Translations under genes and position numbers: made by a program
In this document: positions 1 to 64,000 of the stretch, in pieces
How the letters are laid out: the number at the start of each line of letters is the position of its first letter
How positions within the stretch are numbered: position 1 is the first letter of the stretch
The notes under the pieces: generated by a model
Seen by the model: the letters and a program-made list of their open reading frames with translations, nothing else
Told to the model about the DNA's origin: nothing
Databases searched by the model: none
Source: Escherichia coli
GTDB taxonomy: Bacteria > Pseudomonadota > Gammaproteobacteria > Enterobacterales > Enterobacteriaceae
DNA length: 64,000 bases
Assembly: GCF_024502345.1 (NCBI RefSeq)
Contig: NZ_JALDNN010000001.1
Reading direction: 5' to 3' (one strand)

Positions 1-46
1 AATAAGTGTCCGGATCAGCGTGGAATCCGCACAAATCCTGCATCGG

Positions 47-487
47 TCAGCGTCCCACCTGTGCAGAGGCCCAGCGCACGATGTCCTGCGAGCCCATGGC
101 GCCTGCCTGGCGGGCGATCTCACGTCCGCCCTGGAACAGGGCGAGCGTCGGAATGCTGCGGATACCGAACTGCGCGGCCAGGTGGGGCTCAGCCTCGGTG
201 TTCACCTTTGCCAGCCTGATCCCGGGTTCGAGCTGGCGCGCGGCTTGTTGAAACTGCGGCGCCATCATCTTGCACGGCCCGCACCAGGGCGCCCAGAAAT
301 CGACCAGCAGCGGCAGATCGCTGCGCTCCACGTGGCGCGAGAACGTCGCCGTCGTCAACTCGATGGGCTCGCCGGTGAACAAGGGCTGCTGGCAGCGGCC
401 GCAGTTGGAACGATCCGCGAGCTTGGCGGCCGGCACGCTGTTGATGGACTGGCAATGTGGGCAGACGATGTGGAGTTCATTTTTCAT
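47..487 (-). CDS. trx: Thioredoxin (TrxC-like, N-terminal CxxC...CxxC zinc-finger extension)
   Basis: WCGPC active-site motif; N-terminal CPHC...CGRC pair; 146 aa. Confidence 0.85.
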   Translation of the reverse strand: MKNELHIVCPHCQSINSVPAAKLADRSNCGRCQQPLFTGEPIELTTATFSRHVERSDLPLLVDFWAPWCGPCKMMAPQFQQAARQLEPGIRLAKVNTEAEPHLAAQFGIRSIPTLALFQGGREIARQAGAMGSQDIVRWASAQVGR

Positions 488-1628
488 GGTTCGCTTGCTT
501 GGACTGCGGTGAGGTTGCCTCGCTTCGGATCACCGACATCGCCGACCAATTTACGCCTTTGATCCAATCGTTCCCGTCTTCGCTCACGCCGGCATCTTCC
601 ACGTGAGCCGCAATGAAGGCTTCGGCTTGAATGAGCCCCGCTCTGACAGCATCTATCTTATTAGGCATCCGCAGGATTTCAGCAGCGCAGCCTGCATCCA
701 GCCCATCCACCCGGATAAGCAGAAAAATGCGGCGCCACAAGTGCGGCATACCCTTCATCAGGTCGAATGCAAATGCGAATTCGCTCGATCTGTCACCAAT
801 TTCCTCCTGTTCGGCGATTGCTGCTGGGTCGGGAAGCCGACTATCAGCCATGACGTCGGCCAGGCTGAGTGCGTCATCAGGCTGATAAAACTCGTAGAAC
901 TCTTCCTCTACCATGGCCTCCGCCATGTCCTGCGCATCCGCTTCGACCGGCGCATCCAGCGAAACGGCCTCGCCATATTGCCGGCTGTTTGCCACTTCGC
1001 GATCAATGACGGCAAAAAGATGCTTCAAAAGATCGAGGTAAGCGGCATTTTCTTCTGGAACGGATGTCCATACCGATTCAGCCAGAGCAATCGCTTCGTC
1101 CACCACGTCGTGCAGCGTCGGATAATCGCGAGGCAAATCACCGGCGGCATGCAGATAAGCCAACTCGCGTTGCGCAACGGCCTCAACCTTCGGCAGCAGC
1201 GTCTCGATTATCCCGCGTGCTTGCTGGACGACAGAGGCAGGTTGAGTGTCGATCCGCGCCTTGAGCTCGCGCAAGCGTTCACGACGCGCCTTACGCTTGA
1301 TTTGATCCTGAGCGCTCAGCCGATCAAAGTGCTTCTTGGCCTGCCGGAACAACGCCTGCGCTAGCATGTGCGCGAGAGGCGTCAGATCGTTATGCGATGC
1401 AGTGACGCTGACGATTTTTTTGCCCGGCAAGTGCATGTGGCCACTGGCCGTTAAGCGAGATCCTTTTTTCGCGCGTTCGAGGACGATTTGAAGACGTACC
1501 GAATCTTCGGAGCGCTTTTCGATCAGCGGCTTGAGAGCGGGTTCAACCGCTTTTTCTACAGACATTCGCCAAGGTTCATGAAATTCTTTTTCGACGAGTC
1601 GATAGCTATATTGTATACGCATGCTCAA
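477..1628 (-). CDS. Hypothetical protein with N-terminal ribosome-hibernation-factor (HPF/RaiA)-like fold pattern and long acidic C-terminal extension
   Basis: 383-aa ORF; N-terminal about 100 aa follow the beta-alpha-beta-beta-beta-alpha pattern of HPF/YfiA by eye; acidic low-complexity middle region; no search run. Confidence 0.4.
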   Translation of the reverse strand: MSMRIQYSYRLVEKEFHEPWRMSVEKAVEPALKPLIEKRSEDSVRLQIVLERAKKGSRLTASGHMHLPGKKIVSVTASHNDLTPLAHMLAQALFRQAKKHFDRLSAQDQIKRKARRERLRELKARIDTQPASVVQQARGIIETLLPKVEAVAQRELAYLHAAGDLPRDYPTLHDVVDEAIALAESVWTSVPEENAAYLDLLKHLFAVIDREVANSRQYGEAVSLDAPVEADAQDMAEAMVEEEFYEFYQPDDALSLADVMADSRLPDPAAIAEQEEIGDRSSEFAFAFDLMKGMPHLWRRIFLLIRVDGLDAGCAAEILRMPNKIDAVRAGLIQAEAFIAAHVEDAGVSEDGNDWIKGVNWSAMSVIRSEATSPQSKQANHEK

Positions 1629-1720
1629 GTCCTTTAGGGTTGTCCGCCCAGGTGAGTGGACCCGGGTGATTGGATATGTTGATTTTCAAAGATGATCTTA
1701 CGGTTTGGTTTTTCACGCCC

Positions 1721-2332
1721 TTACCTCTGACGCGCTTTGCGCAAACGCCAACTAAGAAGCAAAAGAGTCATACCGAAGATCGCAGCATGGAAACCCAATA
1801 CCCAGCCCGCGGCCAGAAATGATTCGATCGGGCGGGTAAAAAACATCCATAGGATGATCGCACCGAGGAGCACGGAAAGCAGCCCGCTGAGGGCAAGCCA
1901 GATCTCGCCCTTGATTTCCCGGCGCAGACGAACGGCGGCGGATATCTCCAGCATACCGGTGAAAATTGCCCAGAATGCCACGCTTACCCACAAGAAATAG
2001 GCCAACGCCAAAGTGGCAGCCAGAGGGGCAACTACCACAACGACACCGGTGAGTATGCCGACGATGCCGCTGAACAACAGCCAGCCCCAGCGCTGCTTTT
2101 GCCGCATTTGCCGCACCGCTGCAACCAGGTTGAACGCACCATTGACCAAAGAAAATGCGCCGAACACTATCGTCATGGCGAACAAAGCCGAGTGTGGCAT
2201 CCAGAATGCGAGGACTGCAAAAATCAACGCGAATATGCCGCGCAGCGCAAACAACCACCAATTTTGGGTCAGTGAACACACGGCATCGGCAGGGTTATCC
2301 GCATTCGAATCGGCGATGGTATTTGCATTCAT
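1721..2332 (-). CDS. hdeD: HdeD-family (DUF308) inner-membrane acid-stress protein
   Basis: 203 aa, about six predicted hydrophobic helices, position between yfdX and trx as in LHR. Confidence 0.75.
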   Translation of the reverse strand: MNANTIADSNADNPADAVCSLTQNWWLFALRGIFALIFAVLAFWMPHSALFAMTIVFGAFSLVNGAFNLVAAVRQMRQKQRWGWLLFSGIVGILTGVVVVVAPLAATLALAYFLWVSVAFWAIFTGMLEISAAVRLRREIKGEIWLALSGLLSVLLGAIILWMFFTRPIESFLAAGWVLGFHAAIFGMTLLLLSWRLRKARQR

Positions 2333-2417
2333 GCGATATCTCCTTGATGGATCATGAGATCAGGAAAATCAAGCCTTCATCGCGAAGAGAGGGGCTATTC
2401 GCCCCTCTCTTGCGGTT

Positions 2418-3305
2418 TTAGAACAGCTTTGACAGTCTCGCCTTGATTTCATCGAGCCAGCCTTTTCCGCTCCCGCCTCCGGCCGTCTTTTCCTTGACTT
2501 TCTTGAGTTCAGAGTACAGGGGCTCAAAGTCCTTCTTTTTGCCATAGCCCAGCAGTTCTGCCATTTCCAACTGCTGCCGGGCTTCGTTTAACAAGTCCTG
2601 CAGGCGTTCACCGGACGCCTCGCTGCGCTGGCCATCTTCTGTCAAGGTCTCGGCGCGCTTGACGAGCAGTTTGGCGCGCAGGATGGGCAGCGGGATGACG
2701 CTGAGTGTCTCGACGAGCGTGCCGAGCGCCAACTGCAGCGCGGCCTTGGCCTCTTCGATCTTGCCCTGATCGATCAGCGGCACGACGGATTTCACGGCTG
2801 CCGGGTAAGTCGCCAGAGGGATGTTGGTGACCGCAATCACGATTTCGCTGGCCAGCAATGCCAACACGCGACGAGCGCGTTGCACCTCGCCATGTTTGAG
2901 GGCATCCAGCGCCTCGTCAGTCATCGCCTCAACGGTTTCCGTGTTGGCGAACAAGTCGTGCACGATGGTGCGCACATCAACGGGGGCCAGGGCGAGCGTG
3001 GGTTCGCGTGCAACGATCAGCTCCAGCTTTCCCGTCACTTCGGCCAGCGTTGCCAGTGCTCGCGCGGATTCTTTTTCGTCCAGGGCCGCCAGCGCTGATT
3101 TGGTCAGCGCCAAGGCCGAGACGGCCTCATCGAGGACTTGTTTACGTTTGTCTGCCGCTTGCGAGTCCGTTTCCTTCTGAACCTCAGGCTGTACCTCCGT
3201 GACGACTTCAGGCTTGGGCTCTGGTCTGGCAGGAAGGCTGCTTACCGCGGCCTGTTCGTTCGTGCCTTCGTTGATCGCGTTGGGATTCGATGTTTGCTCA
3301 TTCAT
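2418..3305 (-). CDS. YfdX-family protein (second copy)
   Basis: 295 aa; shares conserved blocks (LELIVAREP..LAPVDV, ASEIVIAVTNIPLATYPAA) with the adjacent paralog. Confidence 0.7.
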   Translation of the reverse strand: MNEQTSNPNAINEGTNEQAAVSSLPARPEPKPEVVTEVQPEVQKETDSQAADKRKQVLDEAVSALALTKSALAALDEKESARALATLAEVTGKLELIVAREPTLALAPVDVRTIVHDLFANTETVEAMTDEALDALKHGEVQRARRVLALLASEIVIAVTNIPLATYPAAVKSVVPLIDQGKIEEAKAALQLALGTLVETLSVIPLPILRAKLLVKRAETLTEDGQRSEASGERLQDLLNEARQQLEMAELLGYGKKKDFEPLYSELKKVKEKTAGGGSGKGWLDEIKARLSKLF

Positions 3306-3407
3306 GGTGATATGCCTCGTATGAGATAGTGAAAATAGGGGAATCTATTGGGGCCGACTGCGAATATCGCGAGACTGACCGATGGAGCAGTCGGCCCCTT
3401 CATCACC

Positions 3408-4337
3408 TCAAAACAGCTTTTGGATGCGCGTCTTCAACTCGTCGAACCATCCATTGCCGCTTTTGCCACCAGCCGACTTTTGCTCAATGGACTTCACCTG
3501 ATCGAAGATGGGTTTGAAGTCCTCCTTCTTGCCATAACCCAGGATTTGCGCCAGCTCGATCTCCGTGCGCACGGACGACAGCAAGGTGCTGAGCTCCTCG
3601 TTCTGCTTGGCATCGCGCTTGTCAGTCTCGGCCAGCTTTTCAGCTTTTGCCATCGCGGCTTCGGCCCGTAGCACGGGCAGAGGGAGTACAACTTGGGTGA
3701 CCACCAGCGTGTTCAGTGCTCGGGCGAGTTCCGCCTTGGCGTTGTCGATCTTGCCGCTGTCGATGAGCCGTGCGGCCGACTTGATCGCTGCCGGGTACGT
3801 TGCCATCGGCAGGTTGTCGGTTTCGATCACGATTTCGCTGGCAAGATTGGCAACAATGGGCCGTGCCTTTTGCACCTCGCCATCATCCAACAACTCCTGA
3901 GACAACTTGACCGCTTTCTTGACCGATTCCACGTCGGCGTGGATGTCATGGGTGATGACGCTTACATCGACGGGCGCCAAAGCAATTTTTGGCTCACGCG
4001 CCAATACCAGTTCCAGCTTTCCGCTGGCCAGTTCCAGCGCAGCGAGCGCCTCCTTGGTCTTCTTTGCATCAAGGAGGATCAATGCCTCATGGGTCTTGGC
4101 CAGCGCAGTGATTGCATCTTGGGCGAGTTCGGCGCGCTTCTTCGCGGCTTCCCGGGCGACCTTGTCATCTACCTGTGGCAGCGCCGCTTTGGATGCGGCA
4201 GAGGGTGCTGCAGCACCTGGGCTAGAACCTGCCGCCGATTGGGCCAGAGCCGGTCCGCTCAGTCCGACGACGACCGCCAGGGCAAGTGCGGAGAAGATGT
4301 ATTGTGGCTGTTTGATATTCATGATGTTGGACTCCAA
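3408..4337 (-). CDS. YfdX-family periplasmic protein (first copy), signal peptide
   Basis: 309 aa; N-terminal signal-peptide-like hydrophobic segment; paralog of 2418-3305. Confidence 0.7.
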   Translation of the reverse strand: MESNIMNIKQPQYIFSALALAVVVGLSGPALAQSAAGSSPGAAAPSAASKAALPQVDDKVAREAAKKRAELAQDAITALAKTHEALILLDAKKTKEALAALELASGKLELVLAREPKIALAPVDVSVITHDIHADVESVKKAVKLSQELLDDGEVQKARPIVANLASEIVIETDNLPMATYPAAIKSAARLIDSGKIDNAKAELARALNTLVVTQVVLPLPVLRAEAAMAKAEKLAETDKRDAKQNEELSTLLSSVRTEIELAQILGYGKKEDFKPIFDQVKSIEQKSAGGKSGNGWFDELKTRIQKLF

Positions 4338-4343
4338 TTGAAG

Positions 4344-4802
4344 TTAATTGACTGAAATTTCAATCTGTTTCGGTTTGGCTTGCTCGGCCTTGACAAGCCG
4401 CACTTCCAGCACGCCGTCTTTCATGGAAGCCGTCACCTTGGTCGGATCAACGTTGTCAGGCAAGACAAAGCTGCGCACAAAGCGGCCATACGCACGTTCG
4501 ATGCGGTGGAACTTCTTGCCCTGCTCCTCTTTTTCCAGTTTGCGCTCGCCGCTGATGGTGAGCACACCGTTTTCCGCGCTGACGCGCACGGCATCCTTGG
4601 GGACCTCCGGCAGATCCAGCTTGAGGAGGAATGCGTTCTCATCCTCGCTGATGTCCACCATTGGTGCCCAGTCCGCCGTGGTCATGGCTTCGTTGCCGGT
4701 ACGGGCGCCCTGTCGCTGGGGTGTCCGTCCCAACATCGTCGCCAGGCGGTTTTGCAATTCATCCAGTTCCCGGAAGGGGTCCCACGGAGTCAATGCAGAC
4801 AT
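4344..4802 (-). CDS. Small heat shock protein, Hsp20/alpha-crystallin family (sHsp-GI)
   Basis: Alpha-crystallin domain (ISEDENAFLLKLDLPEV...GVLTISGER...GVLEVRLVK); start taken at internal Met (track ORF extends to 4865). Confidence 0.8.
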   Translation of the reverse strand: MSALTPWDPFRELDELQNRLATMLGRTPQRQGARTGNEAMTTADWAPMVDISEDENAFLLKLDLPEVPKDAVRVSAENGVLTISGERKLEKEEQGKKFHRIERAYGRFVRSFVLPDNVDPTKVTASMKDGVLEVRLVKAEQAKPKQIEISVN

Positions 4803-4896
4803 ATCGGTTCTCCTTGAACAATGCCGGTGAATTGGATGACGCACCGAACAGAGCCGCCGGCTCACTCTGAATAGCGCCTATTACTTTTCGTTTCTA

Positions 4897-6231
4897 TCAA
4901 GAACAGGCCATGAGCAAGAATAGTCCATGAAGCAATAGCGCATGTCCCATCTCGTGATAGGCCACGGTTTCCCGCTCCTTCGGATTGAGCACACGGTTCT
5001 TCCTTTCCAGGCCGGCCACGATGCGCTCGATGGCGGCGGTGAAGTCTTGCAGCTCCACAGCCTGCGCCTTGCGCCGCGTCGCGTTCAGCGCTGCTTCGTT
5101 CACGAGATTGGCCAGATCAGCGCCGGAAAAGCCGGTGGTCAACGCCGCCACCTGTTCCAGATCTACACCGTGGGCCAGGGTGATCTTCTTGACATGGACC
5201 TTCAGGATATCCAGGCGACCTTTCTTGTCGGGACGGTCCACCAGCACCTGACGGTCGAAGCGACCGGCACGAAGCAAGGCCTGATCGAGGATTTCGGGGC
5301 GGTTGGTGGCGGCGAGGATGATCAGCCCGACCGAGCTGTCGAAGCCATCCATTTCGGTGAGCAACTGGTTCAGCGTCTGCTCACGCTCGTCGTGTCCGCC
5401 GGTCGGTCCTCCGACACCGCGTGCGCGGCCCAAAGCATCCAGCTCATCAATGAAGATGATCGCCGGCGCCTGCCCGCGCGCCTGCTCGAACAGGTCGCGC
5501 ACGCGCGCCGCACCCACGCCGACGAACATCTCGACGAACTCCGAGCCTGAGATGGAAAAGAACGGTACCCCGGCCTCGCCCGCCACGGCCTTGGCCAGCA
5601 GGGTCTTGCCCGTGCCCGGCGGGCCAACCAGCAACACACCTTTCGGGATGCGCGCGCCGAGGCGGCCGTAATCCTGCGGGTTCTTCAGGAAGTCGACGAT
5701 TTCGACCAGCTCGGCCTTGGCCTCATCGACACCCGCGACATCGGCAAAGGTGACGCCGGTGTTCTTCTCCATGAACACCTTGGCGCGGCTCTTGCCGATG
5801 CTCAGGAAGCCGCCCATGCCCTGCTTCTCGGCGAAGCGGCGGAACAGGAAGAACCAGACGCCGAAGAAGGCCACCGCCGGCAGAATCCAGGAGAGCACAT
5901 CACGTAGCCAGGTGCTTTCCACCACCCGCGCGTAGGGCACCTCGTACTTGGACAGCCGCTCGGCCAGGTCGGGTTCGACGCGAGTGGCCACGATGGTGGT
6001 CTTGCCCCGGCTGTCCGGCGATTTCAGGCGCCCGGTGACCGTGCGGTCCGACACCAGCACTTCGGCGACGCGCCCCTCGGCCAGCGCCTTCTCGAATTCG
6101 CTGTAGGGCACGGGCTCGACGGTCTTGGCCGCCTGCCAGTAGTTCTGCAGCGTCAGCAGCAACAGGCCGGCGACGATCCAGTAGCCAATGTTCCATTGAT
6201 CTTTCTTTTCCATGGGCAATGTTCCTCGCAA
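4897..6231 (-). CDS. FtsH-like AAA+ protein, C-terminally truncated (ends at the HEMGH zinc-binding motif; M41 peptidase domain absent)
   Basis: N-terminal TM segment plus AAA module (GPPGTGKT Walker A, DELD Walker B); ORF stops 12 codons after HEMGHA; only 31 bp to next gene; downstream bases AT-richer. Confidence 0.75.
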
Positions 6232-6240
6232 GTCGTGCCG

Positions 6241-7701
6241 CTAGAGAATGGGGGTGAACAGACGGGCCACCCCGTCGCGCAAGCGCATGGCCAGCGGGTG
6301 GGCGCGCAACGCCTTCGCCGATATCTCGCCCGACACATCACGAGCGGCATCAAAAAGGGATGACAGCCGCGTAGACAACGCGGTGTCGTACACCTCCACA
6401 TTGAACTCGAAGTTGAGGCGCAAACTGCGCGCATCCCAATTGGCCGAACCCAGGCAGCACCACGCTCCGTCTACCAGCATCAGCTTGCTGTGGTCGAACG
6501 GGCCAGGCCGTTCGAAGATGCGCACACCGTGCTCCAGCACCTGCCAGTAGTGGGCGCGCGCGGCCCATTGCACCGTGGGATGGTCGCCGTTTGCGGGCGT
6601 CAGCACGTCGATACGCACGCCGCGCAACGCGGCCGTGCTCAGCGCCGCGATCATCGGCTGATCGGGGACGAAGTAAGGTGTCCAGATGCGCACCGAATGC
6701 TTCGCCGCGCTCAAAGCGCCCATGAAGGTCCAGCGCATCCGGTCCAGGGCCTCGTCGGGACCGGCCTCGATGCCGCGCGCCCAACTGGTTCCCGGCTCAT
6801 CAGCCGTTACGGGCGGTTCGCCCCAGAAACCCTCGTTGAGCCGCTCGCCCGTGGTATCGCACCAATCATCGGTGAAGCTCCGCATCAGATGCTCCACCAC
6901 CGGCCCGCGCAGACGAAAGTGCAAATCGTGACAGGCCTGGTCCGGCGCATCGGGCCGCCAGTACGGGCTGAAGATGTTCAATCCGCCGGTGAAACCCGTC
7001 TCGCCATCGATCACCAGCAGCTTGCGGTGATTCCGCAGATGCGCGGCATGCAGGCGCGCGGGAATCAATGTCGGGTTGAACGTCGCCGCCGGAACGCCGG
7101 CGCGCTGCAAGGCGCGGTAGGCGCTGCGGGGCGTCCAGCGGGCATACACGTCGTCGATCAGCACCCGCACTTGCACGCCGCGCTCATGAGCCCGGCGCAG
7201 CGCATCGACGAACTGCGCCCCGATGCCTTGGCTGTCGAAGATGTACGAGGTCAAGGCGACGCTGTACCGCGCCGATTCGATGGCGGCGAGCATGGCCGGG
7301 TAGGCCTGCTCGCCATCGACAAGCGGCTCGATGCGGTTGCCGCCGGTCAGCGACTGGCCGGTGGCGCGTCCCACCAGGTGGGCCAGACCGGCAAGTGGCG
7401 GCGATACAGCCTCGGGTATCGTGGGCGAGAGATCCTGCCGAACAGCAGGATCTGCCCCCGGGAAGAGCCGCCGCGCCCGCCGCTGGTAACGGTTGATGCC
7501 GAACAGCCCATACAGCAGCGAACCGCCCAGCGGCAGCAAGGCGATCAGCAGTACCCACAGCGTGGCCGATCGAGGGTCACGCTTGTAGATGACCGCATGC
7601 CCCGCTGTGGGGATAGCGACCGCCAGCGACACGAGGGTGGCTGCCCATGTCAGCCCATTGGGGTCGGACACGACAGCCTCCCATCGCTCAAGATTCGCCA
7701 T
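6241..7701 (-). CDS. cls: Cardiolipin synthase-like phospholipase D family protein
   Basis: Two HxKxxxxD motifs (HRKLLVID, HSKLMLVD); N-terminal membrane helices; about 487 aa from internal Met (track ORF 6241..7884 overlaps clpK). Confidence 0.8.
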   Translation of the reverse strand: MANLERWEAVVSDPNGLTWAATLVSLAVAIPTAGHAVIYKRDPRSATLWVLLIALLPLGGSLLYGLFGINRYQRRARRLFPGADPAVRQDLSPTIPEAVSPPLAGLAHLVGRATGQSLTGGNRIEPLVDGEQAYPAMLAAIESARYSVALTSYIFDSQGIGAQFVDALRRAHERGVQVRVLIDDVYARWTPRSAYRALQRAGVPAATFNPTLIPARLHAAHLRNHRKLLVIDGETGFTGGLNIFSPYWRPDAPDQACHDLHFRLRGPVVEHLMRSFTDDWCDTTGERLNEGFWGEPPVTADEPGTSWARGIEAGPDEALDRMRWTFMGALSAAKHSVRIWTPYFVPDQPMIAALSTAALRGVRIDVLTPANGDHPTVQWAARAHYWQVLEHGVRIFERPGPFDHSKLMLVDGAWCCLGSANWDARSLRLNFEFNVEVYDTALSTRLSSLFDAARDVSGEISAKALRAHPLAMRLRDGVARLFTPIL

Positions 7702-10537
7702 CCGCTGACTTCTTCTTGCGCGCAGGCTTGCTCGCGTCGCCAGGCGGTGCCTCGGCCACGTCCGCGGCATCGGGCTTTTCAGGCTCAGCCGACTTCGCGG
7801 GTGGCTCCTGGCGCTCGAAGACCACCCGTTCGGCCTTGTCGTCCCAGCGGGCGTTGGCGTGATCACCCTTGCCGATACCGCCACCCAGCATCTCGCGCGC
7901 CAGCGCGGTTTCCAGCTCGCTGCGGATCAGCCGCTTGAGCTCACGCGCGCCGAACTCGGGCTTGTAGCCTTCCTCCGCGAAGTGGTCGATCAAGGTCTGA
8001 TCGAAGGTCAGCGTCACGCCCTGGCTGGCGGCGTTGCGGGCCACACGATCAAGCTGCAGGCCGACGATATGGCGGATTTCCTCCTTGCCCAGCGCATGGA
8101 AGACGATGATCTCGTCGATGCGGTTGATGAACTCGGGGCGGAAGTGTCCGCGCAGCACGTCCATCACCTCGGACTTGGTCTTCTCGTATTCCTCGCCGGC
8201 GGCGCCACCGGCCTTCAGCCGACGCTGGATGATGTCCGAGCCCAGGTTCGAGGTGGCGATGATGATGGTATTGGTGAAATCCACCACCCGGCCCTTGCCG
8301 TCGGTGAGCCGCCCGTCGTCGAACACCTGCAGCAGGATGTTGTAGACGTCGGGGTGCGCTTTTTCGATCTCATCGAGCAGCAACACGCTGTAGGGCTTGC
8401 GACGCACCTTCTCGGTGAGCTGGCCGCCCTCGTCATAGCCCACATAACCCGGAGGCGCGCCCACCAGGCGTGCCACGGCATGGCGTTCCCCGTACTCGGA
8501 CATGTCGATGCGCAGCAGCGCACCTTCATCGCCATAGATGGACTCGGCCAGCGCCTTGGCGAGCTCGGTCTTGCCCACGCCGGTCGGCCCAAGGAACAGG
8601 AAAGTCGCCACCGGCTTGTCGCCTTCGCGCAGGCCCGCGCGCGACAACCGCACGGCATCGGCCACCGCGCGCACCGCTTCGTCCTGGCCCACCAGGCGCT
8701 CATGCAGCCGCTGCTCCAGATGCAGCAGCTTCTCGCGTTCTTCCACCGTCAGCTCGTTGACCGGAATGCCGGTCAGGCGCGAGACGATCTGCGCGACATG
8801 CTCGGCCTTGACTTCGGCGCTGCCCGAGGCGCGCTCGCGTTCCCATTCCTCGACGAGCTGCTTGAGTTCAGTCTCCTTGGCCTCGATGCGCTTGCCCAGC
8901 TCGGCGGCCTTGTCGTACTGCTTGCGCGAGGCCATGTAGTCCTGCTCACGCCGCAACTGGTGCAGTTCGGACTCCAGCTCCTGCACCGCCACCGGGCGAG
9001 CCGTGGCCGACAGCTTCACGCGTGCGGCCGCCTGGTCAAGCAGGTCGATGGCCTTGTCAGGCAAAAAGCGCGCGGTGATGTAGCGGTCCGACAACTCGGC
9101 GGCGGCGATGATCGCATCCTCGGTGATGCTGACCTTGTGGTGCGCCTCGAAGGTGTCGCGCAGGCCGCGCAGGATCATCATGGTCTGCGCTACCGTCGGC
9201 TCGGGCACCATCACCGGCTGGAAACGACGCTCCAGCGCGGCGTCCTTCTCGATGTACTTCTGATACTCGTTGAGCGTGGTGGCGCCGATCAGGTTCAGTT
9301 CGCCGCGCGCCATCATCGGCTTGAACACGTTGGCCACGTCCAGCCCGCCTTCGCCGCCACCCTGGCCTGCACCGACGATGGTGTGCACTTCATCGATGAA
9401 GAGAATCATCTCGCCCTGGTGCTCGGTCACTTCCTTGAGCACCTTCTGCACGCGCTCCTCGAACTCGCCGCGATACTTGGCGCCTGCCACCATGGCGTTG
9501 ATGTTGAGCTCGACCAGACGCTTGTCGCGCAGCGTCTCGGGCACTTCACCGGCGACCATGCGCTGCGCCAGCCCTTCGACAATGGCGGTCTTGCCGACGC
9601 CGGGCTCACCGATCAACACCGGGTTGTTTTTCTTGCGCCGGGCCAGCACCTCGATGGTGGTCTCGATCTCCTGCGCACGGCCGATGACTGGATCGAGTTT
9701 GCCCTCGCGCGCCATCTTGGTGAGGTCGCGCGAGTATTTATCCAGCTCGGGCGTGTTGGTCGGCGTCTCGGCGCGGCCATCCTCGGCCCCTTTGCCGACC
9801 ACCTTGCTTACCTGCTGGCGCAGCGCTTGCGGCGTGAGGCCGTAACGGCGCAGCAGGTTGGCCGCCAAACCTTCGCCTTCCTCAGCGAGCCCGATCAGGA
9901 AATGCTCCGGCCCGACATAAGAGTGGCCGAGTTCGTTGGAGGCCACGAAAGCGCGGCTGAGCGCGTCCTTGACCCGGGGCGACACGCCGACTTCGCCCTC
10001 GAACGGCTTCTCGCCGCGCTTGGCTTCGGATTCGATCTGTCGCTTGAGGTCATCGACCTTGATCTTGAACTGTCCCAGGATGGTCTTCACCACGTCGCTG
10101 TCGGATAGCGCCAGCAGCAGGTGTTCGGTATCGACTTCGGCGCGCCCGAACTCTGCAGCGTGTCGGGCGGCCTCCTGCAATAGGGCCTCGGACTGTTCGC
10201 TGATACGGCTGGCGAGCCCACTGCCGCGACGGCGCGCAGTGCCCGTACCGGCCGGGGCGGGTTCGCCGAACGAGGCATCGACCACCTCGTCGGTATCGGC
10301 CGCCATGGACGGCGAATCGTCACCGATGCGGAAGAAGTCGCTGCCGAGGAAGTCTTCGAACAAGCCGCTGCGCGAGCCAAACAAGGCTTCCAGCGGCGAG
10401 ACGGTGCGCTTTTGCTGGCGCGCCAGTTGGCGATAGTGATCGTCACACAACAGCATGGTGCTGTGGCGACCATTGAGATTGGCTTCCACCCGCACCGTGG
10501 CGGGCTGGCCGCAGACCTGGCATTGTTTTCTGGCCAT
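7688..10537 (-). CDS. clpK: ClpK/ClpG-type Clp AAA+ disaggregase with N-terminal zinc-ribbon-like extension
   Basis: Two AAA modules (GEPGVGKT and GPTGVGKT Walker A), Clp-N region, CQVCGQ...CDDHY N-terminus; AAGGAG RBS 7 nt upstream of chosen ATG; about 949 aa. Confidence 0.9.
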
Positions 10538-10634
10538 GCTCATGCTCCTTGAGAGGACTGATTTGACGAGGCGCCGAAGGTCACGGCGCCTCGCCATTCA
10601 CTTGGTTTTTCTGTAGAGAACAAGCCGATCGGCG

Positions 10635-11204
10635 TCAGCCGTTGATCGGGATCGAGCGGCCCTGCTTGGGCGCACTGGCCTCGCGCTTTTCCATTGTGAT
10701 CGTGAGTACGCCGTTCTTGAAAGCGGCCTTGATCGTGTCCTGGTTGGCATCGGTCGGCAGGTTCAGAGCGCGCTGAAAGCTGCCGTAGGAGCGCTCCACC
10801 CGGTGGAAACCGCCGTCTTTGCTTTCCTGCTCCTGACGCTTTTCACCGCGAACCAGCAGCACGTCGTTGTCGAGCGTGATATGGATGTCTTTTTCCTCGA
10901 CGCCGGGAACCTCCAAAGAAATCTTGTACTGCTTGTCGGTCTCCTGGATGTCCAGCGCCGGCTTCAGCAGGCCCGGCCAGTCCGACGGCCAGCGTGGCAT
11001 GGCCAGCGCCGGAAAGCCGAAGCCTCGAAACGTGTCGTCGAAGAGGCGGTCGATCTCGCGGTGCAATTGCAGGATGGGACTGACGGGCCCACCCGCTACC
11101 GGCAGGTCATTGCGCTGCACCGGCAGCGAGGCAGTGCTCTGTTGTTCTTCCTGCTCCTTCTTGAACCAGTTCCAGGGAGCCAACTTCTTGAAATCAATGT
11201 CCAT
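10635..11204 (-). CDS. Small heat shock protein Hsp20 (sHsp20)
   Basis: Alpha-crystallin domain (DIQETDKQYKISLEVPGV...GVLTITMEK); GGAGG RBS before internal ATG (MDIDFKK). Confidence 0.85.
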   Translation of the reverse strand: MDIDFKKLAPWNWFKKEQEEQQSTASLPVQRNDLPVAGGPVSPILQLHREIDRLFDDTFRGFGFPALAMPRWPSDWPGLLKPALDIQETDKQYKISLEVPGVEEKDIHITLDNDVLLVRGEKRQEQESKDGGFHRVERSYGSFQRALNLPTDANQDTIKAAFKNGVLTITMEKREASAPKQGRSIPING

Positions 11205-11239
11205 GTCACACCTCCAGAACAAAAATTGAAGACTCTCGC

Positions 11240-11521
11240 TCACTCCGTTTGCCTGCGGCTATGGATAGCGCGCCCAGGCAACACGGGATGTTTCGCTGAC
11301 TTCGGCTGCTCATCTGTACGTATCACCTCCTTCTTTCTGCCTGCTTGGATCTGATCATTGATCCATCGATCGATTTCACTTTGACGAAACCGCCACGTCC
11401 CGCCGACCTTGAAGGCCGGAATCTCCCCGTGCGCGGCGAGCCGGTAGAGCGTCCGCTTGCCGACCTTTAAGTAGGTAGCCAACTCGTCGAGTGTGAAGAT
11501 CGCCTGCTGGCGCGCTGTCAT
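11240..11521 (-). CDS. Small HTH DNA-binding protein (AlpA/excisionase/MerR-like), first gene of the heat-resistance locus
   Basis: Motif LDELATYLKVGKRTLYRLAAHGEIPAFKVGGTWRF typical of HTH_17/excisionase-type regulators; 4-nt overlap with sHsp20 ORF. Confidence 0.6.
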   Translation of the reverse strand: MTARQQAIFTLDELATYLKVGKRTLYRLAAHGEIPAFKVGGTWRFRQSEIDRWINDQIQAGRKKEVIRTDEQPKSAKHPVLPGRAIHSRRQTE

Positions 11522-12028
11522 ACCACCCCCACAAGTTCCGTCGTCACGCGGCCTCGCCTGAGGAAGTTCTTGCAAGACTTTGCAAGATATTGCGCCTAAT
11601 ATGCCAAAAGTCAAGAGTCAACATCCAGCGATCTGCTGGCCGATTGATGTGACTCAAATCTTCAAGGACGGTATGCCAGGGCGGGCCGGTCCGGCGCAGG
11701 GGACGGTGGGTTGATCGGGACCTTGCGGGCGCCGCCCACGGCCGCAGATCAAACACCGATCCTCACGTTGTAACCGAGCGCCCGCAGCCCCTTGCTCGTG
11801 CGCATGTTCCTTGGCGGAAACTCGTCTGGGCGCGCCCAGCCGACGATTTCCCCGAGGCTGCTCAGGCCAATGTGCGGAATTGCCCAGTCGTCGCTGCGGA
11901 TCGCGTTCCAGAGTCGGGCCGAAAAACCTCCGTTGCCCCAGACAACGTAGTTCAACAGTATCCGTCCTGCCAACACACCTTCCCGACACCGCCGCCGAAG
12001 GCCATGGCCCATCAAGCGGATTTTCCAT

Positions 12029-12399
12029 GCCCCCTCAGCGCCGTACCTACAGCAAATCTTTCAAGGCCCAGGTCATTCAGGAGTGTTCTGAACCCGGTGC
12101 CTCCATCGCAAACATCGCCTTGGGCTACAGCCTCAATGCCAACCTCGTCCACAAATGGATTCGGCTGCATACCCAGAAAACCACGGCTATCCAGCCAGCG
12201 TTCATCCCGTTGCCTTCTCAAATGCTCGGCGCGGGATCGCATGCTCAAGTGCGCTGCTGCGATCATGAGTTTGATCCAGTCGGCCCGTAATAATGGGCAC
12301 GATCCGTATGCCTATCTCAAGGATGTGCTGACACGGTTGCCGACGCAGCGGGCGAGTGAGATTGCAGAGCTGCTGCCGCATAGGTGGCATCCGGCATAG
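12029..12399 (+). mobile_element. IS66-family remnant: OrfA-like HTH fragment fused to a TnpC C-terminal fragment (internally deleted)
   Basis: RRTYSKSFKAQVIQE...NANLVHKWIR transposase-HTH pattern; separate frame ends ...GHDPYAYLKDVLTRLPTQRASEIAELLPHRWHPA like the IS66 TnpC C-terminus; central transposase region absent. Confidence 0.6.
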
Positions 12400-12639
12400 T
12401 CGCGCAAGACGGTCTGCCCGCACGCTTACGTTCAACAGCTCAAGCACCGTCCGCCCTTCGCGGGATCGTTGCCGCCAGAGCCACACGCCGAACTTTTCCA
12501 CCTTGTCGTCGCCGGCCTGCGGTCAGTCAGGCAAGCCCAGGTGCTTGTTTTCCTGCTTGATCGCGTGGTCTCGGATCGCGTGCACCCGGGAAACGGCATC
12601 CACGAACTGCCACCATCTCTTAGCTTGGCGGGGTCAAGC

Positions 12640-14497
<1,858 letters not shown>

Positions 14498-14505
<8 letters not shown>

Positions 14506-16000
14506 TCCATCTTCCTATCAATCGAATGAACGCAGTGGTCAGTGGTGCCACCCTGCTTTTTTCCAATCCACAACGCTTTTCCAGCTCCCAGCGCCTAGAC
14601 GTTATGCCTGTCTGTACATCCTTCAGCATCGCTGCAGTCAGGCGACGGATCTGATACTCGCCGACGGACTCGGCATAGCGATCCAGGAAGGTGCAGCAAA
14701 GAGGCAATTGATCGAGACGGTGCTCGACTGATGCCCGATGGGGTAGCTGCTGCAGGAACCAGTTGCGACTCCTGCGCGGAAGGCCCAGGTCTTCTTCGCT
14801 ACCTCTACCAATCCGGATCAGCAGGCGCACCAACCTTATGTCACGCGCTCGCCAGTCGATGTGGCTGTTGTTGCCCTGTCGGCGCTGCCTGACCTGGTTC
14901 GCAACCATCAGCCAGTGTCGGTCATGACGATAGAGCCAGGCGTAACATGCCCCTGCTCCGTCTTGCCTGGCTGCCTTGGCTCCACCGTGATTAGCCAGTG
15001 CTTGCAGCCAAATGGCTCGGTACTGCTGCTTTTGCTCAAACTCAGCAGGGAGCAGCTGCACTGACCGCTCGGAGGCAAGGTCGACCTGGCGAGTCTTCGC
15101 CTCGCTGATCAGCTCGCCAGCATGCTGGCCAGGGCGCAGGCTGGTCCAGACGATCAGATGCTGCAGCGCACTGAATCCCTTGCGATGCTTCCTGAACATC
15201 GCCAACAGCCAAGGTGGAGGCTCTCCGGATGTCAGCAGACCGTTCGCAGCAAGCCAATCCCTTTGATGGGATGCCAGGATCTTCTCCCAGATGACTTCAG
15301 CCCTGACCTGCCGGCCTCGCCTGGCGCCGCACTCTGTAGCCAGGTACCGGTACAGGTTGGTCCAGCGTCCGTAGCCAGGCGATTGCACCTCTTCGAGCGC
15401 CAGCAGCTGCATAGCAGCCTTGGCGAGCCTGATAGCCTCTTCGCCCACGGGACTCACGCGAAGATCACGGGGCAGAAACAGTGGAGAGGCTGTATGAAAC
15501 TCGTGCCGCTGCGCTCGACGGAACGGGATAGGTGAGTTCAGGAGCTGACAGCCATGCTCGGGACAGGCATCTATCCCTTGAATCTGCCAGCTGCGCCGCC
15601 AGTAGGGTTCACCGTAGCGCGCAGCCATATCTTCAAAGCAGATCGGGCAGTAACGCAGCCAATCGGGCCACTTGACCAAGGCCGTCGAGGCCCCAGACAG
15701 ACCAATCGTCGGCCGGTCGGGAGCAAGCATGGCCTGAAAAAGATCGGTACGGCGCTCCGGCGGAATGAAAGGGGCATAGAGCGGGAACAGCGTGTGATTC
15801 AGGATCATGCCTTCCGCATCCAAGCCCGTGTTGTTCGCCAACGCAGTCAGGTGTGTGGGCAGATCGGTGATCGCGGCAACCTTGCTGTCACCGAAAAGCA
15901 TGTGCAGCAAGGTCTTGTGGCTGCCTATCCCCAGATGTACCCGGCACCGGGCAATACCGCTGTAAAGCAGTTCGTCCGGGTAGAGCCTGGGGAAGTACAT
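14498..16000 (-). CDS. tnsD: TnsD/TniQ-family target-site selection protein
   Basis: 500 aa; N-terminal TniQ-like region (YPDELLYSGIARC) and CPICFED...CPEHGC zinc-finger motif. Confidence 0.75.
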
Positions 16001-16001
16001 G

Positions 16002-17612
16002 TCAGCTCGCTCTCAGCAGAGGCCGTAGATCGAGGATCAAGCCAGCCTGCTTGAATCTGTCATAGGCCTCGCTTTCAGGCCCATCGGCATAACGTCGGCG
16101 CAGATCCTCCTCGGATAGGCACCCCCACTCCGTCCGCTTAACTCTGGAAATGCCGGGCCTCTTGGGAGCGTCCTGCGCGAGGTAGGCCGTGGCCTTGTGA
16201 ATCAGGGCCGCCAGCGGGATGTCCGGATTCTCCGCCAACAATTCATCGGCCATGGGAATGGCGATGTCCCTCGGGATTTCCATACCTTCGAGCAGGGCGG
16301 CCAACCGCTTTGCCTTGTCATCAGCCGGAGGGGCCGGTGGTTTAGGTTGGGGGACGCTATCCAGAGAGCGAGTCAGGGTCAGCAACCGTCCCTCGATCTC
16401 TGGCATCAGCAGGTCGTCATATTTGGCGATCAGCTCGGGCCTACCGCTCCGCAAGGCCGCCAGCATCGGATGGACCGGTTTGAACTCGTCCTCGAAAACC
16501 CTGCGCAGCAACAGCGGCTTAATGCACTCGACACCTGTCACTATCGCCCGGATCTGCGCCAGCGCGAACAGCTTGATGACGATGTCCATGACCCCTTGGG
16601 TGAGGTCGTACATCGTAGCCTCCAGTTCATCATCCAGCGGCGCCGCATTTCGCAGCCACTGATACTTCCAAAGCCGCTTCAACAGACGCTTCCAATGCTC
16701 GTCCCGAGGCAACCTATCCCAGCGGATGCTGCCCAACCCGGAGACCCGCCGAGCAGCCCGGAACGTGCGCTGGAAGAACTTGCTGGCCCGGTGGGTGCCG
16801 ACCTGAATGATCGGAACACCGATGGTGTTCACCAGCGACACGAAGAAATTGTGCATTTTTTCGGCACCACCGGAGCGTGCCTCGTTGAGGTTCTGAACCT
16901 CGTCGATGATCAGCACTCCGAGCGTGTGCAGATTGGCCAGCTGGCACATGGATGCCAGCAGACGTTTGGTACCCAGCTTCTTGCGTCCGTGGCTACGGCT
17001 GTAGTGGGTACCCAGGATCTTGTCTACTTCGTTGAAGAAGCTCAGGCACAGCTCATCCAAGTCACCGTCAATTGGGCAGTCGATCTTCAGGTAGACCAGT
17101 TGGGTGATGTCGTAATCAGGGTGATGGAGAGCTTGGGGGTACATGCCCAGAATCCGCTCCAGCGTGCGCGTCTTGCCGCAACCGGAGCAGCCGAACAGCG
17201 ACAGGCTGTTGGCCGTAGAGGAGACACTCTGGTACACCGCCGCATCCAGATCCTCCTCCTCGACACGGCGATAGCCATTCTGCAGGTGCGCATACCAGGC
17301 ACCGCTGGCCGGATTCCGACCGATGTACCCTTGACGGATCATCAGGCTGATCTTGCTCTCCAGCTCCAAGTGATGGCTCAGCGGCTGGAAGAAGCCGTGC
17401 AACAGGCGGGCAATCGCATGTGCCCTGAGCCGACCATCCAGAAGCGCCTCCTGCGGCTCGAAACCGGGAAGCTGCTGCAATAGATCGACCACCTCCTGCA
17501 GATCAGGAATCGGAGGCAATGCGCTGATGAGCGGATTGTCCTGATACTCGGGAAGCTGCTGCTCCTGGTAACGCGCCAGGGGAATGACTCCGCGCTGGAA
17601 TTCTTCAGTCAT
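16002..17612 (-). CDS. tnsC: TnsC AAA+ transposition regulator
   Basis: 536 aa; Walker A GCSGCGKT; Walker B-like IIDEVQN; placed between tnsB and tnsD. Confidence 0.8.
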   Translation of the reverse strand: MTEEFQRGVIPLARYQEQQLPEYQDNPLISALPPIPDLQEVVDLLQQLPGFEPQEALLDGRLRAHAIARLLHGFFQPLSHHLELESKISLMIRQGYIGRNPASGAWYAHLQNGYRRVEEEDLDAAVYQSVSSTANSLSLFGCSGCGKTRTLERILGMYPQALHHPDYDITQLVYLKIDCPIDGDLDELCLSFFNEVDKILGTHYSRSHGRKKLGTKRLLASMCQLANLHTLGVLIIDEVQNLNEARSGGAEKMHNFFVSLVNTIGVPIIQVGTHRASKFFQRTFRAARRVSGLGSIRWDRLPRDEHWKRLLKRLWKYQWLRNAAPLDDELEATMYDLTQGVMDIVIKLFALAQIRAIVTGVECIKPLLLRRVFEDEFKPVHPMLAALRSGRPELIAKYDDLLMPEIEGRLLTLTRSLDSVPQPKPPAPPADDKAKRLAALLEGMEIPRDIAIPMADELLAENPDIPLAALIHKATAYLAQDAPKRPGISRVKRTEWGCLSEEDLRRRYADGPESEAYDRFKQAGLILDLRPLLRAS

Positions 17613-19692
17613 CCTCTTCCTCCTTGAATATCAGGTCACTGAGATCTGGGAAGGCATAATCTTCCTGCTTCTCGCCCCGCAGTGGGATCACCTCGGCTGG
17701 CTTTTCCTGCTGTGCTTTATCCGGTTTGAATGCTGTTTTCTGGCGTTCCTGGCGCTTTTCCTGCTGCTTGTTCTCGCGGATCTGGGTTCCCAGATCCTTC
17801 GTGGTCATACCCGTTTTGAGCGGACTGGCATCCTCTGCCTGGGCAACGATGGACTCGATCTGCTTCAGAAGATTGCCTCTCTCTACCAAAGCTTCCGCCG
17901 CCGCGTTGGTATCGCTACGCCGTTCCTCTCTGGACAGCAGCCAGACATCCCAGAAGGTCATCCCCCTGAAGCGTCGACTGCGGTCGGCAAGATCGCAAAC
18001 CCAGTAGTCCTTGAGACTATTGGACGGCCGCAGGTAGATGTGGTCGGCGCTACGCGGATCGTATGCGACCGTTACCCCTGTCGGCCGGCGCCCCTGGCCT
18101 CGGTGAAACCAACCCTCCCTGATTGCTTCCTGGCAGGTGTAGAAGCAGCCGAACAGTCTGATTCCCAGCTCCGAAACCGTGGCCGACTCATGGGGCAAGA
18201 GATTTATCCGCACCAGCTCCTCGGGCGCAGTACGTAACCGGCCGGTCAAGTTGGCCAAGCCCCAGTTCCACAGCATGACCGGGATGGCTGGCAGATCGCC
18301 CGGCATACCAGAGGTTCTGTCGTATTTGCTCAAGGTATGAAAGTTGTTGTGGTAGAGGATGCCGGCAATGATGATCTGGGTGAACTCGGGCAAGGTCAGA
18401 CTGGCATCAAGTCTGTAGTCGTGGCCACCCCGCTTCCGGCTGGTGGTGTCCTCGACCACACCGCTGGCATAGGGCTTGAAACGCTCCTGCACCGTCCGGA
18501 AATAACGCTCGACGATCCCCTTGGCATCTCCTCGCCTGGCCGGTGCATTCTCGATGCGAACGCCGAAGGCTTGGGAAAATGCTTCCACCTTGGTGCCATT
18601 CAGTTCGCCCTTATCGGCCAGCACCACATCCGGCAAGCCTTTGACCGGCCAGTCGCTGGCATCGATCTCCACGCTATACTGGCGGCAATACTCAACCTTG
18701 TCGGCGACCGTGTTGGCCAATGCCACCATGGCACTGACCCAGGAAGGTCCCTCGAATCCGACGTACATACCAACGACCATGCGGCTGAACACGTCGATCA
18801 CCATGTAAACGACAGGCCTGCCGACGATAAGGCTGCGATCATGTTCTGAAACCAGATAGATATCGGCGATGGTGGCATCGATCTGGTAGCGGTATCCTGG
18901 CCCCAGTGCCTCGGTCGTCGATGTACTGCTGAGCGGTCGGAAGTCCTTGGCAAAATCCACTGCGGACACCCTGCATGGCAAGGTGTCGGTGAAGTGATAT
19001 TCGCGCCCATAGAAGTAACGGAACTGCCCCAATGTAGGCAGTTCGGAGGTCGGCAGCTCCGTCAGAACAGCACGGAGCAGATTCAGCCCGGCGGCGTAGG
19101 CATCAGGAATGGACGGATGTTTTTCCTTGAGCAAACGTTCCTCGATGACCCGGCGAAAAATGCGCTCGATGTCCGGCGTGACATTGCTCCCTTTCCCCTC
19201 CATCACCACTCTGGGCCTGCCCAGCTTGGCCTGGTTCGGCTTTCTGCGCTTGCCACGGGCGCCCGAGTTGACATAGTCCGGCAAGAGGGCATTCCTGCAC
19301 ATGCCTCGCTGCCAGTAGCGCCTCAGTAACCTATACACCGTCTGATTGGTGACACCATGGCGCTCCATGATGCCTCTGACAATGAGCCCTCTGGGGCGCC
19401 GCACGAAAAGCTGGGGGTTGTGCACAAAATCCGCCAGCATTCCCCAAGCTTCATCACGCTTCTGCTGATCAAGGGAACCTTCCTCAACCTCCCGTAGGAC
19501 TGTTTCCTCGAAGGGATCGGCAATGCTCTCCAGCTCCCGCTCCATGATCAGACGCTCCAGCTCTACAATCGATATCGGTTCGGGCAACGCCGTGTCCGAA
19601 TCGATATCGATCCAGATTGCCTGCTCGGTACCGGACCAAAGCAGGCGCTTTCGCAGTTCCCCCATCCGGAACACCTGATTAACGGGCAACAC
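17605..19692 (-). CDS. tnsB: TnsB DDE transposase (retroviral-integrase-like core)
   Basis: 695 aa; N-terminal HTH, central rve-like core (YQIDATIADIY...VIDVFSRM...), similar in size to Tn7 TnsB. Confidence 0.85.
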   Translation of the reverse strand: MLPVNQVFRMGELRKRLLWSGTEQAIWIDIDSDTALPEPISIVELERLIMERELESIADPFEETVLREVEEGSLDQQKRDEAWGMLADFVHNPQLFVRRPRGLIVRGIMERHGVTNQTVYRLLRRYWQRGMCRNALLPDYVNSGARGKRRKPNQAKLGRPRVVMEGKGSNVTPDIERIFRRVIEERLLKEKHPSIPDAYAAGLNLLRAVLTELPTSELPTLGQFRYFYGREYHFTDTLPCRVSAVDFAKDFRPLSSTSTTEALGPGYRYQIDATIADIYLVSEHDRSLIVGRPVVYMVIDVFSRMVVGMYVGFEGPSWVSAMVALANTVADKVEYCRQYSVEIDASDWPVKGLPDVVLADKGELNGTKVEAFSQAFGVRIENAPARRGDAKGIVERYFRTVQERFKPYASGVVEDTTSRKRGGHDYRLDASLTLPEFTQIIIAGILYHNNFHTLSKYDRTSGMPGDLPAIPVMLWNWGLANLTGRLRTAPEELVRINLLPHESATVSELGIRLFGCFYTCQEAIREGWFHRGQGRRPTGVTVAYDPRSADHIYLRPSNSLKDYWVCDLADRSRRFRGMTFWDVWLLSREERRSDTNAAAEALVERGNLLKQIESIVAQAEDASPLKTGMTTKDLGTQIRENKQQEKRQERQKTAFKPDKAQQEKPAEVIPLRGEKQEDYAFPDLSDLIFKEEEDD

Positions 19693-20506
19693 TGCTCAGC
19701 TCCTGATGCATTTGATGAGAGTTGGCAACCAGGTCTTTCGGCTTCAGCTCCCGGTAAGGAGTGTCAAGATCGAAAAGGAAACAGTGCCGGGCCAGCAACT
19801 GGCGTAGCCAATAGAGCGCCTGACCGGCCTCCAGCTGGCCGGAGGTATCCAGTCCTTGGGCAATAGCGGTCAGCTTCCGGTCTGGGTGACGCTGAAACTC
19901 GAGCAGAAACAGCTGCTGGTAATGGGCGAGATCGTCCTGAGCGATGTCGCCTTCAGCATGGGCAGGATAGAGCCATTGGATATTGGCAAATGCCACCTTG
20001 GATACCTCGCGCTCCGTAACGATGACCCAGGGAATACCTTTTTCCTGCCAGTAGCGCCTTTCAAGCTCAAGCCTCTCGATAACTTCAGGCTTCTGCAGGT
20101 CGGTACTGTACTTGGCCTGAATCGCGATGCTCGGGCGCTGAGGATCTTCGAAATCCACCAGAAAGTCGCTGGTCAGTACCTGCGGGGTACCCTTGTAACA
20201 ACCGTGGGGCAGGCCAAGCTCCTCGGCGATGCGCACCGTATCTTCGACCCGCATCGGAAACTGTTCACGGATATCGGTGACATGGGGAGACCGATCCAAG
20301 GTCAGGAAGATGGCCAGTTCAAGATCGGATAGAAGATGGTGTAAACGCCGGGTCTTGCTGCCAGGCAGGCGGTGGGAGCGACCCAGCGAGGACACGTCCC
20401 TTGTGTAGATGAACGGCTTGTAGTCTGATCCCTGGCCTTGACCACGCCCGTCCTTGAGCCTTCTATCGATCTGGGCCTGGGTCAGCCCCTTGAATGTTCC
20501 AGACAT
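19679..20506 (-). CDS. tnsA: TnsA endonuclease
   Basis: 275 aa; blocks shared with Tn7 TnsA as I recall it (QIxRRxKxGRGQG, GRSHR, HHLLSDLELAxFL, DIREQFP, LELERRYWQ). Confidence 0.9.
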   Translation of the reverse strand: MSGTFKGLTQAQIDRRLKDGRGQGQGSDYKPFIYTRDVSSLGRSHRLPGSKTRRLHHLLSDLELAIFLTLDRSPHVTDIREQFPMRVEDTVRIAEELGLPHGCYKGTPQVLTSDFLVDFEDPQRPSIAIQAKYSTDLQKPEVIERLELERRYWQEKGIPWVIVTEREVSKVAFANIQWLYPAHAEGDIAQDDLAHYQQLFLLEFQRHPDRKLTAIAQGLDTSGQLEAGQALYWLRQLLARHCFLFDLDTPYRELKPKDLVANSHQMHQELSSVAR

Positions 20507-20565
20507 GAGAAAGCCTGCCCCCGCTGTGTCGATGACCTCAACATAGCGGATGCAGGCTCAGAATG

Positions 20566-20626
20566 AAACTTTATTTATACGGATGATACTTTATTTATAC
20601 GGATGAACCTTTATTTGCATCCCACA
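20566..20626. repeat. Tn7-like right-end terminal repeats (putative TnsB binding sites) ending in terminal 5'-TGTGGG on the complementary strand
   Basis: Three tandem about 20-bp repeats: ACTTTATTTATACGGATGA (x2) then CCTTTATTTGCATCCCACA; about 120 bp upstream of tnsA start. Confidence 0.75.
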
Positions 20627-20703
20627 CATTTTACTTAAGGCATAAGCGGTAGAGTTGAGTGATAACCCTTCCATAATTTCATTTTCTAACACACTAATTT
20701 AAT

Positions 20704-21069
20704 TTAGTGTGAATTTCCACTTTTAGTCATTATCGCTATCGCTTCATCGATAGTCGGTATTGTAAAGAGAGAATTCTCTCTACAATCCTTGCGAATAACC
20801 TTCCTGTTTTTTTGAACAGAAATATTTTCGCACCAGGCTAATGTCCCGGTGAAATGCTTTTCTTCCATCCTCATATCTAGAAAAGCAAGTCGATCATTAA
20901 GGGATTGCATATCTTCAGTTACAGTAGAGGGACCTGATTCTAACAGTTCCAGACGGCTTTCCACATCAGCAACCTTGCCTTTAACCTGTGAGACGTCTTC
21001 TGCTAACTTTTCATGTCTGTGGATAGTATCAGCAAGTGCTCGTGAGTTTTGGGCGAATATCTCAGCCAT
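20704..21069 (-). CDS. Hypothetical coiled-coil protein (low-GC module)
   Basis: 121-aa ORF, heptad-like charged/hydrophobic pattern; no recognisable motif. Confidence 0.35.
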   Translation of the reverse strand: MAEIFAQNSRALADTIHRHEKLAEDVSQVKGKVADVESRLELLESGPSTVTEDMQSLNDRLAFLDMRMEEKHFTGTLAWCENISVQKNRKVIRKDCRENSLFTIPTIDEAIAIMTKSGNSH

Positions 21070-21216
21070 TTGCGCTAAGGCAGATCCTTTCGCTTCTGGT
21101 GGAGGTGGGTATATATACCTAATGCTTAGTCAACGACAGTATGACCTCATGGAATAACCATTTTTGAAAGTGCTCACCAGCTGCGCTTCGGTCGCTCGAC
21201 ATGACTCAATACAAAC

Positions 21217-21420
21217 CTAGTTGGAGCTATAACTTTCGCCGTAGGAATTAATGACCATTATTTGGCCAGCATCAACAGGCTGGCCATCTAAAGTAACAAG
21301 TCGTTTAGTTGCACGCTCTGGAAAGATAATATCCTTTGACTGCCTATCTTCTTCAATGTCCTTTAGTACCTTAGCCAAGGAGGTTTTCAATGTTCCATGG
21401 GGCGCATACAAAGAGCACAC
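21217..21420 (-). CDS. Hypothetical small protein (possibly a gene fragment)
   Basis: 67-aa ORF only; low-GC context. Confidence 0.2.
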   Translation of the reverse strand: MCSLYAPHGTLKTSLAKVLKDIEEDRQSKDIIFPERATKRLVTLDGQPVDAGQIMVINSYGESYSSN

Positions 21421-21562
21421 GCCGTCAATGCTATTAATTCTGGTAAAGTCTAACTACTCCACCAGTTTATTGATGCTGTAACAGTTCTCCAGATCCAGTC
21501 CAAGTTTCATTTCGACTTCTTTTTCAAATCGTTCATTTCAAAAAACTGTGAATTAACACAGC

Positions 21563-23216
21563 TCACGCATACCTGCTTGAAAACTCGTCCATCGAATTAG
21601 ATACCGTAAAATTCACCTCATCACCCAGTGCTTCAAAATGTGCATAACCACATTTTATTTTGGCATTTTCCTCCGGACGTCGTTCCACCGAGAAAAGCGT
21701 GCTTTTGGTTTCGACAACGAAATAGAGCTTTTCTTTTCCGTCCTTTTCGATCAGCACCGCCCAGTCGGGGTTGTAACCGCCTAATGGGGTATCGATTTTG
21801 AACCAACTAGGGAGTTTGGCGTAAAGTTTGATATCCTCGTTTCGCTCGAAGGCCGAGGCGAATTCCAATTCGATATCAGAGTCGTAAACCACGTGGTCGA
21901 AGACGGACTTCGTCATACCAGCGGTAGTTGGCGACCTTGTCGATAAAAAACAGGCTCAGCACCTTAATGCCCTGTGGGCGCAGGCGCATTTCTTTATCGA
22001 GATGCTCTTCAATGGTTTTGCGGATCTGCAGGCGTTTAAATTCATCCGGATCAACTTCTCCCAAGGCCTGACCCAGTTTCAGAATATCGGGCTTACTGGT
22101 AAAGCTGATGTATTCATTGCCCTGTTCGCAGTAGATGTCATCAATAATGTAGCCGTCATATACATCGCGGCCACCGCTGTACCTGGCATCCAGCAAATCC
22201 GCTCCGCTGGTCACCGTGACTTCCTTGCGCTTAATGCTGCCATTCTTCAGGCGAGCATCAATTTCGATTTTGGCACTGATCGGGCTTTTTTTATTGTTCA
22301 CACTGACCAGCTTGATAAAGGCCTTATTGTGGCCGTCCTTAACCTCAATGCCTGCCACTTCAATCTGCTTAACCAGTTTTTGCTCGTAGGCATCAACTGA
22401 ATCAAGCTTGTAGAGCATATGGTGCTTTTCCACATGGGTAGCTGAATAACGCAGTGTACACATGGGATTAAGCGAGGCGATGGCCTCTTTACTCTTATCT
22501 GTGGTGTCAACACTCTGCGGCTCATCGACAATCACAATTGGGTTGGTTTGCTGGATAAATTCGATCGGCTTGGCACCGGTCATCCGGTCGTGTGCCCGGT
22601 GAATGATGTTGGCTTTGTTCTCTTGCTCCGGGTCGCTAAAGCTTTTCCGGAAGGCATCGATATTGATGACCATGATCTGAATGTCAGGGCTGGTCGCAAA
22701 GTTACGCACATCCGACAGCTTACTGGAATCGTAGGTGAAATAGTCGAAGGCAACGTTTTCGTACAGCTCTTTAAAATGAGTCGCCGTAATTTCCAGTGAC
22801 TTCTGCACTCCTTCTTTAATGGCGATGGACGGCACCACGATAATAAACTTGGTAAAGCCATAGAGCCGGTTCATTTCGAAAACTGTACGCAGGTAAACAT
22901 AGGTTTTACCCGTTCCGGTTTCCATTTCCACGGTTAAGTGAATGCCGTATTTCGAGTCAAATGACTCTGACGGCGCGAGGCCATTTTTCAGCTGTATTTT
23001 GCGGATATTGGCATGGATGTCTTCATCCAGCAGGCGTAGGCGGTTACCAATACCCAGGGTATCTTCCTGAATACCATGAAACAGCGAGCCTTCTTCCCAG
23101 GAATGCAGCGGTGCTACCGTAAAGTTGGTCTGGCAGATTTCCTGGCCGGCGAATACGCCCGTTACTGACTCAATCGCATCACGCTGATAGCCAAGGTGAT
23201 AGCTGTAACTCTTCAA
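21563..23216 (-). pseudogene. res: Type III restriction Res-like SF2 helicase-nuclease, disrupted (frameshift between helicase N-terminal part and C-terminal PD-(D/E)xK nuclease part; helicase domain 2 apparently missing)
   Basis: ORF 21876..23216 has YQRDAI, METGTGKT (Walker A), IVDEPQ (Walker B), SAT motif; ORF 21563..21916 in another frame has GYNPDW...FVVETK nuclease motif; frames overlap 21879-21955 around an A6/T6 tract at 21945-21950. Confidence 0.65.
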
Positions 23217-23700
23217 TGACCCACTTTGCTTGATCCGCTCTGTTTATGCGCTTGTCCGCCAGGCAGATAGCCAGTTGTTCTTTGTCGTGTTGTTTTTCGC
23301 GTACGTTTGAATCCGAATCGCCAGTGCCCTCTGTGCCTTTGTTTTCAGCGTGCACAAAGAAAATTACTAATGGGTAAGGTATCGCCCTGTTGATCAGCTG
23401 ACCAATTCGTTCTGCGCTTTTGGTATTGCTTAATTCCACGTGCAGAAAGGCCAGCTCACCATAGTCGCGCAGGTCGTCACTAAAAGGCGCGATATTGATG
23501 GTGCTGGGCTTTAGGGTGTAGAGCCAACGGATTTTATCAACATCGTCCTTCAGAGCCTTTTTGTCTTTAGCGTCCAGGTCGGCGTGCTCCTGAAACATCT
23601 TTTTGAACAGGGGCTTATTGAGCACACAGCTATTGGGCACGTTCAAGCCTTCCAGAAAGGCTTCGAATTGTGGCAAGCCTAACCTCATATCAGACATCAC
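23179..23700 (-). CDS. Hypothetical protein (possibly DUF4391-like), 38-bp overlap with res-like gene
   Basis: 173-aa ORF co-oriented and overlapping res start; DUF4391 assignment is from memory only. Confidence 0.35.
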   Translation of the reverse strand: MMSDMRLGLPQFEAFLEGLNVPNSCVLNKPLFKKMFQEHADLDAKDKKALKDDVDKIRWLYTLKPSTINIAPFSDDLRDYGELAFLHVELSNTKSAERIGQLINRAIPYPLVIFFVHAENKGTEGTGDSDSNVREKQHDKEQLAICLADKRINRADQAKWVIEELQLSPWLSA

Positions 23701-24403
23701 GCTCTCCTTGACCTTCTGTTCCCTGAGTAACGGCTGTCAATATCAGGTAGGACACCACCATAAAGTCTTCAATGCCCTGACTGGAGGTGGCGGTAAGTAC
23801 AGTACCGCCTTTGGCAAACAGGCTTTCAATGCCTTTTTCTTCGCTCTTCCCGGCAATGCTATCTACAGCGACAGCTAATAGGTGCTGAAAGTGGCTCATA
23901 TCACACCCGTGGCGTGTCATGCGGTTAACTTCGGTGATGGCGGGTTGATCGGGCACTTTGTGCTTAAAGGCTTCACGCTTGAGCAGATCGAGTATCTTTT
24001 TACTTTGGGTGAAGTTCAGCTCAACTACAGTGCTGCCTTCGGCATCAGCGGTCACGTAGATCAGGAAGTAAGGTGCCAGCGGGTAATTATCATCTACCTG
24101 AACCGCTTCTTTACCGCTGCGGATATTCTTCAGGCAGAAGATGACGCCGGGTTTGATGCCATCGGCGACCATATCTTCGTCAATGCTGACGGCGGCATAC
24201 AGGCCTAGCGGTGTTTGCTCCAGCGTTGCGAGACGGGCCTTATCGTTCATGTAGCCTGACAGATCCATGCGGAAGTCATTGAGGGTAAGGTCGGTAATGG
24301 ATACCGGATGGGGCGTGGAGGATATGGTAGCAACCATGATGCGCTGTCTGCCGGACCGCGCCACCAGCCCAGTAGCGACACAGTTGCACGGGAGGCTCTG
24401 CAC
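23690..24403 (-). pseudogene. Hypothetical ORF, probably the 3' portion of a 5'-truncated gene
   Basis: GTG-initiated 237-aa ORF; same frame stays open a further 72 codons upstream (to about 24619) without any ATG/GTG/TTG; upstream part is GC-rich unlike the body. Confidence 0.4.
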
Positions 24404-24835
24404 GGAGCCGGTAAAGTCGCAGGCCCGTGACGGCTTCGGTGAGGCGGTGGGGCGGGTGTTCGATACGGCAGAGTCATCGTCATTCCTGCCTGCGCCGCTG
24501 AAGACGGTGATACGTACCGTGCGTGATGCGGTGGTGTCTGTAGCCCGCGCGGTCTGGGACTGGATCTTCTTCTGAATGAGTAAAAGGTCATCAGCGTTGT
24601 AGTGGATGGCTCTGTTTATTCACAGCCTGGTGGATGATTATTTTAAAGCAGACACAACCTGTCCTGACCAGCAAAAGATATCACCAGTCATAAGCGCGTC
24701 ACCACTGCCGACGTTGCATCCACGCAGTCTTCTCGCGCCAGGCGTTTCGCTACGTATCACGGACATAACCTGTCAGTCTCATCCTTTACAGTAATACCTT
24801 CTTAATTAATCAATTACCAAACACGGAGATAATAC

Positions 24836-25159
24836 ATGTCTCAGACTGAGCGTCGTTATGACCGCCTGTCTGTCCGGCTTTCTCTGATTATCAGCCGTCT
24901 GCTCGCGGGTGAAACGCTGAATATGCGCAAACTGGCCGCTGAGTTTGGCGTCTCGGAGCGTACCCGCCAGCAGTCAGCGGCTGTGGCGTCACAATACACC
25001 AACGTTGCTACAGAGGATGACCAGAACACACATTTTCGCCTGGTGGTCCGGGATACCGACGGCAGGATGCACTGGCGGGCCAGGAACTTTGAGCCGGAGG
25101 CGGGTTACTGGCTGAACCGCTATCTCACCAGCGATGGCATTCGCAGAGCCACAACGTAA
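24836..25159 (+). pseudogene. YfjR-like DeoR/WYL-type HTH regulator, N-terminal fragment (likely disrupted)
   Basis: N-terminus [33 protein letters not shown] is a DeoR-type HTH; remainder lacks the expected continuation; 107 aa versus over 200 expected. Confidence 0.45.
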
Positions 25160-25278
25160 TACATACTACCGTTACCTTCAGCATACCACCCGCAACGATG
25201 TTATAAACAGAGCTAGGCCACACCTCCTTCGGGAAGTGTGGCCTTTCGTATTTTTATCGAGAGAATAAGGAGTTATCC

Positions 25279-26097
25279 ATGCGACTCGCCAGCCGCTTTG
25301 GCCGTATCAATCAGATCCGCCGCGACCGCCCCTTAACCCATGAAGAATTAATGCAGGTTGTTCCCAGCGTCTTCGGGGAAGGTAAGCACGTGTCCCGTTC
25401 AGACCATTACAGCTACATACCGACCATTACCCTGCTGGAGAACCTGCAGCGTGAAGGATTCCAGCCATTCTTTGCCTGCCAGACCCGCGTCAGGGACCAG
25501 AGCCGCCGTGAGCATACGAAACATATGCTGCGCCTGCGTCGCTCCGGGCAGATAACCGGTCAGCAGGTGCCGGAAATTATCCTGCTCAATTCGCATGACG
25601 GTTCGTCCAGTTACCAGATGTTGCCGGGGTATTTCCGTGCCATCTGTACCAACGGTCTCGTCTACGGGCAGTCATTTGGCGAGGTGCGAGTGCCACACCG
25701 GGGAAATGTCGTGGAGAAAGTGATTGAAGGCGCTTACGAAGTCCTCGGTGTGTTCGACCGGGTGGAAGAGAAGCGTGATGCGATGCAGTCGCTTTTACTC
25801 CCGCCACCGGCACAACAGGCTTTTGCCAGAGCCGCGCTGACGTACCGCTTCGGGGAAGAGCACCAGCCGGTGACGGAAGCGCAGATACTGACACCCCGCC
25901 GCTATAAAGACCGTCAGGATGACCTGTGGTCAGTTTTTAATCGGTGCCAGGAGAACCTGCTCAAAGGGGGGCTGCCAGGACGTACTGCCAAAGGCAAACG
26001 CAGCCATACCCGCGCGGTGAAAGGCATCGACGGCGACGTTAAGCTCAACCGGGCACTCTGGGTGATGGCGGAAAAACTGCAGCAGGCGCTGAGCTGA
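25279..26097 (+). CDS. DUF932-family protein (YfjQ/YafZ-like)
   Basis: 272 aa; size and position upstream of the antirestriction-radC-TA module as in E. coli CP4-type prophage remnants. Confidence 0.7.
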   Translation: MRLASRFGRINQIRRDRPLTHEELMQVVPSVFGEGKHVSRSDHYSYIPTITLLENLQREGFQPFFACQTRVRDQSRREHTKHMLRLRRSGQITGQQVPEIILLNSHDGSSSYQMLPGYFRAICTNGLVYGQSFGEVRVPHRGNVVEKVIEGAYEVLGVFDRVEEKRDAMQSLLLPPPAQQAFARAALTYRFGEEHQPVTEAQILTPRRYKDRQDDLWSVFNRCQENLLKGGLPGRTAKGKRSHTRAVKGIDGDVKLNRALWVMAEKLQQALS

Positions 26098-26364
26098 TGC
26101 CACCGCTGCCTGATAACGCCCACCCGGTCGCCATTTATCCTGCCCCCTGGAGAACAACCCCGGCAGCCGCTCCATCTCCGATGACGACCTGTGCGCCTAT
26201 GCTCACACCTTCTTTATCGTCCCGGTGAACTCAGTTTCTGCCGGTTAAGTCTCGCTGACGGCCACTGGCCCTCACACTGTGATGAAGACGGCTATGCGCA
26301 GTCATGTCCGTCACTCCGATTGAACCAGTATCCCCAACACAATGAATGAAAGAGGAAAAACAAC

Positions 26365-26835
26365 ATGACCGATAACACTCTGCCACTGTTCACACCCGCA
26401 GCAGATGCTCTTGCTGCGGCTCAGCATCAGATTATCGCTATACCGGTAACCGATGAGAACCGCATCAGCTTCTGGCCGCAGCACTTTGGCAGCATTCCGC
26501 AGTGGATAATCCTTGAGCCGACCATCTTCGCGTGGATGGACCGCTTCAGCACGGACTACAACGGCGGCATCTGGAATTTTTACACGCTGAGCAACGGCGG
26601 TGCGTTTATGGCCCCGGAAGTGGAGAACGATGAACTCTGGTCGCTGTTTAACACGATGAACGGCAACGGCGGTGACATGAGTGCTGAAGCTGCAGGGATT
26701 GCGGTCTGTCTGATGGCTTACAGCCACCATGCCTGCCGTACCGAATGCGACGCCATGACGGAGCACTACTACCGCCTGCGGGACTACGCGCTCAACCACG
26801 CGGAATGCAACGCCATCATGCACATCATCGACTGA
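26365..26835 (+). CDS. Antirestriction protein (YfjX/YafX family)
   Basis: 156 aa; conserved position immediately upstream of the radC-like gene. Confidence 0.75.
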
Positions 26836-26846
26836 GGTCAGCCGCT

Positions 26847-27326
26847 ATGGAGCAACAGTTACCGTTGTTTGCCCGTGAATTAGCCCCTGCCGACCTGCAG
26901 ACAGTCAGGAAAGCCTTATCTCTGTTGAAGTGCCAGCTACGTGAAACCGGGGCGTCATTTACTTCCAGCCATGCCGTCCGCGACTGGCTGCGCCTGCAGC
27001 TCGCGTCACTGGAGCGGGAAGAGTTTACCGCGCTCTTTCTCGATAACCAGCATCGCCTGATAGCCCACGAAACGCTATTTACCGGCACCATCAACCATAC
27101 GCAGGTCCATCCCCGCGAAGTGGTGAAGGCCGGTCTGAAGCATAACTGCGCCGCTGTCATTGTCGCCCATAGCCATCCCTCCGGGGAGGCTGAACCCAGC
27201 AAGGCAGACCGTCAGGTCACTACGCGTATTCAGCAGGCGCTGGACCTGGTTGATATCCGCCTGCTGGACCACCTGGTGGTCGGCGGCATGGAGATCACCT
27301 CGTTTGCAGATCGTGGCTGGCTGTAG
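26847..27326 (+). CDS. RadC-like JAB-domain protein (YfjY/YeeS/YkfG family)
   Basis: JAMM-type motif [14 protein letters not shown]; start placed at MEQQLPLF (track ORF 26745 overlaps upstream gene). Confidence 0.85.
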
Positions 27327-27346
27327 CACAACAGGAGAATAACCCA

Positions 27347-27568
27347 ATGAAAATTATCAGTAAACGTCAGGCTATGGCGATATACCGCCAGCATCCGCAG
27401 TCCCGGTTGTTTCCCTTCTGCACGGGTAAATACAAATGGTCTGGCAGCATCTGCCACTACGCCGGGCAGGAGGTTCAGGATATCAGCGGTGTGCTCGCGG
27501 TCTTCGCTGAACGCCGTCAGAACCGCAACGGCCACTATGTCGTATTACGCAGCGTCACGCTGAATTAA
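27347..27568 (+). CDS. DUF987 protein (YpjJ/YeeT/YkfH family)
   Basis: 73-aa ORF between radC-like and antitoxin genes, as in yeeS-yeeT-yeeU-yeeV. Confidence 0.7.
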   Translation: MKIISKRQAMAIYRQHPQSRLFPFCTGKYKWSGSICHYAGQEVQDISGVLAVFAERRQNRNGHYVVLRSVTLN

Positions 27569-27591
27569 CACACGTTTAAGGAAGGTTAAAA

Positions 27592-27951
27592 TTGTCGAAT
27601 AAAACACCGATAGTAAACCACGATGTCACTGAACCCTGGTGGGGGCTTAAACGCAGTATCACGCCCTGTTTTGGCGTACGGCTGGTGCAGGCGGGCAACT
27701 GTCTGCATTATCTCGCTGACCGGGCCAGCATCACCGGACAGTTCAGCGACGCGGATTTACGGCATCTCGACCAGGCATTTCCACTGCTGCTCAAACAGCT
27801 TGGACTGATGCTCACCAGCGGTGAACTCACTCCCCGCCATCAGCACTGTGTCACGCTCTATGCAAAAGGGCTGACCTGCGAGGCCGACTCCCTCGGCTCG
27901 CATGGTTACGTATACCTGGCGATTTATCCGACACCAGCGGCAACCGCGTAA
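27592..27951 (+). CDS. Type IV antitoxin, CbeA/YeeU/YfjZ family
   Basis: 119 aa, directly upstream of cbtA-like toxin; non-ATG (TTG) start per track. Confidence 0.8.
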
Positions 27952-28001
27952 AGCTTCTTACTACTTACCCTCGTTTTACCCATCAACAAAGAGATCCCAC
28001 T

Positions 28002-28379
28002 ATGCAAACCCAACCACTATCCTCAACGCAGGAGGCTACATCACGCCCGTCACCGGTGGAGATCTGGCAACAGCTTCTGAGCCACCTGTTGGATCGTCAC
28101 TACGGTCTGACGCTTAACGACACGCCGTTTGGCAACGACGGTGTGATTCAGGAGCATATCGACGCCGGTATATCACTGTGCGACGCCGTGAATTTTATTG
28201 TGGAGAAGTACGATCTGGTGCGCATCGATCGTCACGGTTTCAGTACAGAAACACAGTTGCCGCGTCTCACCAGTATCGATATTCTCCGCGCCCGCAAAGC
28301 CACCGGGTTGATGACTCGCAACGATTACAGAACGGTGACCGACATCACCACCGGTAAATACCGTGGGGGGCATCGATGA
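28002..28379 (+). CDS. Type IV toxin, CbtA/YeeV/YpjF family (cytoskeleton inhibitor)
   Basis: 125 aa; position and size typical of CbtA-family toxins. Confidence 0.8.
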
Positions 28380-28867
28380 AGTTATCCCTGACGGTAGAAG
28401 CCGACGCCATCAACGTTCTGGCCCTGAATGCGGGCCGAATCGCTGTGGATATTGACGGCATTGAACTGGCTGCGCTGATCGATGTGGTCTGTGATAACGG
28501 TTATTCCCTTCGCGTTGCTGACTCCCCCGGAAAGCTGGTCGTTGAAGATCCGCTTCCACCCGTCGCCCGCGTTAATGGCATCCAGTGCAGTACCGCGCAT
28601 ATTACGGAGGAAGACAACGCTCTGCTGTTTACTCTTTCACACCAGAATGAAGACTTTGGTGAGTCGGAATGGATTAGTTACACCGGGTCGGGTTATCTGC
28701 TCCACCTGGGTGCCTGGTCATTTCCGGTCTTACGCCTCAAACGTCTCGGTCTGTCGAAAGCCTGCCGTCGGTTAGTAGTGACGCTTATCCGTCGCTACGC
28801 CGTTGGCATTGTTCATCTGGATGCCTTTGGCGCAGTGCTGCCGGGCTTTGACATTTTCGACTGGTAA
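28376..28867 (+). CDS. YeeW-like hypothetical protein
   Basis: 163-aa ORF overlapping toxin stop by 4 nt, same position as yeeW downstream of yeeV. Confidence 0.55.
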
Positions 28868-28898
28868 ATCTTCTCACCAATAAGCACAGGATATTCTC

Positions 28899-29102
28899 AT
28901 GGAGAAATTAACCACCGAAGTGGCTCTCAACGTTCTGATTGACTGGCTGCAGGACAACATCGATTGTGGGAACATGATTATTTTCGACAACGACGAAGAC
29001 AACACCGATTCAGCAGTGCTGTTGCCCTGGATTGAACGTGCGCGTCAGGACGTTCGCGATCTCCGTCATCTTCAACTTCTGCGACAGACCAGTACAAATT
29101 AA
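28899..29102 (+). CDS. Small hypothetical protein
   Basis: 67-aa ORF with plausible spacing; no motif. Confidence 0.3.
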   Translation: MEKLTTEVALNVLIDWLQDNIDCGNMIIFDNDEDNTDSAVLLPWIERARQDVRDLRHLQLLRQTSTN

Positions 29103-29158
29103 CCACCGAACAGTACTCATCACTTACTCATAATCGCCAGCCCTCACCGGCTGGCGCT

Positions 29159-30034
29159 TTGCTTTATATAAGGAACGAAATAATGTCAGAGCTTACTCTC
29201 ACCAAACCCGAAGTATTAACCGGCCACACCGACGTGATTTGCTCCACCAGCATTGAGCGTATTGTCACCGGACGTAATGCCGCACTGGCGCAGATTGAAG
29301 CGCTGATACAACAACTTGACACTATTTCAACGCTGACCCGCAGTATCGGGGGAAAAACCGCGTTGGACTGGGCTATGAAGCAGGATTTCCGTTGTGGCTG
29401 CTGGCTGATGGAGAAACCAGAAGCAGCGCTGAAGGCCATTACCCGTAATCTCGATCGCAGCATATGGCGAGACCTGATGAAGAAGTCGGGCATGCTTTCG
29501 CTCATGGATGCTCAGGCTCGTGAGCAGTGGTACAACAGCCTGGAAAAGGACGATATTCCCGCTGTCAGTGAAGCCAATATCCTCAGTACGTTTGAGCAGT
29601 TGCACCAGAGCAAAGGCGAGGTGTTTGAGCGTGGGGCGATCAACGTGTTTAAAGGGCTGAGCTGGGATTTTAAGAGCAATAGCCCATGTAAGTTCGGGAA
29701 AAAGATCATCGTTACGGGACTGGTCAAATGTGATCGGTGGGGATTTGGGCTTAACTGGGGCTGGCAACGTGATCGGCTTGCAGACCTTGAACGCATGCTG
29801 ATGCTTCTTGATGGCAAACCGGTTCCCGACAACCGCGCTGACGTTACCCGTCGTCTCAGCGATCATATCCATGCTAATCGGCACAGCAATCGTTACGAGG
29901 ACGAGATGTTTGCGATCAAGTACTTTCAGAAGGGGACAGCGCATATCATCTTCAAACGACCAGAGCTGGTTGATAAGCTGAACGACATCATCGCCCGACA
30001 CTATCCGGGAGCACTGCCAGCGAGAAGAGAGTGA
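29159..30034 (+). CDS. Hypothetical island protein (possibly DUF4942-like), tRNA-proximal
   Basis: 291-aa ORF; last island gene before aspV; family assignment from memory, unverified. Confidence 0.4.
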   Translation: MLYIRNEIMSELTLTKPEVLTGHTDVICSTSIERIVTGRNAALAQIEALIQQLDTISTLTRSIGGKTALDWAMKQDFRCGCWLMEKPEAALKAITRNLDRSIWRDLMKKSGMLSLMDAQAREQWYNSLEKDDIPAVSEANILSTFEQLHQSKGEVFERGAINVFKGLSWDFKSNSPCKFGKKIIVTGLVKCDRWGFGLNWGWQRDRLADLERMLMLLDGKPVPDNRADVTRRLSDHIHANRHSNRYEDEMFAIKYFQKGTAHIIFKRPELVDKLNDIIARHYPGALPARRE

Positions 30035-30114
30035 GTTGTCCGATGCTATCTCAGGTAAGCCAGCGCAAGCCGGACGGTAATGGCATACTGGATGGCATAC
30101 CGAAAAAAACAGAT

Positions 30115-30148
30115 ATAAAAAAGGCCATGCTAATCAATAGCATGGCCT
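30115..30148 (-). terminator. Rho-independent terminator downstream of aspV
   Basis: Perfect 11-bp stem AGGCCATGCTA / TAGCATGGCCT with 5-nt loop followed by T-run on the minus strand. Confidence 0.8.
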
Positions 30149-30155
30149 AGAATAG

Positions 30156-30232
30156 TGGCGGAACGGACGGGACTCGAACCCGCGACCCCCTGCGTGACAG
30201 GCAGGTATTCTAACCGACTGAACTACCGCTCC
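30156..30232 (-). tRNA. aspV: tRNA-Asp (GUC)
   Basis: Exact reverse complement of my recalled E. coli tRNA-Asp sequence incl. CCA; adjacent to dnaQ as in K-12. Confidence 0.95.
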
Positions 30233-30364
30233 GCGTTGTGTTCCGTTGGGAACGAGGCGAATATTACGGATTGCCTCACCCGTCGTCAATGGTTTTTCTC
30301 ATCTTTTGAATCGTTTGCTGCAAAAATCGCCCAAGTCGCTATTTTTAGCGCCTTTCACAGGTAT

Positions 30365-31096
30365 TTATGCTCGCCAGAGGCAGCTTCCGCCTTTCTTCTG
30401 CACCAGATCAAGACGGGCTTCATGTGCTGCAAGCTCTTCATCTGTCGCAAAAACAACGCGTAACTTACTTGCCTGACGTACAATGCGCTGAATTGTTGCT
30501 TCACCTTGTTGCTGTTGTGTCTCTCCTTCCATCGCAAAAGCCATCGACGTTTGACCACCGGTCATCGCCAGATAAACTTCCGCAAGGATCTGGGCATCGA
30601 GTAATGCCCCGTGTAGCGTTCGTTTACTGTTATCTATTTCGTAGCGGGCACATAACGCATCGAGGCTGTTGCGCTTACCAGGAAACATTTTCCTCGCCAC
30701 CGCAAGGCTATCGGTGACCTTACAGAAGGTATTGGTCTTCGGAATATCGCGCTTAAGCAACGAGAACTCGTAGTCCATAAAGCCGATATCGAACGCTGCG
30801 TTATGGATCACCAACTCCGCGCCGCGGATATAGTCCATGAACTCATCGGCTACTTCGGCAAACGTGGGCTTATCGAGCAAAAATTCATCGGCAATACCAT
30901 GTACGCCAAAGGCTTCCGGATCCACCAGCCGATCGGGTTTGAGATAAACATGGAAGTTATTGCCCGTCAGGCGACGGTTCACCACTTCAACGGCACCAAT
31001 CTCAATGATCTTGTGGCCTTCATAGTGCGCACCAATCTGGTTCATACCGGTGGTTTCGGTATCGAGAACGATCTGGCGTGTAATTGCAGTGCTCAT
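30365..31096 (-). CDS. dnaQ: DNA polymerase III epsilon subunit (3'-5' proofreading exonuclease)
   Basis: [20 protein letters not shown]-terminus, 243 aa. Confidence 0.97.
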
Positions 31097-31160
31097 AGCG
31101 GTCATTTATGTCAGACTTGTCGTTTTACAGTTCGATTCAATTACAGGAAGTCTACCAGAG

Positions 31161-31628
31161 ATGCTTAAACAGGTAGAAATTTTCACCGATGGTTCGTGTC
31201 TGGGCAATCCCGGACCTGGGGGTTATGGCGCTATTTTACGCTATCGCGGACGCGAGAAAACTTTTAGCGCTGGCTACACCCGCACCACCAACAACCGCAT
31301 GGAGTTGATGGCCGCTATTGTCGCGCTGGAGGCGTTAAAAGAACATTGCGAAGTCATTTTGAGTACCGACAGCCAGTATGTCCGCCAGGGTATCACCCAG
31401 TGGATCCATAACTGGAAAAAACGTGGCTGGAAAACCGCAGACAAAAAACCAGTAAAAAATGTCGATCTCTGGCAACGTCTTGATGCTGCGCTGGGGCAGC
31501 ATCAAATCAAATGGGAATGGGTAAAAGGCCATGCCGGTCATCCAGAAAACGAACGTTGCGATGAACTGGCTCGTGCCGCGGCAATGAATCCCACACTGGA
31601 AGATACGGGCTACCAAGTCGAAGTTTAA
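31161..31628 (+). CDS. rnhA: Ribonuclease HI
   Basis: [23 protein letters not shown]...; 155 aa; divergent from dnaQ. Confidence 0.97.
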
Positions 31629-32347
31629 GCCTGTGGTTTACGAAATTGCCGGGTGGCGCCGACCGCCTGGCGAATTCGCGGTTTGTTTTTGCTCTGTTTC
31701 ATCGGGTTGAGCGTTAAAGGAATAGTCCGTTTCCGGGCAACGATAAGTTGTAAGCAACCAAGCGCAGGAATATGCGCGCTCAATAGTTTTCCACCATGTT
31801 TATTCCACGGGAGAACGTGGAAACGGCTGGCGTGTAGCACTTCAAAATTCAACAAAGAGAGCCAGTCCAGTTGCCGCATCAGAGTAAACATCCGGCTGTT
31901 ATAGGGCGAGGTTTTTCGCAATACCGGCACAAGTTTGCGTAATCCCATTAAACTAATGGGATTGAAGCCACTAATCACCAGCCAGCCATCATCAATCAAT
32001 ACCCGATCGGCTTCACGCAATAAACGATGCGGATCGGTGCACCACGGCAATGTATGTGCCAGTAGACAAACATCAACGGATTTATCGGCAAAAGGAAGAT
32101 GAAGTGGATCCGCCTGCACCTGGACGGGCATTCCTTGCGCAGAAACATTCACTTGATGAGAAACCGCGCACGCTTCGCAATTGATTTCTGCGCTTAAATT
32201 GCCAATCTTAAGCAGATGAAAACCATACATTTTAGTGAACCACGGGTTGAGCTGGCGCTCCAGCGCCTTGCGATAAAGCTCTCCCCAGGGCAAATCGCCC
32301 CAGCAATCAGGAGCCACGACAGTTTGAGGGACTCTTGCCGGTTTCAT
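31625..32347 (-). CDS. yafS: SAM-dependent methyltransferase YafS
   Basis: Sequence and synteny with K-12 yafS; start taken at internal Met. Confidence 0.9.
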
Positions 32348-32377
32348 CACAACCTTCCGTTTCACACTGAGAGGTAA

Positions 32378-33136
<759 letters not shown>

Positions 33137-33207
33137 TAAAACTTTCTTGTCATCGGCTCCGTTCGCCGTTATGATCGGTCGTCTTTTAAGCAACTATTGA
33201 CACACAC

Positions 33208-34566
33208 ATGAAGGCAAAAGCGATATTACTCGCCTCTGTCCTGCTCGTGGGTTGCCAGAGTACCGGCAACGTTCAACAGCACGCACAGAGCCTTTCTGCA
33301 GCTGGTCAAGGGGAAGCAGCAAAGTTTACAAGTCAGGCACGATGGATGGACGATGGGACGTCTATCGCGCCAGATGGTGACTTGTGGGCTTTCATTGGCG
33401 ACGAGCTAAAGATGGGAATTCCGGAAAATGACCGGATTCGCGAACAGAAACAGAAATATTTACGCAATAAGAGCTATCTCCACGATGTAACTTTACGGGC
33501 AGAGCCGTATATGTACTGGATAGCCGGGCAAGTTAAAAAACGTAACATGCCTATGGAACTGGTACTACTACCCATAGTGGAGAGCGCTTTTGATCCTCAC
33601 GCAACGTCTGGCGCCAATGCCGCAGGCATCTGGCAGATCATTCCGAGCACGGGGCGCAATTATGGTTTGAAACAGACCCGCAATTATGACGCGCGTCGCG
33701 ATGTTGTTGCTTCAACAACTGCCGCGCTGAACATGATGCAGCGTCTGAACAAAATGTTTGACGGCGACTGGCTTCTGACCGTAGCGGCTTATAACAGCGG
33801 CGAAGGTCGGGTCATGAAGGCAATTAAAACGAACAAAGCGCGTGGGAAATCCACGGACTTCTGGTCGTTACCGTTGCCGCAGGAAACGAAGCAGTACGTG
33901 CCTAAAATGCTGGCATTGAGTGATATTCTCAAAAACAGCAAGCGTTATGGCGTACGTCTGCCAACGACCGATGAAAGCCGTGCTCTGGCGCGTGTGCACC
34001 TGAGCAGCCCGGTTGAAATGGCGAAGGTTGCAGATATGGCGGGGATTTCCGTCAGCAAGCTGAAGACATTCAACGCTGGCGTGAAAGGCTCCACGCTGGG
34101 CGCAAGTGGTCCGCAATACGTGATGGTGCCAAAGAAGCATGCAGATCAACTGCGTGAATCTCTGGCTTCAGGCGAAATTGCTGCTGTACAGTCGACGCTG
34201 GTTGCCGACAATACGCCGCTTAACAGCCGTGTTTACACCGTACGCTCTGGCGACACGCTTTCAAGTATCGCTTCACGTCTCGGCGTAAGCACCAAAGATT
34301 TGCAGCAGTGGAACAAACTGCGCGGATCTAAGCTGAAGCCAGGCCAAAGTTTGACGATTGGTGCAGGCAGTAGCGCACAGCGACTGGCAAACAACAGCGA
34401 TAGCATTACGTATCGTGTGCGCAAAGGCGATTCGCTTTCAAGCATTGCTAAACGCCACGGCGTGAACATCAAAGATGTGATGCGCTGGAACAGCGACACT
34501 GCGAATCTGCAACCAGGCGATAAGCTGACGTTGTTTGTGAAAAACAACAACATGCCAGATTCCTGA
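33208..34566 (+). CDS. mltD: Membrane-bound lytic murein transglycosylase D
   Basis: Lipoprotein signal (LLVGC), transglycosylase core, two C-terminal LysM repeats; 452 aa. Confidence 0.95.
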   Translation: MKAKAILLASVLLVGCQSTGNVQQHAQSLSAAGQGEAAKFTSQARWMDDGTSIAPDGDLWAFIGDELKMGIPENDRIREQKQKYLRNKSYLHDVTLRAEPYMYWIAGQVKKRNMPMELVLLPIVESAFDPHATSGANAAGIWQIIPSTGRNYGLKQTRNYDARRDVVASTTAALNMMQRLNKMFDGDWLLTVAAYNSGEGRVMKAIKTNKARGKSTDFWSLPLPQETKQYVPKMLALSDILKNSKRYGVRLPTTDESRALARVHLSSPVEMAKVADMAGISVSKLKTFNAGVKGSTLGASGPQYVMVPKKHADQLRESLASGEIAAVQSTLVADNTPLNSRVYTVRSGDTLSSIASRLGVSTKDLQQWNKLRGSKLKPGQSLTIGAGSSAQRLANNSDSITYRVRKGDSLSSIAKRHGVNIKDVMRWNSDTANLQPGDKLTLFVKNNNMPDS

Positions 34567-34580
34567 CAAACCAGATAATA

Positions 34581-34612
34581 AAAAGGCACCGATTCCCCCG
34601 GTGCCTTTTTTA
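34581..34612. terminator. Bidirectional rho-independent terminator between convergent mltD and yafE
   Basis: Stem GGCACCG / CGGTGCC flanked by A-run and T-run. Confidence 0.8.
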
Positions 34613-34613
34613 T

Positions 34614-35384
34614 TTATGCCGCTTTATGTGCATCTACCATGATGATATCACTGGTGAAAGAGCCATCATTCTGCAAGGCAAAATACGTTCTCACCTCTGT
34701 CGATGCGCTCTGTTGGTAAATGCGAATAGCGTCTACTAACGCTTCTGGCGTACGCATTCTCGCGACCCATGAAGAAAATTCCAGCGGTAACTTATCTGTA
34801 ATTAAATTATCAACTATCAGATTGGCTTCATTGATTAACCTCAACCACTCACCGCTGGCGTAGTTTCGTACGTGAGAGGTATCGCGTAATGCTTCTACCG
34901 TCTGTAACCAGATGTCGCGCACTGGGTGGCCCGGAGACATTACGTCCATCACAATCAGCCTACCGCCAGGTTTCAATATCCGGTTCACTTCACGCAGTGC
35001 TGCACCAACATCATGCCAGTGATGGGCAGAATAACGGCTGATAACAATATCAAATGCGTTATCGGCAAATGGCAGACTTTCGGCATATCCCTGGCGGGTG
35101 GTGATATTTTTCAGTTGCCGGGCTTCGGCAGCTTGTGCCACGACATCCAGCATATGGGCAGATAAGTCATACGCCACCACCGTGCTCACGTTTTGCGCAG
35201 CGACAAAGCTGGCATGCCCTGCTCCGCAGCCCATATCAAGTACACTTGCATCAGGATAATCAGCCAGACGCACCGCCAGGCGCTGTAAATCTCGTCCGGA
35301 TGCATGTACGGTACTGGTCAGATATTCGCTGGCTTGAGAGCTAAACTGCTTTTCTACGTGGTCATGGTGGGATTGTGTTGTCAT
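34614..35384 (-). CDS. yafE: SAM-dependent methyltransferase YafE
   Basis: MGCGAGH SAM-binding motif; synteny. Confidence 0.9.
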   Translation of the reverse strand: MTTQSHHDHVEKQFSSQASEYLTSTVHASGRDLQRLAVRLADYPDASVLDMGCGAGHASFVAAQNVSTVVAYDLSAHMLDVVAQAAEARQLKNITTRQGYAESLPFADNAFDIVISRYSAHHWHDVGAALREVNRILKPGGRLIVMDVMSPGHPVRDIWLQTVEALRDTSHVRNYASGEWLRLINEANLIVDNLITDKLPLEFSSWVARMRTPEALVDAIRIYQQSASTEVRTYFALQNDGSFTSDIIMVDAHKAA

Positions 35385-35461
35385 TACGCTGTCCTTTTGT
35401 TGTTTGAGTATAAAAGGGCAGCGCCATACGTTGGTCTGCCCTGTGGCAGACCTGACATACC

Positions 35462-36313
<852 letters not shown>

Positions 36314-36502
36314 CTACTGTTATAGGGATTTTAGCTCACTCTTTCAACGAGCAATTGTATATTGTTATGTAAGCAAGTGCTTACACCGGTCAGAATTTTG
36401 CTCATTATTGAGAACATTAAATCGGATGACATATCACGCATCCTGATGGTTTAATGACAAATAAATTCAAAATATCTCTTCTATTTTGCAACAGGAGCAA
36501 AA

Positions 36503-37417
36503 ATGAAAGCCACGTCGGAAGAACTCGCCATTTTTGTTTCGGTCGTAGAAAGCGGCAGCTTTAGCCGGGCAGCGGAACAATTAGGGCAAGCAAACTCTGC
36601 GGTAAGCCGGGCGGTGAAAAAGCTGGAGATGAAACTTGGCGTTAGCCTGCTTAATCGGACCACGCGACAACTTAGCCTGACGGAAGAAGGCGAGCGTTAT
36701 TTTCGTCGCGTACAGTCAATTTTGCAGGAGATGGCAGCGGCAGAATCAGAAATTATGGAGACGCGTAATACACCGCGTGGACTGTTACGGATCGATGCCG
36801 CAACTCCAGTGGTGCTGCACTTTCTGATGCCGTTGATTAAGCCTTTCCATGAACGCTATCCGGAAGTCACTTTATCGCTAGTCTCCTCCGAAACGATTAT
36901 TAATTTGATCGAAAGAAAAGTGGATGTCGCGATACGCGCTGGTACGTTAACGGATTCCAGCTTACGTGCCAGGCCGTTATTTAACAGTTATCGAAAAATT
37001 ATCGCCTCCCCCGATTATATTTCCCGCTACGGGAAGCCAGAAACGATCGACGATTTAAAGCAACATGTTTGCCTGGGATTCACTGAACCCGCTTCCCTCA
37101 ATACCTGGCCGATAGCCTGTAGTGATGGACAATTACATGAGGTGAAGTACGGTTTGTCATCCAATAGTGGGGAAACACTGAAACAGCTTTGCCTGAGTGG
37201 CAACGGGATTGCGTGTTTGTCCGACTACATGATCGACAGAGAAATCGCTCGCGGAGAATTGGTGGAGTTAATGGCAGATAAAGTGTTGCCAGTGGAAATG
37301 CCATTCAGTGCCGTCTATTACAGCGACCGTGCGGTAAGTACGCGCATCCGGGCTTTTATCGATTTCCTTAGCGAGCATGTAAAAACAGCTCCCGGAGGAG
37401 CTGTCAGAGAGGCTTAA
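36503..37417 (+). CDS. yafC: LysR-family transcriptional regulator YafC
   Basis: N-terminal LysR HTH ([30 protein letters not shown]); 304 aa. Confidence 0.92.
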
Positions 37418-38217
37418 TCCCATTCAGGAGCCAGACCTTCCGGGCTAACCAGGCGGTCGTTGCAATCCAGTGCGGCGATCGCTTTTTTATCTTCGGCATC
37501 AAGCTGTAAATTTTGTGCCTTAAGATTACTTTCCAGGTTTTTACGTTTAGTAGAAGAAGGAATTACTGAGTAACCTTCCCCCATAGCCCACGCCAGAATC
37601 ACTTGTGCCGGAGTCGCATTGTGTTTAGCTGCGATACGAGCAATAACCTCATCTTTCAGGGCCTTACCATACGCCAGCGTCATATAGGAAGTAATATGGA
37701 TGCCGTGCTGTTTAGCCCAGGCAACCACTTTACGGTTTTGCAGATAAGGAGAGAGTTCAATCTGGTTAGTAGCGATGTTTTCAGCGCCAACAGCAGCAAT
37801 CGCCTTTTCCATCAATGGGATCGTGAAGTTGGAAATACCGATCTCACGCGTCAGCCCTTGTTTTTTGGCTTCCAGCAGCGCCTGCATAAACTCTTCAACA
37901 GCGACTTCATCGTTTGGTGACGGCCAGTGGATTAGCGTCAGATCAACATAATCGGTACGCAATTTTTGCAGGCTCTCTTTCAGACTTGGGATCAATTTGT
38001 CTTTGCTGAGATTTTCAATCCAGATTTTAGTGGTGATGTAGAGTTCATGACGTGGCACGCCACTTTCTGCAATCGCCTGACCTACTGCGGCTTCGTTATC
38101 ATAGATTTGTGCGGTATCAATTGCGCGATAACCAAGTTCAAGCGCCGTTTTCACAGATGAAATAACAACGTCGTCTTTCAGACGGAAAGTACCTAAACCA
38201 AATGCAGGGATAGCCAT
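37414..38217 (-). CDS. dkgB: 2,5-diketo-D-gluconate reductase B (aldo-keto reductase)
   Basis: AKR motifs; 267 aa; synteny. Confidence 0.93.
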
Positions 38218-38337
38218 AATATGCCTCTTTTAATGCTATTTACGTTAACTGAGGTGATTATGGGCTTCAGACTGTTGAGGAAAAAGAGCGTAAAATGCAG
38301 AGGATTTTTGCGATTCTGGCAATAATAGATATACAGA

Positions 38338-38372
38338 CGAAAAAAAACCTCAAGCGTTAACTCGAGGCTTCT
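38338..38372 (-). terminator. rrnH operon terminator (downstream of aspU)
   Basis: Imperfect hairpin followed by T8 run on the minus strand. Confidence 0.6.
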
Positions 38373-38379
38373 TAATAAG

Positions 38380-38456
38380 TGGCGGAACGGACGGGACTCG
38401 AACCCGCGACCCCCTGCGTGACAGGCAGGTATTCTAACCGACTGAACTACCGCTCC
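38380..38456 (-). tRNA. aspU: tRNA-Asp (GUC), distal tRNA of rrnH operon
   Basis: Identical to aspV copy; follows 5S rRNA. Confidence 0.95.
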
Positions 38457-38508
38457 ACCGAATTCTTTTACAACCACCGGTTTTATGACCGGCTTACTGC
38501 TTAATTTG

Positions 38509-38628
38509 ATGCCTGGCAGTTCCCTACTCTCGCATGGGGAGACCCCACACTACCATCGGCGCTACGGCGTTTCACTTCTGAGTTCGGCATGGGGTCAGGT
38601 GGGACCACCGCGCTACGGCCGCCAGGCA
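38509..38628 (-). rRNA. rrfH: 5S ribosomal RNA
   Basis: 120 nt; reverse complement matches my recalled E. coli 5S sequence. Confidence 0.95.
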
Positions 38629-38720
38629 AATTCTGTTTTATCAGACCGCTTCTGCGTTCTGATTTAATCTGTATCAGGCTGAAAATCTTCTCTCATCCGC
38701 CAAAACACCTTCGGCGTTGT

Positions 38721-41623
<2,903 letters not shown>

Positions 41624-41806
41624 TCACAACCCGAAGATGTTTCTTGCGATCCATCATCGTGTTGCGAAAATTTGAGAGACTCACGAACAACTTTCGTTGT
41701 TCAGTGTTTCAATTTTCAGCTTGATCCAGATTTTTAAAGAGCAAAACTTCGCAGTGAACCTTTTCAGGTACACTCTGAAGTATTTTTTATTTAATCACTA
41801 CAGAGA

Positions 41807-41882
41807 TGGTGGAGCTATGCGGGATCGAACCGCAGACCTCCTGCGTGCAAAGCAGGCGCTCTCCCAGCTGAGCTATAGCCCC
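41807..41882 (-). tRNA. alaV: tRNA-Ala (UGC), rrn spacer tRNA
   Basis: Reverse complement matches my recalled tRNA-Ala (GGGGCTATAGCTCAGCTGGGAGAGCG...). Confidence 0.95.
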
Positions 41883-41924
41883 ATAACATGTAGTTAAAAC
41901 CTCTTCAAATTTGCCGTGCAAATT

Positions 41925-42001
<77 letters not shown>

Positions 42002-42069
42002 GTAGAGGTTTTACTGCTCATTTTCATCAGACAATCTGTGTGAGCACTGCAAAGAACGCTTCTTTAAGG

Positions 42070-43611
<1,542 letters not shown>

Positions 43612-43789
43612 AAGTTTGATGCTCAAAGAATTAAACTTCGTAATGAATTACGTGTTCACTCTTGAGACTTGGTATTCATTTTTCGTCTTGCGACGTTAAG
43701 AATCCGTATCTTCGAGTGCCCACACAGATTGTCTGATAAATTGTTAAAGAGCAGTTGCGACGCGGCTTTCAGCTCACTGTCGCGAGGTG

Positions 43790-43960
43790 GCGTATATTAC
43801 GCTTTCCTCTTTCAGAGTCAACCCTGAATTTCAGGATTTTTCTCTTCAACCGAACCGGCTGTTTGTGTGAAGTAATTCACATCCGCCGTGTCGATGGAGG
43901 CGCATTATAGGGAGTCGGCTCAGGAAGACAAGCGGAAAAATGCATTTTTATTTCAACCGC
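43790..43960 (-). promoter_or_regulatory. rrnH tandem promoters P2 and P1 with AT-rich UP element
   Basis: On the minus strand: P2 TTGACT (43816-43821) ... TAATAT; P1 TTGTCT (43926-43931), 16-bp spacer, TATAAT (43904-43909), GC-rich discriminator; AT-rich tract upstream of P1. Confidence 0.8.
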
Positions 43961-43971
43961 TCATCTTTTAA

Positions 43972-44547
43972 TCATTGCGCCGGTTTTTGCTGCTTTTTTA
44001 TCGCTTGCGGCAGGTCTGCCAGGCTATTTAACACCCAATCTGCCGCGTTTTCTGCTTCAGGTGTAATAGGTTTACCCGTACGCACCAGCACTTTTGTTCC
44101 CACGTTCGCCGCAACCGCTGCCTGCATATCTTCTAATTTATCGCCCACCATATAAGAAGCGGCCATATCAATATGCAAATAATCGCGTGCTGACAAAAGC
44201 ATCCCCGGATGTGGTTTGCGGCAATCGCAGACCTGGCGAAACTCTTCAACACTACCCTGCGGATGATGCGGGCAATAATAGATACCATCCAGATCGACAT
44301 CTCGGTCCGCCAGCGACCAGTCCATCCACTCGGTCAGCGTTTCAAACTGTGCTTCGGTAAATTTACCGCGAGCAATGCCAGACTGGTTGGTTACTACCAC
44401 CAGCGCAAAGCCCATTTTTTTTAGCTCGCGCATGGCGTCAATAACACCGTCGATAAATTCAAAGTTGTCGATCTCATGGACATAGCCGTGATCGACATTA
44501 ATGGTGCCATCACGGTCAAGAAAAATTGCGGGTACGCTCTTCGCCAC
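43972..44547 (-). CDS. gmhB: D,D-heptose 1,7-bisphosphate phosphatase
   Basis: HAD motif FLDRDGT; 191 aa; adjacent to rrnH as in K-12. Confidence 0.95.
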
Positions 44548-44734
44548 CTTTTATAGCTCCTTAATAAGGCATGTGACGCTAGTATCGCATGTTTCGACCT
44601 GCAAGAAAGTGCTCTTCGCATAAACCTGATTGATTTAGACGTCTGGATGCCTTAACATCCATTTCATTGACGGCGTTGCCCGTTTCAGGCATTCGAGATG
44701 CCACGACTAACTTAATGACGATAATAAATAATCA

Positions 44735-45766
44735 ATGATAAAACTTTCGAATATCACCAAAGTGTTCCACCAGGGCACCCGCACCATCCAGGCGTTGAAC
44801 AACGTCAGCCTGCATGTGCCAGCTGGACAAATTTATGGCGTTATCGGTGCCTCAGGCGCGGGTAAGAGTACGCTTATACGTTGTGTAAACCTGCTGGAGC
44901 GCCCAACCGAGGGTAGCGTGCTGGTCGATGGCCAGGAACTGACCACGCTGTCAGAATCCGAGTTGACCAAAGCTCGCCGCCAGATTGGTATGATTTTCCA
45001 GCATTTTAACCTGCTCTCTTCGCGTACTGTTTTTGGCAACGTGGCTCTGCCGCTGGAGCTGGACAACACACCGAAAGACGAGATCAAACGTCGCGTGACG
45101 GAATTGCTGTCATTGGTTGGTCTTGGCGATAAGCATGATAGCTACCCGTCGAATCTTTCCGGTGGGCAGAAACAACGTGTGGCGATTGCCCGTGCATTAG
45201 CCAGCAATCCCAAAGTATTGCTGTGTGATGAAGCCACCAGCGCGCTGGACCCGGCAACGACACGTTCTATTCTCGAACTGCTGAAAGACATTAACCGCCG
45301 TCTGGGTTTGACGATTCTGTTGATCACCCACGAAATGGACGTTGTGAAGCGTATTTGTGATTGCGTGGCGGTCATCAGCAATGGCGAACTGATCGAGCAG
45401 GACACGGTAAGTGAAGTGTTCTCGCATCCGAAAACGCCGCTGGCGCAGAAGTTTATTCAGTCGACCCTGCATCTGGATATCCCGGAAGATTACCAGGAAC
45501 GTCTGCAAGCGGAGCCATTTACTGACTGCGTGCCGATGTTGCGCCTGGAGTTTACCGGTCAATCGGTCGATGCCCCGCTGCTTTCTGAAACCGCGCGTCG
45601 TTTCAACGTCAACAACAACATTATTAGCGCGCAGATGGATTACGCCGGTGGCGTTAAGTTCGGCATCATGCTGACTGAAATGCACGGCACACAACAAGAT
45701 ACGCAAGCCGCCATTGCCTGGCTGCAGGAACACCATGTAAAAGTAGAGGTACTGGGTTATGTCTGA
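44735..45766 (+). CDS. metN: Methionine ABC transporter ATP-binding protein
   Basis: Walker [10 protein letters not shown], signature LSGGQKQR; 343 aa. Confidence 0.96.
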
Positions 45767-46412
45767 GCCGATGATGTGGTTGCTGGTTCGTGGCGTATGG
45801 GAAACGCTGGCAATGACCTTCGTATCCGGATTTTTTGGCTTTGTGATTGGTCTGCCGGTCGGCGTCCTGCTTTATGTTACGCGCCCGGGGCAAATTATTG
45901 CTAACGCGAAGCTGTATCGTACCGTTTCTGCGATTGTGAACATTTTCCGTTCCATCCCGTTCATTATCTTGCTGGTATGGATGATTCCGTTTACCCGCGT
46001 TATTGTCGGTACATCGATTGGTTTGCAGGCAGCGATTGTTCCGTTAACCGTTGGTGCAGCACCGTTTATTGCCCGTATGGTCGAGAACGCTCTGCTGGAG
46101 ATCCCAACCGGGTTAATTGAAGCTTCCCGCGCAATGGGTGCCACGCCGATGCAGATCGTCCGTAAGGTGCTGTTACCGGAAACACTGCCGGGTCTGGTGA
46201 ATGCGGCAACTATCACCCTGATTACCCTGGTCGGTTATTCCGCGATGGGTGGTGCAGTCGGTGCCGGTGGTTTAGGTCAGATTGGCTATCAGTATGGCTA
46301 CATCGGCTACAACGCGACGGTGATGAATACGGTACTGGTATTGCTGGTCATTCTGGTTTATTTAATTCAGTTCGCAGGCGACCGCATCGTCCGGGCTGTC
46401 ACTCGCAAGTAA
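45759..46412 (+). CDS. metI: Methionine ABC transporter permease
   Basis: 217-aa polytopic membrane protein, overlaps metN stop. Confidence 0.95.
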
Positions 46413-46451
46413 CGTTCAACACAACATAAATAATTGAAGAAGGAATAAGGT

Positions 46452-47267
46452 ATGGCGTTCAAATTCAAAACCTTTGCGGCAGTGGGAGCCCTGATTGGAT
46501 CACTGGCACTGGTAGGCTGCGGTCAGGATGAAAAAGATCCAAACCACATTAAAGTCGGCGTGATTGTTGGTGCCGAACAGCAGGTTGCAGAAGTCGCGCA
46601 GAAAGTTGCGAAAGACAAATATGGCCTGGACGTTGAGCTGGTAACCTTCAACGACTATGTTCTGCCAAACGAAGCATTGAGCAAAGGCGATATCGACGCC
46701 AACGCCTTCCAGCATAAACCGTACCTTGATCAGCAACTGAAAGATCGTGGCTACAAACTGGTCGCAGTAGGCAACACTTTTGTTTATCCGATTGCTGGTT
46801 ACTCAAAGAAAATCAAATCACTGGATGAACTGCAGGATGGTTCGCAGGTTGCCGTGCCAAACGATCCAACTAATCTTGGTCGTTCACTGCTGCTGCTGCA
46901 AAAAGTGGGCTTGATCAAACTGAAAGATGGCGTTGGCCTGCTGCCGACCGTTCTTGATGTTGTTGAGAACCCAAAAAATCTGAAAATTGTTGAGCTGGAA
47001 GCACCGCAGCTGCCTCGCTCTCTGGACGACGCGCAAATCGCTCTGGCAGTTATTAACACCACCTATGCCAGCCAGATTGGCCTGACTCCGGCGAAAGACG
47101 GTATCTTTGTCGAAGATAAAGACTCCCCGTATGTAAACCTGATCGTGACGCGTGAAGATAACAAAGACGCCGAGAACGTGAAGAAATTCGTCCAGGCTTA
47201 TCAGTCTGACGAAGTTTACGAAGCAGCAAACAAAGTGTTTAACGGCGGCGCTGTTAAAGGCTGGTAA
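46452..47267 (+). CDS. metQ: Methionine-binding lipoprotein
   Basis: Lipoprotein signal LALVGC; 271 aa. Confidence 0.95.
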   Translation: MAFKFKTFAAVGALIGSLALVGCGQDEKDPNHIKVGVIVGAEQQVAEVAQKVAKDKYGLDVELVTFNDYVLPNEALSKGDIDANAFQHKPYLDQQLKDRGYKLVAVGNTFVYPIAGYSKKIKSLDELQDGSQVAVPNDPTNLGRSLLLLQKVGLIKLKDGVGLLPTVLDVVENPKNLKIVELEAPQLPRSLDDAQIALAVINTTYASQIGLTPAKDGIFVEDKDSPYVNLIVTREDNKDAENVKKFVQAYQSDEVYEAANKVFNGGAVKGW

Positions 47268-47384
47268 TTTTTAGGCTGTTTCCACAATTTGTAATATCAT
47301 TCAGGACGGGCGCTTGCCCGTCTTGTCATTTTTACAAGCTCCTGATTCAATATTGACGTTTTGATCATACATTGAGGAAATACT

Positions 47385-47789
47385 ATGCGTGCTTTACCGA
47401 TCTGTTTAGTAGCACTCATGCTAAGCGGCTGTTCCATGTTAAGCAGATCCCCTGTCGAACCCGTTCAAAGCACTGCACCCCAGCCGAAAGCGGAGCCTGC
47501 AAAACCGAAAGCGCCGCACGCCACGCCGGTCCGAATTTATACCAATGCAGAAGAATTAGTCGGCAAACCGTTCCGCGATCTCGGTGAAGTCAGTGGCGAT
47601 TCTTGCCAGGCCTCCAATCAGGACTCTCCGCCGAGCATTCCAACCGCACGTAAGCGGATGCAAATCAACGCCTCGAAAATGAAGGCCAATGCGGTATTAC
47701 TGCATAGCTGCGAAGTCACCAGCGGTACGCCAGGCTGCTATCGTCAGGCTGTATGTATCGGTTCTGCGCTTAACATTACGGCGAAATGA
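47385..47789 (+). CDS. rcsF: Outer-membrane lipoprotein RcsF (Rcs phosphorelay sensor)
   Basis: Lipobox LMLSGC; 134 aa. Confidence 0.95.
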   Translation: MRALPICLVALMLSGCSMLSRSPVEPVQSTAPQPKAEPAKPKAPHATPVRIYTNAEELVGKPFRDLGEVSGDSCQASNQDSPPSIPTARKRMQINASKMKANAVLLHSCEVTSGTPGCYRQAVCIGSALNITAK

Positions 47790-48493
47790 GCAGTTTCCAG
47801 TTCGAGCAAATAGGCGTTATTCGCTCGCCCTATAAAGAAAAATTTGCCGTTCCGCGCCAGCCAGGTCTGGTAAAAAGCGCCAACGGCGAACTGCATCTCA
47901 TTGCTCCCTACAACCAGGCCGACGCCGTTCGCGGCCTGGAAGCGTTCAGCCATTTGTGGATCCTTTTCGTCTTTCATCAAACGATGGAAGGCGGCTGGCG
48001 TCCGACTGTGCGTCCACCGCGCCTCGGCGGTAACGCCAGAATGGGGGTTTTCGCAACACGCTCTACTTTCCGTCCTAACCCAATTGGTATGTCGCTGGTA
48101 GAGCTGAAAGAGGTTGTTTGCCATAAAGACAGCGTGATTCTGAAGCTCGGCAGTCTGGATCTGGTCGATGGTACGCCGGTAGTGGATATCAAACCGTATC
48201 TCCCCTTTGCCGAATCGCTTCCCGATGCCAGTGCCAGCTATGCGCAAAGTGCGCCAGCGGCAGAAATGCCGGTGAGTTTTACCGCAGAGGTCGAAAAGCA
48301 GCTTTTGACGCTGGAGAAGCGTTATCCGCAGTTAACCCTGTTTATCCGCGAAGTACTGGCGCAAGACCCGCGCCCGGCCTATCGTAAAGGTGAGGAAACG
48401 GGCAAAACCTATGCCGTCTGGCTGCATGATTTTAACGTTCGCTGGCGCATCACCGACGCAGGTTTTGAAGTCTTTGCGCTGGAACCGCGTTAA
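47786..48493 (+). CDS. tsaA: tRNA (adenine37-N6)-methyltransferase TsaA (YaeB)
   Basis: 235 aa; overlaps rcsF stop as in K-12. Confidence 0.93.
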   Translation: MSSFQFEQIGVIRSPYKEKFAVPRQPGLVKSANGELHLIAPYNQADAVRGLEAFSHLWILFVFHQTMEGGWRPTVRPPRLGGNARMGVFATRSTFRPNPIGMSLVELKEVVCHKDSVILKLGSLDLVDGTPVVDIKPYLPFAESLPDASASYAQSAPAAEMPVSFTAEVEKQLLTLEKRYPQLTLFIREVLAQDPRPAYRKGEETGKTYAVWLHDFNVRWRITDAGFEVFALEPR

Positions 48494-48603
48494 ATTCACG
48501 CCCTTCTCTTTTGACATTTCTTTTGCACTGGTAAACTAAATCACTTTTTTTGTCCCAGGCTCGCCTTGAGCCTGTTCTACCTTCCAACTGGAACCGTAAC
48601 AAC

Positions 48604-50322
48604 ATGCGTACTAGCCAATACCTGCTCTCCACTCTCAAGGAGACACCTGCCGACGCCGAGGTGATCAGCCATCAGCTGATGCTGCGCGCCGGGATGATCC
48701 GCAAGCTGGCCTCCGGGTTATATACCTGGCTGCCGACCGGCGTGCGCGTTCTGAAAAAAGTCGAAAACATCGTGCGTGAAGAGATGAACAACGCCGGTGC
48801 GATCGAGGTGTCGATGCCGGTGGTTCAGCCAGCCGATTTGTGGCAAGAGAGTGGTCGTTGGGAACAGTACGGTCCGGAACTGCTGCGTTTTGTTGACCGT
48901 GGCGAGCGTCCGTTCGTACTCGGCCCAACTCATGAAGAAGTTATCACTGACCTGATTCGTAACGAGCTTAGCTCTTACAAACAGCTGCCGCTGAACTTCT
49001 ATCAGATCCAGACCAAGTTCCGCGACGAAGTGCGTCCGCGTTTCGGCGTCATGCGTTCCCGCGAATTCCTGATGAAAGATGCTTACTCTTTCCATACTTC
49101 TCAGGAATCCCTGCAGGAAACCTACGATGCAATGTATGCGGCCTACAGCAAAATCTTCAGCCGCATGGGGCTGGATTTCCGCGCCGTACAGGCCGACACC
49201 GGTTCTATCGGCGGCAGCGCCTCTCACGAATTCCAGGTGCTGGCGCAGAGCGGTGAAGACGATGTGGTCTTCTCCGACACCTCTGACTATGCAGCGAACA
49301 TTGAACTGGCAGAAGCTATCGCGCCGAAAGAACCGCGCGCTGCTGCTACCCAGGAAATGACGCTGGTTGATACGCCGAACGCGAAAACCATCGCGGAACT
49401 GGTTGAACAGTTCAATCTGCCGATTGAGAAAACGGTTAAGACTCTGCTGGTTAAAGCGGTTGAAGGCAGTAGCTTCCCGCTGGTTGCGCTGCTGGTGCGC
49501 GGTGATCACGAGCTGAACGAAGTTAAAGCAGAAAAACTGCCGCAGGTTGCCAGCCCGCTGACTTTTGCGACTGAAGAAGAAATTCGTGCCGTGGTTAAAG
49601 CCGGTCCGGGTTCACTGGGTCCGGTAAACATGCCGATTCCGGTGGTGATTGACCGTACCGTTGCGGCGATGAGTGATTTCGCTGCTGGTGCTAACATCGA
49701 TGGTAAACACTACTTCGGTATCAACTGGGATCGCGATGTCGCTACCCCGGAAATTGCTGATATCCGCAACGTGGTGGCGGGCGATCCAAGCCCGGATGGT
49801 CAGGGTACGCTGCTGATCAAACGTGGTATCGAAGTTGGTCACATCTTCCAGCTGGGTACCAAGTACTCCGAAGCACTGAAAGCCTCCGTACAGGGTGAAG
49901 ATGGCCGTAACCAAATCCTGACTATGGGTTGCTACGGTATCGGGGTAACGCGTGTAGTAGCTGCGGCGATTGAGCAGAACTACGACGAACGCGGCATCGT
50001 ATGGCCTGACGCTATCGCGCCGTTCCAGGTGGCGATTCTGCCGATGAACATGCACAAATCCTTCCGCGTACAAGAGCTTGCTGAGAAACTGTACAGCGAA
50101 CTGCGCGCACAAGGTATCGAAGTGCTGCTGGATGACCGCAAAGAGCGTCCGGGCGTGATGTTTGCCGATATGGAACTGATCGGTATTCCGCACACTATTG
50201 TGCTGGGCGACCGTAACCTCGACAACGACGATATCGAATATAAATATCGTCGCAACGGCGAGAAACAGTTAATTAAGACTGGTGACATCGTCGAATATCT
50301 GGTGAAACAGATTAAAGGCTGA
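48604..50322 (+). CDS. proS: Prolyl-tRNA synthetase
   Basis: [21 protein letters not shown]-terminus; 572 aa (track ORF has a 18-codon upstream extension). Confidence 0.97.
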
Positions 50323-50374
50323 TGCCAGAAAGGGTCCTGAATTTCAGGGCCCTTTTTTACATGGATTGTATAAA

Positions 50375-51199
50375 ATGGATAAACCAAAGGCGTACTGCCG
50401 CCTGCTTCTCCCCTGCTTTCTTTTACTTTCGGCCTGTACCGTTGATATCAGCCAGCCAGACTCCTCTGCCACAGCAGTAGATGCCGAGGCGAAAACATGG
50501 GCTGTCAAATTCCAGCATCAAAGCTCTTTCACCGAACAATCAATAAAAGAAATAACGGTACCTGATCTCAAACCCGGCGATTTGCTGTTCTCCTCAAGCC
50601 TGGGGGTAACCTCATTTGGGATCCGCGTTTTCAGCACTTCCTCTGTGAGTCACGTTGCAATCTATCTGGGTGATAATAACGTTGCAGAAGCGACAGGCGC
50701 TGGCGTCCAGATTGTTTCCCTTAAAAAAGCGATGAAGCATAGCGATAAGCTTTTCGTCTTACGAGTCCCGGATCTTACCCCGCAACAAGCCACAGAAATC
50801 ACCGCGTTCGCCAACAAAATTAAAGATAGCGGGTATAACTATCGCGGCATTGTCGAGTTCATTCCATTTATGGTGACCCGCCAGATGTGCTCACTGAATC
50901 CTTTTTCCGCAGATTTTCGCCAACAGTGCGTCAGCGGCCTGGCGAAAGCGCAGTTAAGCAGTGTGGGCGAAGGAGACAAAAAGTCGTGGTTTTGTTCGGA
51001 ATTTGTCACTGATGCATTTGCCAAAGCCGGGCATCCGCTTACGCTGGCGCAATCGGGCTGGATTAGCCCTGCCGATCTGATGCATATGCGTATTGGTGAT
51101 GTCTCTGCGTTTAAGCCAGAAACGCAGTTACAGTATGTTGGGCACCTGAAGCCAGGGATTTATATCAAGGCGGGTCGCTTTGTTGGTTTGACCCGGTGA
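50375..51199 (+). CDS. yaeF: Lipoprotein YaeF (permuted papain-like family)
   Basis: Lipobox LLSAC; synteny downstream of proS. Confidence 0.9.
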   Translation: MDKPKAYCRLLLPCFLLLSACTVDISQPDSSATAVDAEAKTWAVKFQHQSSFTEQSIKEITVPDLKPGDLLFSSSLGVTSFGIRVFSTSSVSHVAIYLGDNNVAEATGAGVQIVSLKKAMKHSDKLFVLRVPDLTPQQATEITAFANKIKDSGYNYRGIVEFIPFMVTRQMCSLNPFSADFRQQCVSGLAKAQLSSVGEGDKKSWFCSEFVTDAFAKAGHPLTLAQSGWISPADLMHMRIGDVSAFKPETQLQYVGHLKPGIYIKAGRFVGLTR

Positions 51200-51204
51200 T
51201 AAAG

Positions 51205-51345
<141 letters not shown>

Positions 51346-51398
51346 GTTGAAATATATCCTTCTGGCCTGTTTTGCGTTTGTTTCTGTCTCAAGACGGG

Positions 51399-52109
51399 TT
51401 ACTGCCCCAAACTACTGCAATCCTGGTTTGGGTAAAATTTACCTGCCGTATCGGGCGCTAATACTTTGGTTGGCGCACCAGTATCCGGATTAGCCTCAAG
51501 CGTAAAGTGACCTTCTACTGACAGTAACACCGGTTTTTCACTGTGACCACGCGCAGCCAGGTAGCCACGCTCCAGCTCTGCGTTATTCGCTACCATGAAA
51601 CGTTTTCCGGTCACGCAATCAGTGAAGGTCGCCGCATCAGCCATATAAAAATACATGCCCCGCAGGGTCATCGGCGTCATGGGTAAACTGGATTGTGCCG
51701 GTTCCAGCGTATAGTTGAACTGCGATTCAATCGGATTGCCTTCACGATCGAGCATCTCCAGCGCATCGCCTTTCGCCCGATAATATGACTTTTCACCTTT
51801 GCTGTCGGTTAATACCAGCTTGTCAGCGGTTCGCGCCCATGTACCGTAGGAAGCGAAGGAGGAAGGTTCTTCACGAGCACCGAGATAACGCTCATTCATC
51901 ACCCATGTTCCGTCTTTTTCGAGGAACAGAGAGGTTTCGATTCCTTCGCAATCGGCACACGGCAGCACGCCGCGCCAACTTTGCGGCATCGGTTTCAGTT
52001 CGGCTGCCTGCGCCGGAGAAAGCGTATCGACTTCGGCCCGATTATTACAACCCATCAGAGTAAAGAGGCTGATTACAGCCATCGCTGTCACTATCGCTTT
52101 TTTCACCAT
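51399..52109 (-). CDS. nlpE: Copper-homeostasis / envelope-stress lipoprotein NlpE (CutF)
   Basis: Lipobox LMGC, CxxC motif; 236 aa. Confidence 0.95.
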   Translation of the reverse strand: MVKKAIVTAMAVISLFTLMGCNNRAEVDTLSPAQAAELKPMPQSWRGVLPCADCEGIETSLFLEKDGTWVMNERYLGAREEPSSFASYGTWARTADKLVLTDSKGEKSYYRAKGDALEMLDREGNPIESQFNYTLEPAQSSLPMTPMTLRGMYFYMADAATFTDCVTGKRFMVANNAELERGYLAARGHSEKPVLLSVEGHFTLEANPDTGAPTKVLAPDTAGKFYPNQDCSSLGQ

Positions 52110-52122
52110 CCATTCCTTCTTT

Positions 52123-52545
52123 TTATTCCCGACCGCTGCGCACTTTGCCGCGCATCGCCTTCACGCTTGATTTTTGTGCTTTCGATGCCAGCCTGCGCTC
52201 TTTCGATGCACGGGTGGGCCGCGTGGGTCGTCGGGCTTTTTGTTCTGTTGTTAATTCTTTAATCACAGCCACCAGCCGGGCCAGAGCGGCTTCGCGGTTC
52301 AGTTCCTGACTGCGGTATTCCTGTGCCTTAATGACAATCACGCCATCACTGCTGATCAAATGATGGCTGGCGGCGAGCAGACGCTCTTTGTAATACTCTG
52401 GCAGGCTGGACGCCCGAATGTCAAAACGCAGATGAATAGCCGTTGAGGTCTTATTAACATGCTGCCCGCCCGCGCCCTGCGCACGAATGGCGGTGATCTC
52501 AAGCTCACCATCGGGAATAGCAACATGTCGGGAAATCACAATCAT
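52123..52545 (-). CDS. arfB: Peptidyl-tRNA hydrolase ArfB (YaeJ), ribosome rescue factor
   Basis: GGQ motif ([12 protein letters not shown]); basic C-terminal tail; 140 aa. Confidence 0.96.
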
Positions 52546-53087
52546 GAAGGTTGTTGCCAGGCGGTTAAGTTCACTTCCAGATTATTCTTATCATCCGATA
52601 ACCAGATCACGCCATCCTGAATCGTTGCCTGCAGCGTCATGGTACGATCGGCAAAGGCGCTTACTTTCGCCAGTTGTTCATCGTCCAGATACCAGACGGA
52701 AAGATTGGCAAACTGCACACATTTGCTCTGATTTTGCTGCCACCAGATTTGCGCCGCCCGACTATTATAGGTAAACAGCGCCACTTCTGCGGCCTGGGTG
52801 CAGGCTTTCTTAATCCGCCGCTCATCCGGCAGCCCCAGCTCAATCCACAAATCAATGCCCAGGTGATCGTTACGCAGCCACGCTTCCGGCTCATCATCGG
52901 CACACAAACCACGGGTAAATTGCAGACGTTCATCAGCATATTTCAGCCACGCCAGCAAGCGCAGCATCATACGCTCCTGGGTTTCTGAAGGGTGGCGCGC
53001 CAGCGTCAGAGAGGCATCGAGAAACTGGTTGCGGTCGAGATCGGCCACATTAACCGTCGCTTTATAAATTGTCGCTTTAAGCGCCAT
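52542..53087 (-). CDS. yaeQ: YaeQ family protein
   Basis: 181 aa; overlaps arfB start; synteny. Confidence 0.92.
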
Positions 53088-53252
53088 AAGAAAACTCCTT
53101 TCGAATCAGGAGGCCATTGTAACGGAATACGTGCAGTTGCGGCGCTGATATTGCAGAAATGAGTGTGGTATAGTCACCTTGCGAAACAGAGTTTATCTTC
53201 GTAGGCTTAGACTTGCATCCACGGTTAAGTCAGAGTGCTGACAGGAGGGCAT

Positions 53253-53453
53253 GTGGAAAAATATTGTGAGTTAATACGCAAGCGGTACGCGGAAATCGCC
53301 AGCGGAGACTTAGGATACGTTCCGGACGCGCTGGGCTGCGTTTTGAAAGTGCTGAATGAAATGGCTGCCGACGACGCCCTTTCTGAGGCTGTCAGGGAAA
53401 AAGCAGCATACGCTGCGGCAAACTTACTGGTGAGCGATTATGTCAATGAATGA
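53253..53453 (+). CDS. yaeP: UPF0253 protein YaeP
   Basis: (M)[27 protein letters not shown]...; GTG start; 66 aa. Confidence 0.9.
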
Positions 53454-53700
53454 TACGTATCAACCAATCAATTGTGATGATTACGATAATCTTGAGCTCG
53501 CCTGCCAGCATCATTTAATGCTGACACTTGAGCTGAAAGATGGCGAAAAATTGCAGGCAAAAGCCAGCGATTTAGTCTCCCGCAAAAATGTGGAGTATCT
53601 GGTCGTCGAGGCCGCTGGCGAAACCCGTGAGCTACGTCTGGATAAAATTACCAGCTTTAGCCACCCGGAAATCGGTACGGTGGTGGTGAGCGAGTCCTGA
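53446..53700 (+). CDS. rof: Rho-binding antiterminator Rof
   Basis: [23 protein letters not shown]...; 84 aa. Confidence 0.93.
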
Positions 53701-53752
53701 TTGACTTTCGCCGGATGCGACGCTTAATGCGTCATATCCGGCCTTCACTTAA

Positions 53753-55048
53753 CTAAGCGTTTCGCTGCCAGACAAAACTTATGCCATTCTCACCTTCAGC
53801 CACACCTTCTTGCGTCACAAATACCCCTGCCGCCGCAATCAGCGTTTCGCCATAAAACAGCAGTGGCGTGGTGTCACGTAGCCACGGCGGCACGCCCAGC
53901 TCTTGCCAGATTTTCTTTAGCTTACGTCCGCCGTTACGCCCGACAATATGCAGCAATCCTGGCGCTTTGAAACGCACGCTGACCGCTTCGTCTGCACGCG
54001 GAGGGCGAATAGCACCTCCCGCATTAAGCTGTACACTTCCCAGCCCCGCCGGTAATTCCAGCGGTTGAAGCCACGTCTGCCACGGCACAATGTTTTCGCT
54101 TTGCCCGGTGACGGATTTAATCCACCACAGTTGCGACTGATAGCGTCGGATTTCAAACGCGCCCAAACGTAAACAGGGGGAGGCATCTTCCCGCGCCAGC
54201 GCCACTTCCTGCCAGATCCTCACCAACGCGTCGCGGGAAGGCATCGGTGCATTCTGCCCTGCCAGCCAGCGACGGATAATCGCCGCGCGACGGGCATCAC
54301 TCATCGCCAGCATTGGCGCAATCTGCAGCGTCCCCTGCGGCGATTGACAGTGTGCTAAATCATCCGCCAGCAGTTCATCCAACAGGCTCTCTTGTTCAGC
54401 ACAAAGTGCGGCGCTGCGGGCCGTTGTTTCGGCAAAATGCGGCCAACGCTGCTGCAATAACGGCACTACGCGCAGGCGCAGAAAGTTACGATCGTATGAG
54501 TCGTCCTGATTACTTTCGTCTTCAATCCAGCGTAAACCATGCGCCAATGCCCACTGCGCCAGTTCCCCCCGCGTGCGGGCAAGCAACGGGCGGATAAGCC
54601 GTGTTCCGGCAAACTCCGAAACTTCCGCCATAGCCGAAAGCCCGGCAGGGCCGCTACCGCGTTTTAGCGCCAGCAGAAAAGTTTCACATTGATCGTCGAG
54701 ATGTTGCGCGGTGACCAGCACTTCACCGGGCAACAAGGTGCGGGCAAATGCCTGATAACGCGCCTGCCGCGCCTGGGCCTCAATCCCCAGCCCCTCTTGC
54801 GCAAGTTGTACGCGTTCGACCACCAGCGGCACCTGCCACTGTTGGCAGACGTTTTCGCAATGCGTAACCCAGGCATCGGCATTGGCACTTAAACCGTGAT
54901 GCACATGAATAGCGCGCAGAGCGACACCCGGATTTTCCGTCCGCCACTGCACCAACTGATGCAGCAGAACGGTGGAGTCAAGCCCGCCGCTAAAGGCCAC
55001 CAGAATCTGGCGTGAGGTGAGAAGTTGTCTATTGAGCGTGAGTGTCAT
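53753..55048 (-). CDS. tilS: tRNA(Ile)-lysidine synthetase
   Basis: PP-loop SGGLDS; 431 aa. Confidence 0.96.
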
Positions 55049-55112
55049 GATGGTGCGATTTTACAGTAGCAATGCCCGGCACGTTACCGGGCAAATGCCG
55101 CGATGACAAGCC

Positions 55113-55502
55113 TTACCACTCATACAGTTCCAACGGCAGCCCGTCCGGATCGTTAAAGAACGTGAAGCGTTTTTGCGTGTATGGATCGACACGGATGGCT
55201 TCACACTTCACGTTATGGCTTTCAAGGTGCGCCACTGCCGCATCGATATCATCAACGCTAAAAGCCAGATGACGCAGGCCGCAAGCTTCCGGTCGGCTGG
55301 GGCGCTCCGGCGGGAACGGAAATGAGAAAAGCTCAATCACATATTGCCCATTAAGCGCCAAATCCCCTTTCCACGAGTCGCGCGCTTCGCGATAGACTTC
55401 GCTTTGCAGCGTGAAACCAAGAATATCGCAGTAGAAAGCTTTGCTCACCGCATAATCCGTCGCAATAATCGCAATATGGTGAACCTGTTTTAAACCCAGC
55501 AT
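55113..55502 (-). CDS. yaeR: Glyoxalase/VOC-family protein YaeR
   Basis: MLGLKQVHHIAIIATDYAVSKAFY...; 129 aa from internal Met. Confidence 0.92.
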   Translation of the reverse strand: MLGLKQVHHIAIIATDYAVSKAFYCDILGFTLQSEVYREARDSWKGDLALNGQYVIELFSFPFPPERPSRPEACGLRHLAFSVDDIDAAVAHLESHNVKCEAIRVDPYTQKRFTFFNDPDGLPLELYEW

Positions 55503-55558
55503 AACGTCTCCTTTATTTGTTAACAGCACGTTACTCGCCCGGAAGCCGCTCTGGCAAG

Positions 55559-57700
55559 TTATCCCGCCATTTTTAGGACTCGTACGCGGTAAACGCCGTC
55601 TTCGTCCTGTTTCGCGCCGTGAATATCCGTTTCAAAACCGGGGTAATGTTGCCCTACGGAACAAAGCATCAGTAGAAAATCGAGTACTGTGCGGCTCTCT
55701 TTGGTCAGCATTTCTCCAGGCATCAACAGCGGTACGCCAGGAGGATAAGGCAGGATCATATTTGCCGATACTCTACCGACCAGTTGTTCCAGCGCAATGG
55801 TTTCTACTTCACCTTTAATCTGTCTCTGCCATGCCTGATGTGGCGTCATGATCATTTCCGGCAAAGTATCGAATGCCCGCAACATCAAACCGGGAAGATC
55901 GTGTTTACGAATCAGCTTATGGATCCCTTGCGCCAGATCCTGAATACGCATATTGCGGTAGAAATCGGGATCTTCTGCGTACAGATCCGGAAGCATATTT
56001 TTGATTCGCAGATTGAGATCGTAAGAGCGTTTAAATTCCGTCAACCCACGCAATAATCCCATTGCTTTGGTTTTATCGATGCCAATACTAAAGAGAAACA
56101 GCAGGTTATATGGGCCGGTTTTCTCTACCACGATCCCACGCTCATCGAGGAACTTCGCCACCAGCGCCGCCGGGATCCCCTCCTCGCTCATATTGCCCTG
56201 CTCGTCCATCCCCGGCGTCAAAATAGTGACTTTAACCGGATCGAGAAACATATGATCGGCATCCGCATCGTTAAAGCCGTGCCACTGTTCGTCAGGCGCA
56301 ACGGGCCAGCATTCGGCTTCATCCACCTGCGGCGGTTGCCAGATATCGAAAAACCAACCGTCAGACTCTTCCCGCAACCGCTGGACCTCTTTGCGAAAAT
56401 GCAGCGCCCGCTCCACCGAACGGTTAATCAGCCGTTTGCCCGGATTACCACGCAGCATCGCCGCCGCCGTCTCAACCGAAGCAACAATGGGATAACTGGG
56501 CGAGGTGGTGGTATGCATCATAAAGGCTTCGTTAAAGGCCTCTTCGTCATACTCGCCTTTAATGTGGATCAGCGAAGCCTGCGATAACGCCGCCAGCATT
56601 TTGTGGGTCGATTGCGTTTCGAAGATCACTTTTCCCGCAACACGCTCGCCGCTCATACCACTTTTACCCTGGTAGATCGGATGAAAATGGGTGTACGGCA
56701 CCCAGGCAGAATCGAAGTGAATCGACGGGACATCCAGCGTCTGTTTGATCCAGTCGGTGTTGTAGAGCAAGCCATCATAGGTGGAGTTGGTGATCACCGC
56801 ATGAACCGGCCATTGTGCTTGCGTGGTGGCAGCGACTTTCTCTTCGATGCTGTCGCGAGTAAATTCACGGCGCGGGATCCCACCCAGAATCCCCAACGCA
56901 TTACGCGTCGGTTTCAGCCAGACTGGCACTACATCGTTCATCATCAACAGATGCGCCAGCGATTTATGACAATTGCGGTCAATCAACAGCGTACTGCCGG
57001 ATGGCGCGGCGTACATACCCACAATTTTGTTCGACGTCGATGTTCCGTTGGTAACGATATAACTCTGTTCCGCGCCAAAAGTCCGCGCGATGTATTCTTC
57101 CGCTTCCAGGTGTGGCCCGGTGTGGTCGAGCAACGAACCAAGCTCGGTGACCGAAATAGAGACATCAGCCTTAAGGGTATTCCCGCCGAAAAAGTCATAA
57201 AACAGACAGCCAACCGGGCTTTTTTGATATGCGGTGCCGCCCATATGACCCGGCGTACAAAAGGTGTACTTCCGCTCTTTGACGTAGGTAAACAAGGCTT
57301 TCGTGAACGGTGGGGTAATGTTATCAAGATATTCGTCGGTGTACTGACGCATACGAATGGCGATATCTTCCGCCTGCCCCAGCGCATATTCAAAAAACCA
57401 GAGCGCCATCCGCATATCCTGCACGCTGACATCCATCGTCGAGTGGGTGTTGATGAAGGCATAAAGCGGGAGATATTCATTAAGCTGATTGATATCGCTA
57501 CATAAATCGAGACTGTACTCATCCCAGTCAAAAATCACGCCGCAAATTCGAGGGTTATGTTCGATAAATTTCAGCAAATCAACGCTGTTTTGTGGCCAGA
57601 TAATCTGAAAGCCTTGCGCCACCAGCGCCGACTCCAGTTCTTTGATGGGCTCATCTTTATAAAAGACGCCATGCGGTCCCATAATGGCAATGATGTTCAT
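55559..57700 (-). CDS. ldcC: Constitutive lysine decarboxylase
   Basis: 713 aa Orn/Lys/Arg decarboxylase; synteny with accA. Confidence 0.96.
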   Translation of the reverse strand: MNIIAIMGPHGVFYKDEPIKELESALVAQGFQIIWPQNSVDLLKFIEHNPRICGVIFDWDEYSLDLCSDINQLNEYLPLYAFINTHSTMDVSVQDMRMALWFFEYALGQAEDIAIRMRQYTDEYLDNITPPFTKALFTYVKERKYTFCTPGHMGGTAYQKSPVGCLFYDFFGGNTLKADVSISVTELGSLLDHTGPHLEAEEYIARTFGAEQSYIVTNGTSTSNKIVGMYAAPSGSTLLIDRNCHKSLAHLLMMNDVVPVWLKPTRNALGILGGIPRREFTRDSIEEKVAATTQAQWPVHAVITNSTYDGLLYNTDWIKQTLDVPSIHFDSAWVPYTHFHPIYQGKSGMSGERVAGKVIFETQSTHKMLAALSQASLIHIKGEYDEEAFNEAFMMHTTTSPSYPIVASVETAAAMLRGNPGKRLINRSVERALHFRKEVQRLREESDGWFFDIWQPPQVDEAECWPVAPDEQWHGFNDADADHMFLDPVKVTILTPGMDEQGNMSEEGIPAALVAKFLDERGIVVEKTGPYNLLFLFSIGIDKTKAMGLLRGLTEFKRSYDLNLRIKNMLPDLYAEDPDFYRNMRIQDLAQGIHKLIRKHDLPGLMLRAFDTLPEMIMTPHQAWQRQIKGEVETIALEQLVGRVSANMILPYPPGVPLLMPGEMLTKESRTVLDFLLMLCSVGQHYPGFETDIHGAKQDEDGVYRVRVLKMAG

Positions 57701-57798
57701 GTGTTCCTCCTGGAAAATCCTTCCTTAATCATAGCCTGCTCAAACCGTGGCGATAAAAAAGGGCCACCGAAGTGACCCTTTTTCAGAACTTTTGCGAA

Positions 57799-58758
57799 TT
57801 ACGCGTAACCGTAGCTCATCAGGCGCTGATAACGACGATTTTTTAAATCTTCAGTGCTTAACACGTCGAGATCGGCCAGATCCGCCAGCAGTTGCGCTTT
57901 CAACGATGCCGCCATCGCTTCCGGGTTACGGTGAGCGCCGCCCAGCGGTTCCGGGATGATGGAGTCGATCAGTTTCAGCTCTTTCAGACGCGGAGCGATG
58001 ATACCCATCGCTTCAGCCGCCAGCGGCGCTTTGTCGGCGCTCTTCCACAGAATGGACGCACAACCTTCCGGCGAGATAACGGAATAGGTGCTGTATTGCA
58101 GCATATTCACTTTATCGCCCACGCCAATCGCCAGCGCACCGCCAGAACCACCTTCACCGATAACCGTACAAACTACCGGTACGCCGAGGCGAGACATTTC
58201 ACGCAGGTTGCGTGCAATGGCTTCAGACTGACCACGCTCTTCTGCGCCCACGCCAGGATAAGCCCCCGGGGTGTCGATAAAGGTGATGATAGGCATCTTA
58301 AAGCGTTCAGCCATTTGCATCAGACGCAGTGCTTTGCGGTAACCTTCTGGCGCTGGCATACCAAAGTTACGGCGAATTTTTTCTTTGGTTTCACGACCTT
58401 TTTGATGGCCAATGATCATCACCGGACGACCATCGAGACGGGCGATACCACCGACGATAGCTTTATCGTCTGCATACGCGCGGTCGCCAGCCAGTTCGTC
58501 AAATTCATCAAATGCCAGGCGAACGTAATCCAGGGTATAAGGACGCTGTGGATGACGTGCCAGTTGCGCAATCTGCCATGCACCGAGATCGGCGAAGATT
58601 TTACGCGTCAGTTCTACGCTTTTTTCACGCAGACGATGCACTTCTTCATCGATGTTAATATCCAGTTTCTCATCCTGACGGCTAACCGCAGTCAGAGAAT
58701 CGATTTTCGCTTCCAGCTCTGCAATCGGCTGTTCAAAATCAAGGAAATTCAGACTCAT
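57799..58758 (-). CDS. accA: Acetyl-CoA carboxylase carboxyltransferase subunit alpha
   Basis: [22 protein letters not shown]...; 319 aa. Confidence 0.97.
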
Positions 58759-58770
58759 AGTATTCCTGTA

Positions 58771-61700
58771 TTAGTCAAACTCCAGTTCCACCTGCTCCGA
58801 ACCAATGAGGCCACGGAGATCGTTTAATAAACGATCGCTCGGAGAGACACGCCACGTCGCTCCAAAACGCAACCGCGCGCGTGCATCCGCCCTCTGATAG
58901 TAGAGATGTACTGGAATTGTCCCAGAGCGGTGGGGTTCCAGAGACTGACGGAGTCGGTTTAAAAGCTGGTCATCAATTTGCCTGTCCGTCAGCGAGATAG
59001 CAAGCCCGCGAGCATATTTTTCCCGGGCTTCGTCAATATCCATCACTTCGCGAGCGGTCATTTTAAGCCCACCGCTGAAGTCATCAAAGCTGACCTGTCC
59101 GCTGACGATAAGTATGCGGTCTTTTTCCAGCAATTGCTGGTATTTATCCAGGGCGTCAGTAAACAACATCACTTCCAGCCGCCCGGAACGGTCATCCAGC
59201 GTGCAGATACCGATACGATTGCCGCGCTTGGTGACCATAACCCGCGCGGCAACAACGAGCCCCGCAGCCGTGATGACTTTACCACGTTCTGTCGGGTGCA
59301 TGTCTTTCAGCCTTACGCCTCCGACATAACGCTCAATCTCTTTTAAATACTGGTTGATAGGGTGTCCCGTCAGGTACAGACCTAACGTTTCACGTTCCCC
59401 ATCTAATACCACCTGCTCCGGCCACGGTTGGCAGCTGGCGTAGGATTGTTCAATTTGTTCCGGCTCTTCGGCCAGCACGCCGAACATATCGGCCTGACCG
59501 ATAGCTTCCGCTTTCGCGTGTTGATCTGCCGCTTTTAACGCATCGCCCAGCGAGTTCATCAGTGCCGCGCGGTGTGGCCCAAGACGGTCAAACGCCCCGG
59601 ACATAATCAGTTTTTCCAGCACTCGCCGGTTTAACTTTTTGGTGTCGGTTCGGGCGCAGAGATCAAACAGTTCGCGGAAGTAGCCGCCTTTATTACGGGC
59701 TTCGATGATCGCCTCAATCGGACCTTCACCTACCCCTTTGATCGCGCCAATACCATACACGATTTCGCCGTCGTCGTTGACGTGGAAATGGTAAAGACCG
59801 GAGTTTATATCTGGTGGCAGGATTTTCAGCCCCATCCGCCAGCACTCATCCACCAGGCCCACCACCTTCTCGGTGTTGTCCATATCGGCGGTCATTACCG
59901 CCGCCATAAACTCCGCCGGATAGTGCGCTTTCAGCCATAACGTTTGATATGACACCAAAGCATAGGCCGCAGAGTGCGATTTGTTAAATCCGTAACCAGC
60001 GAATTTCTCCACCAGGTCGAAGATTTTCATCGCCAGTTCGGCGTTGATTCCGTTCTTTTCTGCACCTTCAGCAAATACAGAACGCTGCTTCGCCATCTCT
60101 TCCGGCTTTTTCTTACCCATCGCACGACGCAGCATATCCGCGCCACCGAGGGTATAACCAGAAAGCACCTGCGCAATCTGCATGACCTGTTCCTGATACA
60201 GGATGATGCCGTAGGTTGGCTCCAGTACCGGTTTCAGGCTTTCATGCTGCCACTGCACGTCCGGATAGGAGATCTCTTCGCGACCATGTTTACGGTCAAT
60301 AAAGTTATCCACCATCCCTGACTGCAACGGACCAGGGCGGAACAGTGCCACCAGTGCGATCATATCTTCGAAGCAGTCAGGTTGCAGACGCTTGATCAGG
60401 TCCTTCATGCCGCGCGATTCAAGCTGGAATACCGCCGTGGTTTCCGAGCGTTGCAGCATGTCGAAGCTTTTCTTGTCATCCAGCGGGATCGCGGCGATAT
60501 CCAGCGGCGGCTCGCCATTCTTCGCCCGCCGCTTGTTGATCATCTCCAGCGCCCAGTTGATGATGGTGAGCGTACGCAAACCAAGGAAGTCGAACTTCAC
60601 CAGTCCGGCGTATTCAACGTCGCTTTTATCAAACTGGGTGACCGGATGTTTGCCCTCTTCATCGCAATAAAGCGGCGCAAAATCGGTAATTTTGGTCGGC
60701 GCGATAACCACCCCACCGGCGTGCTTACCGGCGTTACGGGTGACCCCTTCCAGTTTGCGCGCCATGTCGATCAGCGCCTTAACTTCTTCATCCGCTTCGT
60801 AGATTTCCGGCAGCTGCGGCTCGGCTTCAAACGCTTTCGCCAGCGTCATCCCCGGATCGGGCGGGATCAGTTTCGAGATACGATCGACAAAGCCGTACGG
60901 ATGCCCCAGCACGCGGCCTACGTCGCGGATCACCGCTTTCGCCGCCATTGTACCGAAGGTGATGATCTGCGATACCGCATCACGACCGTACATGTCCGCT
61001 ACGTGCTCGATAACCTGATCGCGTTTCTCCATACAGAAGTCAACGTCGAAGTCAGGCATGGAGACACGTTCCGGGTTAAGGAAACGTTCGAACAGCAGGT
61101 CAAATTCCAGCGGATCGAGGTCGGTGATTTTCAGCGCGTAGGCCACCAGTGAACCCGCACCGGAGCCACGGCCTGGCCCTACCGGTACGCCGTTATCTTT
61201 CGACCACTGGATAAATTCCATAACGATGAGGAAGTAGCCCGGGAAGCCCATCTGGTTGATAACCTGAAGTTCAGTCTCCAGACGTTCGTCATATTCCGGG
61301 CGGCGCTTAACACGTTCTTCCTCGTCAGGGAATAAAAAGGCCAGACGCTCTTCCAGGCCCTCTTTTGCACGCTTGACCAGATAATCTTCGGTGCTCATGT
61401 CCCCGGTCGGGAACTGCGGCAGGAAGTATTCACCAAGACGCACGGTTACGTTACAGCGTTTGGCGATCTCAACGGTGTTGGCAAGAGCTTCGGGGATGTC
61501 GGCAAACAGCTCACACATCTCCTCTTCGCTACGCATATATTGCTGCGGCGAATAGTTACGCGGGCGTTTAGGATCGTCGAGGGTAAAGCCGTCGTGGATC
61601 GCGACGCGGATTTCGTGTGCGTCAAAGTCGCTGCTGTCGATAAAGCGCACGTCGTTGGTCGCCACGACGGGCAAACCGCGCGCTTCCGCCAGTTCCACCG

Positions 61701-62253
61701 CCGCGTGCAGATAGCTTTCTTCGTCCGGCCTGCCGGTGCGGATCAGCTCGAGAAAATAGCGATCCGGGAAGTGTTCTTCATAAAACGCGACACACTCATC
61801 TACCAGCGCGCTGTTACCACGCAAAAGACTGCGTCCGACGTCGCCCATGCGTCCGCCGGAAAGAAGGATCAACCCTTCGTTTAATTCGATAAGCCAGTCG
61901 CGATCGATGATCGGCCCGGCGGCACCGTACCCGCGCTGATACGCTTTTGAGATCAGCAACGTCAGATTCTGATAGCCGGTATTGTTCGCCGCCAGTACCG
62001 TCAGGTGGGTTAACTCATCACCCAGCAGGTCGCACTGGACGTTAAAATCTGCCCCGACGATAGGCTTAATCCCTGCGCCATGTCCCGCTCCGTAGAACTT
62101 CACCAGACCACAAAGGTTGGTGAAATCGGTGATCGCCAGTGCTGGCATACCCAACGCCGCCGCCTTTTTTACCAACGGTGCGGTTTTGGCCAGGCCATCG
62201 ATCATCGAGTAGTCGCTGTGCACCCGCAGGTGTACGAAACGTGGTTCAGACAT
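58771..62253 (-). CDS. dnaE: DNA polymerase III alpha subunit
   Basis: [23 protein letters not shown]... PHP domain; 1160 aa. Confidence 0.98.
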
Positions 62254-62289
62254 CTTCAGATTCCGGTTTACTTAATCTCGACACAAGAA

Positions 62290-62886
62290 TCAGGACGCAA
62301 GTCCCAGTGCGCGTTTGACAGGCCCAAAGCTGCGCCGATGGTGTTCGGTCGCGCCGTGTTCAGCCAGTTTTTCCAGATGAAAAGCGGTTGGGTACCCTTT
62401 GTGTTGGGCAAAACCATATTGCGGGAAAACAATATCCAGCGCCGCCATTTCGGCGTCACGCGTCACTTTCGCCAGGATAGACGCGGCACTGATTTCCGGT
62501 ACGCGGCTATCGCCTTTCACCACAGCCATCGCAGGCATCGGTAATTTCGGGCAGCGGTTACCATCAATCAACACATATTCCGGCGCAATATGCAGCCCAG
62601 CGACGGCACGCTGCATCGCCAGCATGGTCGCATGAAGAATGTTCAGCTCGTCGATTTCGTGGGGTTCCGCGCGGCCCAGACTCCAGCTCAACGCTTTCTC
62701 TTTGATCTCTTCATAGAGCGCCAGACGGCGTTTTTCGCTCAGCTTTTTGGAATCATTCAGCCCGGCAATCGGGCGCGCCGGGTCAAGGATCACCGCAGCG
62801 GTGACGACCGCGCCAACTAACGGCCCGCGTCCGACTTCATCCACACCCGCAACCAGCTGCGTGTGCGGATAAACAAATTCGATCAT
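62290..62886 (-). CDS. rnhB: Ribonuclease HII
   Basis: [28 protein letters not shown]...; 198 aa. Confidence 0.97.
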
Positions 62887-64000
62887 TGTGCTAACTCCAG
62901 AACGGCTTGTGCCGCCTGCTCATCGGCATTGCAGCGGATCTGCTGATGCAGTTCACGGAAGGTATCGTGCATCGCGTGGCTGGTTTTCCCGTTCGCCAAC
63001 AGCGGTAACAGCGCCGCAGCCAGTTTTTGCGGCTCACACTCTCCCTGCAATAATTCTTTGACTAACTCTCTGCCCGCCAGCAGATTTGGCAGCGAGACAT
63101 AATCAGTTTTCACCAGCCGCTTCGCCAACCAGAAGGTAAAAGGCTTCATGCGATATCCCACCACCATCGGGCATTTCGCCAGCATACACTCCAGGGCTGC
63201 CGTACCCGACGCCAGTAGCGCCGCATCGCTGGCGACCATCGCCTCACGGCCCATCCCATCCAGCAAATGAACTGAAAGGTCTGGCGCGACTTCAGCTTTG
63301 ATGCGTTCAAACTGCTCGCGGCGTTTGGCATTCACCAGTGGCACCACGATTTCGAGATCCGGATATGTCTGGCGCAAAAGCTGGGCCGTTTTCAGGAAAT
63401 CGGCACTAAGCATTTCAACTTCTGCACCACGGCTCCCCGGTAGCAACGCCAGGCAGTGGGCATCGTGAGGGATCCCCAGCACATCACGGGCGGCATTTTT
63501 ATCTGGATCTAATGGCATGGCATCAGCCATGGTATGACCGATAAAGCGGCACGGTACGTTGTATTTGTCATAAAACGCTTTTTCGAAAGGCAGAAATGCG
63601 AGCACCAGATCGGTGGCTCTGCCTATTTTGAAAACACGTTTCTGTCGCCACGCCCAGACTGACGGACTGACGTAATGAATGGTTTTGATACCCTGCTTTT
63701 TGAGGTTACCTTCAAGAGTAATATTGAAGTCAGGCGCATCAATACCAACAAAAACATCTGGCTTCAGTTCGCCAAAATGCTTTGTCAGATCGGCACGAAT
63801 ATGCAGTAAGCGACGCAGACGACCGAGCACTTCAACAATGCCCATCACCGCCAGTTCTTCCATTTCGTACCAGGCTTCGCAGCCTTCAGCCTGCATTCGT
63901 GGCCCGGCAACACCAACAAAGCGGGCGTTGGGCACATGTTCTTTCAGAGCGCGGATTAAACCGGCCCCCAGGATATCGCCGGAGGTTTCTCCGGCGACCA
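62883..64000 (-). CDS. lpxB: Lipid-A-disaccharide synthase, 3' part (5' end beyond window)
   Basis: Glycosyltransferase; overlaps rnhB start; ORF runs off the right edge. Confidence 0.95.

Follow-up and report, generated by a model that had tools for sequence, protein, structure and literature searches.

The heat-resistance loci designated LHR or tLST, by which Escherichia coli, Klebsiella, Cronobacter and Pseudomonas withstand chlorine, pressure and heating of the pasteurisation type, are a concern for food safety and hospital hygiene. LHR1 of AW1.7 (Mercer et al., 2015, PMC4563881) and LHR2/tLST of FAM21805 (Boll et al., 2017, PMC5383660), homologous loci for which a heat, pressure or chlorine tolerance phenotype is known, have the same gene set and order as the locus considered here, the order common to LHR loci being HTH-sHsp20-clpK...hsp20-GI-yfdX1-yfdX2-hdeD-orf11-trx-kefB-psiE-htpX-degP. 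Both reports describe a locus “flanked by mobile elements” and name no transposon, and complete-genome data have been judged too scarce for a systematic analysis of the locus (PMC8290217). A linkage of LHR with a Tn7-like transposon is already briefly published, in two papers from 2021 that mention LHR genes on or beside such an element (Almblad et al., 2021, PMC8012707; Kamal et al.). In the former, tdcA and LHR-syntenic genes of Pseudomonas aeruginosa CF39S are “encoded on a Tn7-like transposon”, with no ends, duplications or att site defined, and in P. aeruginosa rather than E. coli. Otherwise, the literature linking tLST, LHR or clpK with Tn7-like elements, glmS, attTn7, TnsD or TnsE yielded passing mentions only, and the main text of a study of Tn7 cargo (Benler et al., 2021) mentions no heat or Clp genes. 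The nearest relative by backbone is Tn6411, which together with Tn6411-like elements is found at glmS in the P. aeruginosa chromosome and on Acinetobacter plasmids, pE47_001 being listed as Tn6411-like (Zhan, 2018, PMC11232968).

The window analysed here, a 64-kb stretch of E. coli DNA, carries such a heat-resistance locus beside a set of tns genes. We conclude, with a probability of roughly 0.9, that its positions 1-20626 are the right-hand two thirds of a cut-and-paste transposon of the Tn7 family, about 28-29 kb long including an IS21 insertion, with a Tn6411 backbone and LHR2-type cargo. To the published mentions this adds a concrete vehicle whose ends are placed exactly, along with its 5-bp duplications, an empty site, the use of attTn7 and a plasmid pathway.

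The tns module, the right end and the cargo

The five Tns open reading frames of the region 12883-20626 are co-oriented and intact, all encode full-length homologues of Tn7 proteins, and they lie in Tn7 order behind a right end where the earlier note had placed them (Table 1). PDB sequence searches matched TnsA to 1F1Z (E 2e-60), TnsB across its full length to 7PIK (E 2e-187), TnsC to 7MBW (E 1e-122) and TnsD to 8GLU (E 1e-46), and the fifth gene, so far named from its position alone, proved to be a genuine tnsE by its Pfam profile and by its match to the Tn7 TnsE C-terminal domain (5D16, E 1.7e-10). NCBIfam profiles gave no match for any of the five proteins, whereas Pfam and PDB sequence searches do match. 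The features that define the Tn7 family are present: TnsA and TnsB with their catalytic residues (E63, D114, Q130 and K132 in TnsA; the DDE residues D273, D361 and E396 in TnsB; Tn7 numbering), a TnsC AAA+ protein and a TniQ/TnsD protein accompanied by a TnsE of the prototypic clade, and a tns operon beside the right end, with TGT...ACA termini and packed or dispersed TnsB sites, the left end having been read in two complete E. coli genomes, L001 and L002 (NZ_LR536430.1).

At 20626 the element ends in ...CCTTTATTTGCATCCCACA, with the terminal bases ...CCCACA, followed directly by CATTT; this boundary is common to more than 30 E. coli records, and the GC content, 55-68% over 1-20 kb, falls to 45-50% directly beyond it. 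The 64-kb window contains one copy of the 19-mer terminal motif, against 0.02 expected by chance, and three of the TnsB-site core AAATAAAGWWTCATCC, all within 20561-20616, against 0.10 expected, a count of three being reached in 0 of 100 shuffles. These sites make up the tandem repeats that the earlier note had likened to TnsB sites, three 20-bp units spanning 20563-20622. A left-end-like motif was sought in 1-20560 (19-mer with up to 3 mismatches, TnsB-site core with up to 2) and none was found, either at 11.6-12.9 kb, where such an end would have cut the locus off from the tns genes, or elsewhere in the window; the absence of an inverted end between tnsE and the locus is thereby borne out.

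Table 1. Features of the element within the window
Feature	Coordinates	Strand	Basis or remark
Terminal repeat of an IS21-family insertion that separates trx from kefB	1..27	.	
trx-GI	47-487	-	ORF, thioredoxin match, RefSeq name in near-identical genomes
orf11	477-1628	-	ORF, RefSeq name in near-identical genomes
hdeD-GI	1721-2332	-	ORF, RefSeq name in near-identical genomes
yfdX2	2418-3305	-	ORF, RefSeq name in near-identical genomes
yfdX1	3408-4337	-	ORF, RefSeq name in near-identical genomes
hsp20-GI	4344-4865	-	ORF, Hsp20 match, RefSeq name in near-identical genomes
ftsH-like gene, truncated, without C-terminal protease part	4897..6231	-	FtsH_fam positions 8-432 of 598
Cardiolipin-synthase/phospholipase-D-like gene (cls/PLD), as in LHR2-type loci	6241..7884	-	Profile match, annotation
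clpK (ClpG-GI), disaggregase, key heat-resistance determinant	7688..10597	-	NCBIfam heat_AAA_ClpK
Small heat-shock protein sHsp20	10635..11243	-	Profile match, annotation
Excisionase/MerR-type HTH DNA-binding protein, first locus gene	11240..11614	-	NCBIfam TIGR01764 (3.8e-15)
IS debris: IS66-family transposase fragments, ATP-binding protein gene fragment	11650..12882	.	IS66 match, annotations, homology
tnsE, predicted non-att pathway selector	12883-14505	-	Pfam TnsE_C (8.7e-44)
tnsD, TniQ-family selector, predicted attTn7/glmS targeting	14498-16000	-	Pfam TniQ and TnsD; relatives 20-30 bp downstream of glmS
tnsC, AAA+ regulator	16002-17612	-	Pfam AAA_22 and TniB
tnsB, DDE transposase subunit	17605-19692	-	Pfam Mu-transpos_C
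tnsA, endonuclease subunit of heteromeric transposase	19679-20506	-	Pfam Tn7_TnsA-like_N and C domains
Transposon right end	20561..20626	-	Terminal 5'-TGTGGGATGCAAATAAAGG reading inward from 20626
Three tandem TnsB-type sites	20561-20576, 20581-20596, 20601-20616		20-bp spacing
Right copy of 5-bp target-site duplication CATTT	20627..20631	.	Same pentamer at left end (L002), single in empty site (L051)

The gene set, conserved order and high GC content of LHR/tLST loci are all found in the cargo, with ftsH truncated (the gene is annotated as partial in near-identical genomes) and kefB to degP outside the window; ClpK scores 2152.9 bits on its NCBIfam profile, for which the cutoff is 1900. Two details of the earlier description need amending: that only IS debris follows tnsE is correct for about 11.65-12.88 kb, but the HTH gene next to it belongs to the locus, and the locus genes, HTH to Trx, do share the minus strand, but the locus does not simply run off the window, bases 1-27 of the window being IS21 sequence already. 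The layout of L001 and L002 continues the cargo with kefB, a GGDEF/tdcA-like gene, psiE, htpX and degP, after which comes the left end. Two genes typical of LHR2, cls and the one for a diguanylate cyclase, are present in the full element, and the GGDEF gene, between kefB and psiE, likens it to the CF39S element, which by description has LHR-syntenic cargo including a GGDEF diguanylate cyclase.

Assignment to the Tn6411 family is made through pE47_001 of A. baumannii, Tn6411 itself (CP024477) standing outside the comparison: the whole 7.7-kb tns region is 88.5% identical in nucleotides, the proteins share 91% (TnsA), 92% (TnsB), 95% (TnsC), 83% (TnsD) and 85% (TnsE) of their amino acids, the selector proteins TnsD and TnsE being the most diverged, and there is no difference in the terminal 18 bp or in the tandem 20-bp sites. 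Tn6411-type elements and the present one both insert at glmS or into plasmids and differ in cargo, which is an aacC2-tmrB remnant and the integron In992 with blaIMP-1 in Tn6411, other genes in pE47, and LHR/tLST here. The likeness to Tn7 extends to the tnsABCDE order by the right end, the TGT...ACA termini, the 5-bp duplication, the conserved catalytic residues, packed sites at the right end (three abutting, beside tnsA) and dispersed ones at the left, an insertion point 20 bp past glmS with the right end on the glmS side, and a second, non-att pathway. Unlike those of a near-identical copy, however, the proteins are distant homologues of the Tn7 ones; the ends are of another sequence, with three TnsB sites on the right where Tn7 has four, and the cargo is a stress-tolerance island instead of a class 2 integron.

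Left end, empty site and other insertions

The left end, which the earlier note had expected upstream of the locus and outside the window, was located in NZ_LR536430.1, a complete E. coli genome 99.8% identical to the window with the element at the same site. The inverted terminal motif TGTGGGATGCAAATAAAGT lies there beyond degP, the last LHR gene, with left-end sites dispersed over about 230 bp (L002 positions 4566, ~4712 and 4767), and CATTT stands on both sides of the element, so that the duplication sought from the right flank is matched. At this site PEC1009 and other related E. coli read without interruption, ...GGAAGGC-CATTT-TACTTAAGG..., CATTT being present once and both the tns genes and the LHR being absent. 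The site is a non-att one, in a CP4-57-like genomic island adjoining a type III restriction-modification system, and the insertion was presumably made through the TnsE pathway, as judged from its position away from attTn7. In L001 and L002, which have the same IS21 insertion, this IS has merely been inserted, leaving an intact left end; the exact 40-mer from the window start is absent from both genomes because of small differences inside the IS21 terminal repeat. This copy, with the window stopping in that repeat, is probably complete, to judge from the near-identical genomes.

The same unit has inserted elsewhere, each time with its own duplication. Six independent insertions, the one with CATTT included, have a left end beyond degP and a matching 5-bp duplication; the other five, of the whole tns+LHR unit, are those in E. 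coli G3/10 (CCAGT) and the IncFII plasmid pMEI282 (ACATG), and also those in E. coli TC24 (AGCCC), Pantoea agglomerans (GGGCC) and Pantoea sp. GD03673 (TGGGC). In TC24 it occupies attTn7, the duplication lying 20 bp from the glmS stop codon and the right end pointing towards glmS, in agreement with the described geometry of Tn7 (PMC2918618). The right end follows glmS (...NLAKSVTVE, stop) by 25-30 bp at eight of ten right ends examined (Pseudomonas, Pantoea and Pseudomonadales MAG loci); with TC24 and eight other loci, insertion at glmS is site- and orientation-specific, the window's own site being a different one. We had considered that E. coli copies avoid attTn7, the first two sites having been non-att, and rejected this in view of TC24 and its relatives at glmS. 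The LHR 3' genes adjoin the left end in five other species. Non-att and att insertions with their own duplications therefore indicate Tn7-like behaviour of the element, which TnsD directs to glmS.

Movement within E. coli seems recent, since at least nine replicons share all 7744 bp of the tns module at 100.0% identity and their flanks, as far as read, are of at least three kinds (CATTT, CCAGT and GGTGT). Not every tns-linked copy marks a separate transposition, an idea that was discarded: S43, pKL53-L and strain 2273-PO3 have the right junction GGTGT in common, and two of them are without a left end. Some copies have clearly been moved or reshaped by other processes: one junction is common to the S43 chromosome and plasmid pKL53-L, whose left end was lost to IS5/IS110, and the flanks of 2273-PO3, TGTAC and GGTGT, do not match. 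About a dozen of the 42 contig stretches matching the terminal 18-mer, for example in Limosilactobacillus, Chlorobiaceae, Neisseria and Pseudoalteromonas, have no further family end and no tns genes, and these were taken as chance or unrelated matches.

How the locus and the transposon belong together

That the heat locus is Tn7-like cargo, as the earlier note had proposed, is supported by the left end beyond degP, the duplications, the empty site and the other insertions. The same observations leave very little room, in our estimate almost none, for tns genes and heat locus being mere neighbours, with a left end between tnsE and the locus. One might cite for this the IS debris that separates them, and the many E. 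coli LHR copies without tns genes; yet the stretch 1-20560 is free of terminal and TnsB-site motifs, the left end and its matching duplication recur beyond degP in six independent insertions, and the empty site is without both parts, which already refutes the proposal. Copies without tns genes, which the earlier note had counted among the possible objections, do exist: most E. coli LHR copies, of the LHR1 type and about 86% identical, are bounded by IS5 and IS256, as in E. coli NCTC122, whose LHR1 matches the element interior only (L002:5001-25551). To that extent the objection holds, and the transposon is one vehicle and not the sole context of the LHR.

It is improbable, though less so, that the copy in the window is a stranded remnant, its left end lost or its transposition inactivated by an IS21 rearrangement or decay, so that it would move only with the island, with plasmids or by homologous recombination. 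Decay of this kind does occur, in that tnsA is broken, or about 20% of the tns module gone, in sister copies at the window's site, that IS5/IS110 removed the left end in other lineages or the flanks there are recombinant, and that Klebsiella plasmids retain, next to clpK, only a 1,076-bp tnsE remnant; the window, moreover, begins inside an IS21 terminal repeat. Set against this, the IS21 is a simple insertion with the left end intact in L001 and L002, and none of the five tns frames of the window is shortened, all of them matching copies at other sites with 100% identity. How the association arose is a separate matter. An IS-bounded LHR may have entered a Tn6411-family transposon only recently, IS composites and plasmids having been the older main vehicles, a history that we consider possible and lean against. 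It would fit the IS debris, which equally lies upstream of the tns-less LHR1, the entirely different cargo of Tn6411 relatives, and the numbers in E. coli, where at least 80% of the LHR is present in about 122 genomes, and tns along with LHR in only about 30. The Klebsiella tnsE remnants by clpK, and LHR copies at glmS in Pseudomonas and Pantoea, indicate on the other hand a wide and older association, and a recent acquisition would concern history only, without conflict with the cargo status here. A further reading, in which the Tn6411-family transposon is the ancestral and still active enterobacterial LHR vehicle, LHR1 and Klebsiella clpK are its decayed derivatives, and an intergenus cycle leads through TnsE to conjugative plasmids and through TnsD to glmS, is possible but likewise less likely than not.

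For the cargo reading as such, the mechanism can be sketched from the close homology to Tn7. TnsA and TnsB would cut both strands at the two TGT...ACA ends, TnsC would couple the transposase to a target picked by a selector protein, TnsD would pick attTn7, 20 bp beyond glmS, and set the right end on the glmS side, and TnsE would pick replicating or conjugating DNA, leading to non-att sites and plasmids, with 5 bp of target duplicated at insertion. That the element does transpose appears probable on this comparative ground.

The position of LHR/tLST inside a transposon explains its jumps between chromosomes, plasmids and genera, and provides a testable mechanism for its spread across genera, markers for surveillance by junction PCR at glmS and at the transposon ends, and an explanation of strains with two copies, one chromosomal and one on a plasmid. 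It also extends the known cargo of Tn7-like elements by a large stress-tolerance island. A bias towards plasmids is seen in E. coli, where 30 of 50 places are plasmid-borne, and PLSDB holds 111 plasmid records, 40 of them conjugative.

Transposon backbone and heat-resistance cargo

Every gene in window positions 1-20626 lies on the minus strand, and the five nearest the right end, which the earlier note had read as tnsA-B-C-D plus a fifth gene in the TnsE position arranged as in Tn7, are indeed homologues of the five Tn7 Tns proteins, the last with a genuine TnsE_C domain. TnsA keeps E63, D114, Q130 and K132, and TnsB its DDE triad. The element terminates at 20626 (…CCTTTATTTGCATCCCACA, followed by CATTT), and the TnsB-site-like repeats noticed at this end are three tandem 20-bp repeats directly inside the terminus. 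All three occurrences of the core AAATAAAGWWTCATCC in the 64-kb window are at the right end (0.10 expected; none of 100 shuffles gave three), and the 19-mer terminal motif occurs once; GC content is 55-68% over the transposon block vs 45-50% just past 20626.

Beyond tnsE come IS fragments and then the heat-resistance locus (LHR), in the order HTH, sHsp20, ClpK (2152.9 bits vs a curated cutoff of 1900), cls/PLD, truncated FtsH, Hsp20-GI, YfdX1, YfdX2, HdeD, orf11 and Trx. With cls and a diguanylate cyclase, this cargo is LHR2-like in gene content (PMC5383660). The IS21-family insertion between trx and kefB recurs in E. coli G3/10 and NZ_LR536430.1, and the window may begin inside its terminal repeat because the assembly broke at an IS that is repeated.

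Features of the window (Tns identities from Pfam domain search and sequence search against solved structures)
Feature	Coordinates	Strand	Evidence
IS21-family terminal repeat	1-27		element inserted between trx and kefB
HTH gene, head of heat locus	11240-11614	-	78.5 bits on NCBIfam MADS1 anti-phage HTH model (cutoff 80); also matches generic excisionase-type HTH domain
tnsE	12883-14505	-	TnsE_C 8.7e-44; Tn7 TnsE C-terminal domain 1.7e-10
tnsD	14498-16000	-	TniQ+TnsD; Tn7 structure match 1e-46
tnsC	16002-17612	-	AAA_22/TniB; Tn7 structure match 1e-122
tnsB	17605-19692	-	Mu-transpos_C; Tn7 structure match 2e-187
tnsA	19679-20506	-	TnsA_N/C; Tn7 structure match 2e-60
Insertion context	20627-~40000		CP4-57-like island, by homology to NZ_LR536430.1

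Left end, target duplication and empty site

The left end had been predicted to lie beyond the window, past the heat locus, and this is where it was found. The E. coli sequence NZ_LR536430.1 matches the window at 99.8% and continues to do so through the right flank, so that its copy of the element occupies the site seen in the window; there the locus goes on past the IS21 with kefB, a GGDEF gene, psiE, htpX and degP, and about 520 bp past degP stands the inverted TGTGGGATGCAAATAAAGT, accompanied by more TnsB-type sites spread across ~230 bp. The expected 5-bp duplication, CATTT, directly precedes this left end and directly follows the right one, delimiting an element of 29,079 bp. A joined-flank query recovered the uninterrupted site in five E. 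coli genomes (99.3-99.4%), and the empty junction in PEC1009 (…GGAAGGC-CATTT-TACTTAAGG…) has one CATTT only. A duplicated CATTT together with an empty site is the classic signature of transposition moving the tns genes and the heat locus together. The earlier note was right in both observation and interpretation.

Judged by homology to NZ_LR536430.1, the transposon is flanked in its island by a fragment of a YagK/YfjJ-domain gene on one side and a small hypothetical gene on the other. Its neighbours there are a type III restriction-modification system and a pair made up of a large helicase and DUF4391.

Target sites and distribution

The tns+LHR unit, with the same ends, was also found at other sites.

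Further insertions of the tns+LHR unit
Host	Site	Duplication
E. coli G3/10	inside UvrD-helicase gene	CCAGT
IncFII plasmid pMEI282	plasmid backbone	ACATG
E. coli TC24	downstream of glmS	AGCCC
Pantoea agglomerans	downstream of glmS, judged by flank homology to the Pantoea sp. GD03673 site	GGGCC
Pantoea sp. GD03673	downstream of glmS	TGGGC

The TC24 copy points its right end at glmS, and exactly 20 bp lie between the duplication and the glmS stop codon, just as has been described for Tn7 inserted at attTn7, its site downstream of glmS (PMC2918618). A scan with the 18-bp terminus, one genome per species, returned 42 stretches. Some of these, from Pseudomonas, Pantoea, Halioglobus and other MAGs, have tnsABCDE sets with 83-100% identity to the window's (for Solimonas and several others, tnsA alone fell inside the retrieved stretch); in five of the species the left end has LHR 3' genes next to it. 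Eight of ten right ends examined lie 25-30 bp past a gene ending …NLAKSVTVE*, that is, glmS. Given this placement in TC24 and in these right ends, the element uses attTn7 as Tn7 does. Non-att sites and plasmids are reached too: plasmids account for 30 of the 50 places in E. coli, and PLSDB contributes 111 plasmid records, of which 40 are conjugative. By analogy with Tn7 biology, non-att insertions, the window's included, would be owed to TnsE.

In G3/10 (L001:4617-5552 and 34614-35120) an ATP-dependent nuclease gene adjoins the split UvrD-helicase gene; the pair resembles a Gabija defence system, and the insertion probably inactivated it.

The tns module occurs in 37 of 5,426 complete E. coli genomes (coverage at least 80% in 29), and a joint tns+LHR query was covered to at least 80% in 30; the LHR part matched 156 genomes, 122 at a coverage of at least 80%, most matches being ~86% identical, the classic LHR1. 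The LHR1 of NCTC122 matches the element interior only (L002:5001-25551 in NZ_LR536430.1, IS debris included), is bordered by an IS5 fragment and IS256, and has neither tns genes nor transposon ends. A 1,076-bp tnsE remnant is all that many Klebsiella plasmids keep; in K. pneumoniae pKP18-2050-1, the plasmid inspected, it adjoins a clpK locus that is shortened (HTH-hsp20-clpK…GGDEF-psiE-htpX), both between two IS66 copies and next to a pco/sil metal-resistance cluster. The transposon is therefore one well-defined vehicle of LHR, and the many loci that lack tns are either decayed derivatives or independent contexts.

Some tns-linked copies are not fresh transpositions. One right junction (GGTGT) is common to the chromosomes of S43 and 2273-PO3 and to plasmid pKL53-L. 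In S43 and pKL53-L the left end has given way to IS5/IS110, and pKL53-L is a mosaic, one half LHR1-like and the other LHR2-like. The unlike flanks in 2273-PO3 (left TGTAC, right GGTGT), with a plasmid copy in the same strain, suggest recombination between resident copies. Sister copies occupying the window's site carry a disrupted tnsA or lack ~20% of the tns module, but in the window itself every tns ORF is intact.

Known relatives and end-only mini-elements

On sequence comparison, the backbone is assigned to the Tn6411 family: Acinetobacter baumannii pE47_001 (Tn6411-like; PMC11232968) shares an identical terminus and 83-95% amino-acid identity over TnsA-E, and its cargo is unrelated. A Tn7-like transposon bearing tdcA and LHR-syntenic genes was reported in P. 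aeruginosa CF39S (Almblad et al. 2021; PMC8012707), a statement repeated in a 2026 review, and Kamal et al. are also cited for an earlier mention of the linkage; our literature search found no paper defining the ends, duplications, att-site use or E. coli copies. Because the mechanism follows ordinary Tn7 biology and an outline of the association has already been published, the element is a well-delimited addition rather than a new kind of system; in practice it is useful for following Enterobacteriaceae that tolerate heat and chlorine.

Non-coding mini-elements of 327-328 bp, built solely of Tn6411-family left and right ends, occur in P. alcaligenes (L021:6614-6941, L022:3549-3876) and P. oleovorans (L031:662-988, L032:4188-4515, L034:8834-9160). 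Four of the five have perfect 5-bp duplications at different sites (CCCGC, GAAGT, ACCGC, TGCGG), and the mini-elements resemble non-autonomous derivatives of the MITE type that are mobilised in trans. The L021 copy follows not a full glmS but a 198-aa piece of its 3' end, perhaps a duplicated att site or a decoy. In Pseudomonas sp. NW5 (L029:~1720-1760), two family-element ends stand back to back, 5 bp apart (…GCATCCCACA-CACGG-TGTGGGATGAAAATAAAG…), which suggests that one spot received successive insertions in spite of Tn7-type target immunity.

Follow-up and report, generated by a model that had tools for sequence, protein, structure and literature searches.

What is the GC-rich block of stress-response genes at the edge of this Escherichia coli contig, how did it arrive there, and would it still protect its host? 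In the window analysed here (64,000 nucleotides of contig NZ_JALDNN010000001.1), the first-pass annotation had recognized, at positions 1-11620, a foreign segment of the locus of heat resistance or transmissible locus of stress tolerance (LHR/tLST), situated next to the tRNA gene aspV. We consider it highly probable that the segment belongs to an island of variant tLST2c, carried as cargo by a Tn7-family transposon that inserted into an older aspV-associated island, and that the island is a mosaic bearing two lesions; this heat- and chlorine-tolerance variant is itself already known and previously described. Composition and gene content support the reading of 1-11620 as a tLST/LHR segment of foreign, GC-rich origin (GC 0.612, versus 0.517 in the backbone at 30156-64000). 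All the genes first listed do lie inside that span, but it left out the mobilising tnsABCDE module, which is included in the GC-rich foreign block, so that the block ends at 20626 and not at 11620. Position 1, in turn, is no start but merely the window edge: it is the terminus of an IS21-family insertion sequence (IS) lying in kefB-GI, and the remaining island therefore lies outside the window.

Eleven genes, from trx-GI to orf1, occupy positions 47-11521, all on the minus strand and without internal stops. They share the order of LHR/tLST1 of E. coli AW1.7 (orf1, sHsp20, clpK ... sHsp20-GI, yfdX1, yfdX2, hdeD, orf11, trx; PMC4563881), bearing out the gene content and order originally proposed, apart from cls and a longer ftsH, since AW1.7 lacks the first and has only a shorter remnant of the second. 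Both islands have a GC content of about 61-62% and they are syntenic at ~86% DNA identity, above the 80% that, with synteny, marks a tLST/LHR; their proteins are 70-98% identical. Unlike the window copy, the AW1.7 locus has no adjoining tnsABCDE; the complete assembly places it on plasmid pAW1.7_2, amid remnants of IS26 and Tn3. The core triad, in a single orientation, consists of the island's first gene orf1 (the “dna” gene, 11240-11521), encoding an excisionase-family helix-turn-helix (HTH) protein (56.8 bits, cut-off 28.8) that is 100% identical to its Salmonella Senftenberg counterpart and 75% to that of AW1.7; sHsp20 (orf2, 10635-11204), with Hsp20-type matches and identities of 100% and 87.3%, respectively; and clpK (7688-10537), encoding a ClpG-type stand-alone disaggregase of 949 aa with two Walker A motifs. 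The latter matches the curated NCBIfam ClpK exception model over its full length (1-949; 2153 bits versus a cut-off of 1900), reaches 1305 bits with the ClpG model, under that model's cut-off, and is 94.5% identical to AW1.7 ClpK. Beside clpK lies cls (6241-7671), encoding a cardiolipin synthase of the phospholipase D family (TIGR04265, 289.2 bits for a cut-off of 290; 97.9% identity with its S. Senftenberg counterpart), followed by ftsH-GI. The envelope module, in AW1.7 order, includes the small heat-shock protein gene sHsp20-GI (4344-4802; Hsp20-type NCBIfam matches; 98.0% identical to AW1.7), yfdX1 (3408-4322; Pfam YfdX, E 3.8e-35; 92.1%), yfdX2 (2418-3305; Pfam YfdX, E 9e-38; 87.8%), and hdeD-GI (1721-2332; 77.8%), encoding a membrane protein with two DUF308 repeats (E 1e-13 and 5e-9). 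From the redox and periplasmic module, the window contains the tLST gene orf11 (477-1622), whose product is 69.8% identical to that of AW1.7 over 381 aa and matched no family in Pfam and NCBIfam searches, the thioredoxin gene trx-GI (47-487; NCBIfam TrxC, 154 bits, cut-off 125; identity 89.7% with AW1.7 and 99.3% with S. Senftenberg), and the initial 12 nt of kefB; the remainder lies past the window edge and the IS.

The island carries two lesions. The first reading correctly placed an ftsH gene here (ftsH-GI, 4897-6213, minus strand), which matches positions 8-432 of the 598 of the FtsH profile; judged by its sequence, however, it is a pseudogene-like truncation. Immediately after the HEMGH motif, 528 bp of the S. 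Senftenberg ftsH are missing and 31 nt stand in their place (junction and filler at about 4906-4936), so that the gene retains the transmembrane region, the AAA+ domain, and HEMGH but not the remainder of the M41 peptidase domain; it is annotated as a pseudogene in E. coli G3/10 and C 236-04A. The second lesion is the IS21-family terminus at 1-31 (minus strand), which matches the inverted-repeat end TGCGGATTCCACG... of an istAB element located beside trx-GI in G3/10 and named ISPa85 by Li et al. 2025. Both G3/10 and C 236-04A contain the entire istAB element, with GGATTTG as its target duplication in G3/10; in the IS-end repeats, the window is 55 bp shorter than G3/10. Alignment with the uninterrupted trx-kefB junctions of S. 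Senftenberg and AW1.7 identifies positions 32-43 (minus strand) as the first 12 nt of kefB-GI (ATGCAGGATTTG), which the IS separates from the rest of the gene.

These lesions also place the island among known variants. Its ftsH deletion, the presence of a single orf11 between hdeD and trx with neither orfC nor orfD, and the IS21-family terminus at the trx/kefB junction are three features that match the published description of tLST2c (Li et al. 2025, PMC12603250), with which it also shares cls, and we assign it to that variant by its sequence. A GGDEF gene found in near-identical complete copies is likewise present in tLST2c. The match differs in one detail, as the IS was described between trx and kefB whereas we map it 12 nt inside kefB. 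The variants tLST2a-c carry a kefB-orfE duplication (PMC12603250), a region that lies outside the window. The window is 99.7-99.8% identical to E. coli G3/10 and LR536430 over 20.5 kb, and the genes from kefB to degP are present in the copies of G3/10 and C 236-04A, identical at the same level. From four near-identical genomes we infer that the source genome also carries the half with kefB, psiE, htpX, and degP as well as the left transposon end.

By analogy with published near-identical islands, the cargo would act at several levels. In the protein-homeostasis module (the orf1 HTH protein, sHsp20, the ClpK disaggregase, cardiolipin synthase, truncated FtsH, and sHsp20-GI), the small heat-shock proteins would hold unfolding proteins and ClpK would use ATP to pull aggregates apart. 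YfdX1, YfdX2, and HdeD-GI would protect the envelope, while redox and periplasmic damage would be handled by Trx, which with orf11 begins the redox module inside the window, together with KefB, PsiE, HtpX, and DegP, all four encoded outside it. The combined outcome, as the literature on related variants suggests, would be survival at 60 °C and chlorine or oxidant tolerance. Nevertheless, because the IS interrupts the operon at kefB, full heat resistance is not to be assumed, and expression of the downstream half may be reduced by the insertion. It is possible, although we think the contrary more probable, that this copy is attenuated or silent and its host not extremely heat resistant, the IS uncoupling kefB, psiE, htpX, and degP and the ftsH truncation removing the protease. 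Both the position of the IS 12 nt inside kefB-GI and an ftsH ORF devoid of most of its peptidase domain point in that direction, as does the cloning of the LHR, in which only the full-length locus conferred high heat resistance (Mercer et al. 2015, PMC4563881); according to the literature, the full phenotype also depends on the non-chaperone genes. By contrast, the ftsH of tLST1 is likewise truncated and its heat resistance is, according to the literature, comparable to that of tLST2. The IS and the operon also share orientation, an in-frame ATG from the IS end leaves kefB as an open ORF (MAWNPQDLLG...), and this ORF starts 89 nt after istB, making read-through plausible. The occurrence of tLST2c in 19 ST399 and 89 ST635 genomes (Li et al. 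2025, PMC12603250) further argues against a dead element. Attenuation would bear on the phenotype alone and leaves the classification as tLST2c untouched.

The tLST2c island appears to combine two histories. Overall, it is ~96% identical to the strains that Li et al. give as references for tLST2, tLST3a, and tLST3b, and identity to tLST2/3 rises to 97.8-99% in the clpK/tns half. Positions 4937-20626 are 99% identical to the tLST2 of the S. Senftenberg ATCC 43845 plasmid (CP016838). That element and tLST3a/3b (E. coli S43 and 873.10) share with the window the Tn7-family backbone, the terminal repeats, and cls, with 98-99% identity from ftsH through tnsA. Their ftsH, in contrast, is full-length, their half from sHsp20-GI to trx is only 87-88% identical, and S. 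Senftenberg has orfC/orfD (an mscS-like gene and a hypothetical gene) where the window has orf11. Positions 30-4905 share 98.1% identity with Pseudomonas fragi NMC25 and 86-88% with all other E. coli tLST. Compared in this way, the copy is a mosaic in which the clpK and tns half comes from the tLST2/3 lineage and the half from sHsp20-GI to trx from a lineage otherwise seen on a P. fragi plasmid.

The block beyond the cargo reveals the vehicle of this mosaic. Five intact ORFs, all on the minus strand, encode homologs of the complete transposition machinery of Tn7, namely TnsA, TnsB, and TnsC plus the target selectors TnsD and TnsE: tnsE (12883-14463; C-terminal domain similar to the Tn7 TnsE structure 5d16, E 1.7e-10), tnsD (14498-16000; TnsD, 8glu_X, E 1.3e-46), tnsC (16002-17612; TnsC, 7mbw, E 1.2e-122), tnsB (17605-19692; TnsB, 7pik, E 2.1e-187, nearly full length), and tnsA (19679-20506; TnsA, 1f1z, E 1.9e-60). 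They are followed by the right end of the transposon (20507-20626), where the 18-bp repeat CTTTATTTATACGGATGA occurs exactly twice (20569-20586 and 20589-20606; 0.02 copies expected by chance) and a related terminal copy ends ...GCATCCCACA at 20626. G3/10, C 236-04A, and S. Senftenberg each have the terminal 18-22 bp again, inverted, at the opposite end of their copies; the left end of the window copy lies outside the window. The element thus has the TGT...ACA termini and repeated TnsB-type motifs of the Tn7 family, and 5-bp target duplications flank it at three independent sites (CATTT in C 236-04A, CCAGT in G3/10, and GCTGC in S. Senftenberg). Gene content and termini alike identify the island as cargo carried by a transposon of the Tn7 family whose tnsABCDE module is intact (12883-20506), a vehicle that the first-pass annotation had missed. 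In the text of Li et al. 2025 (PMC12603250), the terms Tn7 and tnsA each have zero occurrences and a Tn7 vehicle is not discussed. Prototypic Tn7 has the five homologous proteins in the same order, together with equivalent termini, repeated TnsB-type sites, and 5-bp target duplications, but its cargo is an integron with resistance cassettes instead of a stress-tolerance island, and it inserts at attTn7, at glmS, whereas the window copy lies within a genomic island, at a site other than att. A possible relative from a different host, Pseudomonas aeruginosa CF39S, is a Tn7-like transposon with tdcA and LHR-syntenic genes (Almblad et al. 2021, PMC8012707); as described in the text of that paper, it likewise unites LHR-type genes, together with a GGDEF thermosensor gene, with a Tn7-like vehicle.

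The insertion site clarifies the relationship with aspV. Next to the transposon end, positions 20627-20631 (CATTT) form the right-hand copy, and the only one inside the window, of a 5-bp target-site duplication. This follows from two other genomes: C 236-04A shares the junction and its element is flanked by CATTT at either end, and the empty site of RX24 has a single CATTT at the exact junction. The target, at 20632-30155, is the remnant of an older aspV-associated island, with gutted type III restriction-modification and helicase genes followed by DUF932, antirestriction, radC, yeeU/cbtA, and DUF4942 genes, and it is collinear with C 236-04A and RX24 save for four deletions. Only then comes the tRNA-Asp(GTC) gene aspV (30156-30232, minus strand, detected with ARAGORN), followed by dnaQ, a placement for which dnaQ and rnhA served as landmarks in C 236-04A and RX24. 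The first placement next to aspV is therefore imprecise: an aspV-associated island is present, but the tRNA gene lies 9.5 kb past the transposon end (18.5 kb past 11620) and the junction is of the Tn7 type. We accordingly regard as very improbable that a site-specific integrase placed the block directly at aspV, as in a classical tRNA-linked genomic island. The presence of aspV and its island speaks for such an event, but the Tn7-type end at which the GC-rich block stops, the aspV island of RX24 devoid of that block, and the CATTT duplication contradict it. The element also occurs elsewhere: TC24 has a sister copy 25 bp past the glmS stop codon, and further copies sit within gajB and within an integrase gene or reside on plasmids. 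As these junctions indicate, the transposon is nested in a pre-existing aspV-associated island and not integrated at the tRNA. It arrived by TnsABC-type cut-and-paste transposition generating the 5-bp CATTT duplication at a site other than attTn7, and we infer the TnsE pathway, or another non-TnsD pathway, from the fact that the location is not glmS. The position of this copy in the aspV island and not downstream of glmS, the site used by the TnsD pathway, does not exclude it from the family, since attTn7 represents one of two pathways.

There is, finally, a negligible chance that these genes form a fortuitous or native cluster of generic chaperones and proteases: the Hsp20, Clp, FtsH, and Trx families are indeed universal, but generic chaperone homology, which the first-pass annotation had set as the finding that would count against an LHR/tLST, is not all that we observe, as ClpK passes a curated ClpK-specific model, the clpK module reaches 97.8-99% identity with the tLST2 and tLST3a references, 11 genes follow the reference order at 86-99% DNA identity, GC content is 61% against 52% in the backbone, and just 157 of the 5426 complete E. 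coli genomes contain the block, identity and synteny together refuting this explanation. Between the cargo and tnsE, positions 11749-12880 contain a small hypothetical gene and fragments of transposase and ATP-binding genes, according to the annotation of G3/10 and C 236-04A. Upstream of orf1, the P. fragi copy has this hypothetical gene and transposase remnant as well, and AW1.7 has a similar pair there, the transposase again a fragment.

The GC-rich block at the start of the window is an LHR/tLST (locus of heat resistance/transmissible locus of stress tolerance), so that the first-pass annotation was correct about a feature that is already known. Positions 47-11521 hold an unbroken series of ORFs on the minus strand, which we checked against curated models. 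The gene clpK (7688-10537) encodes a 949-aa protein that scores 2153 bits on the NCBI ClpK-specific model (cut-off 1900) and does not reach the cut-off of the related ClpG model. On the same strand are trx (47-487), whose product passed the TrxC model, two Hsp20 genes (4344-4802 and 10635-11204), both yfdX genes with the Pfam YfdX domain, hdeD with DUF308 repeats, cls (6241-7671), encoding a cardiolipin-synthase-type PLD protein (289.2 bits, cut-off 290), and ftsH (4897-6213), whose match to the FtsH profile is limited to positions 8-432 of 598. The gene content initially proposed (clpK, two sHsp20, two yfdX, hdeD, trx, cls, and ftsH) is borne out by these ORFs and model matches, as is the GC-rich character of the region (0.612 in 1-11620 versus 0.517 in the backbone). 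The minus-strand gene orf11 (477-1622) was assigned to no family, having no Pfam or NCBIfam match, in agreement with its literature label "protein of unknown function". The product of orf1 (11240-11521) scored 79.4 bits on the HTH model of the MADS defence-system protein MAD1 (cut-off 80) and passed an excisionase-family domain model, and we therefore consider it an excisionase/MerR-type HTH protein. The C-terminal tail of ClpK (window ~7700-7760) shows a length polymorphism of KPAR tandem repeats: the repeat occurs once in the window, twice in E. coli C 236-04A, and three times in E. coli G3/10, and AW1.7 has the short form. In 1-12900, a sigma-70 consensus scan gave no promoter-like site where chance alone predicts 2.8, and terminator-like sites showed no enrichment (16 versus 11.9 expected); we therefore propose no promoter map.

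The likeness to reference LHR sequences, which the first-pass annotation had suggested checking, holds for the original E. coli reference AW1.7, where the shared genes occur in the same order with ~86% DNA identity to the window and protein identities from 69.8% (orf11) to 98.0% (sHsp20-GI), ClpK reaching 94.5%. The complete assembly of AW1.7 places this reference LHR on a 66.9-kb plasmid, pAW1.7_2, amid IS26 and Tn3 remnants; according to the 2015 AW1.7 paper (PMC4563881), plasmids above 14 kb were absent from its strains. The 20.5-kb block of the window is 99.7-99.8% identical to those of E. coli G3/10 and LR536430, and ~96% identical both to the reference strains of Li et al. 2025 for tLST2, tLST3a, and tLST3b and to the plasmid copy of S. 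Senftenberg ATCC 43845. Among 5426 complete E. coli genomes, just 157 carry the block; near-identical copies occur in four, one of them a strain of a probiotic product.

Three features define the variant. In ftsH, 528 bp of the full-length S. Senftenberg gene give way to 31 nt directly after the HEMGH zinc motif; the truncated gene retains its transmembrane and AAA+ parts and loses the rest of the peptidase domain. The interval between hdeD and trx contains one orf11, whereas tLST2 has an mscS-like gene and a hypothetical gene (orfC/orfD) in this place. Finally, window 1-31 is the terminus of an IS21-family element, oriented like the operon. Read in the direction of transcription, the junction is trx-TGA-CCG-ATGCAGGATTTG followed by the IS repeat TGCGGATTCCACG, and the IS therefore sits 12 nt inside kefB-GI. 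Its target duplication in G3/10 is GGATTTG, and there the IS end supplies an in-frame ATG and kefB is open (MAWNPQDLLG...), 89 nt after istB; kefB, GGDEF, psiE, htpX, and degP follow the IS in G3/10 and C 236-04A, outside the window. The ftsH deletion, the absence of orfC/orfD, and the IS at trx/kefB are published features of tLST2c, described in 2025 (Li et al. 2025, PMC12603250), to which we therefore assign the island, rejecting the classes tLST1, tLST2, tLST3a, and tLST3b on the same features. The hybrid KefB-GI N-terminus of G3/10 (L001 11440-11540, beyond the window) replaces MQDLLG by MAWNPQDLLG, and PGAP annotates the longer ORF. The IS terminus in the window, which begins inside the IS, is 55 bp (two short end repeats) shorter than in G3/10, which would be compatible with the end of a contig or with repeats collapsed in draft assembly.

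Identity to other copies changes along the island. Positions 4937-20626 are 99% identical to the S. Senftenberg tLST2; for 4937-11620, the tLST3a reference strain S43 shows 97.8% identity. Only four complete E. coli genomes match the segment 30-4905 (sHsp20-GI to trx) at 99% identity or more, and all other E. coli tLST copies are 86-88% identical to it; its nearest relative outside E. coli is on a plasmid of Pseudomonas fragi NMC25 (98.1%), in a copy that differs by its tLST1-type layout without cls or ftsH. Identity shifts in the vicinity of the ftsH deletion, which suggests that two tLST lineages recombined there. The P. fragi plasmid (L006) also bears a Klebsiella-type mrkABCD fimbrial operon.

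Published work on related variants indicates that sHsp20 and sHsp20-GI would act as holdases, ClpK as a stand-alone disaggregase, and YfdX and HdeD in the envelope, while Trx, KefB, and the proteases would serve redox and periplasmic quality control. Cloning experiments showed that the full-length island is needed for high heat resistance (PMC4563881), and truncation of ftsH is tolerated in tLST1. Since the operon is interrupted by an IS, the phenotype has to be measured rather than assumed from gene presence; a literature search on heat resistance of the Symbioflor strain G3/10 returned nothing relevant. Because tLST-positive E. coli can withstand both 60 C and chlorine, carriage is of concern wherever meat is processed or water treated, and for hygiene in hospitals.

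The GC-rich block extends to position 20626 and includes the vehicle of the island, which went unnoticed at first reading. Five intact ORFs in 12883-20506 match solved prototypic Tn7 proteins: TnsA (E value 1.9e-60), TnsB (2.1e-187), TnsC (1.2e-122), TnsD (1.3e-46), and TnsE (1.7e-10). We relied on these solved structures because NCBIfam has no Tns models; searching it yielded no TnsA, TnsC, TnsD, or TnsE match and only a weak IS481 match for TnsB. With its five transposition genes intact, this copy may still be mobile. All five are also intact in LR536430; the C 236-04A copy (L005 36453-41024), at the same aspV-island site, has a 1.56-kb deletion over the tnsD/tnsC boundary and a broken tnsA, and ABWA45, whose match takes in the same 92% of the query, split into two pieces, may have the same tnsD/tnsC deletion. 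The block terminates in ...GCATCCCACA, and two exact 18-bp repeats lie before this end (2 copies versus 0.02 expected by chance). In G3/10, C 236-04A, and S. Senftenberg, the opposite end of the element has this terminal sequence in inverted orientation, and the copies are flanked by 5-bp duplications (CCAGT, CATTT, and GCTGC, respectively).

Other copies of the transposon occupy various sites. In E. coli TC24 (L010 3288-3333), the glmS stop codon is followed after 25 bp by a tLST-bearing copy whose tnsA end points towards glmS, in the classical attTn7 position. In a small survey, S43, 2273-PO3, 2021CK-01361, and EC2001 shared one insertion site, and the strain 81 copy abuts a truncated integrase gene. 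In G3/10 (L001 4617-5552 and 34614-35120), the copy, with its CCAGT duplication, splits the Gabija gene gajB beside gajA into one part that matches GajB profile positions 4-154 and another that matches 158-468, and probably inactivates this defence system. The glmS site of TC24 and these other sites thus show both attTn7 and non-att insertions. The copy in the window is a non-att insertion, for which TnsE was presumably used. Non-att sites in the few cases examined belonged to mobile or defence DNA (gajB, the vicinity of the type III R-M locus of the aspV island, the integrase gene of strain 81, and an IncHI2 plasmid), which may or may not reflect a real target bias. The individual observations are shown by sequence; we hold as rather doubtful the joint reading that the cls/ftsH-containing lineages tLST2, tLST3, and tLST2c travel mainly on a Tn7-family transposon that still uses both Tn7 target pathways and favours mobile or defence DNA in its non-att insertions.

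The island has been known since 2010-2015, a 2021 study described genes syntenic with the LHR on a Tn7-like transposon of P. aeruginosa (PMC8012707), and a 2021 review noted Tn7 elements flanking tLST and data too scarce for systematic analysis. With island, exact variant, and Tn7-like association all in the literature, the window copy adds little new biology; the transposon ends, duplications, and attTn7 use, of which we found no description in the incompletely covered literature searched, add detail that extends rather than changes prior knowledge.

The tRNA-Asp gene at 30156-30232 is identified as aspV by its neighbours dnaQ and rnhA and by rrnH and aspU farther along. The first-pass placement of the island "next to aspV" is only loosely right, since the transposon end lies 9.5 kb away, within an older aspV-associated island with CP4-type genes. 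The right junction is base-for-base that of C 236-04A, and in RX24 this aspV island has no transposon and just one CATTT at the junction, which rejects direct integration at aspV. C 236-04A and RX24 thus form a complete before-and-after picture of Tn7-type transposition, in which aspV itself had no part. The left end of the copy in the source genome would be expected to read TGTGGGATGCAAATAAAG, with CATTT directly before it. Within 21900-24970, the window lacks blocks of 1376, 2375, 4479, and 2266 bp compared with C 236-04A, RX24, ABWA45, and LR536430, each deletion junction having 2-5 bp of microhomology. In the aspV island, this arrangement (0 of 5426 complete E. coli genomes) guts res and mod of the type III locus as well as the DUF4391, helicase-related, GTPase, and WYL genes, and reflects either genuine erosion of a defence locus or an error of assembly. 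The stretch 43913-64000, from gmhB to lpxB, is ordinary E. coli backbone collinear with C 236-04A.

What the first reader, a model, noticed from the sequence alone, without database searches (positions are those of the whole stretch)
477..1628. HPF/RaiA-like ribosome-hibernation domain fused to a long acidic tail inside the heat-resistance locus
The first about 100 residues (MRIQYSYRLVEKEF...VRLQIVLER...LTASGHMHLPGKKIVSVTASHNDLTPLAHMLAQALFRQAKKHFDRL) follow the secondary-structure and sequence pattern of HPF/YfiA ribosome-silencing factors, followed by about 280 residues rich in D/E. A translation-shutdown factor co-located with disaggregase and sHsps would be a coherent stress module, but this is pattern recognition without a search.
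Basis: inference. Interest (0 to 1): 0.45.

Follow-up and report, generated by a model that had tools for sequence, protein, structure and literature searches.

The report
Ribosome-hibernation domain fused to sigma-factor module
The uncharacterised gene "orf11" of the E. coli heat-resistance island encodes an N-terminal domain shaped like a ribosome-silencing factor joined to a divergent RNA-polymerase sigma-factor-like module, not to an acidic tail. I found this combination in no paper, and it may link the state of the ribosome to transcription during heat stress.

Summary
The ORF is real. It lies on the minus strand at 477-1622 (ATG start, 381 aa), is under purifying selection, and is orf11 of the LHR/tLST island, between hdeD-GI and trx-GI.

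The family has at least 246 clusters at 50% identity, nearly all with this architecture. It sits in heat-shock gene clusters, sometimes beside baeRF-1 release-factor-like genes or relA, and often behind sigma32-type promoters.

My best reading is a heat-stress regulator that couples ribosome docking to RNA polymerase binding. That mechanism is inferred, not shown. Published deletion of orf11 did not reduce heat or chlorine resistance. I call it a new variant of known kinds, of moderate to high interest.

The parts
477..1622 (-). CDS of orf11 (381 aa + stop; ATG start).
   Evidence: ORF list. RefSeq CDS WP_001222629.1 in the identical E. coli G3/10 locus. Homologue N-termini align at this Met. 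dN/dS 0.24-0.26.
1630..1633 (-). Shine-Dalgarno-like AGGA, 8-11 nt upstream of the ATG
   Evidence: Read directly from the sequence.
1323..1622 (-). HPF/RaiA-like domain, aa 1-100 (strand 2-8, helix 12-37, strands 43-50, 57-65 and 69-77, helix from 80). Conserved LPGKK hairpin and an L-R-x-x-x-H-x-x-R-L motif in helix 2.
1239..1322 (-). Basic connector helix, aa 101-128 (KRKARRERLRELK; net +6). It continues HPF helix 2 and is the most constrained segment.
   Evidence: AF2 shows one continuous helix 80-125. R110 is invariant and R113 is invariant in A1. dN/dS 0.08-0.12. Charge medians.
981..1238 (-). Sigma2-like domain, aa 129-214, with a region-2.2-like DVVDEA motif (D175 >=90% conserved) and a region-2.4-like I-D-x-E-V-x-x-x-R motif
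828..980 (-). Acidic sigma2-sigma4 linker, aa 215-265 (net -14), with the conserved motif AEAMVEEEFYEFYQPDD (P248 and D249 >=90% conserved)
   Evidence: Conservation. dN/dS 0.14-0.22. AF2 confidence is low to moderate, with a short helix 230-238 in the deeper model. It aligns with the RpoE linker.
588..827 (-). Sigma4-like helix-turn-helix domain, aa 266-345, with LPxxWRR (R297 invariant; P293 and W296 >=90%)
480..587 (-). Poorly conserved, low-confidence C-terminal tail, aa 346-381. Its last codons overlap the trx-GI start.
   Evidence: pLDDT 43-63. dN/dS 0.65-0.72. Present only in the close clade.
47..487 (-). trx-GI (thioredoxin with an N-terminal CxxC...CxxC motif). Its start overlaps the orf11 stop by 11 nt, consistent with translational coupling.
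1721..2332 (-). hdeD-GI, the upstream neighbour on the same strand. No sigma70-type promoter-like site was found in window 1-5000, which includes the 98-nt spacer. The terminator-like sites at 1769-1856 lie inside hdeD-GI rather than in the spacer, and the count did not exceed shuffles.

Best explanation
orf11 encodes a two-module stress regulator.

SHOWN: residues 1-100 are a homologue of the HPF/RaiA ribosome-binding fold. A conserved, strongly basic helix (101-128) connects it to a divergent ECF-type sigma module made of sigma2, a conserved acidic linker and sigma4. All modules are under purifying selection. The architecture is fixed across a large family that lives in heat-shock and proteostasis gene clusters. 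In several lineages the gene sits next to ribosome-linked genes (baeRF-1 family 10, relA-mazG) and behind sigma32-type promoters.

INFERRED mechanism: the protein is made with the other heat-stress genes. The HPF-like domain and the basic helix dock on vacant 30S/70S ribosomes at the decoding-site cleft, as HPF and RaiA do. The acidic sigma module engages RNA polymerase core through its region-2.2-like DVVDEA helix, its linker and its sigma4 LPxxWRR element. Ribosome occupancy would then control whether the sigma module is free. Alternatively, polymerase would be held at idle ribosomes. Either way, translation arrest is coupled to a change in transcription.

The LHR clade, including this window, is the most degenerate on the sigma side. 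It may act more as a competitor or tether than as a promoter-specific sigma factor. It is an accessory part of the island, not the factor that confers heat resistance.

For: Family size: 246 clusters at 50% identity have E<=1e-3, and most are 340-390 aa matching end to end.

Sigma side is ancestrally a real ECF: stand-alone relatives with the same YQPDE linker and LPxxWRR pass the curated TIGR02937 cut-off at 48-72 bits. The fused far member P0146 scores 41.8 bits.

HPF side: fused far members hit TIGR00741 yfiA at E 9e-8 to 3e-5.

Candidate RNAP-contact motifs are the best conserved sigma-side positions: D175, P293, W296 and R297.

Ribosome link by neighbourhood: a baeRF family-10 gene is adjacent in Tibeticola, Hydrogenophaga, Gaiellaceae, an alphaproteobacterial MAG and Chloroflexota. 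relA-mazG lies immediately upstream in L033. A baeRF-1/HPF association was reported independently (PMC6514570).

Stress link: 27 genome loci and further metagenome loci place the gene among sHsp, YfdX, HdeD, ClpK/G, FtsH, HtpX, DnaJ and Trx genes. Sigma32-type promoters lie directly upstream in 5 of 23 loci, against 0.32 expected.

Selection: dN/dS is 0.24-0.26 overall. The basic helix (0.08-0.12) and the acidic linker (0.14-0.22) are tightest. The N-terminal basic charge and C-terminal acidic charge are anticorrelated, rho -0.33, without correction for phylogeny.
Against: No tool here tests binding to ribosomes or to RNA polymerase.

The window protein itself fails every single-sequence test: Pfam E=0.2, no NCBIfam hit, no PDB sequence hit. 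No fused member reaches the curated HPF or ECF cut-offs.

Sigma70_r2 is detected in only 1 of 99 members.

The positions equivalent to the RpoE -35-contacting residues (identified from my recollection of the RpoE sigma4/-35 DNA structure, PDB 2H27) are variable and often acidic or neutral. Sigma2 and sigma4 carry net negative charge, medians -4 and -5. This argues against ordinary promoter recognition.

The LHR clade has lost the region-2.3 Trp that is common in the far clade.

A rigid 45-residue helix continuing HPF helix 2 might not fit the 70S intersubunit space (inference).

The interdomain arrangement is inconsistent among AFDB models of relatives, TM 0.35-0.78.

The orf11 deletion caused no loss of heat or chlorine resistance (PMC8407380). 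In one E. coli LHR variant the gene is split by an insertion.

I found no ECF-type (RpoE-like) promoter in the island.
Confidence: 0.4

Rival explanations
1. The first reader's model, a plain ribosome-hibernation or ribosome-protection factor. The HPF-like domain silences or stabilises ribosomes during extreme heat. The C-terminal part only modulates this, for example by dimerising like the C-terminal domain of long HPFs or by acting as an acidic shield, and has no role at RNA polymerase.
Against: The C-terminal part is a complete, selected ECF-sigma fold with conserved region-2.2-like and 4.1-like motifs, not a dimerisation domain. Stand-alone sigma relatives with the same linker exist. No long-HPF C-terminal-domain family appears in the Pfam family tables shown. 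The orf11 deletion has no heat phenotype.
Confidence: 0.2
2. A self-regulated ECF sigma factor. The HPF-like fold and basic helix have been co-opted as a cis-acting anti-sigma or sensor domain and no longer touch the ribosome. On a heat signal the sigma module is released and transcribes neighbouring stress genes.
For: ECF homology and stand-alone ECF relatives. No conserved anti-sigma gene lies next to it, as in ECF groups regulated by fused extensions (PMC7826278). The sigma2/sigma4 arrangement in the model superposes best on anti-sigma-bound ECFs: EcfG-NepR, SigW-RsiW and CnrH-CnrY. The basic N-half and the acidic sigma half have complementary charge. Expression of the P. aeruginosa island genes is sigma32-independent (PMC7685784).
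Against: The DNA-contact positions of sigma4 are not conserved and both domains are acidic. I found no ECF-like promoter. Neighbouring genes often carry sigma32-type promoters instead. The orf11 deletion does not lower heat resistance, which a dedicated island sigma factor should do. AF2 may favour the closed sigma conformation for any ECF.
Confidence: 0.2
3. A sigma-factor mimic (anti-anti-sigma) in the manner of PhyR. The sigma-like module acts as a decoy that titrates an anti-sigma factor, for example RseA/MucA-type given the closest similarity to RpoE/AlgU. The N-terminal domain gates this.
For: Pfam PhyR_sigma-like hits in 31 of 99 members, and NCBIfam PhyR hits for LHR-clade members. The DNA-contact residues are degenerate. 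The closest sigma sequences are RpoE and AlgU. The island carries envelope-stress genes such as DegP, HtpX and YfdX.
Against: PhyR hits are weaker than ECF sigma4 hits and are expected cross-matches. There is no receiver domain and no NepR-like partner gene. The family occurs in Actinobacteria and Chloroflexota, which I would not expect to have RseA/MucA (my own knowledge; loci). The conserved long acidic linker fits RNAP-cleft insertion better than a decoy role (inference).
Confidence: 0.1
4. In enterobacterial LHRs the gene is a dispensable passenger or decaying remnant with no current function.
For: The orf11 deletion has no phenotype. The gene is split by an mscS-plus-hypothetical insertion in one E. 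coli LHR variant. It is the most divergent clade on the sigma side.
Against: dN/dS is 0.24-0.26, with very tight constraint on the helix and the linker. The gene is full-length in 144 of the 151 E. coli genomes that carry it. It is conserved in synteny and translationally coupled to trx-GI.
Confidence: 0.07

Closest known systems
HPF / RaiA (YfiA) / plastid pY ribosome hibernation factors (Pfam PF02482 Ribosomal_S30AE; NCBIfam TIGR00741)
   Different: The protein alone is not significant against PF02482 (E=0.2). No family member reaches the curated TIGR00741 cut-off. No long-HPF C-terminal-domain family appears in the Pfam tables shown. Helix 2 runs on into a 45-residue basic helix that leads to a sigma module. 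Ribosome binding is untested.
ECF (group 4) sigma-70 family factors, closest RpoE (E. coli) and AlgU (P. aeruginosa)
   Same: It has a two-domain sigma2 + sigma4 fold. It carries a region-2.2-like DVVDEA motif (RpoE DVVQEA), a region-4.1-like LPxxWRR motif (RpoE LPEDLR) and an acidic linker aligned with the RpoE linker. Stand-alone relatives pass TIGR02937.
   Different: It has an N-terminal HPF domain and basic helix. The linker is about twice as long and has its own conserved YQPDD motif. Both sigma domains carry net negative charge. The -35-contact positions are not conserved. Sigma70_r2 is undetectable in 98 of 99 members. There is no adjacent anti-sigma gene and no recognisable ECF promoter. 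An HPF-type extension is not among the ECF extensions described in PMC7826278.
PhyR anti-anti-sigma factors (sigma-like domain fused to a receiver domain)
   Same: A degenerate ECF-like module is fused to a separate alpha/beta input domain. Pfam PF22233 and NCBIfam NF006623 give weak hits.
   Different: The domain order is reversed, and the input domain has the HPF fold rather than a receiver. There is no NepR/EcfG partner. The long conserved acidic linker is absent from PhyR, as far as the alignments show.
orf11 of LHR/tLST1 (E. coli AW1.7 lineage), called ORF10 in the P. aeruginosa clone C TLPQC island
   Same: It occupies the same position between hdeD-GI and trx-GI. The common E. coli tLST form is about 78% identical at nucleotide level and about 71% identical at protein level, if P0008 is that form as I infer. 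The window allele is 100% identical to that of E. coli G3/10.
   Different: None in kind. The literature lists it as a hypothetical protein that is <30% identical to anything of known function (PMC8290217, PMC7685784). The domain assignment made here is not in those papers.

Membership tests
HPF/RaiA (PF02482, TIGR00741) | beta-alpha-beta-beta-beta-alpha fold of about 95 residues | tested here: met
HPF/RaiA (PF02482, TIGR00741) | Significant match of this protein itself to the family profile | tested here: not met
   PF02482 i-Evalue 0.19-0.2, 12.9 bits. No NCBIfam hit at E<=1. No HPF in the single-sequence PDB search.
HPF/RaiA (PF02482, TIGR00741) | Homology shown at family level (profile against known HPFs) | tested here: met
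   A2 profile against PDB: HPF 1.2e-9, T. thermophilus protein Y 7.9e-9, E. coli HPF 3.2e-7, YfiA 8.1e-7. PF02482 at E<=1e-3 in 54 of 99 members. All TIGR00741 scores stay below the 40.9-bit cut-off (24-32 bits).
HPF/RaiA (PF02482, TIGR00741) | Known architectures: stand-alone short form, or long form with a C-terminal dimerisation domain | tested here: not met
   The C-terminal part is sigma2-linker-sigma4. No long-HPF C-terminal-domain family appears in the Pfam tables shown.
HPF/RaiA (PF02482, TIGR00741) | Binds the 30S decoding region and inactivates or dimerises ribosomes | not testable with these tools
   Only indirect evidence: baeRF-1 and relA neighbours.
ECF sigma factors (TIGR02937; PF04542 + PF08281) | Sigma2 and sigma4 domains with no sigma3 or sigma1.1 | tested here: met
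ECF sigma factors (TIGR02937; PF04542 + PF08281) | Curated or profile thresholds for both regions | tested here: not met
   The window protein has no hit. The best fused member scores 41.8 against a 42.9-bit cut-off. Sigma70_r2 is found in 1 of 99 members and Sigma70_r4_2 in 52 of 99. Stand-alone relatives do pass.
ECF sigma factors (TIGR02937; PF04542 + PF08281) | Conserved promoter-contact residues in the sigma4 recognition helix and in sigma2 regions 2.3/2.4 | tested here: inconclusive
   The equivalents of RpoE R171/S172/R173/F175/R176/R178 are Q/R/E, R/A/Q, W, E/A/D, Q/H and R/E/D. Sigma4 has a median charge of -5. The region-2.3 Trp is lost in the LHR clade. The list of RpoE contact residues is recalled from the literature, not verified here.
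ECF sigma factors (TIGR02937; PF04542 + PF08281) | Cognate anti-sigma factor or autoregulated ECF promoter in the neighbourhood | tested here: not met
   No conserved partner across the loci. One RpoE-type motif match in the whole window, outside the island, against 2 expected. Upstream promoters look sigma32-type.
ECF sigma factors (TIGR02937; PF04542 + PF08281) | Binds RNAP core and directs promoter-specific initiation | not testable with these tools
   -
PhyR-type anti-anti-sigma factors | Sigma-like domain fused to a phosphorylatable receiver domain, with a NepR/EcfG partner switch | tested here: not met
   No receiver-domain family appears in the Pfam tables shown. No NepR-like neighbour. 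Only weak PF22233 and NF006623 matches to the sigma4 part.
LHR/tLST orf11 | Position between hdeD-GI and trx-GI in the heat-resistance island, and sequence identity to annotated island copies | tested here: met
   100% identical to E. coli G3/10 with the full island annotated around it. The same synteny holds in Pseudomonas, Pantoea, Rhodocyclaceae, Rubrivivax and Tepidimonas loci.

The most novel reading that the evidence does not exclude
The ribosome itself acts as the anti-sigma factor or sensor. The HPF-like domain parks an ECF-type sigma module on vacant 30S/70S ribosomes, or is released from them. The pool of idle ribosomes after heat shock would then directly set the availability of a polymerase-binding subunit. 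This would be a physical ribosome-to-RNAP signalling link that uses no small molecule, possibly working with a baeRF-1 A-site factor in the ancestral system.
Probability: 0.2. Interest if true: 0.85.

Novelty: new variant of a known kind. Interest (0 to 1): 0.6.

Why it matters
The LHR/tLST island makes E. coli, Klebsiella, Cronobacter and Pseudomonas survive pasteurisation-like heat and chlorine. Its orf11 has been carried as "hypothetical" through all the functional papers I could read.

This work shows that orf11 belongs to a large, widespread family that fuses a ribosome-hibernation fold to an ECF sigma module. That gives the gene a concrete hypothesis that can be tested.

If the two halves do what their relatives do, the protein would be a direct protein bridge between ribosome state and RNA polymerase. 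It would also be a new way of regulating an ECF-type sigma factor, through a fused ribosome-binding domain instead of an anti-sigma protein.

The result also refines the reported baeRF-1/HPF gene pairing: the "HPF" partner in the five baeRF-adjacent loci found here is this fusion.

Finally, database names for the family are currently split between "sigma factor", "RaiA/HPF" and "uncharacterized". A consistent annotation would be useful in itself.

Tried and rejected
Single-sequence searches gave nothing significant: Pfam, NCBIfam and PDB phmmer. Conclusions had to come from family profiles.

Promoters. An RpoE/AlgU-type promoter pattern (GAACYT-N14-18-TCNRA) had 1 match in the window, outside the island, against 2 expected. 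A strict sigma32 pattern had 0 matches in the window. The sigma70 promoter and terminator scan of 1-5000 found no promoter, and terminator-like sites did not exceed shuffles. I therefore assign no promoter to orf11 in the window and assume it is co-transcribed with hdeD-GI.

My first strict regex for sigma32 sites upstream of homologues missed sites visible by eye. I replaced it with a mismatch-tolerant scan with shuffles.

Interdomain packing. I hoped to use the AF2 model to ask whether the basic helix sits between sigma2 and sigma4 like an anti-sigma helix. The tools return no coordinates or PAE. AFDB models of relatives superpose poorly as whole chains. I make no claim about packing.

The charge correlation between the two halves is weak (rho -0.33) and not corrected for phylogeny. 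I treat it as a hint only.

Greedy ORF picking in high-GC loci gave spurious antisense ORFs. I did not use it for neighbourhood claims.

The 223-aa protein inserted into orf11 in another LHR variant has no Pfam match.

Mercer et al. 2017 (PMC5626989), the main functional study of the LHR, is not held. Literature searches for an HPF-ECF fusion found nothing, but subscription journals are not covered.

Considered and rejected: that the acidic region is a low-complexity tail (it is folded and conserved), and that the ORF is a spurious antisense frame (dN/dS, synteny and homologues argue against it).
Full report
1. WHAT IS AT THE COORDINATES

The likely start is the ATG at 1622, giving 381 aa. RefSeq annotates that start in the 100% identical locus of E. 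coli G3/10 (WP_001222629.1, "hypothetical protein"). An AGGA lies 8-11 nt upstream. Every homologue starts at the equivalent Met.

The gene sits between hdeD-GI (1721-2332) and trx-GI (47-487) on the same strand. Its stop overlaps the trx-GI start by 11 nt. [quoted passage not shown]

Residues 1-100 have net charge +7 and residues 101-128 have +6. Residues 129-381 are 18.6% D/E with net charge -27.

The gene is under purifying selection. dN/dS is 0.24-0.26 against the clade that is 70% identical.

2. THE N-TERMINAL DOMAIN

On its own the protein gives PF02482 as its best Pfam hit, but at E=0.2. It gives nothing in NCBIfam or in a sequence search of the PDB. Evidence from relatives settles the question.

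- Family size. 60 close homologues were found. An exhaustive search found 246 clusters at 50% identity with E<=1e-3, mostly 340-390 aa and matching end to end.
- Profiles. A 32-sequence profile (A1) hits HPF from Thermus and E. coli at about 1e-4. A 99-sequence profile (A2) hits HPF/RaiA chains at 1.2e-9 to 8e-7.
- Per-member scans. PF02482 is significant in 54 of 99 members. Distant members hit NCBIfam TIGR00741 (yfiA) at 9e-8 to 3e-5, all below the curated cut-off.
- Signature. hhalign to E. coli HPF aligns the helix-2 signature, LFRQAKKHFDRL against LARQLTKHKDKL.

3. THE REST IS NOT A TAIL

The same profiles hit ECF sigma factors more strongly than HPF. With A2, E. coli RpoE scores 1.8e-15 (15.5 bits over sigma2 region 2.2-2.4 plus 42.6 bits over sigma4). 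AlgU scores 3.9e-15 in one stretch spanning sigma2 to sigma4. hhalign of A1 to RpoE covers RpoE 29-181.

The anatomy is as follows:
- 1-100: HPF-like domain.
- 101-128: basic helix continuing HPF helix 2 (KRKARRERLRELK; R110 invariant; dN/dS 0.08-0.12).
- 129-214: sigma2-like domain with a nearly invariant DVVDEA motif (RpoE has DVVQEA).
- 215-265: acidic linker with the conserved motif AEAMVEEEFYEFYQPDD (P248 and D249 >=90%; dN/dS 0.14-0.22).
- 266-345: sigma4-like domain with LPxxWRR (R297 invariant).
- 346-381: a poorly conserved tail.

PGAP had already called the C-terminal fragment of a disrupted allele "RNA polymerase sigma factor". IMG named one homologue "RaiA / sigma24". UniProt names for AFDB relatives are split between sigma factor, HPF/RaiA and uncharacterised.

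4. IS THE SIGMA MODULE A WORKING SIGMA?

Evidence for:
- Relatives of 250-290 aa lack the HPF domain but keep the YQPDE linker and LPxxWRR. They pass the curated TIGR02937 ECF cut-off at 48-72 bits against 42.9.
- The fused distant member P0146 scores 41.8 bits. The module therefore derives from true ECF sigmas.
- Its best-conserved positions coincide with regions that contact RNAP core in sigma factors. This last point rests on established knowledge of region 2.2 and region 4.1; I did not test it.

Evidence against:
- Pfam Sigma70_r2 is detectable in only 1 of 99 members.
- Sigma2 and sigma4 carry net negative charge, medians -4 and -5.
- The positions equivalent to the RpoE -35-contact residues are variable and often acidic.
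- The LHR clade has lost the region-2.3 Trp seen in distant members.
- No anti-sigma gene and no ECF-type promoter accompany the gene.

My conclusion is that polymerase binding is plausible and ordinary promoter recognition is doubtful, especially for the window's clade.

5. CONTEXT

Among 27 loci from species-representative genomes, the gene is nearly always embedded, co-directionally, in LHR-like clusters. Neighbours include sHsp20, ClpK/G, YfdX, HdeD, PLD, FtsH, Trx, KefB, PsiE, HtpX and DegP. The hosts are Gamma- and Betaproteobacteria, a Gaiellaceae actinobacterium and a Chloroflexota MAG. Metagenome relatives at 26-37% identity sit in sHsp-sHsp-YfdX-X, sHsp(x3)-YfdX-X-HtpX and X-DnaJ-MerR-CorA-FtsH arrangements.

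Two neighbour types point at the ribosome.
- A baeRF-1 gene (bacterial eRF1-like; Pfam family 10/5/2) lies directly adjacent in five lineages. Burroughs and Aravind independently reported a persistent baeRF-1/HPF neighbourhood and proposed joint action on the ribosome. They single out family 10 as possibly catalytic (PMC6514570). Their text does not mention a sigma fusion.
- In one core-genome context the gene follows relA-mazG.

Where the gene heads a transcription unit, a sigma32-type promoter (TTGAAA-N14-CCCCAT-like) lies upstream. This holds in 5 of 23 loci, against 0.32 expected. Neighbouring sHsp genes show the same motif.

In the window itself I found no promoter or terminator between hdeD-GI and orf11.

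6. WHAT IS KNOWN EXPERIMENTALLY

The tLST reviews list orf11 (ORF10 in P. aeruginosa TLPQC) as hypothetical and <30% identical to anything of known function (PMC8290217, PMC7685784). [quoted passage not shown]

Single deletions in MG1655 lacZ::LHR showed that 7 of 13 genes are needed for heat or chlorine resistance. orf11 was not among them, and its deletion did not alter membrane-lipid oxidation (PMC8407380). That strain keeps hpf, raiA and rmf, and only killing was scored.

In E. coli the gene is present in 151 of 5426 complete genomes and is full-length in 144. One variant has it split by an insertion.

The ECF reclassification paper describes no ribosome-related extension. Full-text searches for an HPF-ECF fusion found nothing.

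7. MECHANISM

Shown: the two-module architecture, its conservation and selection, and its association with heat-shock and ribosome-linked genes.

Inferred, and my preferred reading (confidence 0.4): the HPF-like domain and basic helix dock on vacant ribosomes, while the acidic sigma module binds RNA polymerase core. Ribosome idleness after proteotoxic stress would then be coupled to a change in transcription, either by releasing or sequestering the sigma module or by tethering polymerase. The LHR clade may act more as a competitor or tether than as a promoter-specific sigma.

Rivals:
- A plain hibernation or protection factor (0.2).
- A cis-autoinhibited ECF sigma whose HPF fold no longer touches ribosomes (0.2).
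- A PhyR-like decoy for an anti-sigma factor (0.1).
- A dispensable remnant (0.07).

None can be separated without binding and transcription experiments.

8. VERDICT

The finding is a new variant of known kinds. It is an ECF-type sigma module with a fused HPF domain, and equally an HPF domain with a new C-terminal partner. The family is large, and I found no study of it in the literature I could search. Interest 0.6.

Noticed in passing
L002 (E. coli 1218KP, NZ_CM173878.1) 1459-4563; also hits H5-H10: In another E. coli LHR variant, orf11 is split into N- and C-terminal pseudogene pieces. The insertion carries a mechanosensitive-channel gene and a 223-aa hypothetical gene. PGAP labels the C-terminal piece 'RNA polymerase sigma factor'. 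The 223-aa protein has no Pfam match.
   Followed up: partly
L003 6750-7964; L004 9156-10598; L019, L024, L025: A baeRF-1 (bacterial eRF1-like, Pfam family 10/5/2) gene lies directly next to distant orf11 homologues in five lineages. The window's island has no such gene. The 'HPF' partner of baeRF-1 reported by Burroughs and Aravind is this sigma-fused family in these five loci.
   Followed up: partly
L033 1113-5347: A 32%-identical family member lies immediately after relA and mazG in a core-genome context (pyrG, eno, ftsB, ispD, ispF, truD downstream). A sigma70-type TTGACA...TATAAT promoter sits in the spacer.
   Followed up: no
L021, L023, L027, L037, L039 upstream of the family gene; L035 and L038 upstream of sHsp genes: Sigma32 (RpoH)-type promoters, (C/G)TTGAAA-N14-CCC(A/G)CAT, precede the family gene or its sHsp neighbours. 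This suggests membership of the heat-shock regulon in several proteobacteria.
   Followed up: partly
P0102, P0131, P0154, P0170, P0180, P0185, P0190, P0202, P0203: Stand-alone proteins of 250-290 aa lack the HPF domain but keep the YQPDE acidic linker and LPxxWRR. Most pass the curated ECF sigma cut-off (P0102, at 26.7 bits, does not). They look like the parent lineage of the sigma module. Their contexts were not examined.
   Followed up: partly
window 47-487 (-): Trx-GI carries an N-terminal CPHC...CGRC motif, which looks like a Trx2-type zinc ribbon. It is translationally coupled to orf11 by an ATGAAAAATGA overlap. One database protein (P0029) fuses the orf11 C-terminus to this thioredoxin, probably because of a frameshift or a gene-calling artefact.
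   Followed up: no
window 4897-6231 (-): By coordinate mapping from the annotated, identical G3/10 locus, the FtsH-like gene of the island is truncated in this island variant (annotated there as a pseudogene missing its C-terminus). The PLD, ClpK and sHsp genes appear intact.
   Followed up: no
L017 (Kocuria varians NBRC 15358) and L007 (Spirochaetia MAG): A short Kocuria contig carries a YfdX-YfdX-HdeD-orf11 fragment. The first 25 residues of its product are nearly identical (one difference) to those of a Lysobacteraceae locus (L016). A Spirochaetia MAG contig carries an orf11 that is 100% identical to the window. These are either very recent transfers or assembly or binning contamination.
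   Followed up: no
window 5001-10000 versus 20001-24000: G+C is 0.65-0.68 across the clpK/PLD/FtsH part of the island and falls to 0.45-0.50 around 20-24 kb. The window therefore spans compositionally distinct, probably foreign, segments.
   Followed up: no
aa 101-128 and 215-265 of orf11 (window 1239-1322 and 828-980): The two most constrained segments are the basic connector helix and the acidic linker. AlphaFold gives the linker low confidence. Their charges are opposite and weakly anticorrelated across the family. Whether they contact each other, rRNA or the RNAP cleft is unexplained.
   Followed up: partly

What the first reader, a model, noticed from the sequence alone, without database searches (positions are those of the whole stretch)
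2333..3407. GC-rich inverted repeats in intergenic spacers of the yfdX-hdeD cluster
A perfect 10-bp stem (AGAGAGGGGC / GCCCCTCTCT, 5-nt loop) lies between yfdX2 and hdeD, and an 11-bp stem (GGGGCCGACTG / CAGTCGGCCCC) with a 27-nt loop lies between yfdX1 and yfdX2. Neither has a proper U-tract on the coding strand, so they look more like RNA-processing or stability elements, or regulator-binding palindromes, than terminators.
Basis: seen in the sequence. Interest (0 to 1): 0.15.

Follow-up and report, generated by a model that had tools for sequence, protein, structure and literature searches.

The report
Conserved hairpins between heat-resistance operon genes
Two strong GC-rich stem-loops sit just after the stop codons of yfdX1 and yfdX2 in a mobile heat-resistance island; they are real and conserved, lack a terminator tail, and most likely are ordinary hairpins inside an operon's mRNA that tune its stability or read-through.

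Summary
Both inverted repeats exist where stated and are slightly longer than described. IR1 is 11 bp perfect with a 5-nt loop. IR2 is 12 bp perfect with 25 nt between the arms. Perfect repeats this long are about nine times more frequent in the window than in shuffles. The locus is the heat-resistance island LHR/tLST, read on the minus strand.

Each hairpin starts 6-9 nt after a yfdX stop codon. Neither has a U-tract (tail scores 0.45-1.85, against 3.8 for a canonical terminator). Neither is a dispersed repeat or matches Rfam.

Across about 50 related loci, IR1 occurs in three remodelled versions that all fold, although the spacer is only 65-70% identical between them. That favours selection on shape rather than sequence. 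IR2 is kept mainly by sequence conservation: one compensatory pair, some mismatches, and no covariation above controls.

Distant yfdX homologues carry unrelated hairpins at the same place, one of them a canonical terminator. The hsp20-clpK spacer has a similar tail-less hairpin.

Best reading: mRNA hairpins between genes of one operon, probably decayed terminators, acting as 3'-end protectors or leaky attenuators. Function is inferred, not shown. This is an ordinary feature of low interest.

The parts
2381..2414 (-). IR1 hairpin in the yfdX2-hdeD spacer. The mRNA 5' arm is 2411..2401 (AAGAGAGGGGC), the loop is 2400..2396 (GAAUA), and the 3' arm is 2395..2385 (GCCCCUCUCUU). Three further pairs across a bulge extend it to 2381-2414. 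It starts 6 nt after the yfdX2 stop codon (2418-2420).
   Evidence: dG -27.5, z -6.5; hairpin kept in all 17 spacer variants of three structural types
3350..3398 (-). IR2 long irregular hairpin in the yfdX1-yfdX2 spacer. The 12-bp lower stem pairs 3398..3387 with 3361..3350. The inner helix pairs AUCG (3383..3380) with CGAU (3369..3366). The apical loop is 10 nt (GUCAGUCUCG). It starts 9 nt after the yfdX1 stop codon (3408-3410).
   Evidence: dG -30.9, z -6.35; present in all 13 spacer variants, with single mismatches in some
3306..3407 (-). The whole yfdX1-yfdX2 spacer, 102 nt here and 101-104 nt in every island copy examined. After IR2 it holds a small AAUAG/CUAUU hairpin (3349..3334), an AU-rich single-stranded stretch (UAUUUUCACUAUCU), and the yfdX2 Shine-Dalgarno GAGG (3318..3315). 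A possible closing helix pairs GGUGAUG (3407..3401) with UAUCACC (3312..3306).
   Evidence: The closing helix is only 0.15-0.83 probable in native context. The spacer is 93-94% identical between island clades whose third codon positions are 81-82% identical (Fisher p = 0.005 and 0.0004)
2333..2417 (-). The whole yfdX2-hdeD spacer (85 nt). IR1 is followed by the AU-rich segment GAUUUUCCUGAUCUCAUGAUCC and the hdeD Shine-Dalgarno AAGGAG (2345..2340), which a second weak hairpin partly pairs.
   Evidence: Between hairpin types the spacer is only 65-70% identical, below third codon positions
3408..4322 (-). yfdX1, the upstream gene of IR2
   Evidence: RefSeq annotation of the record identical over this stretch; ORF
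2418..3305 (-). yfdX2, downstream of IR2 and upstream of IR1
   Evidence: PF10938 YfdX
1721..2332 (-). hdeD-GI (DUF308 membrane protein), downstream of IR1

Best explanation
Both repeats most likely act as hairpins in the sense (minus-strand) mRNA of the heat-resistance island (LHR/tLST), which is thought to be transcribed as one long multi-gene message. Each sits directly after the stop codon of an abundant YfdX gene and 40-50 nt before the next start codon.

They are not efficient factor-independent terminators, because the U-rich tail is missing. They are probably what remains of each yfdX gene's own terminator hairpin after the genes were joined into an operon.

The likely present-day role has two parts. 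First, they block 3'-to-5' exonucleases, so that upstream yfdX1 and yfdX2 mRNA segments survive once RNase E cuts the AU-rich single-stranded stretch just downstream. Second, they may let only part of the transcription or message continue into hdeD and later genes. Either way the effect is more YfdX1/YfdX2 than downstream products.

Shown here: existence, stability, position, absence of a U-tract, conservation, and retention of the IR1 hairpin through sequence turnover. Inferred: the RNA level of action, the strand, the processing step, and the effect on expression.
For: (1) Very stable hairpins far beyond chance.

(2) They start 6 and 9 nt after the stop codons on the coding strand.

(3) There is no U-tract. 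The scan calls neither. Tail scores are 0.45-1.85, against 3.78 for a canonical terminator. ARNold in Mercer 2015 found only a terminator after orf16.

(4) IR1 exists as three versions with different stems and loops: AAGAGAGGGGC/GAAUA, AGAGGGGCG/CGUCG and GAGAGGGGGCGC/AUA. All fold at -17 to -29 kcal/mol. The spacer is only 65-70% identical between types, below third codon positions at about 82%.

(5) IR2 shows one compensatory C-G to U-A exchange and three G.U replacements. In Ralstonia the stem is remodelled but a long hairpin of -23.8 remains.

(6) Distant yfdX homologues (42-52% amino-acid identity) have unrelated GC-rich hairpins at the same place. In L028 it is a canonical terminator. 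In L024 it lies between yfdX and a DUF308/hdeD gene.

(7) The hsp20-clpK spacer of the same island has a 13-bp GC hairpin without a tail, although dna-shsp20-clpG is described as one operon (PMC7685784).

(9) AU-rich unpaired stretches follow both hairpins.
Against: There is no transcript 3'-end, half-life or read-through data for this locus.

Covariation in IR2 is not above shuffled controls: 1 pair with changes on both sides, against 1.1 expected.

Several natural variants carry a mismatch in the IR2 stem. These include the functional reference LHR of AW1.7, as well as TC24-type, P. saxonica and Stenotrophomonas copies. The perfect stem is therefore not required.

Wobble substitutions favour the sense strand only 4 to 2, by my own count, so the strand is not settled.

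Island diversity is low. Nearly all copies are 87-100% identical in YfdX2, which limits the power of any comparative test.

Perfect palindromes can also be regenerated by template-switch mutation without selection.

The protein-abundance evidence is biased, because HdeD is a membrane protein.
Confidence: 0.5

Rival explanations
1. The hairpins are functionless relics. They are decayed terminators of formerly separate yfdX genes. They persist because the island spread recently, and because palindromes are repaired or regenerated by template switching during replication.
For: Island diversity is low (13 and 17 spacer variants among about 50 loci). There is no covariation above controls in IR2. 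Mismatches are tolerated in functional islands such as AW1.7. IR1 type B looks like a new perfect palindrome built next to a decayed old left arm, GGATAGGGCG. The Ralstonia and Stenotrophomonas spacer 2 is less conserved than third codon positions (Fisher p = 0.003 for P. aeruginosa against Stenotrophomonas and p = 0.10, not significant, for the window against Ralstonia).
Against: IR1 stays a strong hairpin in three independently remodelled forms while the rest of the spacer drifts to 65-70% identity. Spacer 2 between the two main clades is as conserved as non-synonymous positions (93-94% against 81-82% at third positions; p = 0.005 and 0.0004). Unrelated hairpins occupy the same position after distant yfdX genes.
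Confidence: 0.2
2. Spacer 2 is a structured RNA element between the two genes that controls yfdX2 translation. A closing helix pairs the 7 nt after the yfdX1 stop codon with the 7 nt before the yfdX2 start codon, and IR2 acts as a clamp. Ribosomes terminating on yfdX1, or heat, would open the yfdX2 start site.
For: The minimum-energy fold of the isolated spacer shows this helix in all 10 variants. In Stenotrophomonas it appears in a shifted register after changes on both strands. The spacer keeps a nearly fixed length (101-104 nt) and is highly conserved. The island confers heat resistance.
Against: With flanking coding sequence the helix has probability of only 0.49 (window) and 0.15 (AW1.7), and competes with pairing to UUCAC. 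Predicted accessibility of the Shine-Dalgarno and AUG barely changes from 30 to 42 C (0.36 to 0.41). There is no ROSE or fourU match in Rfam. The helix is invariant in 9 of 10 variants, so it carries no covariation signal.
Confidence: 0.1
3. The repeats are DNA palindromes bound by a regulator, either an operator or an insulator. Alternatively, IR2 separates upstream transcription from an internal promoter of yfdX2.
For: BPROM predicted a promoter 26 bp upstream of ORF9 (yfdX2) in AW1.7 (PMC4563881). The IR2 sequence, including its loop (GTCTCGCGAT is invariant), is conserved. The wobble evidence for RNA is not decisive.
Against: No sigma-70-like site scores above 7 of 12 in either spacer, and the scan found none in 12 kb. 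IR1 arm sequences differ between variants although the island's regulator genes are conserved. IR2 arms are 25 bp apart. There is no similarity to the palindromes of the orf1 promoter region. GC-rich perfect stems with 3-5 nt loops are typical of RNA hairpins.
Confidence: 0.1
4. They are weak factor-independent terminators, or pause sites, that work without a U-tract in the island's original GC-rich host.
For: IR1 has the outline of a bidirectional terminator with the A/U tracts interrupted: AAGAGA-GGGGC...GCCCC-UCUCUU. A distant homologue has AAAAGGGG...CCCCUUUU. The island is 61.8% GC against 51.1% for the E. coli AW1.7 genome (PMC4563881), and beta-proteobacterial copies exist.
Against: Tail scores are far below canonical values. 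The UCUCUU tail is kept unchanged in all three IR1 types rather than improved. Downstream genes are expressed (PMC7010813). IR2 has no U-rich tail at all.
Confidence: 0.1

Closest known systems
Stabilising stem-loops between genes of one operon that block 3' exonucleases, such as the REP hairpin between malE and malF in E. coli and the hairpins of the Rhodobacter capsulatus puf operon (from my own knowledge of the literature, not retrieved here)
   Same: A very stable GC-rich hairpin lies directly after the stop codon of a highly expressed upstream gene inside a multi-gene operon. There is no U-tract. An AU-rich unpaired stretch follows.
   Different: No experimental 3' ends or half-lives are available here. 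These hairpins are single-copy and specific to the island, not dispersed REP elements. IR2 is unusually long (49 nt) and has a conserved inner helix and loop.
Rho-independent (intrinsic) terminators and leaky attenuators inside operons
   Same: A GC-rich stem-loop follows a stop codon. IR1 has the stem and loop dimensions of a terminator, and a purine-rich 5' flank mirrored by a pyrimidine-rich 3' flank. Distant yfdX genes carry true terminators at this position.
   Different: The defining U-tract is absent. Same-direction genes follow within 85-102 nt and are expressed.
RNA thermometers within heat-shock operons, such as ROSE-like elements upstream of ibpA and ibpB in E. coli (from my own knowledge)
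   Same: A structured spacer in a heat-protection operon, with the downstream start region partly paired.
   Different: There is no predicted melting between 30 and 42 C and no Rfam match. The GC-rich stems are far too stable and do not contain the Shine-Dalgarno sequence.
The hairpin in the hsp20-clpK spacer of the same island (window 10564-10596, minus strand)
   Same: A 13-bp GC-rich perfect stem of dG -26.3 with no U-tract, between same-direction genes reported to be co-transcribed (PMC7685784).
   Different: It lies 38 nt after the stop codon rather than 6-9 nt, and its sequence is unrelated.

Membership tests
Rho-independent (intrinsic) terminator | GC-rich stem of about 5-14 bp with a short loop (3-8 nt) | tested here: inconclusive
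   IR1 meets it, with an 11-14 bp stem and a 5-nt loop. IR2 does not: 25 nt lie between the arms, giving an irregular 49-nt hairpin.
Rho-independent (intrinsic) terminator | U-rich tract immediately 3' of the stem on the transcribed strand | tested here: not met
   Neither hairpin is called by the terminator scan. Tail scores are 0.45 for IR2 and 0.60-1.85 for IR1, against 3.78 for the canonical terminator of L028. All variants lack a U-tract.
Rho-independent (intrinsic) terminator | RNA 3' ends form at the site | not testable with these tools
   No end-mapping data were found.
3'-exonuclease-blocking stabiliser hairpin between genes of an operon | Stable sense-strand stem-loop just downstream of the upstream gene's stop codon, inside an operon | tested here: met
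   Operon status rests on the literature only (PMC4563881).
3'-exonuclease-blocking stabiliser hairpin between genes of an operon | Hairpin shape conserved independently of sequence | tested here: inconclusive
   IR1 is kept in three different versions. IR2 is kept mostly by sequence conservation, with covariation not above controls.
3'-exonuclease-blocking stabiliser hairpin between genes of an operon | Upstream mRNA segment is more stable or abundant than the downstream one, and this depends on the hairpin | not testable with these tools
Dispersed repeats (REP/BIME or miniature transposable elements) | Many copies scattered through a genome | tested here: not met
   The arms occur only at these sites in the 64-kb window. 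Spacer 2 occurs at 293 places in 281 plasmid records, and every listed hit is a full-length copy.
RNA thermometer (ROSE, fourU) | Shine-Dalgarno and AUG held in a labile helix that opens between 30 and 42 C, with family sequence motifs | tested here: not met
   Predicted accessibility changes by 0.05 or less from 30 to 42 C. There is no Rfam hit.
Palindromic operator of a DNA-binding regulator | Arm sequence conserved and overlapping or adjacent to a promoter | tested here: inconclusive
   IR1 arms differ between types, so the feature is not met. IR2 arms are conserved, but no credible promoter is present: the best match is 7 of 12 and the scan found none. The only hint is a BPROM prediction in the literature.
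Known RNA family (Rfam 15) | Score at or above the family's gathering threshold | tested here: not met
   The best hits score 17.5 bits or less against thresholds of 36-95.

The most novel reading that the evidence does not exclude
The yfdX1-yfdX2 spacer, which keeps a nearly fixed length (101-104 nt), is a dedicated multi-helix RNA module made of a closing helix, the IR2 clamp and two small hairpins. It would physically join the yfdX1 stop codon to the yfdX2 start codon and so fix the ratio of the two YfdX paralogues, by termination-dependent or heat-dependent opening of the start site. That would be a new class of structured coupling element carried by a mobile stress island.
Probability: 0.1. 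Interest if true: 0.35.

Novelty: new member of a known kind. Interest (0 to 1): 0.12.

Why it matters
The heat-resistance island (LHR/tLST) lets E. coli, Klebsiella, Cronobacter and Pseudomonas survive cooking temperatures and chlorine, and its internal transcription is poorly mapped. [quoted passage not shown] They would also give simple targets for dissecting the operon.

Apart from that, they are a routine feature of bacterial operons. Nothing here suggests a new mechanism.

Tried and rejected
(1) Canonical terminator. Rejected because there is no U-tract on either hairpin in any variant.

(2) Dispersed repeat or mobile element. Rejected because both are single-copy and restricted to the island.

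(3) Known RNA family. Nothing approaches threshold.

(4) RNA thermometer. Predicted start-site accessibility is nearly flat from 25 to 60 C.

(5) Small protein encoded in spacer 2. A 33-codon ORF runs from AUG at 3403 to a UGA that overlaps the yfdX2 AUG. It is rejected because a +2 nt insertion in Ralstonia and a -1 nt deletion in Stenotrophomonas break the frame, and 6 of the 7 nucleotide differences between the window and AW1.7 change the amino acid (my own translation).

(6) Sigma-70 promoter in either spacer. The best match is 7 of 12.

(7) Similarity of the repeats to the orf1 promoter region, as a shared operator. None was seen.

(8) Closing helix of spacer 2 as a robust feature. It is weakened in native context.

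(9) More variants for covariation. A genome scan, six protein-to-contig look-ups and a metagenome scan added few new spacer variants, because the island is nearly clonal. No YfdX2 relatives between about 55% and 85% identity were recovered.

(10) Literature on transcript ends. Mercer 2017 (PMC5626989) is not held. One literature search returned only irrelevant papers. No end-mapping study of the island was found.

(11) Using wobble pairs to assign the strand. The tally is 4 for sense and 2 for antisense, which is not decisive.

Full report
[quoted passage not shown] The genes are trx-GI (47-487), orf11 (477-1628), hdeD-GI (1721-2332), yfdX2 (2418-3305), yfdX1 (3408-4322), sHSP20-GI (4344-4802), a truncated ftsH, a PLD-like gene, clpK, sHSP20 and orf1. 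Window 1700-4900 is 100% identical to the E. coli ABWA45 chromosome and 97% identical to a Pseudomonas fragi plasmid. It is about 90% identical to the reference LHR of E. coli AW1.7. The window as a whole is a close relative of ABWA45, not the same record (99.8% over 15 kb, with structural differences further on).

**The observation.** Both repeats are real and slightly longer than reported.
- IR1 has 11-bp perfect arms at 2385-2395 and 2401-2411 with a 5-nt loop. On the coding strand it extends to 14 pairs (2381-2414), dG -27.5 kcal/mol, z = -6.5.
- IR2 has 12-bp perfect arms at 3350-3361 and 3387-3398 with 25 nt between them. dG is -30.9 and z = -6.35. An inner 4-bp helix caps a 10-nt loop.
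- The window has four perfect repeats of this class, against 0.46 expected from dinucleotide shuffles.

**No terminator tail.** On the mRNA, IR1 starts 6 nt after the yfdX2 stop codon and IR2 starts 9 nt after the yfdX1 stop codon. Neither is followed by a U-tract. The terminator scan calls neither. TransTermHP-style tail scores are 0.45 for IR2 and at best 1.85 for IR1. A canonical terminator found after a distant yfdX homologue scores 3.78. Mercer et al. 2015 ran ARNold on the AW1.7 island and reported a single same-strand terminator, 177 bp after orf16 (PMC4563881).

**What they are not.**
- They are not dispersed repeats. The arms occur nowhere else in the window, and the 102-nt spacer 2 occurs at 293 places in 281 plasmid records, always as a full-length copy.
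- No Rfam family comes near threshold.
- No sigma-70-like promoter scores above 7 of 12 in either spacer. The literature contains a BPROM prediction 26 bp upstream of ORF9, which is yfdX2.
- Predicted accessibility of the yfdX2 and hdeD start regions hardly changes between 25 and 60 C, so an RNA-thermometer reading has no support.
- A 33-codon ORF spans spacer 2 and ends in an AUGA overlap with yfdX2. It is broken by indels in Ralstonia and Stenotrophomonas and changes mostly non-synonymously, so it is not a gene.

**Comparative evidence: the data set.** I collected about 50 copies of the island from several sources: E. coli genomes, plasmids, one genome per species, contigs encoding YfdX2 variants, and a metagenome scan. 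Diversity is low. YfdX2 relatives are either 87-100% identical or 55% and below. This gives 13 distinct versions of spacer 2 and 17 of spacer 1.

**IR1 is the informative case.** It exists in three structural versions:
- Type A (this window, P. fragi, Ralstonia): stem AAGAGAGGGGC, loop GAAUA.
- Type B (AW1.7 and most Enterobacteriaceae): stem AGAGGGGCG(C), loop CGUCG, preceded by what looks like a decayed older left arm.
- Type C (Acinetobacter, P. aeruginosa, Tepidimonas): stem GAGAGGGGGCGC, loop AUA.

All three fold into strong hairpins of -17 to -29 kcal/mol. Yet the spacer is only 65-70% identical between types, less than third codon positions of the flanking genes at about 82%. The shape is kept while the sequence turns over. 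That argues for a requirement on structure and against a sequence-specific operator. The caveat is that template-switch mutation can rebuild perfect palindromes without selection.

**IR2 behaves differently.** The whole spacer keeps a nearly fixed length (101-104 nt). Between the two main island clades it is as conserved as non-synonymous positions (93-94% against 81-82% at third positions; Fisher p = 0.005 and 0.0004). The stem shows one clean compensatory exchange (C-G to U-A) and three G.U replacements. It also shows single mismatches in AW1.7-type, TC24-type, P. saxonica and Stenotrophomonas copies. Covariation measures are not above shuffled controls. In Ralstonia the stem is rebuilt differently but still gives a long hairpin. 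The Ralstonia and Stenotrophomonas spacers are less conserved than third codon positions. The difference is significant for P. aeruginosa against Stenotrophomonas (p = 0.003) but not for the window against Ralstonia (p = 0.10). The perfect stem is therefore not essential, and the evidence is conservation rather than covariation.

**Wider pattern.** Distant yfdX homologues (42-52% amino-acid identity) in unrelated bacteria carry unrelated GC-rich hairpins directly after the stop codon.
- In a Methylothermaceae genome it is a textbook bidirectional terminator (AAAAGGGG...CCCCUUUU).
- In a gammaproteobacterial genome it sits between yfdX and a DUF308/hdeD gene, the same arrangement as here.
- In two Nitrospirales genomes it is a perfect palindrome without a tail.

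Within the island, the hsp20-clpK spacer has a 13-bp GC hairpin that also lacks a tail, although these genes are described as one operon (PMC7685784). IR1 looks like a terminator whose A and U tracts have been interrupted (AAGAGA...UCUCUU).

**Most likely mechanism.** The hairpins are best read as sense-strand mRNA structures inherited from each yfdX gene's own terminator. They would have been weakened enough to allow read-through once the genes became part of a long operon. The LHR is suggested to be one polycistronic mRNA (PMC4563881). Their probable present role is to protect the 3' ends of upstream yfdX segments after cleavage in the AU-rich stretches that follow both hairpins, or to attenuate read-through. 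Either would give more YfdX1/YfdX2 than downstream products. [quoted passage not shown] That observation is indirect. I put this reading at 0.5.

**Rival readings.**
- Functionless relics kept by recency and palindrome repair (0.2).
- A structured translational-coupling module in spacer 2 (0.1).
- DNA-level binding, or a link to an internal promoter (0.1).
- Weak termination or pausing without a tail (0.1).

The coupling idea rests on a helix that pairs GGUGAUG, right after the yfdX1 stop codon, with UAUCACC, right before the yfdX2 AUG. This helix appears in the fold of every isolated spacer variant. In native context it is only 0.15-0.83 probable, and it is invariant in 9 of 10 variants, so it carries no covariation signal.

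**Verdict.** They are new, unannotated examples of a familiar kind of operon feature. Interest is low.

Noticed in passing
window 10564-10596 (minus strand), hsp20-clpK spacer: A third strong GC-rich hairpin without a U-tract (13 bp, UGGCGAGGCGCCG / CGGCGCCUCGUCA, 7-nt loop, dG -26.3) lies between sHSP20 and clpK. Tail-less hairpins therefore recur in the longer spacers of this island.
   Followed up: partly
window 1647-1666 (minus strand), hdeD-orf11 spacer: A smaller hairpin, CCCGGGU...ACCUGGG (7 pairs, dG -10.3), lies about 20 nt upstream of the orf11 start region.
   Followed up: no
window 3302-3403 (minus strand): A 33-codon ORF fills the yfdX1-yfdX2 spacer. It starts at an AUG 4 nt after the yfdX1 stop codon and ends in a UGA that overlaps the yfdX2 AUG. 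The frame is broken in the Ralstonia and Stenotrophomonas variants and substitutions are mostly non-synonymous, so it is probably not coding.
   Followed up: yes
window 3401-3410 (minus strand): The sequence straddling the yfdX1 stop codon (its last two bases, GA, plus the next six nt), GAGGUGAU, is an 8-nt perfect match to the extended Shine-Dalgarno consensus. Its predicted pairing partner AUCACC, just before the yfdX2 AUG, resembles the 16S rRNA 3' end.
   Followed up: partly
L014, L021, L022, L023 (yfdX2-hdeD spacer); L020 (upstream of yfdX2): In Brucella, Methylorubrum and Rhodoplanes the yfdX2-hdeD spacer is interrupted right after CACCCCATTAG. L014 has an annotated IS5-family transposase just downstream. 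The IR1 hairpin is left intact. In a Rubrivivax genome sequence unrelated to the usual yfdX1-yfdX2 spacer abuts the yfdX2 start, replacing yfdX1 and IR2.
   Followed up: no
L004, L005, L016, L037 compared with the window: These islands are mosaics. They combine the window-type yfdX1-yfdX2 spacer (identical sequence) with the type-B yfdX2-hdeD spacer of AW1.7. This implies recombination between island variants within or near yfdX2.
   Followed up: no
window 6-15413 and 15414-16969: The window is 99.8% identical to E. coli ABWA45 but is not that record. It has a 12-nt indel near 7730 (clpK 3' part) and an extra 1.56-kb segment. That segment overlaps a 536-aa ORF at 16002-17612 that was not run against any family library, next to a tnsD-like ORF. 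In the ABWA45 record the island is flanked by genes of a Tn7-like element (tnsA, a Mu-transposase-like gene, tnsD, tnsE).
   Followed up: partly
window 4897-6231 (minus strand): The island's ftsH copy is truncated at its C-terminus and is annotated as a pseudogene in the matching record. This leaves a 94-nt gap before sHSP20-GI.
   Followed up: no
window 477-1628 (minus strand), orf11: One RefSeq record names this conserved 383-aa island protein 'RNA polymerase sigma factor', but it has no Pfam match at E <= 0.001.
   Followed up: partly
window 34580-34610: A textbook bidirectional terminator (AAAAAGGCACCG / CGGTGCCTTTTT, 7-nt loop, followed by TTATTTAT) served as an in-window contrast to the tail-less island hairpins.
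   Followed up: no

Follow-up and report, generated by a model that had tools for sequence, protein, structure and literature searches.

A truncated ftsH-GI gene in a tLST2c-like island of Escherichia coli: probable non-functional remnant of an ancestral deletion

The stretch of DNA analysed here, which we call the window, comprises 64,000 nucleotides of an Escherichia coli genome. It includes a truncated ftsH gene located between cls and hsp20-GI and downstream of clpK. This position, together with high identity to island FtsH proteins, places it with the ftsH-GI genes (FtsH2 or PaFtsH2) of the tLST, LHR and TLPQC islands, where the same gene is found at the same clpK-cls-ftsH-hsp20-GI position. 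The features concerned are the following, in window coordinates.

4344–4802, minus strand: intact hsp20-GI (ATG start at 4802), which lies directly downstream and shares the operon orientation
4803–4905, minus strand: 3′ end and intergenic region in their native form, with 97.6% identity to the sequence which follows full-length ftsH-GI
4897–6213, minus strand: ORF of the ftsH-GI remnant, a RefSeq pseudogene “missing C-terminus”
4906–4936, minus strand: junction filler of 31 nt, ATTGCTTCATGGACTATTCTTGCTCATGGCC, which replaces 528 nt of the M41 domain
4937–4995, minus strand: Peptidase_M41 stub including HEMGH (4942–4956), Pfam model positions 1–21 of 191
5038–5637, minus strand: complete AAA module (Pfam AAA, residues 193–326, and AAA_lid_3, residues 350–392)
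5503–5513, minus strand: GC-rich indel hotspot in the AAA core, intact in the window and deleted (11 bp) in tLST2b
5700–5800, no strand: approximate internal recombination boundary, from identity per 100 nt
5929–6186, minus strand: N-terminal membrane region (Pfam), with TM1 (approximately residues 9–27) and the periplasmic FtsH_ext domain
6241–7671, minus strand: cls (cardiolipin synthase/PLD-like), the intact upstream neighbour, whose stop is 27 nt before the ftsH start

The remnant ORF extends over 438 codons from an ATG at 6213 to a TGA at 4897–4899. A mechanical ORF list places its start at a TTG at 6231 (4897..6231, minus strand), the position also adopted in the earlier note, but this is not the real start: a GAGGAA Shine-Dalgarno sequence lies 9 nt 5′ of the ATG at 6213, and RefSeq uses the same ATG. 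The 31-bp spacer described downstream of the gene (4866–4896) likewise derives from a mechanical GTG start at 4865. Measured to the hsp20-GI ATG at 4802, the spacer is 94 bp, compared with 78 nt in full-length loci. The stretch between 4803 and 4905 carries both the new stop codon and the hsp20-GI ribosome-binding site. Coordinates in the corresponding locus of E. coli ABWA45 are obtained by adding 4701 to those of the window.

The N-terminal part of the 438-aa product has the organisation of the FtsH family, a two-TM anchor with a periplasmic FtsH_ext domain (Pfam, residues 10–95). TM1 was read off the sequence, and the peak of the hydropathy scan corresponds to TM2 (approximately residues 105–125, nt 5839–5901). 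This is followed by a classic AAA module in which Walker A (residues 197–204), the pore loop MFVGVG (229–234), Walker B (252–259) and the second region of homology (303–321) are all intact. The retention of the membrane anchor and of a complete AAA module, proposed in the earlier note, is therefore confirmed by both Pfam (FtsH_ext, AAA, AAA_lid_3) and the motifs, as is its main observation of an FtsH homologue truncated at the HEXXH motif. HEMGH is present at residues 420–424, but the Peptidase_M41 match is limited to model positions 1–21 of 191 (residues 407–427), and approximately 170 of the 191 positions are missing. Alignment with solved FtsH structures and with full-length relatives places the GAADD zinc-ligand region and all of the C-terminal helices in the deleted part; the sequence stops where VALALPG... 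begins in the full-length proteins. After HEMGHA there are 13 foreign hydrophobic residues before the stop (not 12, as first counted), of which the first, a Leu, is common to full-length FtsH. This tail has a mean Kyte-Doolittle hydropathy of 2.1. The NCBIfam FtsH equivalog model TIGR01241 gives the remnant a score of 595.5 for a cutoff of 600, and the full-length island FtsH a score of 779. In spite of the conserved His-Glu-x-x-His, the product cannot act as a protease, having neither the third zinc ligand nor the remainder of the catalytic fold nor a protease ring, in agreement with what had been anticipated from its truncation. The copy in the window shows no second lesion: all 438 codons are in an open frame, the AAA motifs are undamaged and there is a good ribosome-binding site.

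The junction was placed by BLAST and direct inspection with the ftsH-GI gene of the ECONIH4 plasmid (609 aa; L002, 6582–8411) as reference, a comparison with full-length island homologues which had been recommended at the outset. Homology to this gene stops at 4937, just after CATGCGCT, and restarts at 4905. Between these points, the 31-nt filler (4906–4936) stands in place of 528 nt of M41 sequence. On the left, the sequence breaks between CATGCGCT and GGTGGCGCTGGCGCTG, within a run of GCGCT repeats. Up to 4937, the AAA part matches the ECONIH4 gene at 90.6% identity, and the stretch downstream of the filler matches at 97.6%; the deletion junction also coincides with a change of sequence lineage. 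The suspicion of a deletion or recombination junction was therefore well founded. It had been based on the AT-richer composition of the last codons and the spacer, and the GC content is indeed 45% in the filler and 50% in the spacer versus 64% in the gene body. This part of the argument is nevertheless partly trivial because the spacer is native intergenic sequence, 97.6% identical to that of the full-length locus. There is no apparent functional meaning in the placement of the breakpoint at HEXXH.

No second copy of the filler was found within the window, and a search for its source in five related loci gave best local scores of 9–10, which is noise level. Its sequence is only suggestive of an origin: the first 15 nt might be a remnant of the gene’s own last codons (11–12 matches of 15), and the 16 nt after them look like an imperfect duplication. 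If read in this way, the event would have been a 513-nt in-frame deletion together with a 16-nt insertion shifting the frame into the new stop.

Truncation at this position could in principle be an assembly or sequencing artefact or a mutation private to the strain. The distribution of the allele leaves this idea with practically no chance of being correct. Four independent complete E. coli genomes carry positions 4300–7000 of the window, at 100% identity in the chromosomes of ABWA45, C 236-04A and LR536430 and at 99.9% in that of G3/10; the two differences in G3/10 fall outside the ftsH remnant. The exact 438-aa protein occurs on 188 contigs under several accessions. The identical junction, including the filler, is present in approximately 30 further records, which are chromosomes and plasmids of four genera and metagenome contigs. 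Among these are the tLST2b island of E. coli TC24 and a Klebsiella pneumoniae plasmid identical to TC24 over 3291 nt, 20 plasmid records from Klebsiella, Enterobacter and Citrobacter, and a metagenome contig (L005) which has in addition lost nearly all of cls. In complete E. coli genomes, 10 of 142 tLST-bearing records carry it. A sequencing error whose correction would restore the frame through M41, raised in the earlier note as a possible refutation, is excluded because the M41 DNA is absent and the same sequence is found in independent genomes. A second such possibility, that the short ftsH is the ancestral state, also fails: the short form is derived, since full-length forms of 601–627 aa dominate among relatives. 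The remnant has thus lost an essential domain compared to the ancestral gene.

The gene content of the island fits that of tLST2c, published in 2025. ABWA45 has an undivided orf11 of 1146 bp and no orfC or orfD, whereas in TC24 these two split orf11. An IS21-family istAB element located between trx-GI and a kefB-like antiporter gene matches the IS insertion of tLST2c, and the host of the window-type island is ST635, as in the tLST2c description. According to Li et al. 2025 (PMC12603250), tLST1 and tLST2c often occur together in ST635 and ST399. The istA/istB element adjoins the left edge of the window (positions 1–50 and leftwards; L001 2242–4529). At approximately 12000–19700 of the window (ABWA45 4171416–4178238) the island is adjoined by a Tn7-like transposition module which shows signs of decay: TnsA is broken into an N-terminal and a C-terminal fragment, the annotation between tnsE and the island is limited to a 102-nt piece of an “ATP-binding protein”, and small transposase fragments occur nearby. 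Next to this is a restriction-modification/helicase cluster which includes a helicase-related protein, DUF4391, a methyltransferase and a type III endonuclease.

Sequence identity along the island shows that the region between 4300 and 8200 is a recombination mosaic with a switch of lineage near 5700–5800. Positions 5801–6200 are 98–100% identical per 100 nt to Pseudomonas aeruginosa ftsH2, whereas positions 5800–4937 belong to another lineage which is common to other truncated copies, with 77–92% identity to the ECONIH4 plasmid and 91–99% to tLST2b. The clpK and sHSP20 genes are virtually identical to those of the ECONIH4 plasmid island (dS about 0.001), while for ftsH and the same comparator dS is 0.44; cls is 93–100% identical per 100 nt between the two islands. 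This structure limits any estimate of selection. Comparison of the window ftsH with other alleles gives omega values of 0.04–0.12 (Nei-Gojobori), but for a gene which is a recombination mosaic, and the changes unique to the window, when polarised, are 2 non-synonymous and 7 synonymous, a count confounded by the same recombination. Several of these “unique” residues moreover recur elsewhere, G215 and T271 in full-length alleles and E91 in a 505-aa fragment. The omega values would at first sight point to purifying selection, but as a test of function of the truncated gene they were set aside as unable to decide, on the grounds of the mosaic and of the presence of “unique” residues in other alleles. 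Since the gene is mosaic and E91, G215 and T271 occur in other alleles, the differences in the window, and with them the synonymous excess, were probably inherited from functional ancestors.

Sister copies with the same junction have decayed further. The ftsH remnant of tLST2b carries both Q23* and an 11-bp frameshifting deletion at 5503–5513, with approximately 13 non-synonymous and 15 synonymous changes unique to this lineage; tLST2b can clearly do without the truncated gene. In the metagenome copy of contig L005, 9 nt are missing from the AAA core. In another metagenome scaffold (L013), which otherwise carries the allele of the window, a 13-bp tandem duplication at approximately 5915 introduces a frameshift which splits the ORF. 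A 333-aa E. coli protein encoded on a 1289-nt contig was considered as a second disrupted copy and discarded, as the contig merely starts downstream of the site.

Lesions are also found in ftsH-GI genes of other islands. ABWA45 carries a second, tLST1-type, ftsH-GI (NZ_CP022154.1, 4252504–4254231; L012 1872–3599) approximately 61 kb from the copy of the window, and such a second island is present in at least three of the four strains which carry the allele of the window. This copy is annotated as intact (WP_000412528.1, 575 aa), but lacks residues 236–261, which include the entire Walker B motif, and 268–271, and retains M41. The two copies in ABWA45 have, in other words, complementary defects. 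The island ftsH-GI is frameshifted in E. coli C and EA7 and carries an internal deletion in AW1.7. A GC-rich run of GCGCG repeats lying between the pore loop and Walker B is an indel hotspot (5503–5513; nt ~700–800 of the full-length CDS). It is the site of the 11-bp deletion of tLST2b, the 9-nt metagenome deletion, the loss of 78 nt in tLST1, small insertions in EA7 and, in P0022, a 9-nt duplication (RDL). In enterobacterial islands, ftsH-GI has been disabled in at least four or five independent ways while clpK, the sHSP genes and yfdX are intact, which suggests that Enterobacteriaceae can dispense with the island FtsH or pay a cost for it. The broad pattern of ftsH-GI loss is already visible in the literature.

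The integrity of the AAA module in the window raises the alternative that the 438-aa product is a working membrane-anchored AAA+ ATPase without a protease, which might serve as a holdase or extractor of damaged membrane proteins, as a substrate trap or as a poison of co-resident FtsH hexamers. Such a function is in keeping with the open frame, the intact ribosome-binding site and AAA motifs and the frequency of the allele (188 contigs). Hydrophobic C-terminal ends such as that of the remnant usually mark proteins for degradation, however, and the 13-residue tail would probably make the product unstable. Hexamer formation in the FtsH family can be driven by the membrane anchor (PMC5095350), and the passage of PMC8290217 which describes Kamal 2019 mentions protease-dead, ATPase-active FtsH variants which bind substrates in pull-downs. 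Against this, the passage of PMC5095350 citing Herman 2003 reports FtsH to be without robust unfoldase activity, and even the full-length PaFtsH2 has been described as a latent enzyme (PMC10850787). Mixing with host FtsH would depend on the N-terminal region, in which PaFtsH1 and PaFtsH2 diverge most, with ~24% identity (PMC10850787), and the only other island FtsH of this genome is without Walker B. The nonsense and frameshift mutations of tLST2b and the 13-bp frameshift within the allele lineage of the window itself also argue against a maintained activity. Heat resistance appears to be independent of ftsH-GI status, being comparable for islands with intact and truncated genes in the passage of PMC8290217 which cites Boll 2017, and no contribution of FtsH-GI to E. 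coli’s tolerance of stress has been shown (PMC8290217). We consider a working ATPase improbable. The more specific proposition that the truncated anchored AAA+ protein is expressed in tLST2c strains with an activity of its own, either as a protease-less extractor or holdase or in mixed hexamers of partial function with the tLST1 FtsH-GI, is less probable still. Of the two outcomes proposed in the earlier note, the pseudogene is favoured by the RefSeq annotation and by the decay of sister copies, while a substrate trap or dominant-negative product finds no support.

The open frame might instead have been kept for its translation, which would shield the cls-ftsH′-hsp20-GI-yfdX transcript from Rho-dependent polarity over the 1.3-kb remnant. 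A simple scan detected no promoter-like or terminator-like site between cls and hsp20-GI, and the stop of the remnant lies 94 nt before hsp20-GI, versus 78 nt in full-length loci. In the spacer between ftsH and hsp20-GI, no Rfam family was found and the RNA fold was not significant (z = +1.4). Yet tLST2b, with its stop at codon 23, has spread widely among clinical Klebsiella plasmids, where hsp20-GI is intact; therefore either polarity is tolerated or an hsp20-GI promoter was missed by the simple scan. Protection from polarity seems to us a very unlikely reason for the open frame. The upstream gene, cls (6241–7671, minus strand), shows a high dN/dS of approximately 0.5 against both comparators, and constraint may be relaxed on cls as well. 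It is named “phospholipase D-like domain-containing protein” by RefSeq here and “cardiolipin synthase” in related islands.

Taken together, these observations lead us to favour, with a probability of roughly 80%, a non-functional ftsH-GI remnant left by an ancestral deletion whose junction has since spread, and whose frame is still open here. A single ancestral event removed ~171–176 codons of the M41 peptidase domain, leaving the 31-nt scar, and the junction then spread into several island backgrounds through island transfer and recombination. The copy in the window lies in one of these, an E. coli island identical to that of ABWA45 and tLST2c-like. Its 438-codon frame is still open and, as no terminator lies between cls and hsp20-GI, is probably co-transcribed with them; its product would contribute nothing to the island phenotype. 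The sequence comparisons show that the deletion took place, that it arose once and spread, and that sister copies have gone on decaying.

The deletion is old and widely shared, and is already annotated and catalogued: in ABWA45 and G3/10, RefSeq lists the remnant as a pseudogene, “incomplete; missing C-terminus”, truncated cls and ftsH are conserved in TLPQC-2 (Nguyen 2017, PMC5347186), the orf4-6 of Mercer 2015 have been termed “truncated and dysfunctional” (PMC8407380), and “minor deletions in ftsH” are reported for tLST2a, b and c (Li et al. 2025, PMC12603250). The ORF should remain flagged as a pseudogene and not be counted as an extra FtsH protease of heat-resistant or “naturalized” wastewater or food-plant E. 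coli. The breakpoint at 4937, the 31-nt filler and the resumption at 4905 provide a handy marker for the tLST2b/2c lineage and its recombinants.

The island of the window shares with tLST2c (PMC12603250) a deletion in ftsH, a lack of orfC and orfD, the IS between trx and kefB and the ST635 host, and its junction is that of tLST2b. The papers on these islands mention the ftsH deletion only in passing, as “minor deletions”, without a breakpoint. The ftsH lesion of tLST1_AW1.7 is different, a larger deletion than that of the window. At the protein level, the product is 96% identical to the 609-aa ftsH-GI of an E. coli plasmid (A2), but lacks residues ~426 to the end, that is, the M41 fold except for the HEXXH helix. 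FtsH-type AAA modules without proteolysis are known from two other sources, the engineered protease-dead FtsH “trap” variants, which the window product resembles in this respect, and the FtsHi proteins of plant chloroplasts. Both, however, have kept the M41 fold together with the hexameric protease ring and lost only the catalytic residues, while in the remnant the motif is retained and the fold is gone. FtsHi proteins are in addition conserved under selection, unlike the window-type remnant, which decays in its sister lineages.

What the first reader, a model, noticed from the sequence alone, without database searches (positions are those of the whole stretch)
20521..20640. Tn7-like right end: three tandem about 20-bp repeats and a TGTGGG terminus
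AAACTTTATTTATACGGATGA, TACTTTATTTATACGGATGA and ACCTTTATTTGCATCCCACA are contiguous and end at 20626, with tnsA starting about 120 bp inside. This mirrors the clustered TnsB sites of Tn7-R but with a different consensus, which defines the element as a distinct Tn7-like family member and gives an exact junction with the low-GC flank.
Basis: seen in the sequence. Interest (0 to 1): 0.5.

Follow-up and report, generated by a model that had tools for sequence, protein, structure and literature searches.

The report
Right end of heat-resistance Tn7-like transposon
This is the real right-hand end of a Tn7-family jumping gene that carries the bacterial "locus of heat resistance"; its boundary is exact to the base, but it is an ordinary member of a well-understood transposon family.

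Summary
Window 20557-20626 is the right end of a 27-29 kb Tn7-family transposon (tnsABCDE on the minus strand, 12883-20506). [quoted passage not shown]

- **Junction.** Dozens of plasmids and chromosomes match up to exactly 20626 and then diverge. E. coli genomes without the element match from exactly 20627.
- **Left end.** It lies outside the window. I recovered it from near-identical genomes: it starts with the same TGTGGGATGCAAATAAAG, and the insertion is flanked by a 5-bp duplication, CATTT. Four other independent insertions also have perfect 5-bp duplications.
- **Architecture.** It matches Tn7-R: an 8-bp terminus, then 22-bp sites overlapping by 2 nt, giving 20-bp spacing. There are three sites, not Tn7's four. 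The core is AAATAAAG-NN-TCATCC. It shares the AATAAAG half with Tn7 and differs in the other half.
- **Targeting.** Relatives, some ≥99% identical in their Tns proteins, sit 25 nt downstream of glmS, as Tn7 does. The window copy is at a non-glmS site.

Two side findings: a covarying hairpin directly upstream of tnsA, and 328-bp miniature derivatives in Pseudomonas.

Verdict: new member of a known kind, low interest.

The parts
20619..20626 (-). 8-bp terminal sequence TGTGGGAT. On the + strand the element ends ...ATCCCACA-3' at 20626.
   Evidence: The same 8 bp, inverted, starts the left end in L002/L004/L005. All database matches break at 20626.
20597..20618 (-). Predicted TnsB-binding site R1, positions 9-30 from the terminus; core GCAAATAAAGGTTCATCC.
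   Evidence: Position-weight-matrix score 25.8 bits. Same position and spacing in diverged relatives. TnsB binding is inferred, not tested.
20577..20598 (-). Predicted TnsB-binding site R2, positions 29-50, overlapping R1 by 2 nt; core ATAAATAAAGTATCATCC.
   Evidence: The 20-bp spacing equals the 2-nt overlap shown to be essential in Tn7-R (PMC9308760).
20557..20578 (-). Predicted TnsB-binding site R3, positions 49-70, the innermost; core ATAAATAAAGTTTCATTC. A -35-like TTCATT lies at 20562-20567.
   Evidence: In Tn7 the innermost site overlaps the predicted tnsAB promoter; here that is by analogy only.
20511..20559 (-). Hairpin between the last site and tnsA: AGCCUGC-A-UCCGCU ... AGCGGG-G-GCAGGCU, followed by UUUCUC and the AUG. 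A -10-like TATGTT (20540-20545) sits between the consensus stem arms, inside the longer fold of this copy.
   Evidence: Inverted repeat 20512-20532 / 20538-20558. MFE -36.1 kcal/mol, z -4.9. Covariation in 11 relatives. No Rfam family. Function is inferred.
19679..20506 (-). tnsA, 275 aa, intact. Endonuclease subunit of the heteromeric transposase.
   Evidence: Matches Tn7 TnsA structure 1f1z, E 1.9e-60, over residues 7-271. E63, D114 and K132 are invariant in the alignment. 100% identical to RefSeq-annotated TnsA on plasmids.
17605..19692 (-). tnsB, 695 aa. DDE transposase that would bind the end repeats.
   Evidence: Full-length match to Tn7 TnsB 7pik, E 2e-187. The DDE residues align as IDAT, ADKGE and GIVE.
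16002..17612 (-). tnsC, 536 aa. AAA+ regulator.
   Evidence: Matches Tn7 TnsC 7mbw/8glu, E 1.2e-122.
14498..16000 (-). tnsD, 500 aa. TniQ-family selector of the glmS attachment site.
   Evidence: Matches Tn7 TnsD 8glu_X, E 1.3e-46. Relatives are inserted 25 nt downstream of glmS.
12883..14505 (-). tnsE, 540 aa ORF. Alternative target selector.
   Evidence: C-terminal domain matches Tn7 TnsE 5d16, E 1.7e-10. RefSeq annotation of the near-identical gene.
37..11614 (-). Cargo: locus of heat resistance (trx-GI ... clpK 7688-10597 ... hsp20, HTH regulator). It is cut by the window start; the left end lies about 8.4 kb beyond position 1, by comparison with L005.
   Evidence: ClpK model NF033606, 2152.9 bits. 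Annotated relatives. Window 6-21911 is 99.8% identical to L005.
20627..20631 (+). Right-hand copy of the 5-bp target-site duplication, CATTT.
   Evidence: Empty site GGCCATTTTACTTAAGG in L003. Left junction GGCCATTT|TGTGGG in L002/L004/L005.
20704..21069 (-). Flanking host ORF (hypothetical, 121 aa) reading towards the right end.
   Evidence: Present in genomes that lack the element.

Best explanation
Window 20557-20626 is the functional right end of a Tn7-family cut-and-paste transposon. The element is 26.9-29.1 kb, depending on IS insertions and cargo variant. It encodes TnsA, B, C, D and E just inside this end, and its cargo is the locus of heat resistance.

Reading inward from the terminus at 20626, there is an 8-bp terminal sequence TGTGGGAT. 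Its 3'-CA is where TnsB would cut and join. Three 22-bp TnsB-binding sites follow, overlapping by 2 nt, so the spacing is 20 bp. Their core is AAATAAAG-NN-TCATCC. The left end, outside the window, has the same terminus and three dispersed sites.

By analogy with Tn7, TnsB would tile on these sites and TnsA plus TnsB would excise the element. TnsC with TnsD would direct it to a point 25 nt downstream of glmS, or with TnsE to other targets such as plasmids. Insertion makes a 5-bp duplication. The window copy sits at a non-glmS site in a chromosomal island, next to a type III restriction-modification gene.

Shown here: the exact junction, the target duplications, the end architecture, the homology of the five proteins, and glmS targeting by relatives. 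Inferred: TnsB binding to the sites, the chemistry, and which pathway made this particular insertion.
For: - **Junction.** Matches end at 20626 in 64 plasmids from Escherichia, Salmonella, Klebsiella, Acinetobacter and Pseudomonas, each with a different flank. In E. coli genomes, element-bearing records stop at query base 400 (20626) and empty-site records start at 401 (20627). The empty-site sequence was read directly.
- **Left end and duplications.** The left end, TGTGGGATGCAAATAAAGTTTCATCC, was found in three genomes that share this insertion. Five independent insertions have perfect 5-bp duplications: CATTT, GCAGC, GACGT, CCGAC and CCTTC. The left boundary is equally sharp in 71 plasmids.
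- **Sites.** Six sites score 19.6-29.3 bits. All lie at the two ends and all point inward. Nothing else in the 29-kb element exceeds 12 bits. The right end has three sites at 20-bp spacing. The left end has sites at 9-30, 155-176 and 210-231.
- **Same plan in relatives.** Real Tn7 and five other relatives show the same layout, as described in PMC9308760.
- **Proteins.** All five Tns proteins match solved Tn7 proteins with catalytic residues kept.
- **glmS targeting.** The right end lies 25 nt from the glmS stop, right end proximal, in E. coli TC24 and in Aeromonas, Pantoea and several Pseudomonas species. These include copies ≥99% identical in their Tns proteins to the window's.
Against: - No binding or transposition was measured.
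- The left end of this particular copy is not in the window, so its intactness is inferred from genomes that are 99.8% identical.
- In those near-identical genomes tnsA is annotated as a broken pseudogene and one lineage lacks tnsC. Copies at this site may therefore be decaying, although the window's five tns ORFs are intact.
- NCBIfam models gave no hit to TnsA, C, D or E at E<=0.001.
- There are three right-end sites rather than Tn7's four.
- The left-end gaps (124 and 33 bp) are wider than Tn7's (42 and 31 bp).
Confidence: 0.93

Rival explanations
1. The 20-bp repeats are mainly an operator or promoter array for tnsA expression, or an unrelated tandem repeat, and the true transposon boundary is elsewhere.
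For: In Tn7 the innermost site does double as an operator over the predicted tnsAB promoter (PMC9308760). A -35-like hexamer lies in site R3.
Against: The boundary is fixed at 20626 by empty sites and by five perfect 5-bp duplications. The same motif recurs, inverted, at the other end about 29 kb away and nowhere in between. The array has only 2.7 copies. An operator role is compatible with, not opposed to, the end function.
Confidence: 0.03
2. The end is genuine, but this copy is an immobile relic: a fixed island that can no longer transpose.
For: Three near-identical genomes carry the element at the same site, consistent with vertical inheritance. Their tnsA is annotated as a pseudogene, one lineage has lost tnsC, and an IS21 has inserted in the cargo. 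The window begins with about 31 nt that the IS-free elements lack; this fits the end of that IS21.
Against: In the window, tnsA to tnsE are all full-length ORFs that align end to end with Tn7 proteins. The right end is identical to ends of copies at many other sites. An IS in the cargo does not block transposition.
Confidence: 0.25
3. The junction reflects homologous or site-specific recombination of a larger island rather than Tn7-type transposition.
For: The insertion lies in a mosaic island with an integrase, IS elements and a YagK/YfjJ gene.
Against: The empty site differs from the filled site by the element plus exactly 5 duplicated bases. Unrelated targets show the same signature. No att-like repeats or integrase lie inside the element.
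Confidence: 0.02

Closest known systems
Tn7 (prototype, as on pBS228 NC_008357.1; ends described in Kaczmarska et al. 2022, PMC9308760)
   Same: Gene order tnsA-B-C-D-E reading inward from the right end. Terminus TGTGGG...; an 8-bp end followed by 22-bp sites overlapping by 2 nt on the right; three dispersed sites on the left. 5-bp target duplication. Insertion about 25 nt downstream of glmS with the right end proximal. The AATAAAG half of the site. A hairpin plus U-run just before the tnsA AUG.
   Different: TnsA is only 41% identical. Three right-end sites, not four. The distal half-site is TCATCC, not TAAACT. The terminal 8 bp is TGTGGGAT, not TGTGGGCG. Left-end gaps are 124 and 33 bp against 42 and 31 bp. 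The cargo is the heat-resistance locus, not a class 2 integron.
Tn7-like transposon carrying tdcA and LHR-syntenic genes in Pseudomonas aeruginosa CF39S (Almblad et al. 2021, PMC8012707); the 'Tn7 elements' said to flank the tLST (Kamal et al. 2021, PMC8290217)
   Same: The same association of the heat-resistance locus with Tn7-type transposition genes. The GGDEF (tdcA-like) gene is part of the cargo in relatives.
   Different: In the text I could search, those papers give no terminal sequences, TnsB sites, target duplications or attachment site. I did not compare sequences with CF39S.
Tn6230 (Tn7-like, inserts between yhiN and yhiM in E. coli; PMC10121019)
   Same: A heteromeric-transposase element in E. 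coli.
   Different: A different attachment site. This family uses glmS. My initial recollection that this might be Tn6230 was wrong.
IS10/IS50 'protection from outside activation' (RBS-sequestering fold-back in read-through transcripts; from my own knowledge, not checked here)
   Same: Relevant only to the side observation: a hairpin just upstream of the transposase start codon, whose 3' arm holds the G-rich stretch where a Shine-Dalgarno would be.
   Different: No transcript mapping exists here. In Tn7 the best scanner-called promoter would place the whole hairpin in the native leader.

Membership tests
Tn7 family (heteromeric TnsA+TnsB transposase elements) | Terminal 5'-TGT...ACA-3' 8-bp sequences, inverted at the two ends | tested here: met
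   TGTGGGAT at 20619-20626 (minus strand). The same 8 bp, and 18 of 18 bases, start the left end in L002/L004/L005.
Tn7 family (heteromeric TnsA+TnsB transposase elements) | Asymmetric arrays of about 22-bp TnsB sites: contiguous with 2-nt overlap at the right end, dispersed at the left | tested here: met
   Right-end sites at 9-30, 29-50 and 49-70. Left-end sites at 9-30, 155-176 and 210-231. All point inward. Criterion taken from PMC9308760.
Tn7 family (heteromeric TnsA+TnsB transposase elements) | 5-bp target-site duplication | tested here: met
   Five independent insertions, five perfect 5-bp duplications. Empty site read directly.
Tn7 family (heteromeric TnsA+TnsB transposase elements) | TnsA endonuclease with catalytic E63/D114/K132, and TnsB with a DDE triad | tested here: met
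   the residues are invariant or aligned.
Tn7 family (heteromeric TnsA+TnsB transposase elements) | TnsC AAA+ regulator | tested here: met
   Matches Tn7 TnsC 7mbw, E 1.2e-122, over residues 13-471.
Tn7 family (heteromeric TnsA+TnsB transposase elements) | TnsB protein physically binds the repeats and cleaves at the terminal CA | not testable with these tools
   Inferred from architecture and homology only.
Prototypic Tn7 clade (TnsABCDE, glmS attachment site) | TnsD-directed insertion about 25 nt downstream of the glmS stop, right end proximal | tested here: met
   Met for the family: E. coli TC24 (L019) and at least 12 species representatives, including copies ≥99% identical in Tns proteins in Pantoea and a Pseudomonadales MAG. 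Not met for the window copy, which is at a non-glmS site.
Prototypic Tn7 clade (TnsABCDE, glmS attachment site) | TnsE alternative pathway present | tested here: inconclusive
   The gene is present and homologous to the TnsE C-terminal domain. Many insertions are in conjugative or mobilizable plasmids. No test shows that TnsE made them.
Tn7 itself (same element as the prototype) | Near-identical Tns proteins and Tn7's own end sequences (four right-end sites, ACAAAATAGTTGGGAACT-type consensus) | tested here: not met
   TnsA 41% identical. Three sites. Different distal half-site and different terminal bases 7-8.
Tn6230 | Insertion between yhiN and yhiM | tested here: not met
   The family inserts at glmS or elsewhere.

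The most novel reading that the evidence does not exclude
The hairpin at 20511-20559, between the innermost TnsB site and the tnsA start codon, may be a conserved insulator of the Tn7 clade. Transcripts entering through the right end, for example glmS read-through at attTn7 or the flanking ORF here, would contain both arms. They would then form a terminator-like stem that also buries the tnsA ribosome-binding region. The element's own promoter has its -35 in the innermost TnsB site and its -10 (TATGTT here, TATGCT in Tn7) inside the hairpin region, upstream of the 3' arm. It would therefore start transcription downstream of the 5' arm and escape the block. This would be a Tn7 version of IS10-style protection from outside activation.
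Probability: 0.3. Interest if true: 0.45.

Novelty: new member of a known kind. Interest (0 to 1): 0.25.

Why it matters
The heat-resistance locus (LHR/tLST) matters for food safety and hospital hygiene. The literature I could search describes it only as "flanked by mobile elements" or as lying in a "Tn7-like transposon", without ends (PMC4563881, PMC8290217, PMC8012707).

Fixing the two termini, the 5-bp duplications and the glmS attachment site shows that, in these copies, the whole locus is cargo of a Tn7-family element with a complete tnsABCDE set and perfect target duplications at several sites. That would account for how this form of the locus reaches plasmids and chromosomes of Escherichia, Salmonella, Klebsiella, Acinetobacter, Pantoea and Pseudomonas. 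It also gives a simple sequence signature for tracking it.

For transposon biology it adds one more Tn7-clade end set, with a distinct half-site. That could mean a TnsB specificity separate from Tn7's, but this is untested. Nothing about the end itself would surprise a specialist.

Tried and rejected
- **Left end in the window.** I searched for the inverted terminus and for site-like 20-mers with up to 6 mismatches. Nothing was found, because the window starts inside the cargo.
- **NCBIfam on the tns ORFs.** No hit for TnsA, C, D or E, and only a weak IS481 hit for TnsB. Searches against solved structures replaced it.
- **Tn6230.** I recalled this as a possible identity. It is rejected because it inserts at yhiN/yhiM.
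- **Tn6024.** It co-occurred with clpK in one table but is not informative.
- **Boll et al. 2017.** No mention of transposition genes.
- **Viral-contig scan with a TnsA alignment.** Only three distant loci; not used.
- **Promoter/terminator scanner.** No promoter and no terminator called in the window's right end. No terminator called in Tn7 or three relatives. A promoter matching my candidate was called only in L023. In Tn7 the scanner's own call lies upstream of the hairpin. The insulator idea therefore stays a hypothesis.
- **Rfam.** No family covers the hairpin.
- **A fourth right-end site.** The expected position (69-90 from the terminus) has no AAATAAAG. Only out-of-register CATCCG and TCATCG fragments occur.
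- **More distant Tn7-like right ends.** Three (B. cereus, pNDM102337, Alteromonas) lack the pre-tnsA hairpin; for a fourth (Burkholderia) the annotated tnsA start falls within the site array, so it could not be judged. The hairpin appears to be a Tn7-clade feature, not a family-wide one.

Full report
**1. The observation**

Tandem Repeats Finder finds a single array there: 20563-20616, period 20, 2.7 copies, 91% matches. The repeat finder reports three 20-nt copies at 20-bp spacing. The inner 18-mer occurs twice in the window against 0.02 expected by chance. A 275-aa ORF starts at 20506 on the minus strand, position 121 from 20626. GC is 0.58-0.60 inside the element and 0.42 in the first 1.3 kb outside.

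**2. What lies to the left**

Five minus-strand ORFs match solved structures of the Tn7 proteins.

| ORF | Gene | Best structure match |
|---|---|---|
| 19679-20506 | tnsA | 1f1z, E 1.9e-60 |
| 17605-19692 | tnsB | 7pik, E 2e-187, full length |
| 16002-17612 | tnsC | 7mbw, E 1.2e-122 |
| 14498-16000 | tnsD | 8glu_X, E 1.3e-46 |
| 12883-14505 | tnsE | 5d16, E 1.7e-10 |

The TnsA catalytic residues E63, D114 and K132 are invariant in an alignment of seven relatives. The TnsB DDE residues align with those of Tn7.

Further left is the locus of heat resistance: ClpK reaches 2152.9 bits on NF033606, and trx-GI, hsp20-GI, yfdX and others follow. The window starts inside this cargo. That is why the inverted terminus is not found in the window.

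**3. The boundary**

- A 2-kb query across the junction matches 64 plasmids from Escherichia, Salmonella, Klebsiella, Acinetobacter and Pseudomonas. Every match stops at query base 1127, which is window 20626.
- An 800-bp query against 5,426 E. coli genomes splits cleanly. Records with the element and other flanks end at base 400 (20626). Records without the element begin at base 401 (20627). Three genomes carry the whole junction.
- The empty site in strain 720632 reads GGCCATTTTACTTAAGG.
- In three genomes with the same insertion, the left junction reads GGCCATTT|TGTGGGATGCAAATAAAGTTTCATCC. The right junction reads ...GCATCCCACA|CATTTTACTTAAGG. So CATTT is duplicated.
- Four further complete copies on plasmids of Salmonella Senftenberg, E. 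coli, K. quasipneumoniae and K. variicola have perfect 5-bp duplications: GCAGC, GACGT, CCGAC and CCTTC. Element sizes across the complete copies examined are 26.9-29.1 kb.
- The left boundary is equally sharp in 71 plasmids.

**4. Anatomy of the end**

Read on the minus strand from 20626:

TGTGGGAT | GCAAATAAAGGTTCATCCGTAT / ATAAATAAAGTATCATCCGTAT / ATAAATAAAGTTTCATTCTGAG

The conserved core is AAATAAAG-NN-TCATYC at positions 11, 31 and 51.

With the Tn7 convention (an 8-bp end, then 22-bp sites, with right-end sites overlapping by 2 nt; PMC9308760), the sites are 9-30, 29-50 and 49-70. In window coordinates these are 20597-20618, 20577-20598 and 20557-20578.

The left end has the motif at 9-30, 155-176 and 210-231. 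A matrix built from the six sites finds them at 19.6-29.3 bits, all pointing inward. Nothing else in the 29-kb element scores above 12 bits. That scan is partly circular, but the absence of interior matches is informative.

I fetched real right ends of relatives from plasmids.

| Right end | TnsA identity to window | Sites and spacing | Distal half-site |
|---|---|---|---|
| Tn7 (pBS228) | 41% | four sites at 20-21 bp (TGTGGGCG + GACAATAAAGTCTTAAACT...) | TAAACT |
| K. pneumoniae relative (L009) | 42% | four sites | TCTAAA |
| Acinetobacter (L006) | 91% | three sites at 20 bp | TCATCC |
| K. quasipneumoniae (L007) | 67% | three sites at 20 bp | TCATCC / TCACC |
| A. baumannii (L008) | 46% | three sites at 20 bp | TCATAC |

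Identities are from the protein alignment. The AATAAAG half is shared across the clade and the distal half differs. So "a different consensus" is half right.

**5. Target choice**

A copy whose right-end region is 97% identical at the DNA level, in E. coli TC24, has its right terminus 25 nt from the glmS stop codon. Next to it is the known TnsD-binding sequence ...AACCTGGCAAAATCGGTTACGGTTGAGTAA.

I scanned one genome per species for the terminal 26-mer and obtained 38 loci. In Aeromonas (three species), Pantoea, and P. alcaligenes, P. mendocina, P. indoloxydans and other Pseudomonas, the right end sits about 25 nt after the glmS stop, with tnsA next to it. The Pantoea copies (L040 next to glmS; L047 on a second genome) and a Pseudomonadales MAG (L031, next to glmS) have Tns proteins 99-100% identical to the window's.

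The family therefore uses the canonical Tn7 attachment site and orientation. The window copy and the plasmid copies are at other sites. That is what the TnsE pathway would give, but I could not test which pathway was used.

**6. Comparison with what is published**

The LHR literature says the locus is "flanked by mobile elements" (PMC4563881). [quoted passage not shown] One paper draws a "Tn7-like transposon" with LHR synteny in P. aeruginosa (PMC8012707). In the text I could search, none gives ends, sites, duplications or an attachment site.

Only 64 plasmids carry the right end and 71 carry the left end. By contrast, 1,377 plasmid records match some part of the 20.6-kb query, which holds the tns genes as well as the cargo. 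So this transposon is probably one of several contexts in which these genes occur. The element is not Tn6230, which inserts at yhiN/yhiM.

I file it as a new member of a known kind: a sibling of Tn7 with its own site consensus.

**7. Side observation inside the finding's coordinates**

Positions 20511-20559 form a strong hairpin: 21-nt arms, MFE -36.1 kcal/mol, z -4.9. It ends 5 nt before the tnsA AUG and is followed by UUUCUC.

The same position holds a hairpin plus U-rich tail in Tn7 itself and in five other clade members, with unrelated stem sequences (z -3.9 to -6.6). In an alignment of 11 right ends:

- a 14-pair stem has 6 pairs with compensatory double changes;
- 92.8% of cells are paired;
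- the covariation score is 0.419 against 0.221 in shuffles (0 of 500 reach it);
- slid registers score at most 0.09.

The changes come from only about three lineages.

A -10-like hexamer lies between the arms of the consensus stem and is sequence-conserved while the arms covary: TATGTT here, TATGCT in Tn7. A -35-like hexamer lies in the innermost TnsB site. This suggests the insulator model given in the novel case.

Against it:
- the simple scanner calls neither this promoter nor a terminator in the window;
- it calls no terminator in Tn7 or three relatives, and in Tn7 it prefers a promoter upstream of the hairpin;
- one paper states that Tn7R lets outside transcription enter (PMC3273789).

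No Rfam family matches. Of four more distant Tn7-like elements examined, three lack the hairpin and one could not be judged because its annotated tnsA start falls within the site array.

**8. Side observation in related loci**

Five 327-328-bp elements consist only of a three-site left end and a two-site right end of this family.

- They occur in P. alcaligenes NBRC 14159 and P. oleovorans DSM 1045 and are 99-100% identical to each other.
- Four have perfect 5-bp duplications.
- Two sit at the glmS site with the two-site end next to glmS.
- P. alcaligenes also holds a full element at glmS.

They look like non-autonomous miniature derivatives mobilised in trans. I could not establish whether such natural miniatures have been described.

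**9. Verdict**

The finding is real and correctly interpreted, and it is now mapped to the base. It is an ordinary Tn7-clade right end. Its value lies in defining the vehicle of the heat-resistance locus.

Noticed in passing
window 20511-20559 (minus strand); also L006, L007, L008, L009, L011 (Tn7), L023, L030, L050: A strong hairpin followed by a U-rich run sits directly upstream of the tnsA AUG. It is conserved in position, with compensatory stem changes, across the Tn7 clade, including Tn7 itself. Three of four more distant Tn7-like elements examined lack it. There is no Rfam family, and the Tn7 papers I could read do not mention it. It may act as a terminator and RBS-sequestering insulator against read-through from glmS.
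   Followed up: partly
L043 6614-6941, L044 3549-3876, L057 662-988, L058 4188-4515, L059 8834-9160: Miniature elements of 327-328 bp made only of this family's ends: three dispersed sites at one end, two overlapping sites at the other, and an internal GC-rich hairpin. They are 99-100% identical in two Pseudomonas species. Four of five have perfect 5-bp target duplications, and two lie at attTn7 next to glmS. They look like natural non-autonomous (MITE-like) Tn7-family derivatives.
   Followed up: partly
L038 2785-2814 and L041 1444-1473 (Ectothiorhodospira): A 30-bp perfect-terminus palindrome, TGTGGGATGAAAATAAAGTTTCATCCCACA, sits about 28 nt from the glmS stop. It is either a two-terminus micro-remnant at attTn7 or a chance extension of the dyad symmetry within the terminal site (GGATGAAA / TTTCATCC).
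   Followed up: no
L055 1717-1773 (Pseudomonas sp. NW5): Two termini of two different variants of the family lie back to back, separated by exactly 5 bp (CACGG). This suggests adjacent insertions that share one target duplication.
   Followed up: no
window 1-36: The first 31-36 bases do not match the heat-resistance locus of IS-free elements. In the near-identical genomes an IS21-family element (istA/istB) sits between trx-GI and the cation:proton antiporter gene, so the window probably begins at the very end of that IS.
   Followed up: partly
window 4897-6231: The ftsH-like gene of the heat-resistance locus is a 444-aa ORF here. The gene is 1830 bp in other copies (L012), and RefSeq marks the near-identical copy as incomplete. 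This is a truncated cargo variant.
   Followed up: no
window about 11760-12800: Between tnsE and the heat-resistance operon, the near-identical records annotate small transposase fragments and a 102-bp 'ATP-binding protein' (tnsC-like) fragment. These may be debris of an older nested element. No end-like sites are found there.
   Followed up: no
window 21876-24600: The type III restriction endonuclease gene next to the insertion appears as several consecutive minus-strand ORFs (446, 173, 237 and 114 aa). Related genomes annotate a single 3039-bp gene, so it may be frameshifted in this strain.
   Followed up: no
L012 560-570 and 27490-27500 (NZ_CP061755.1): One plasmid copy appears to be inserted inside an IS1, because its flanks match IS1 sequence seen in L002. 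In L002 an IS1 abuts the host flank 60 bp from the left end.
   Followed up: no
(plasmid collection): In Acinetobacter plasmids the left end is found in 42 records but the right end in only 11. Many Acinetobacter copies may be truncated, or may pair this left end with a diverged right end.
   Followed up: no
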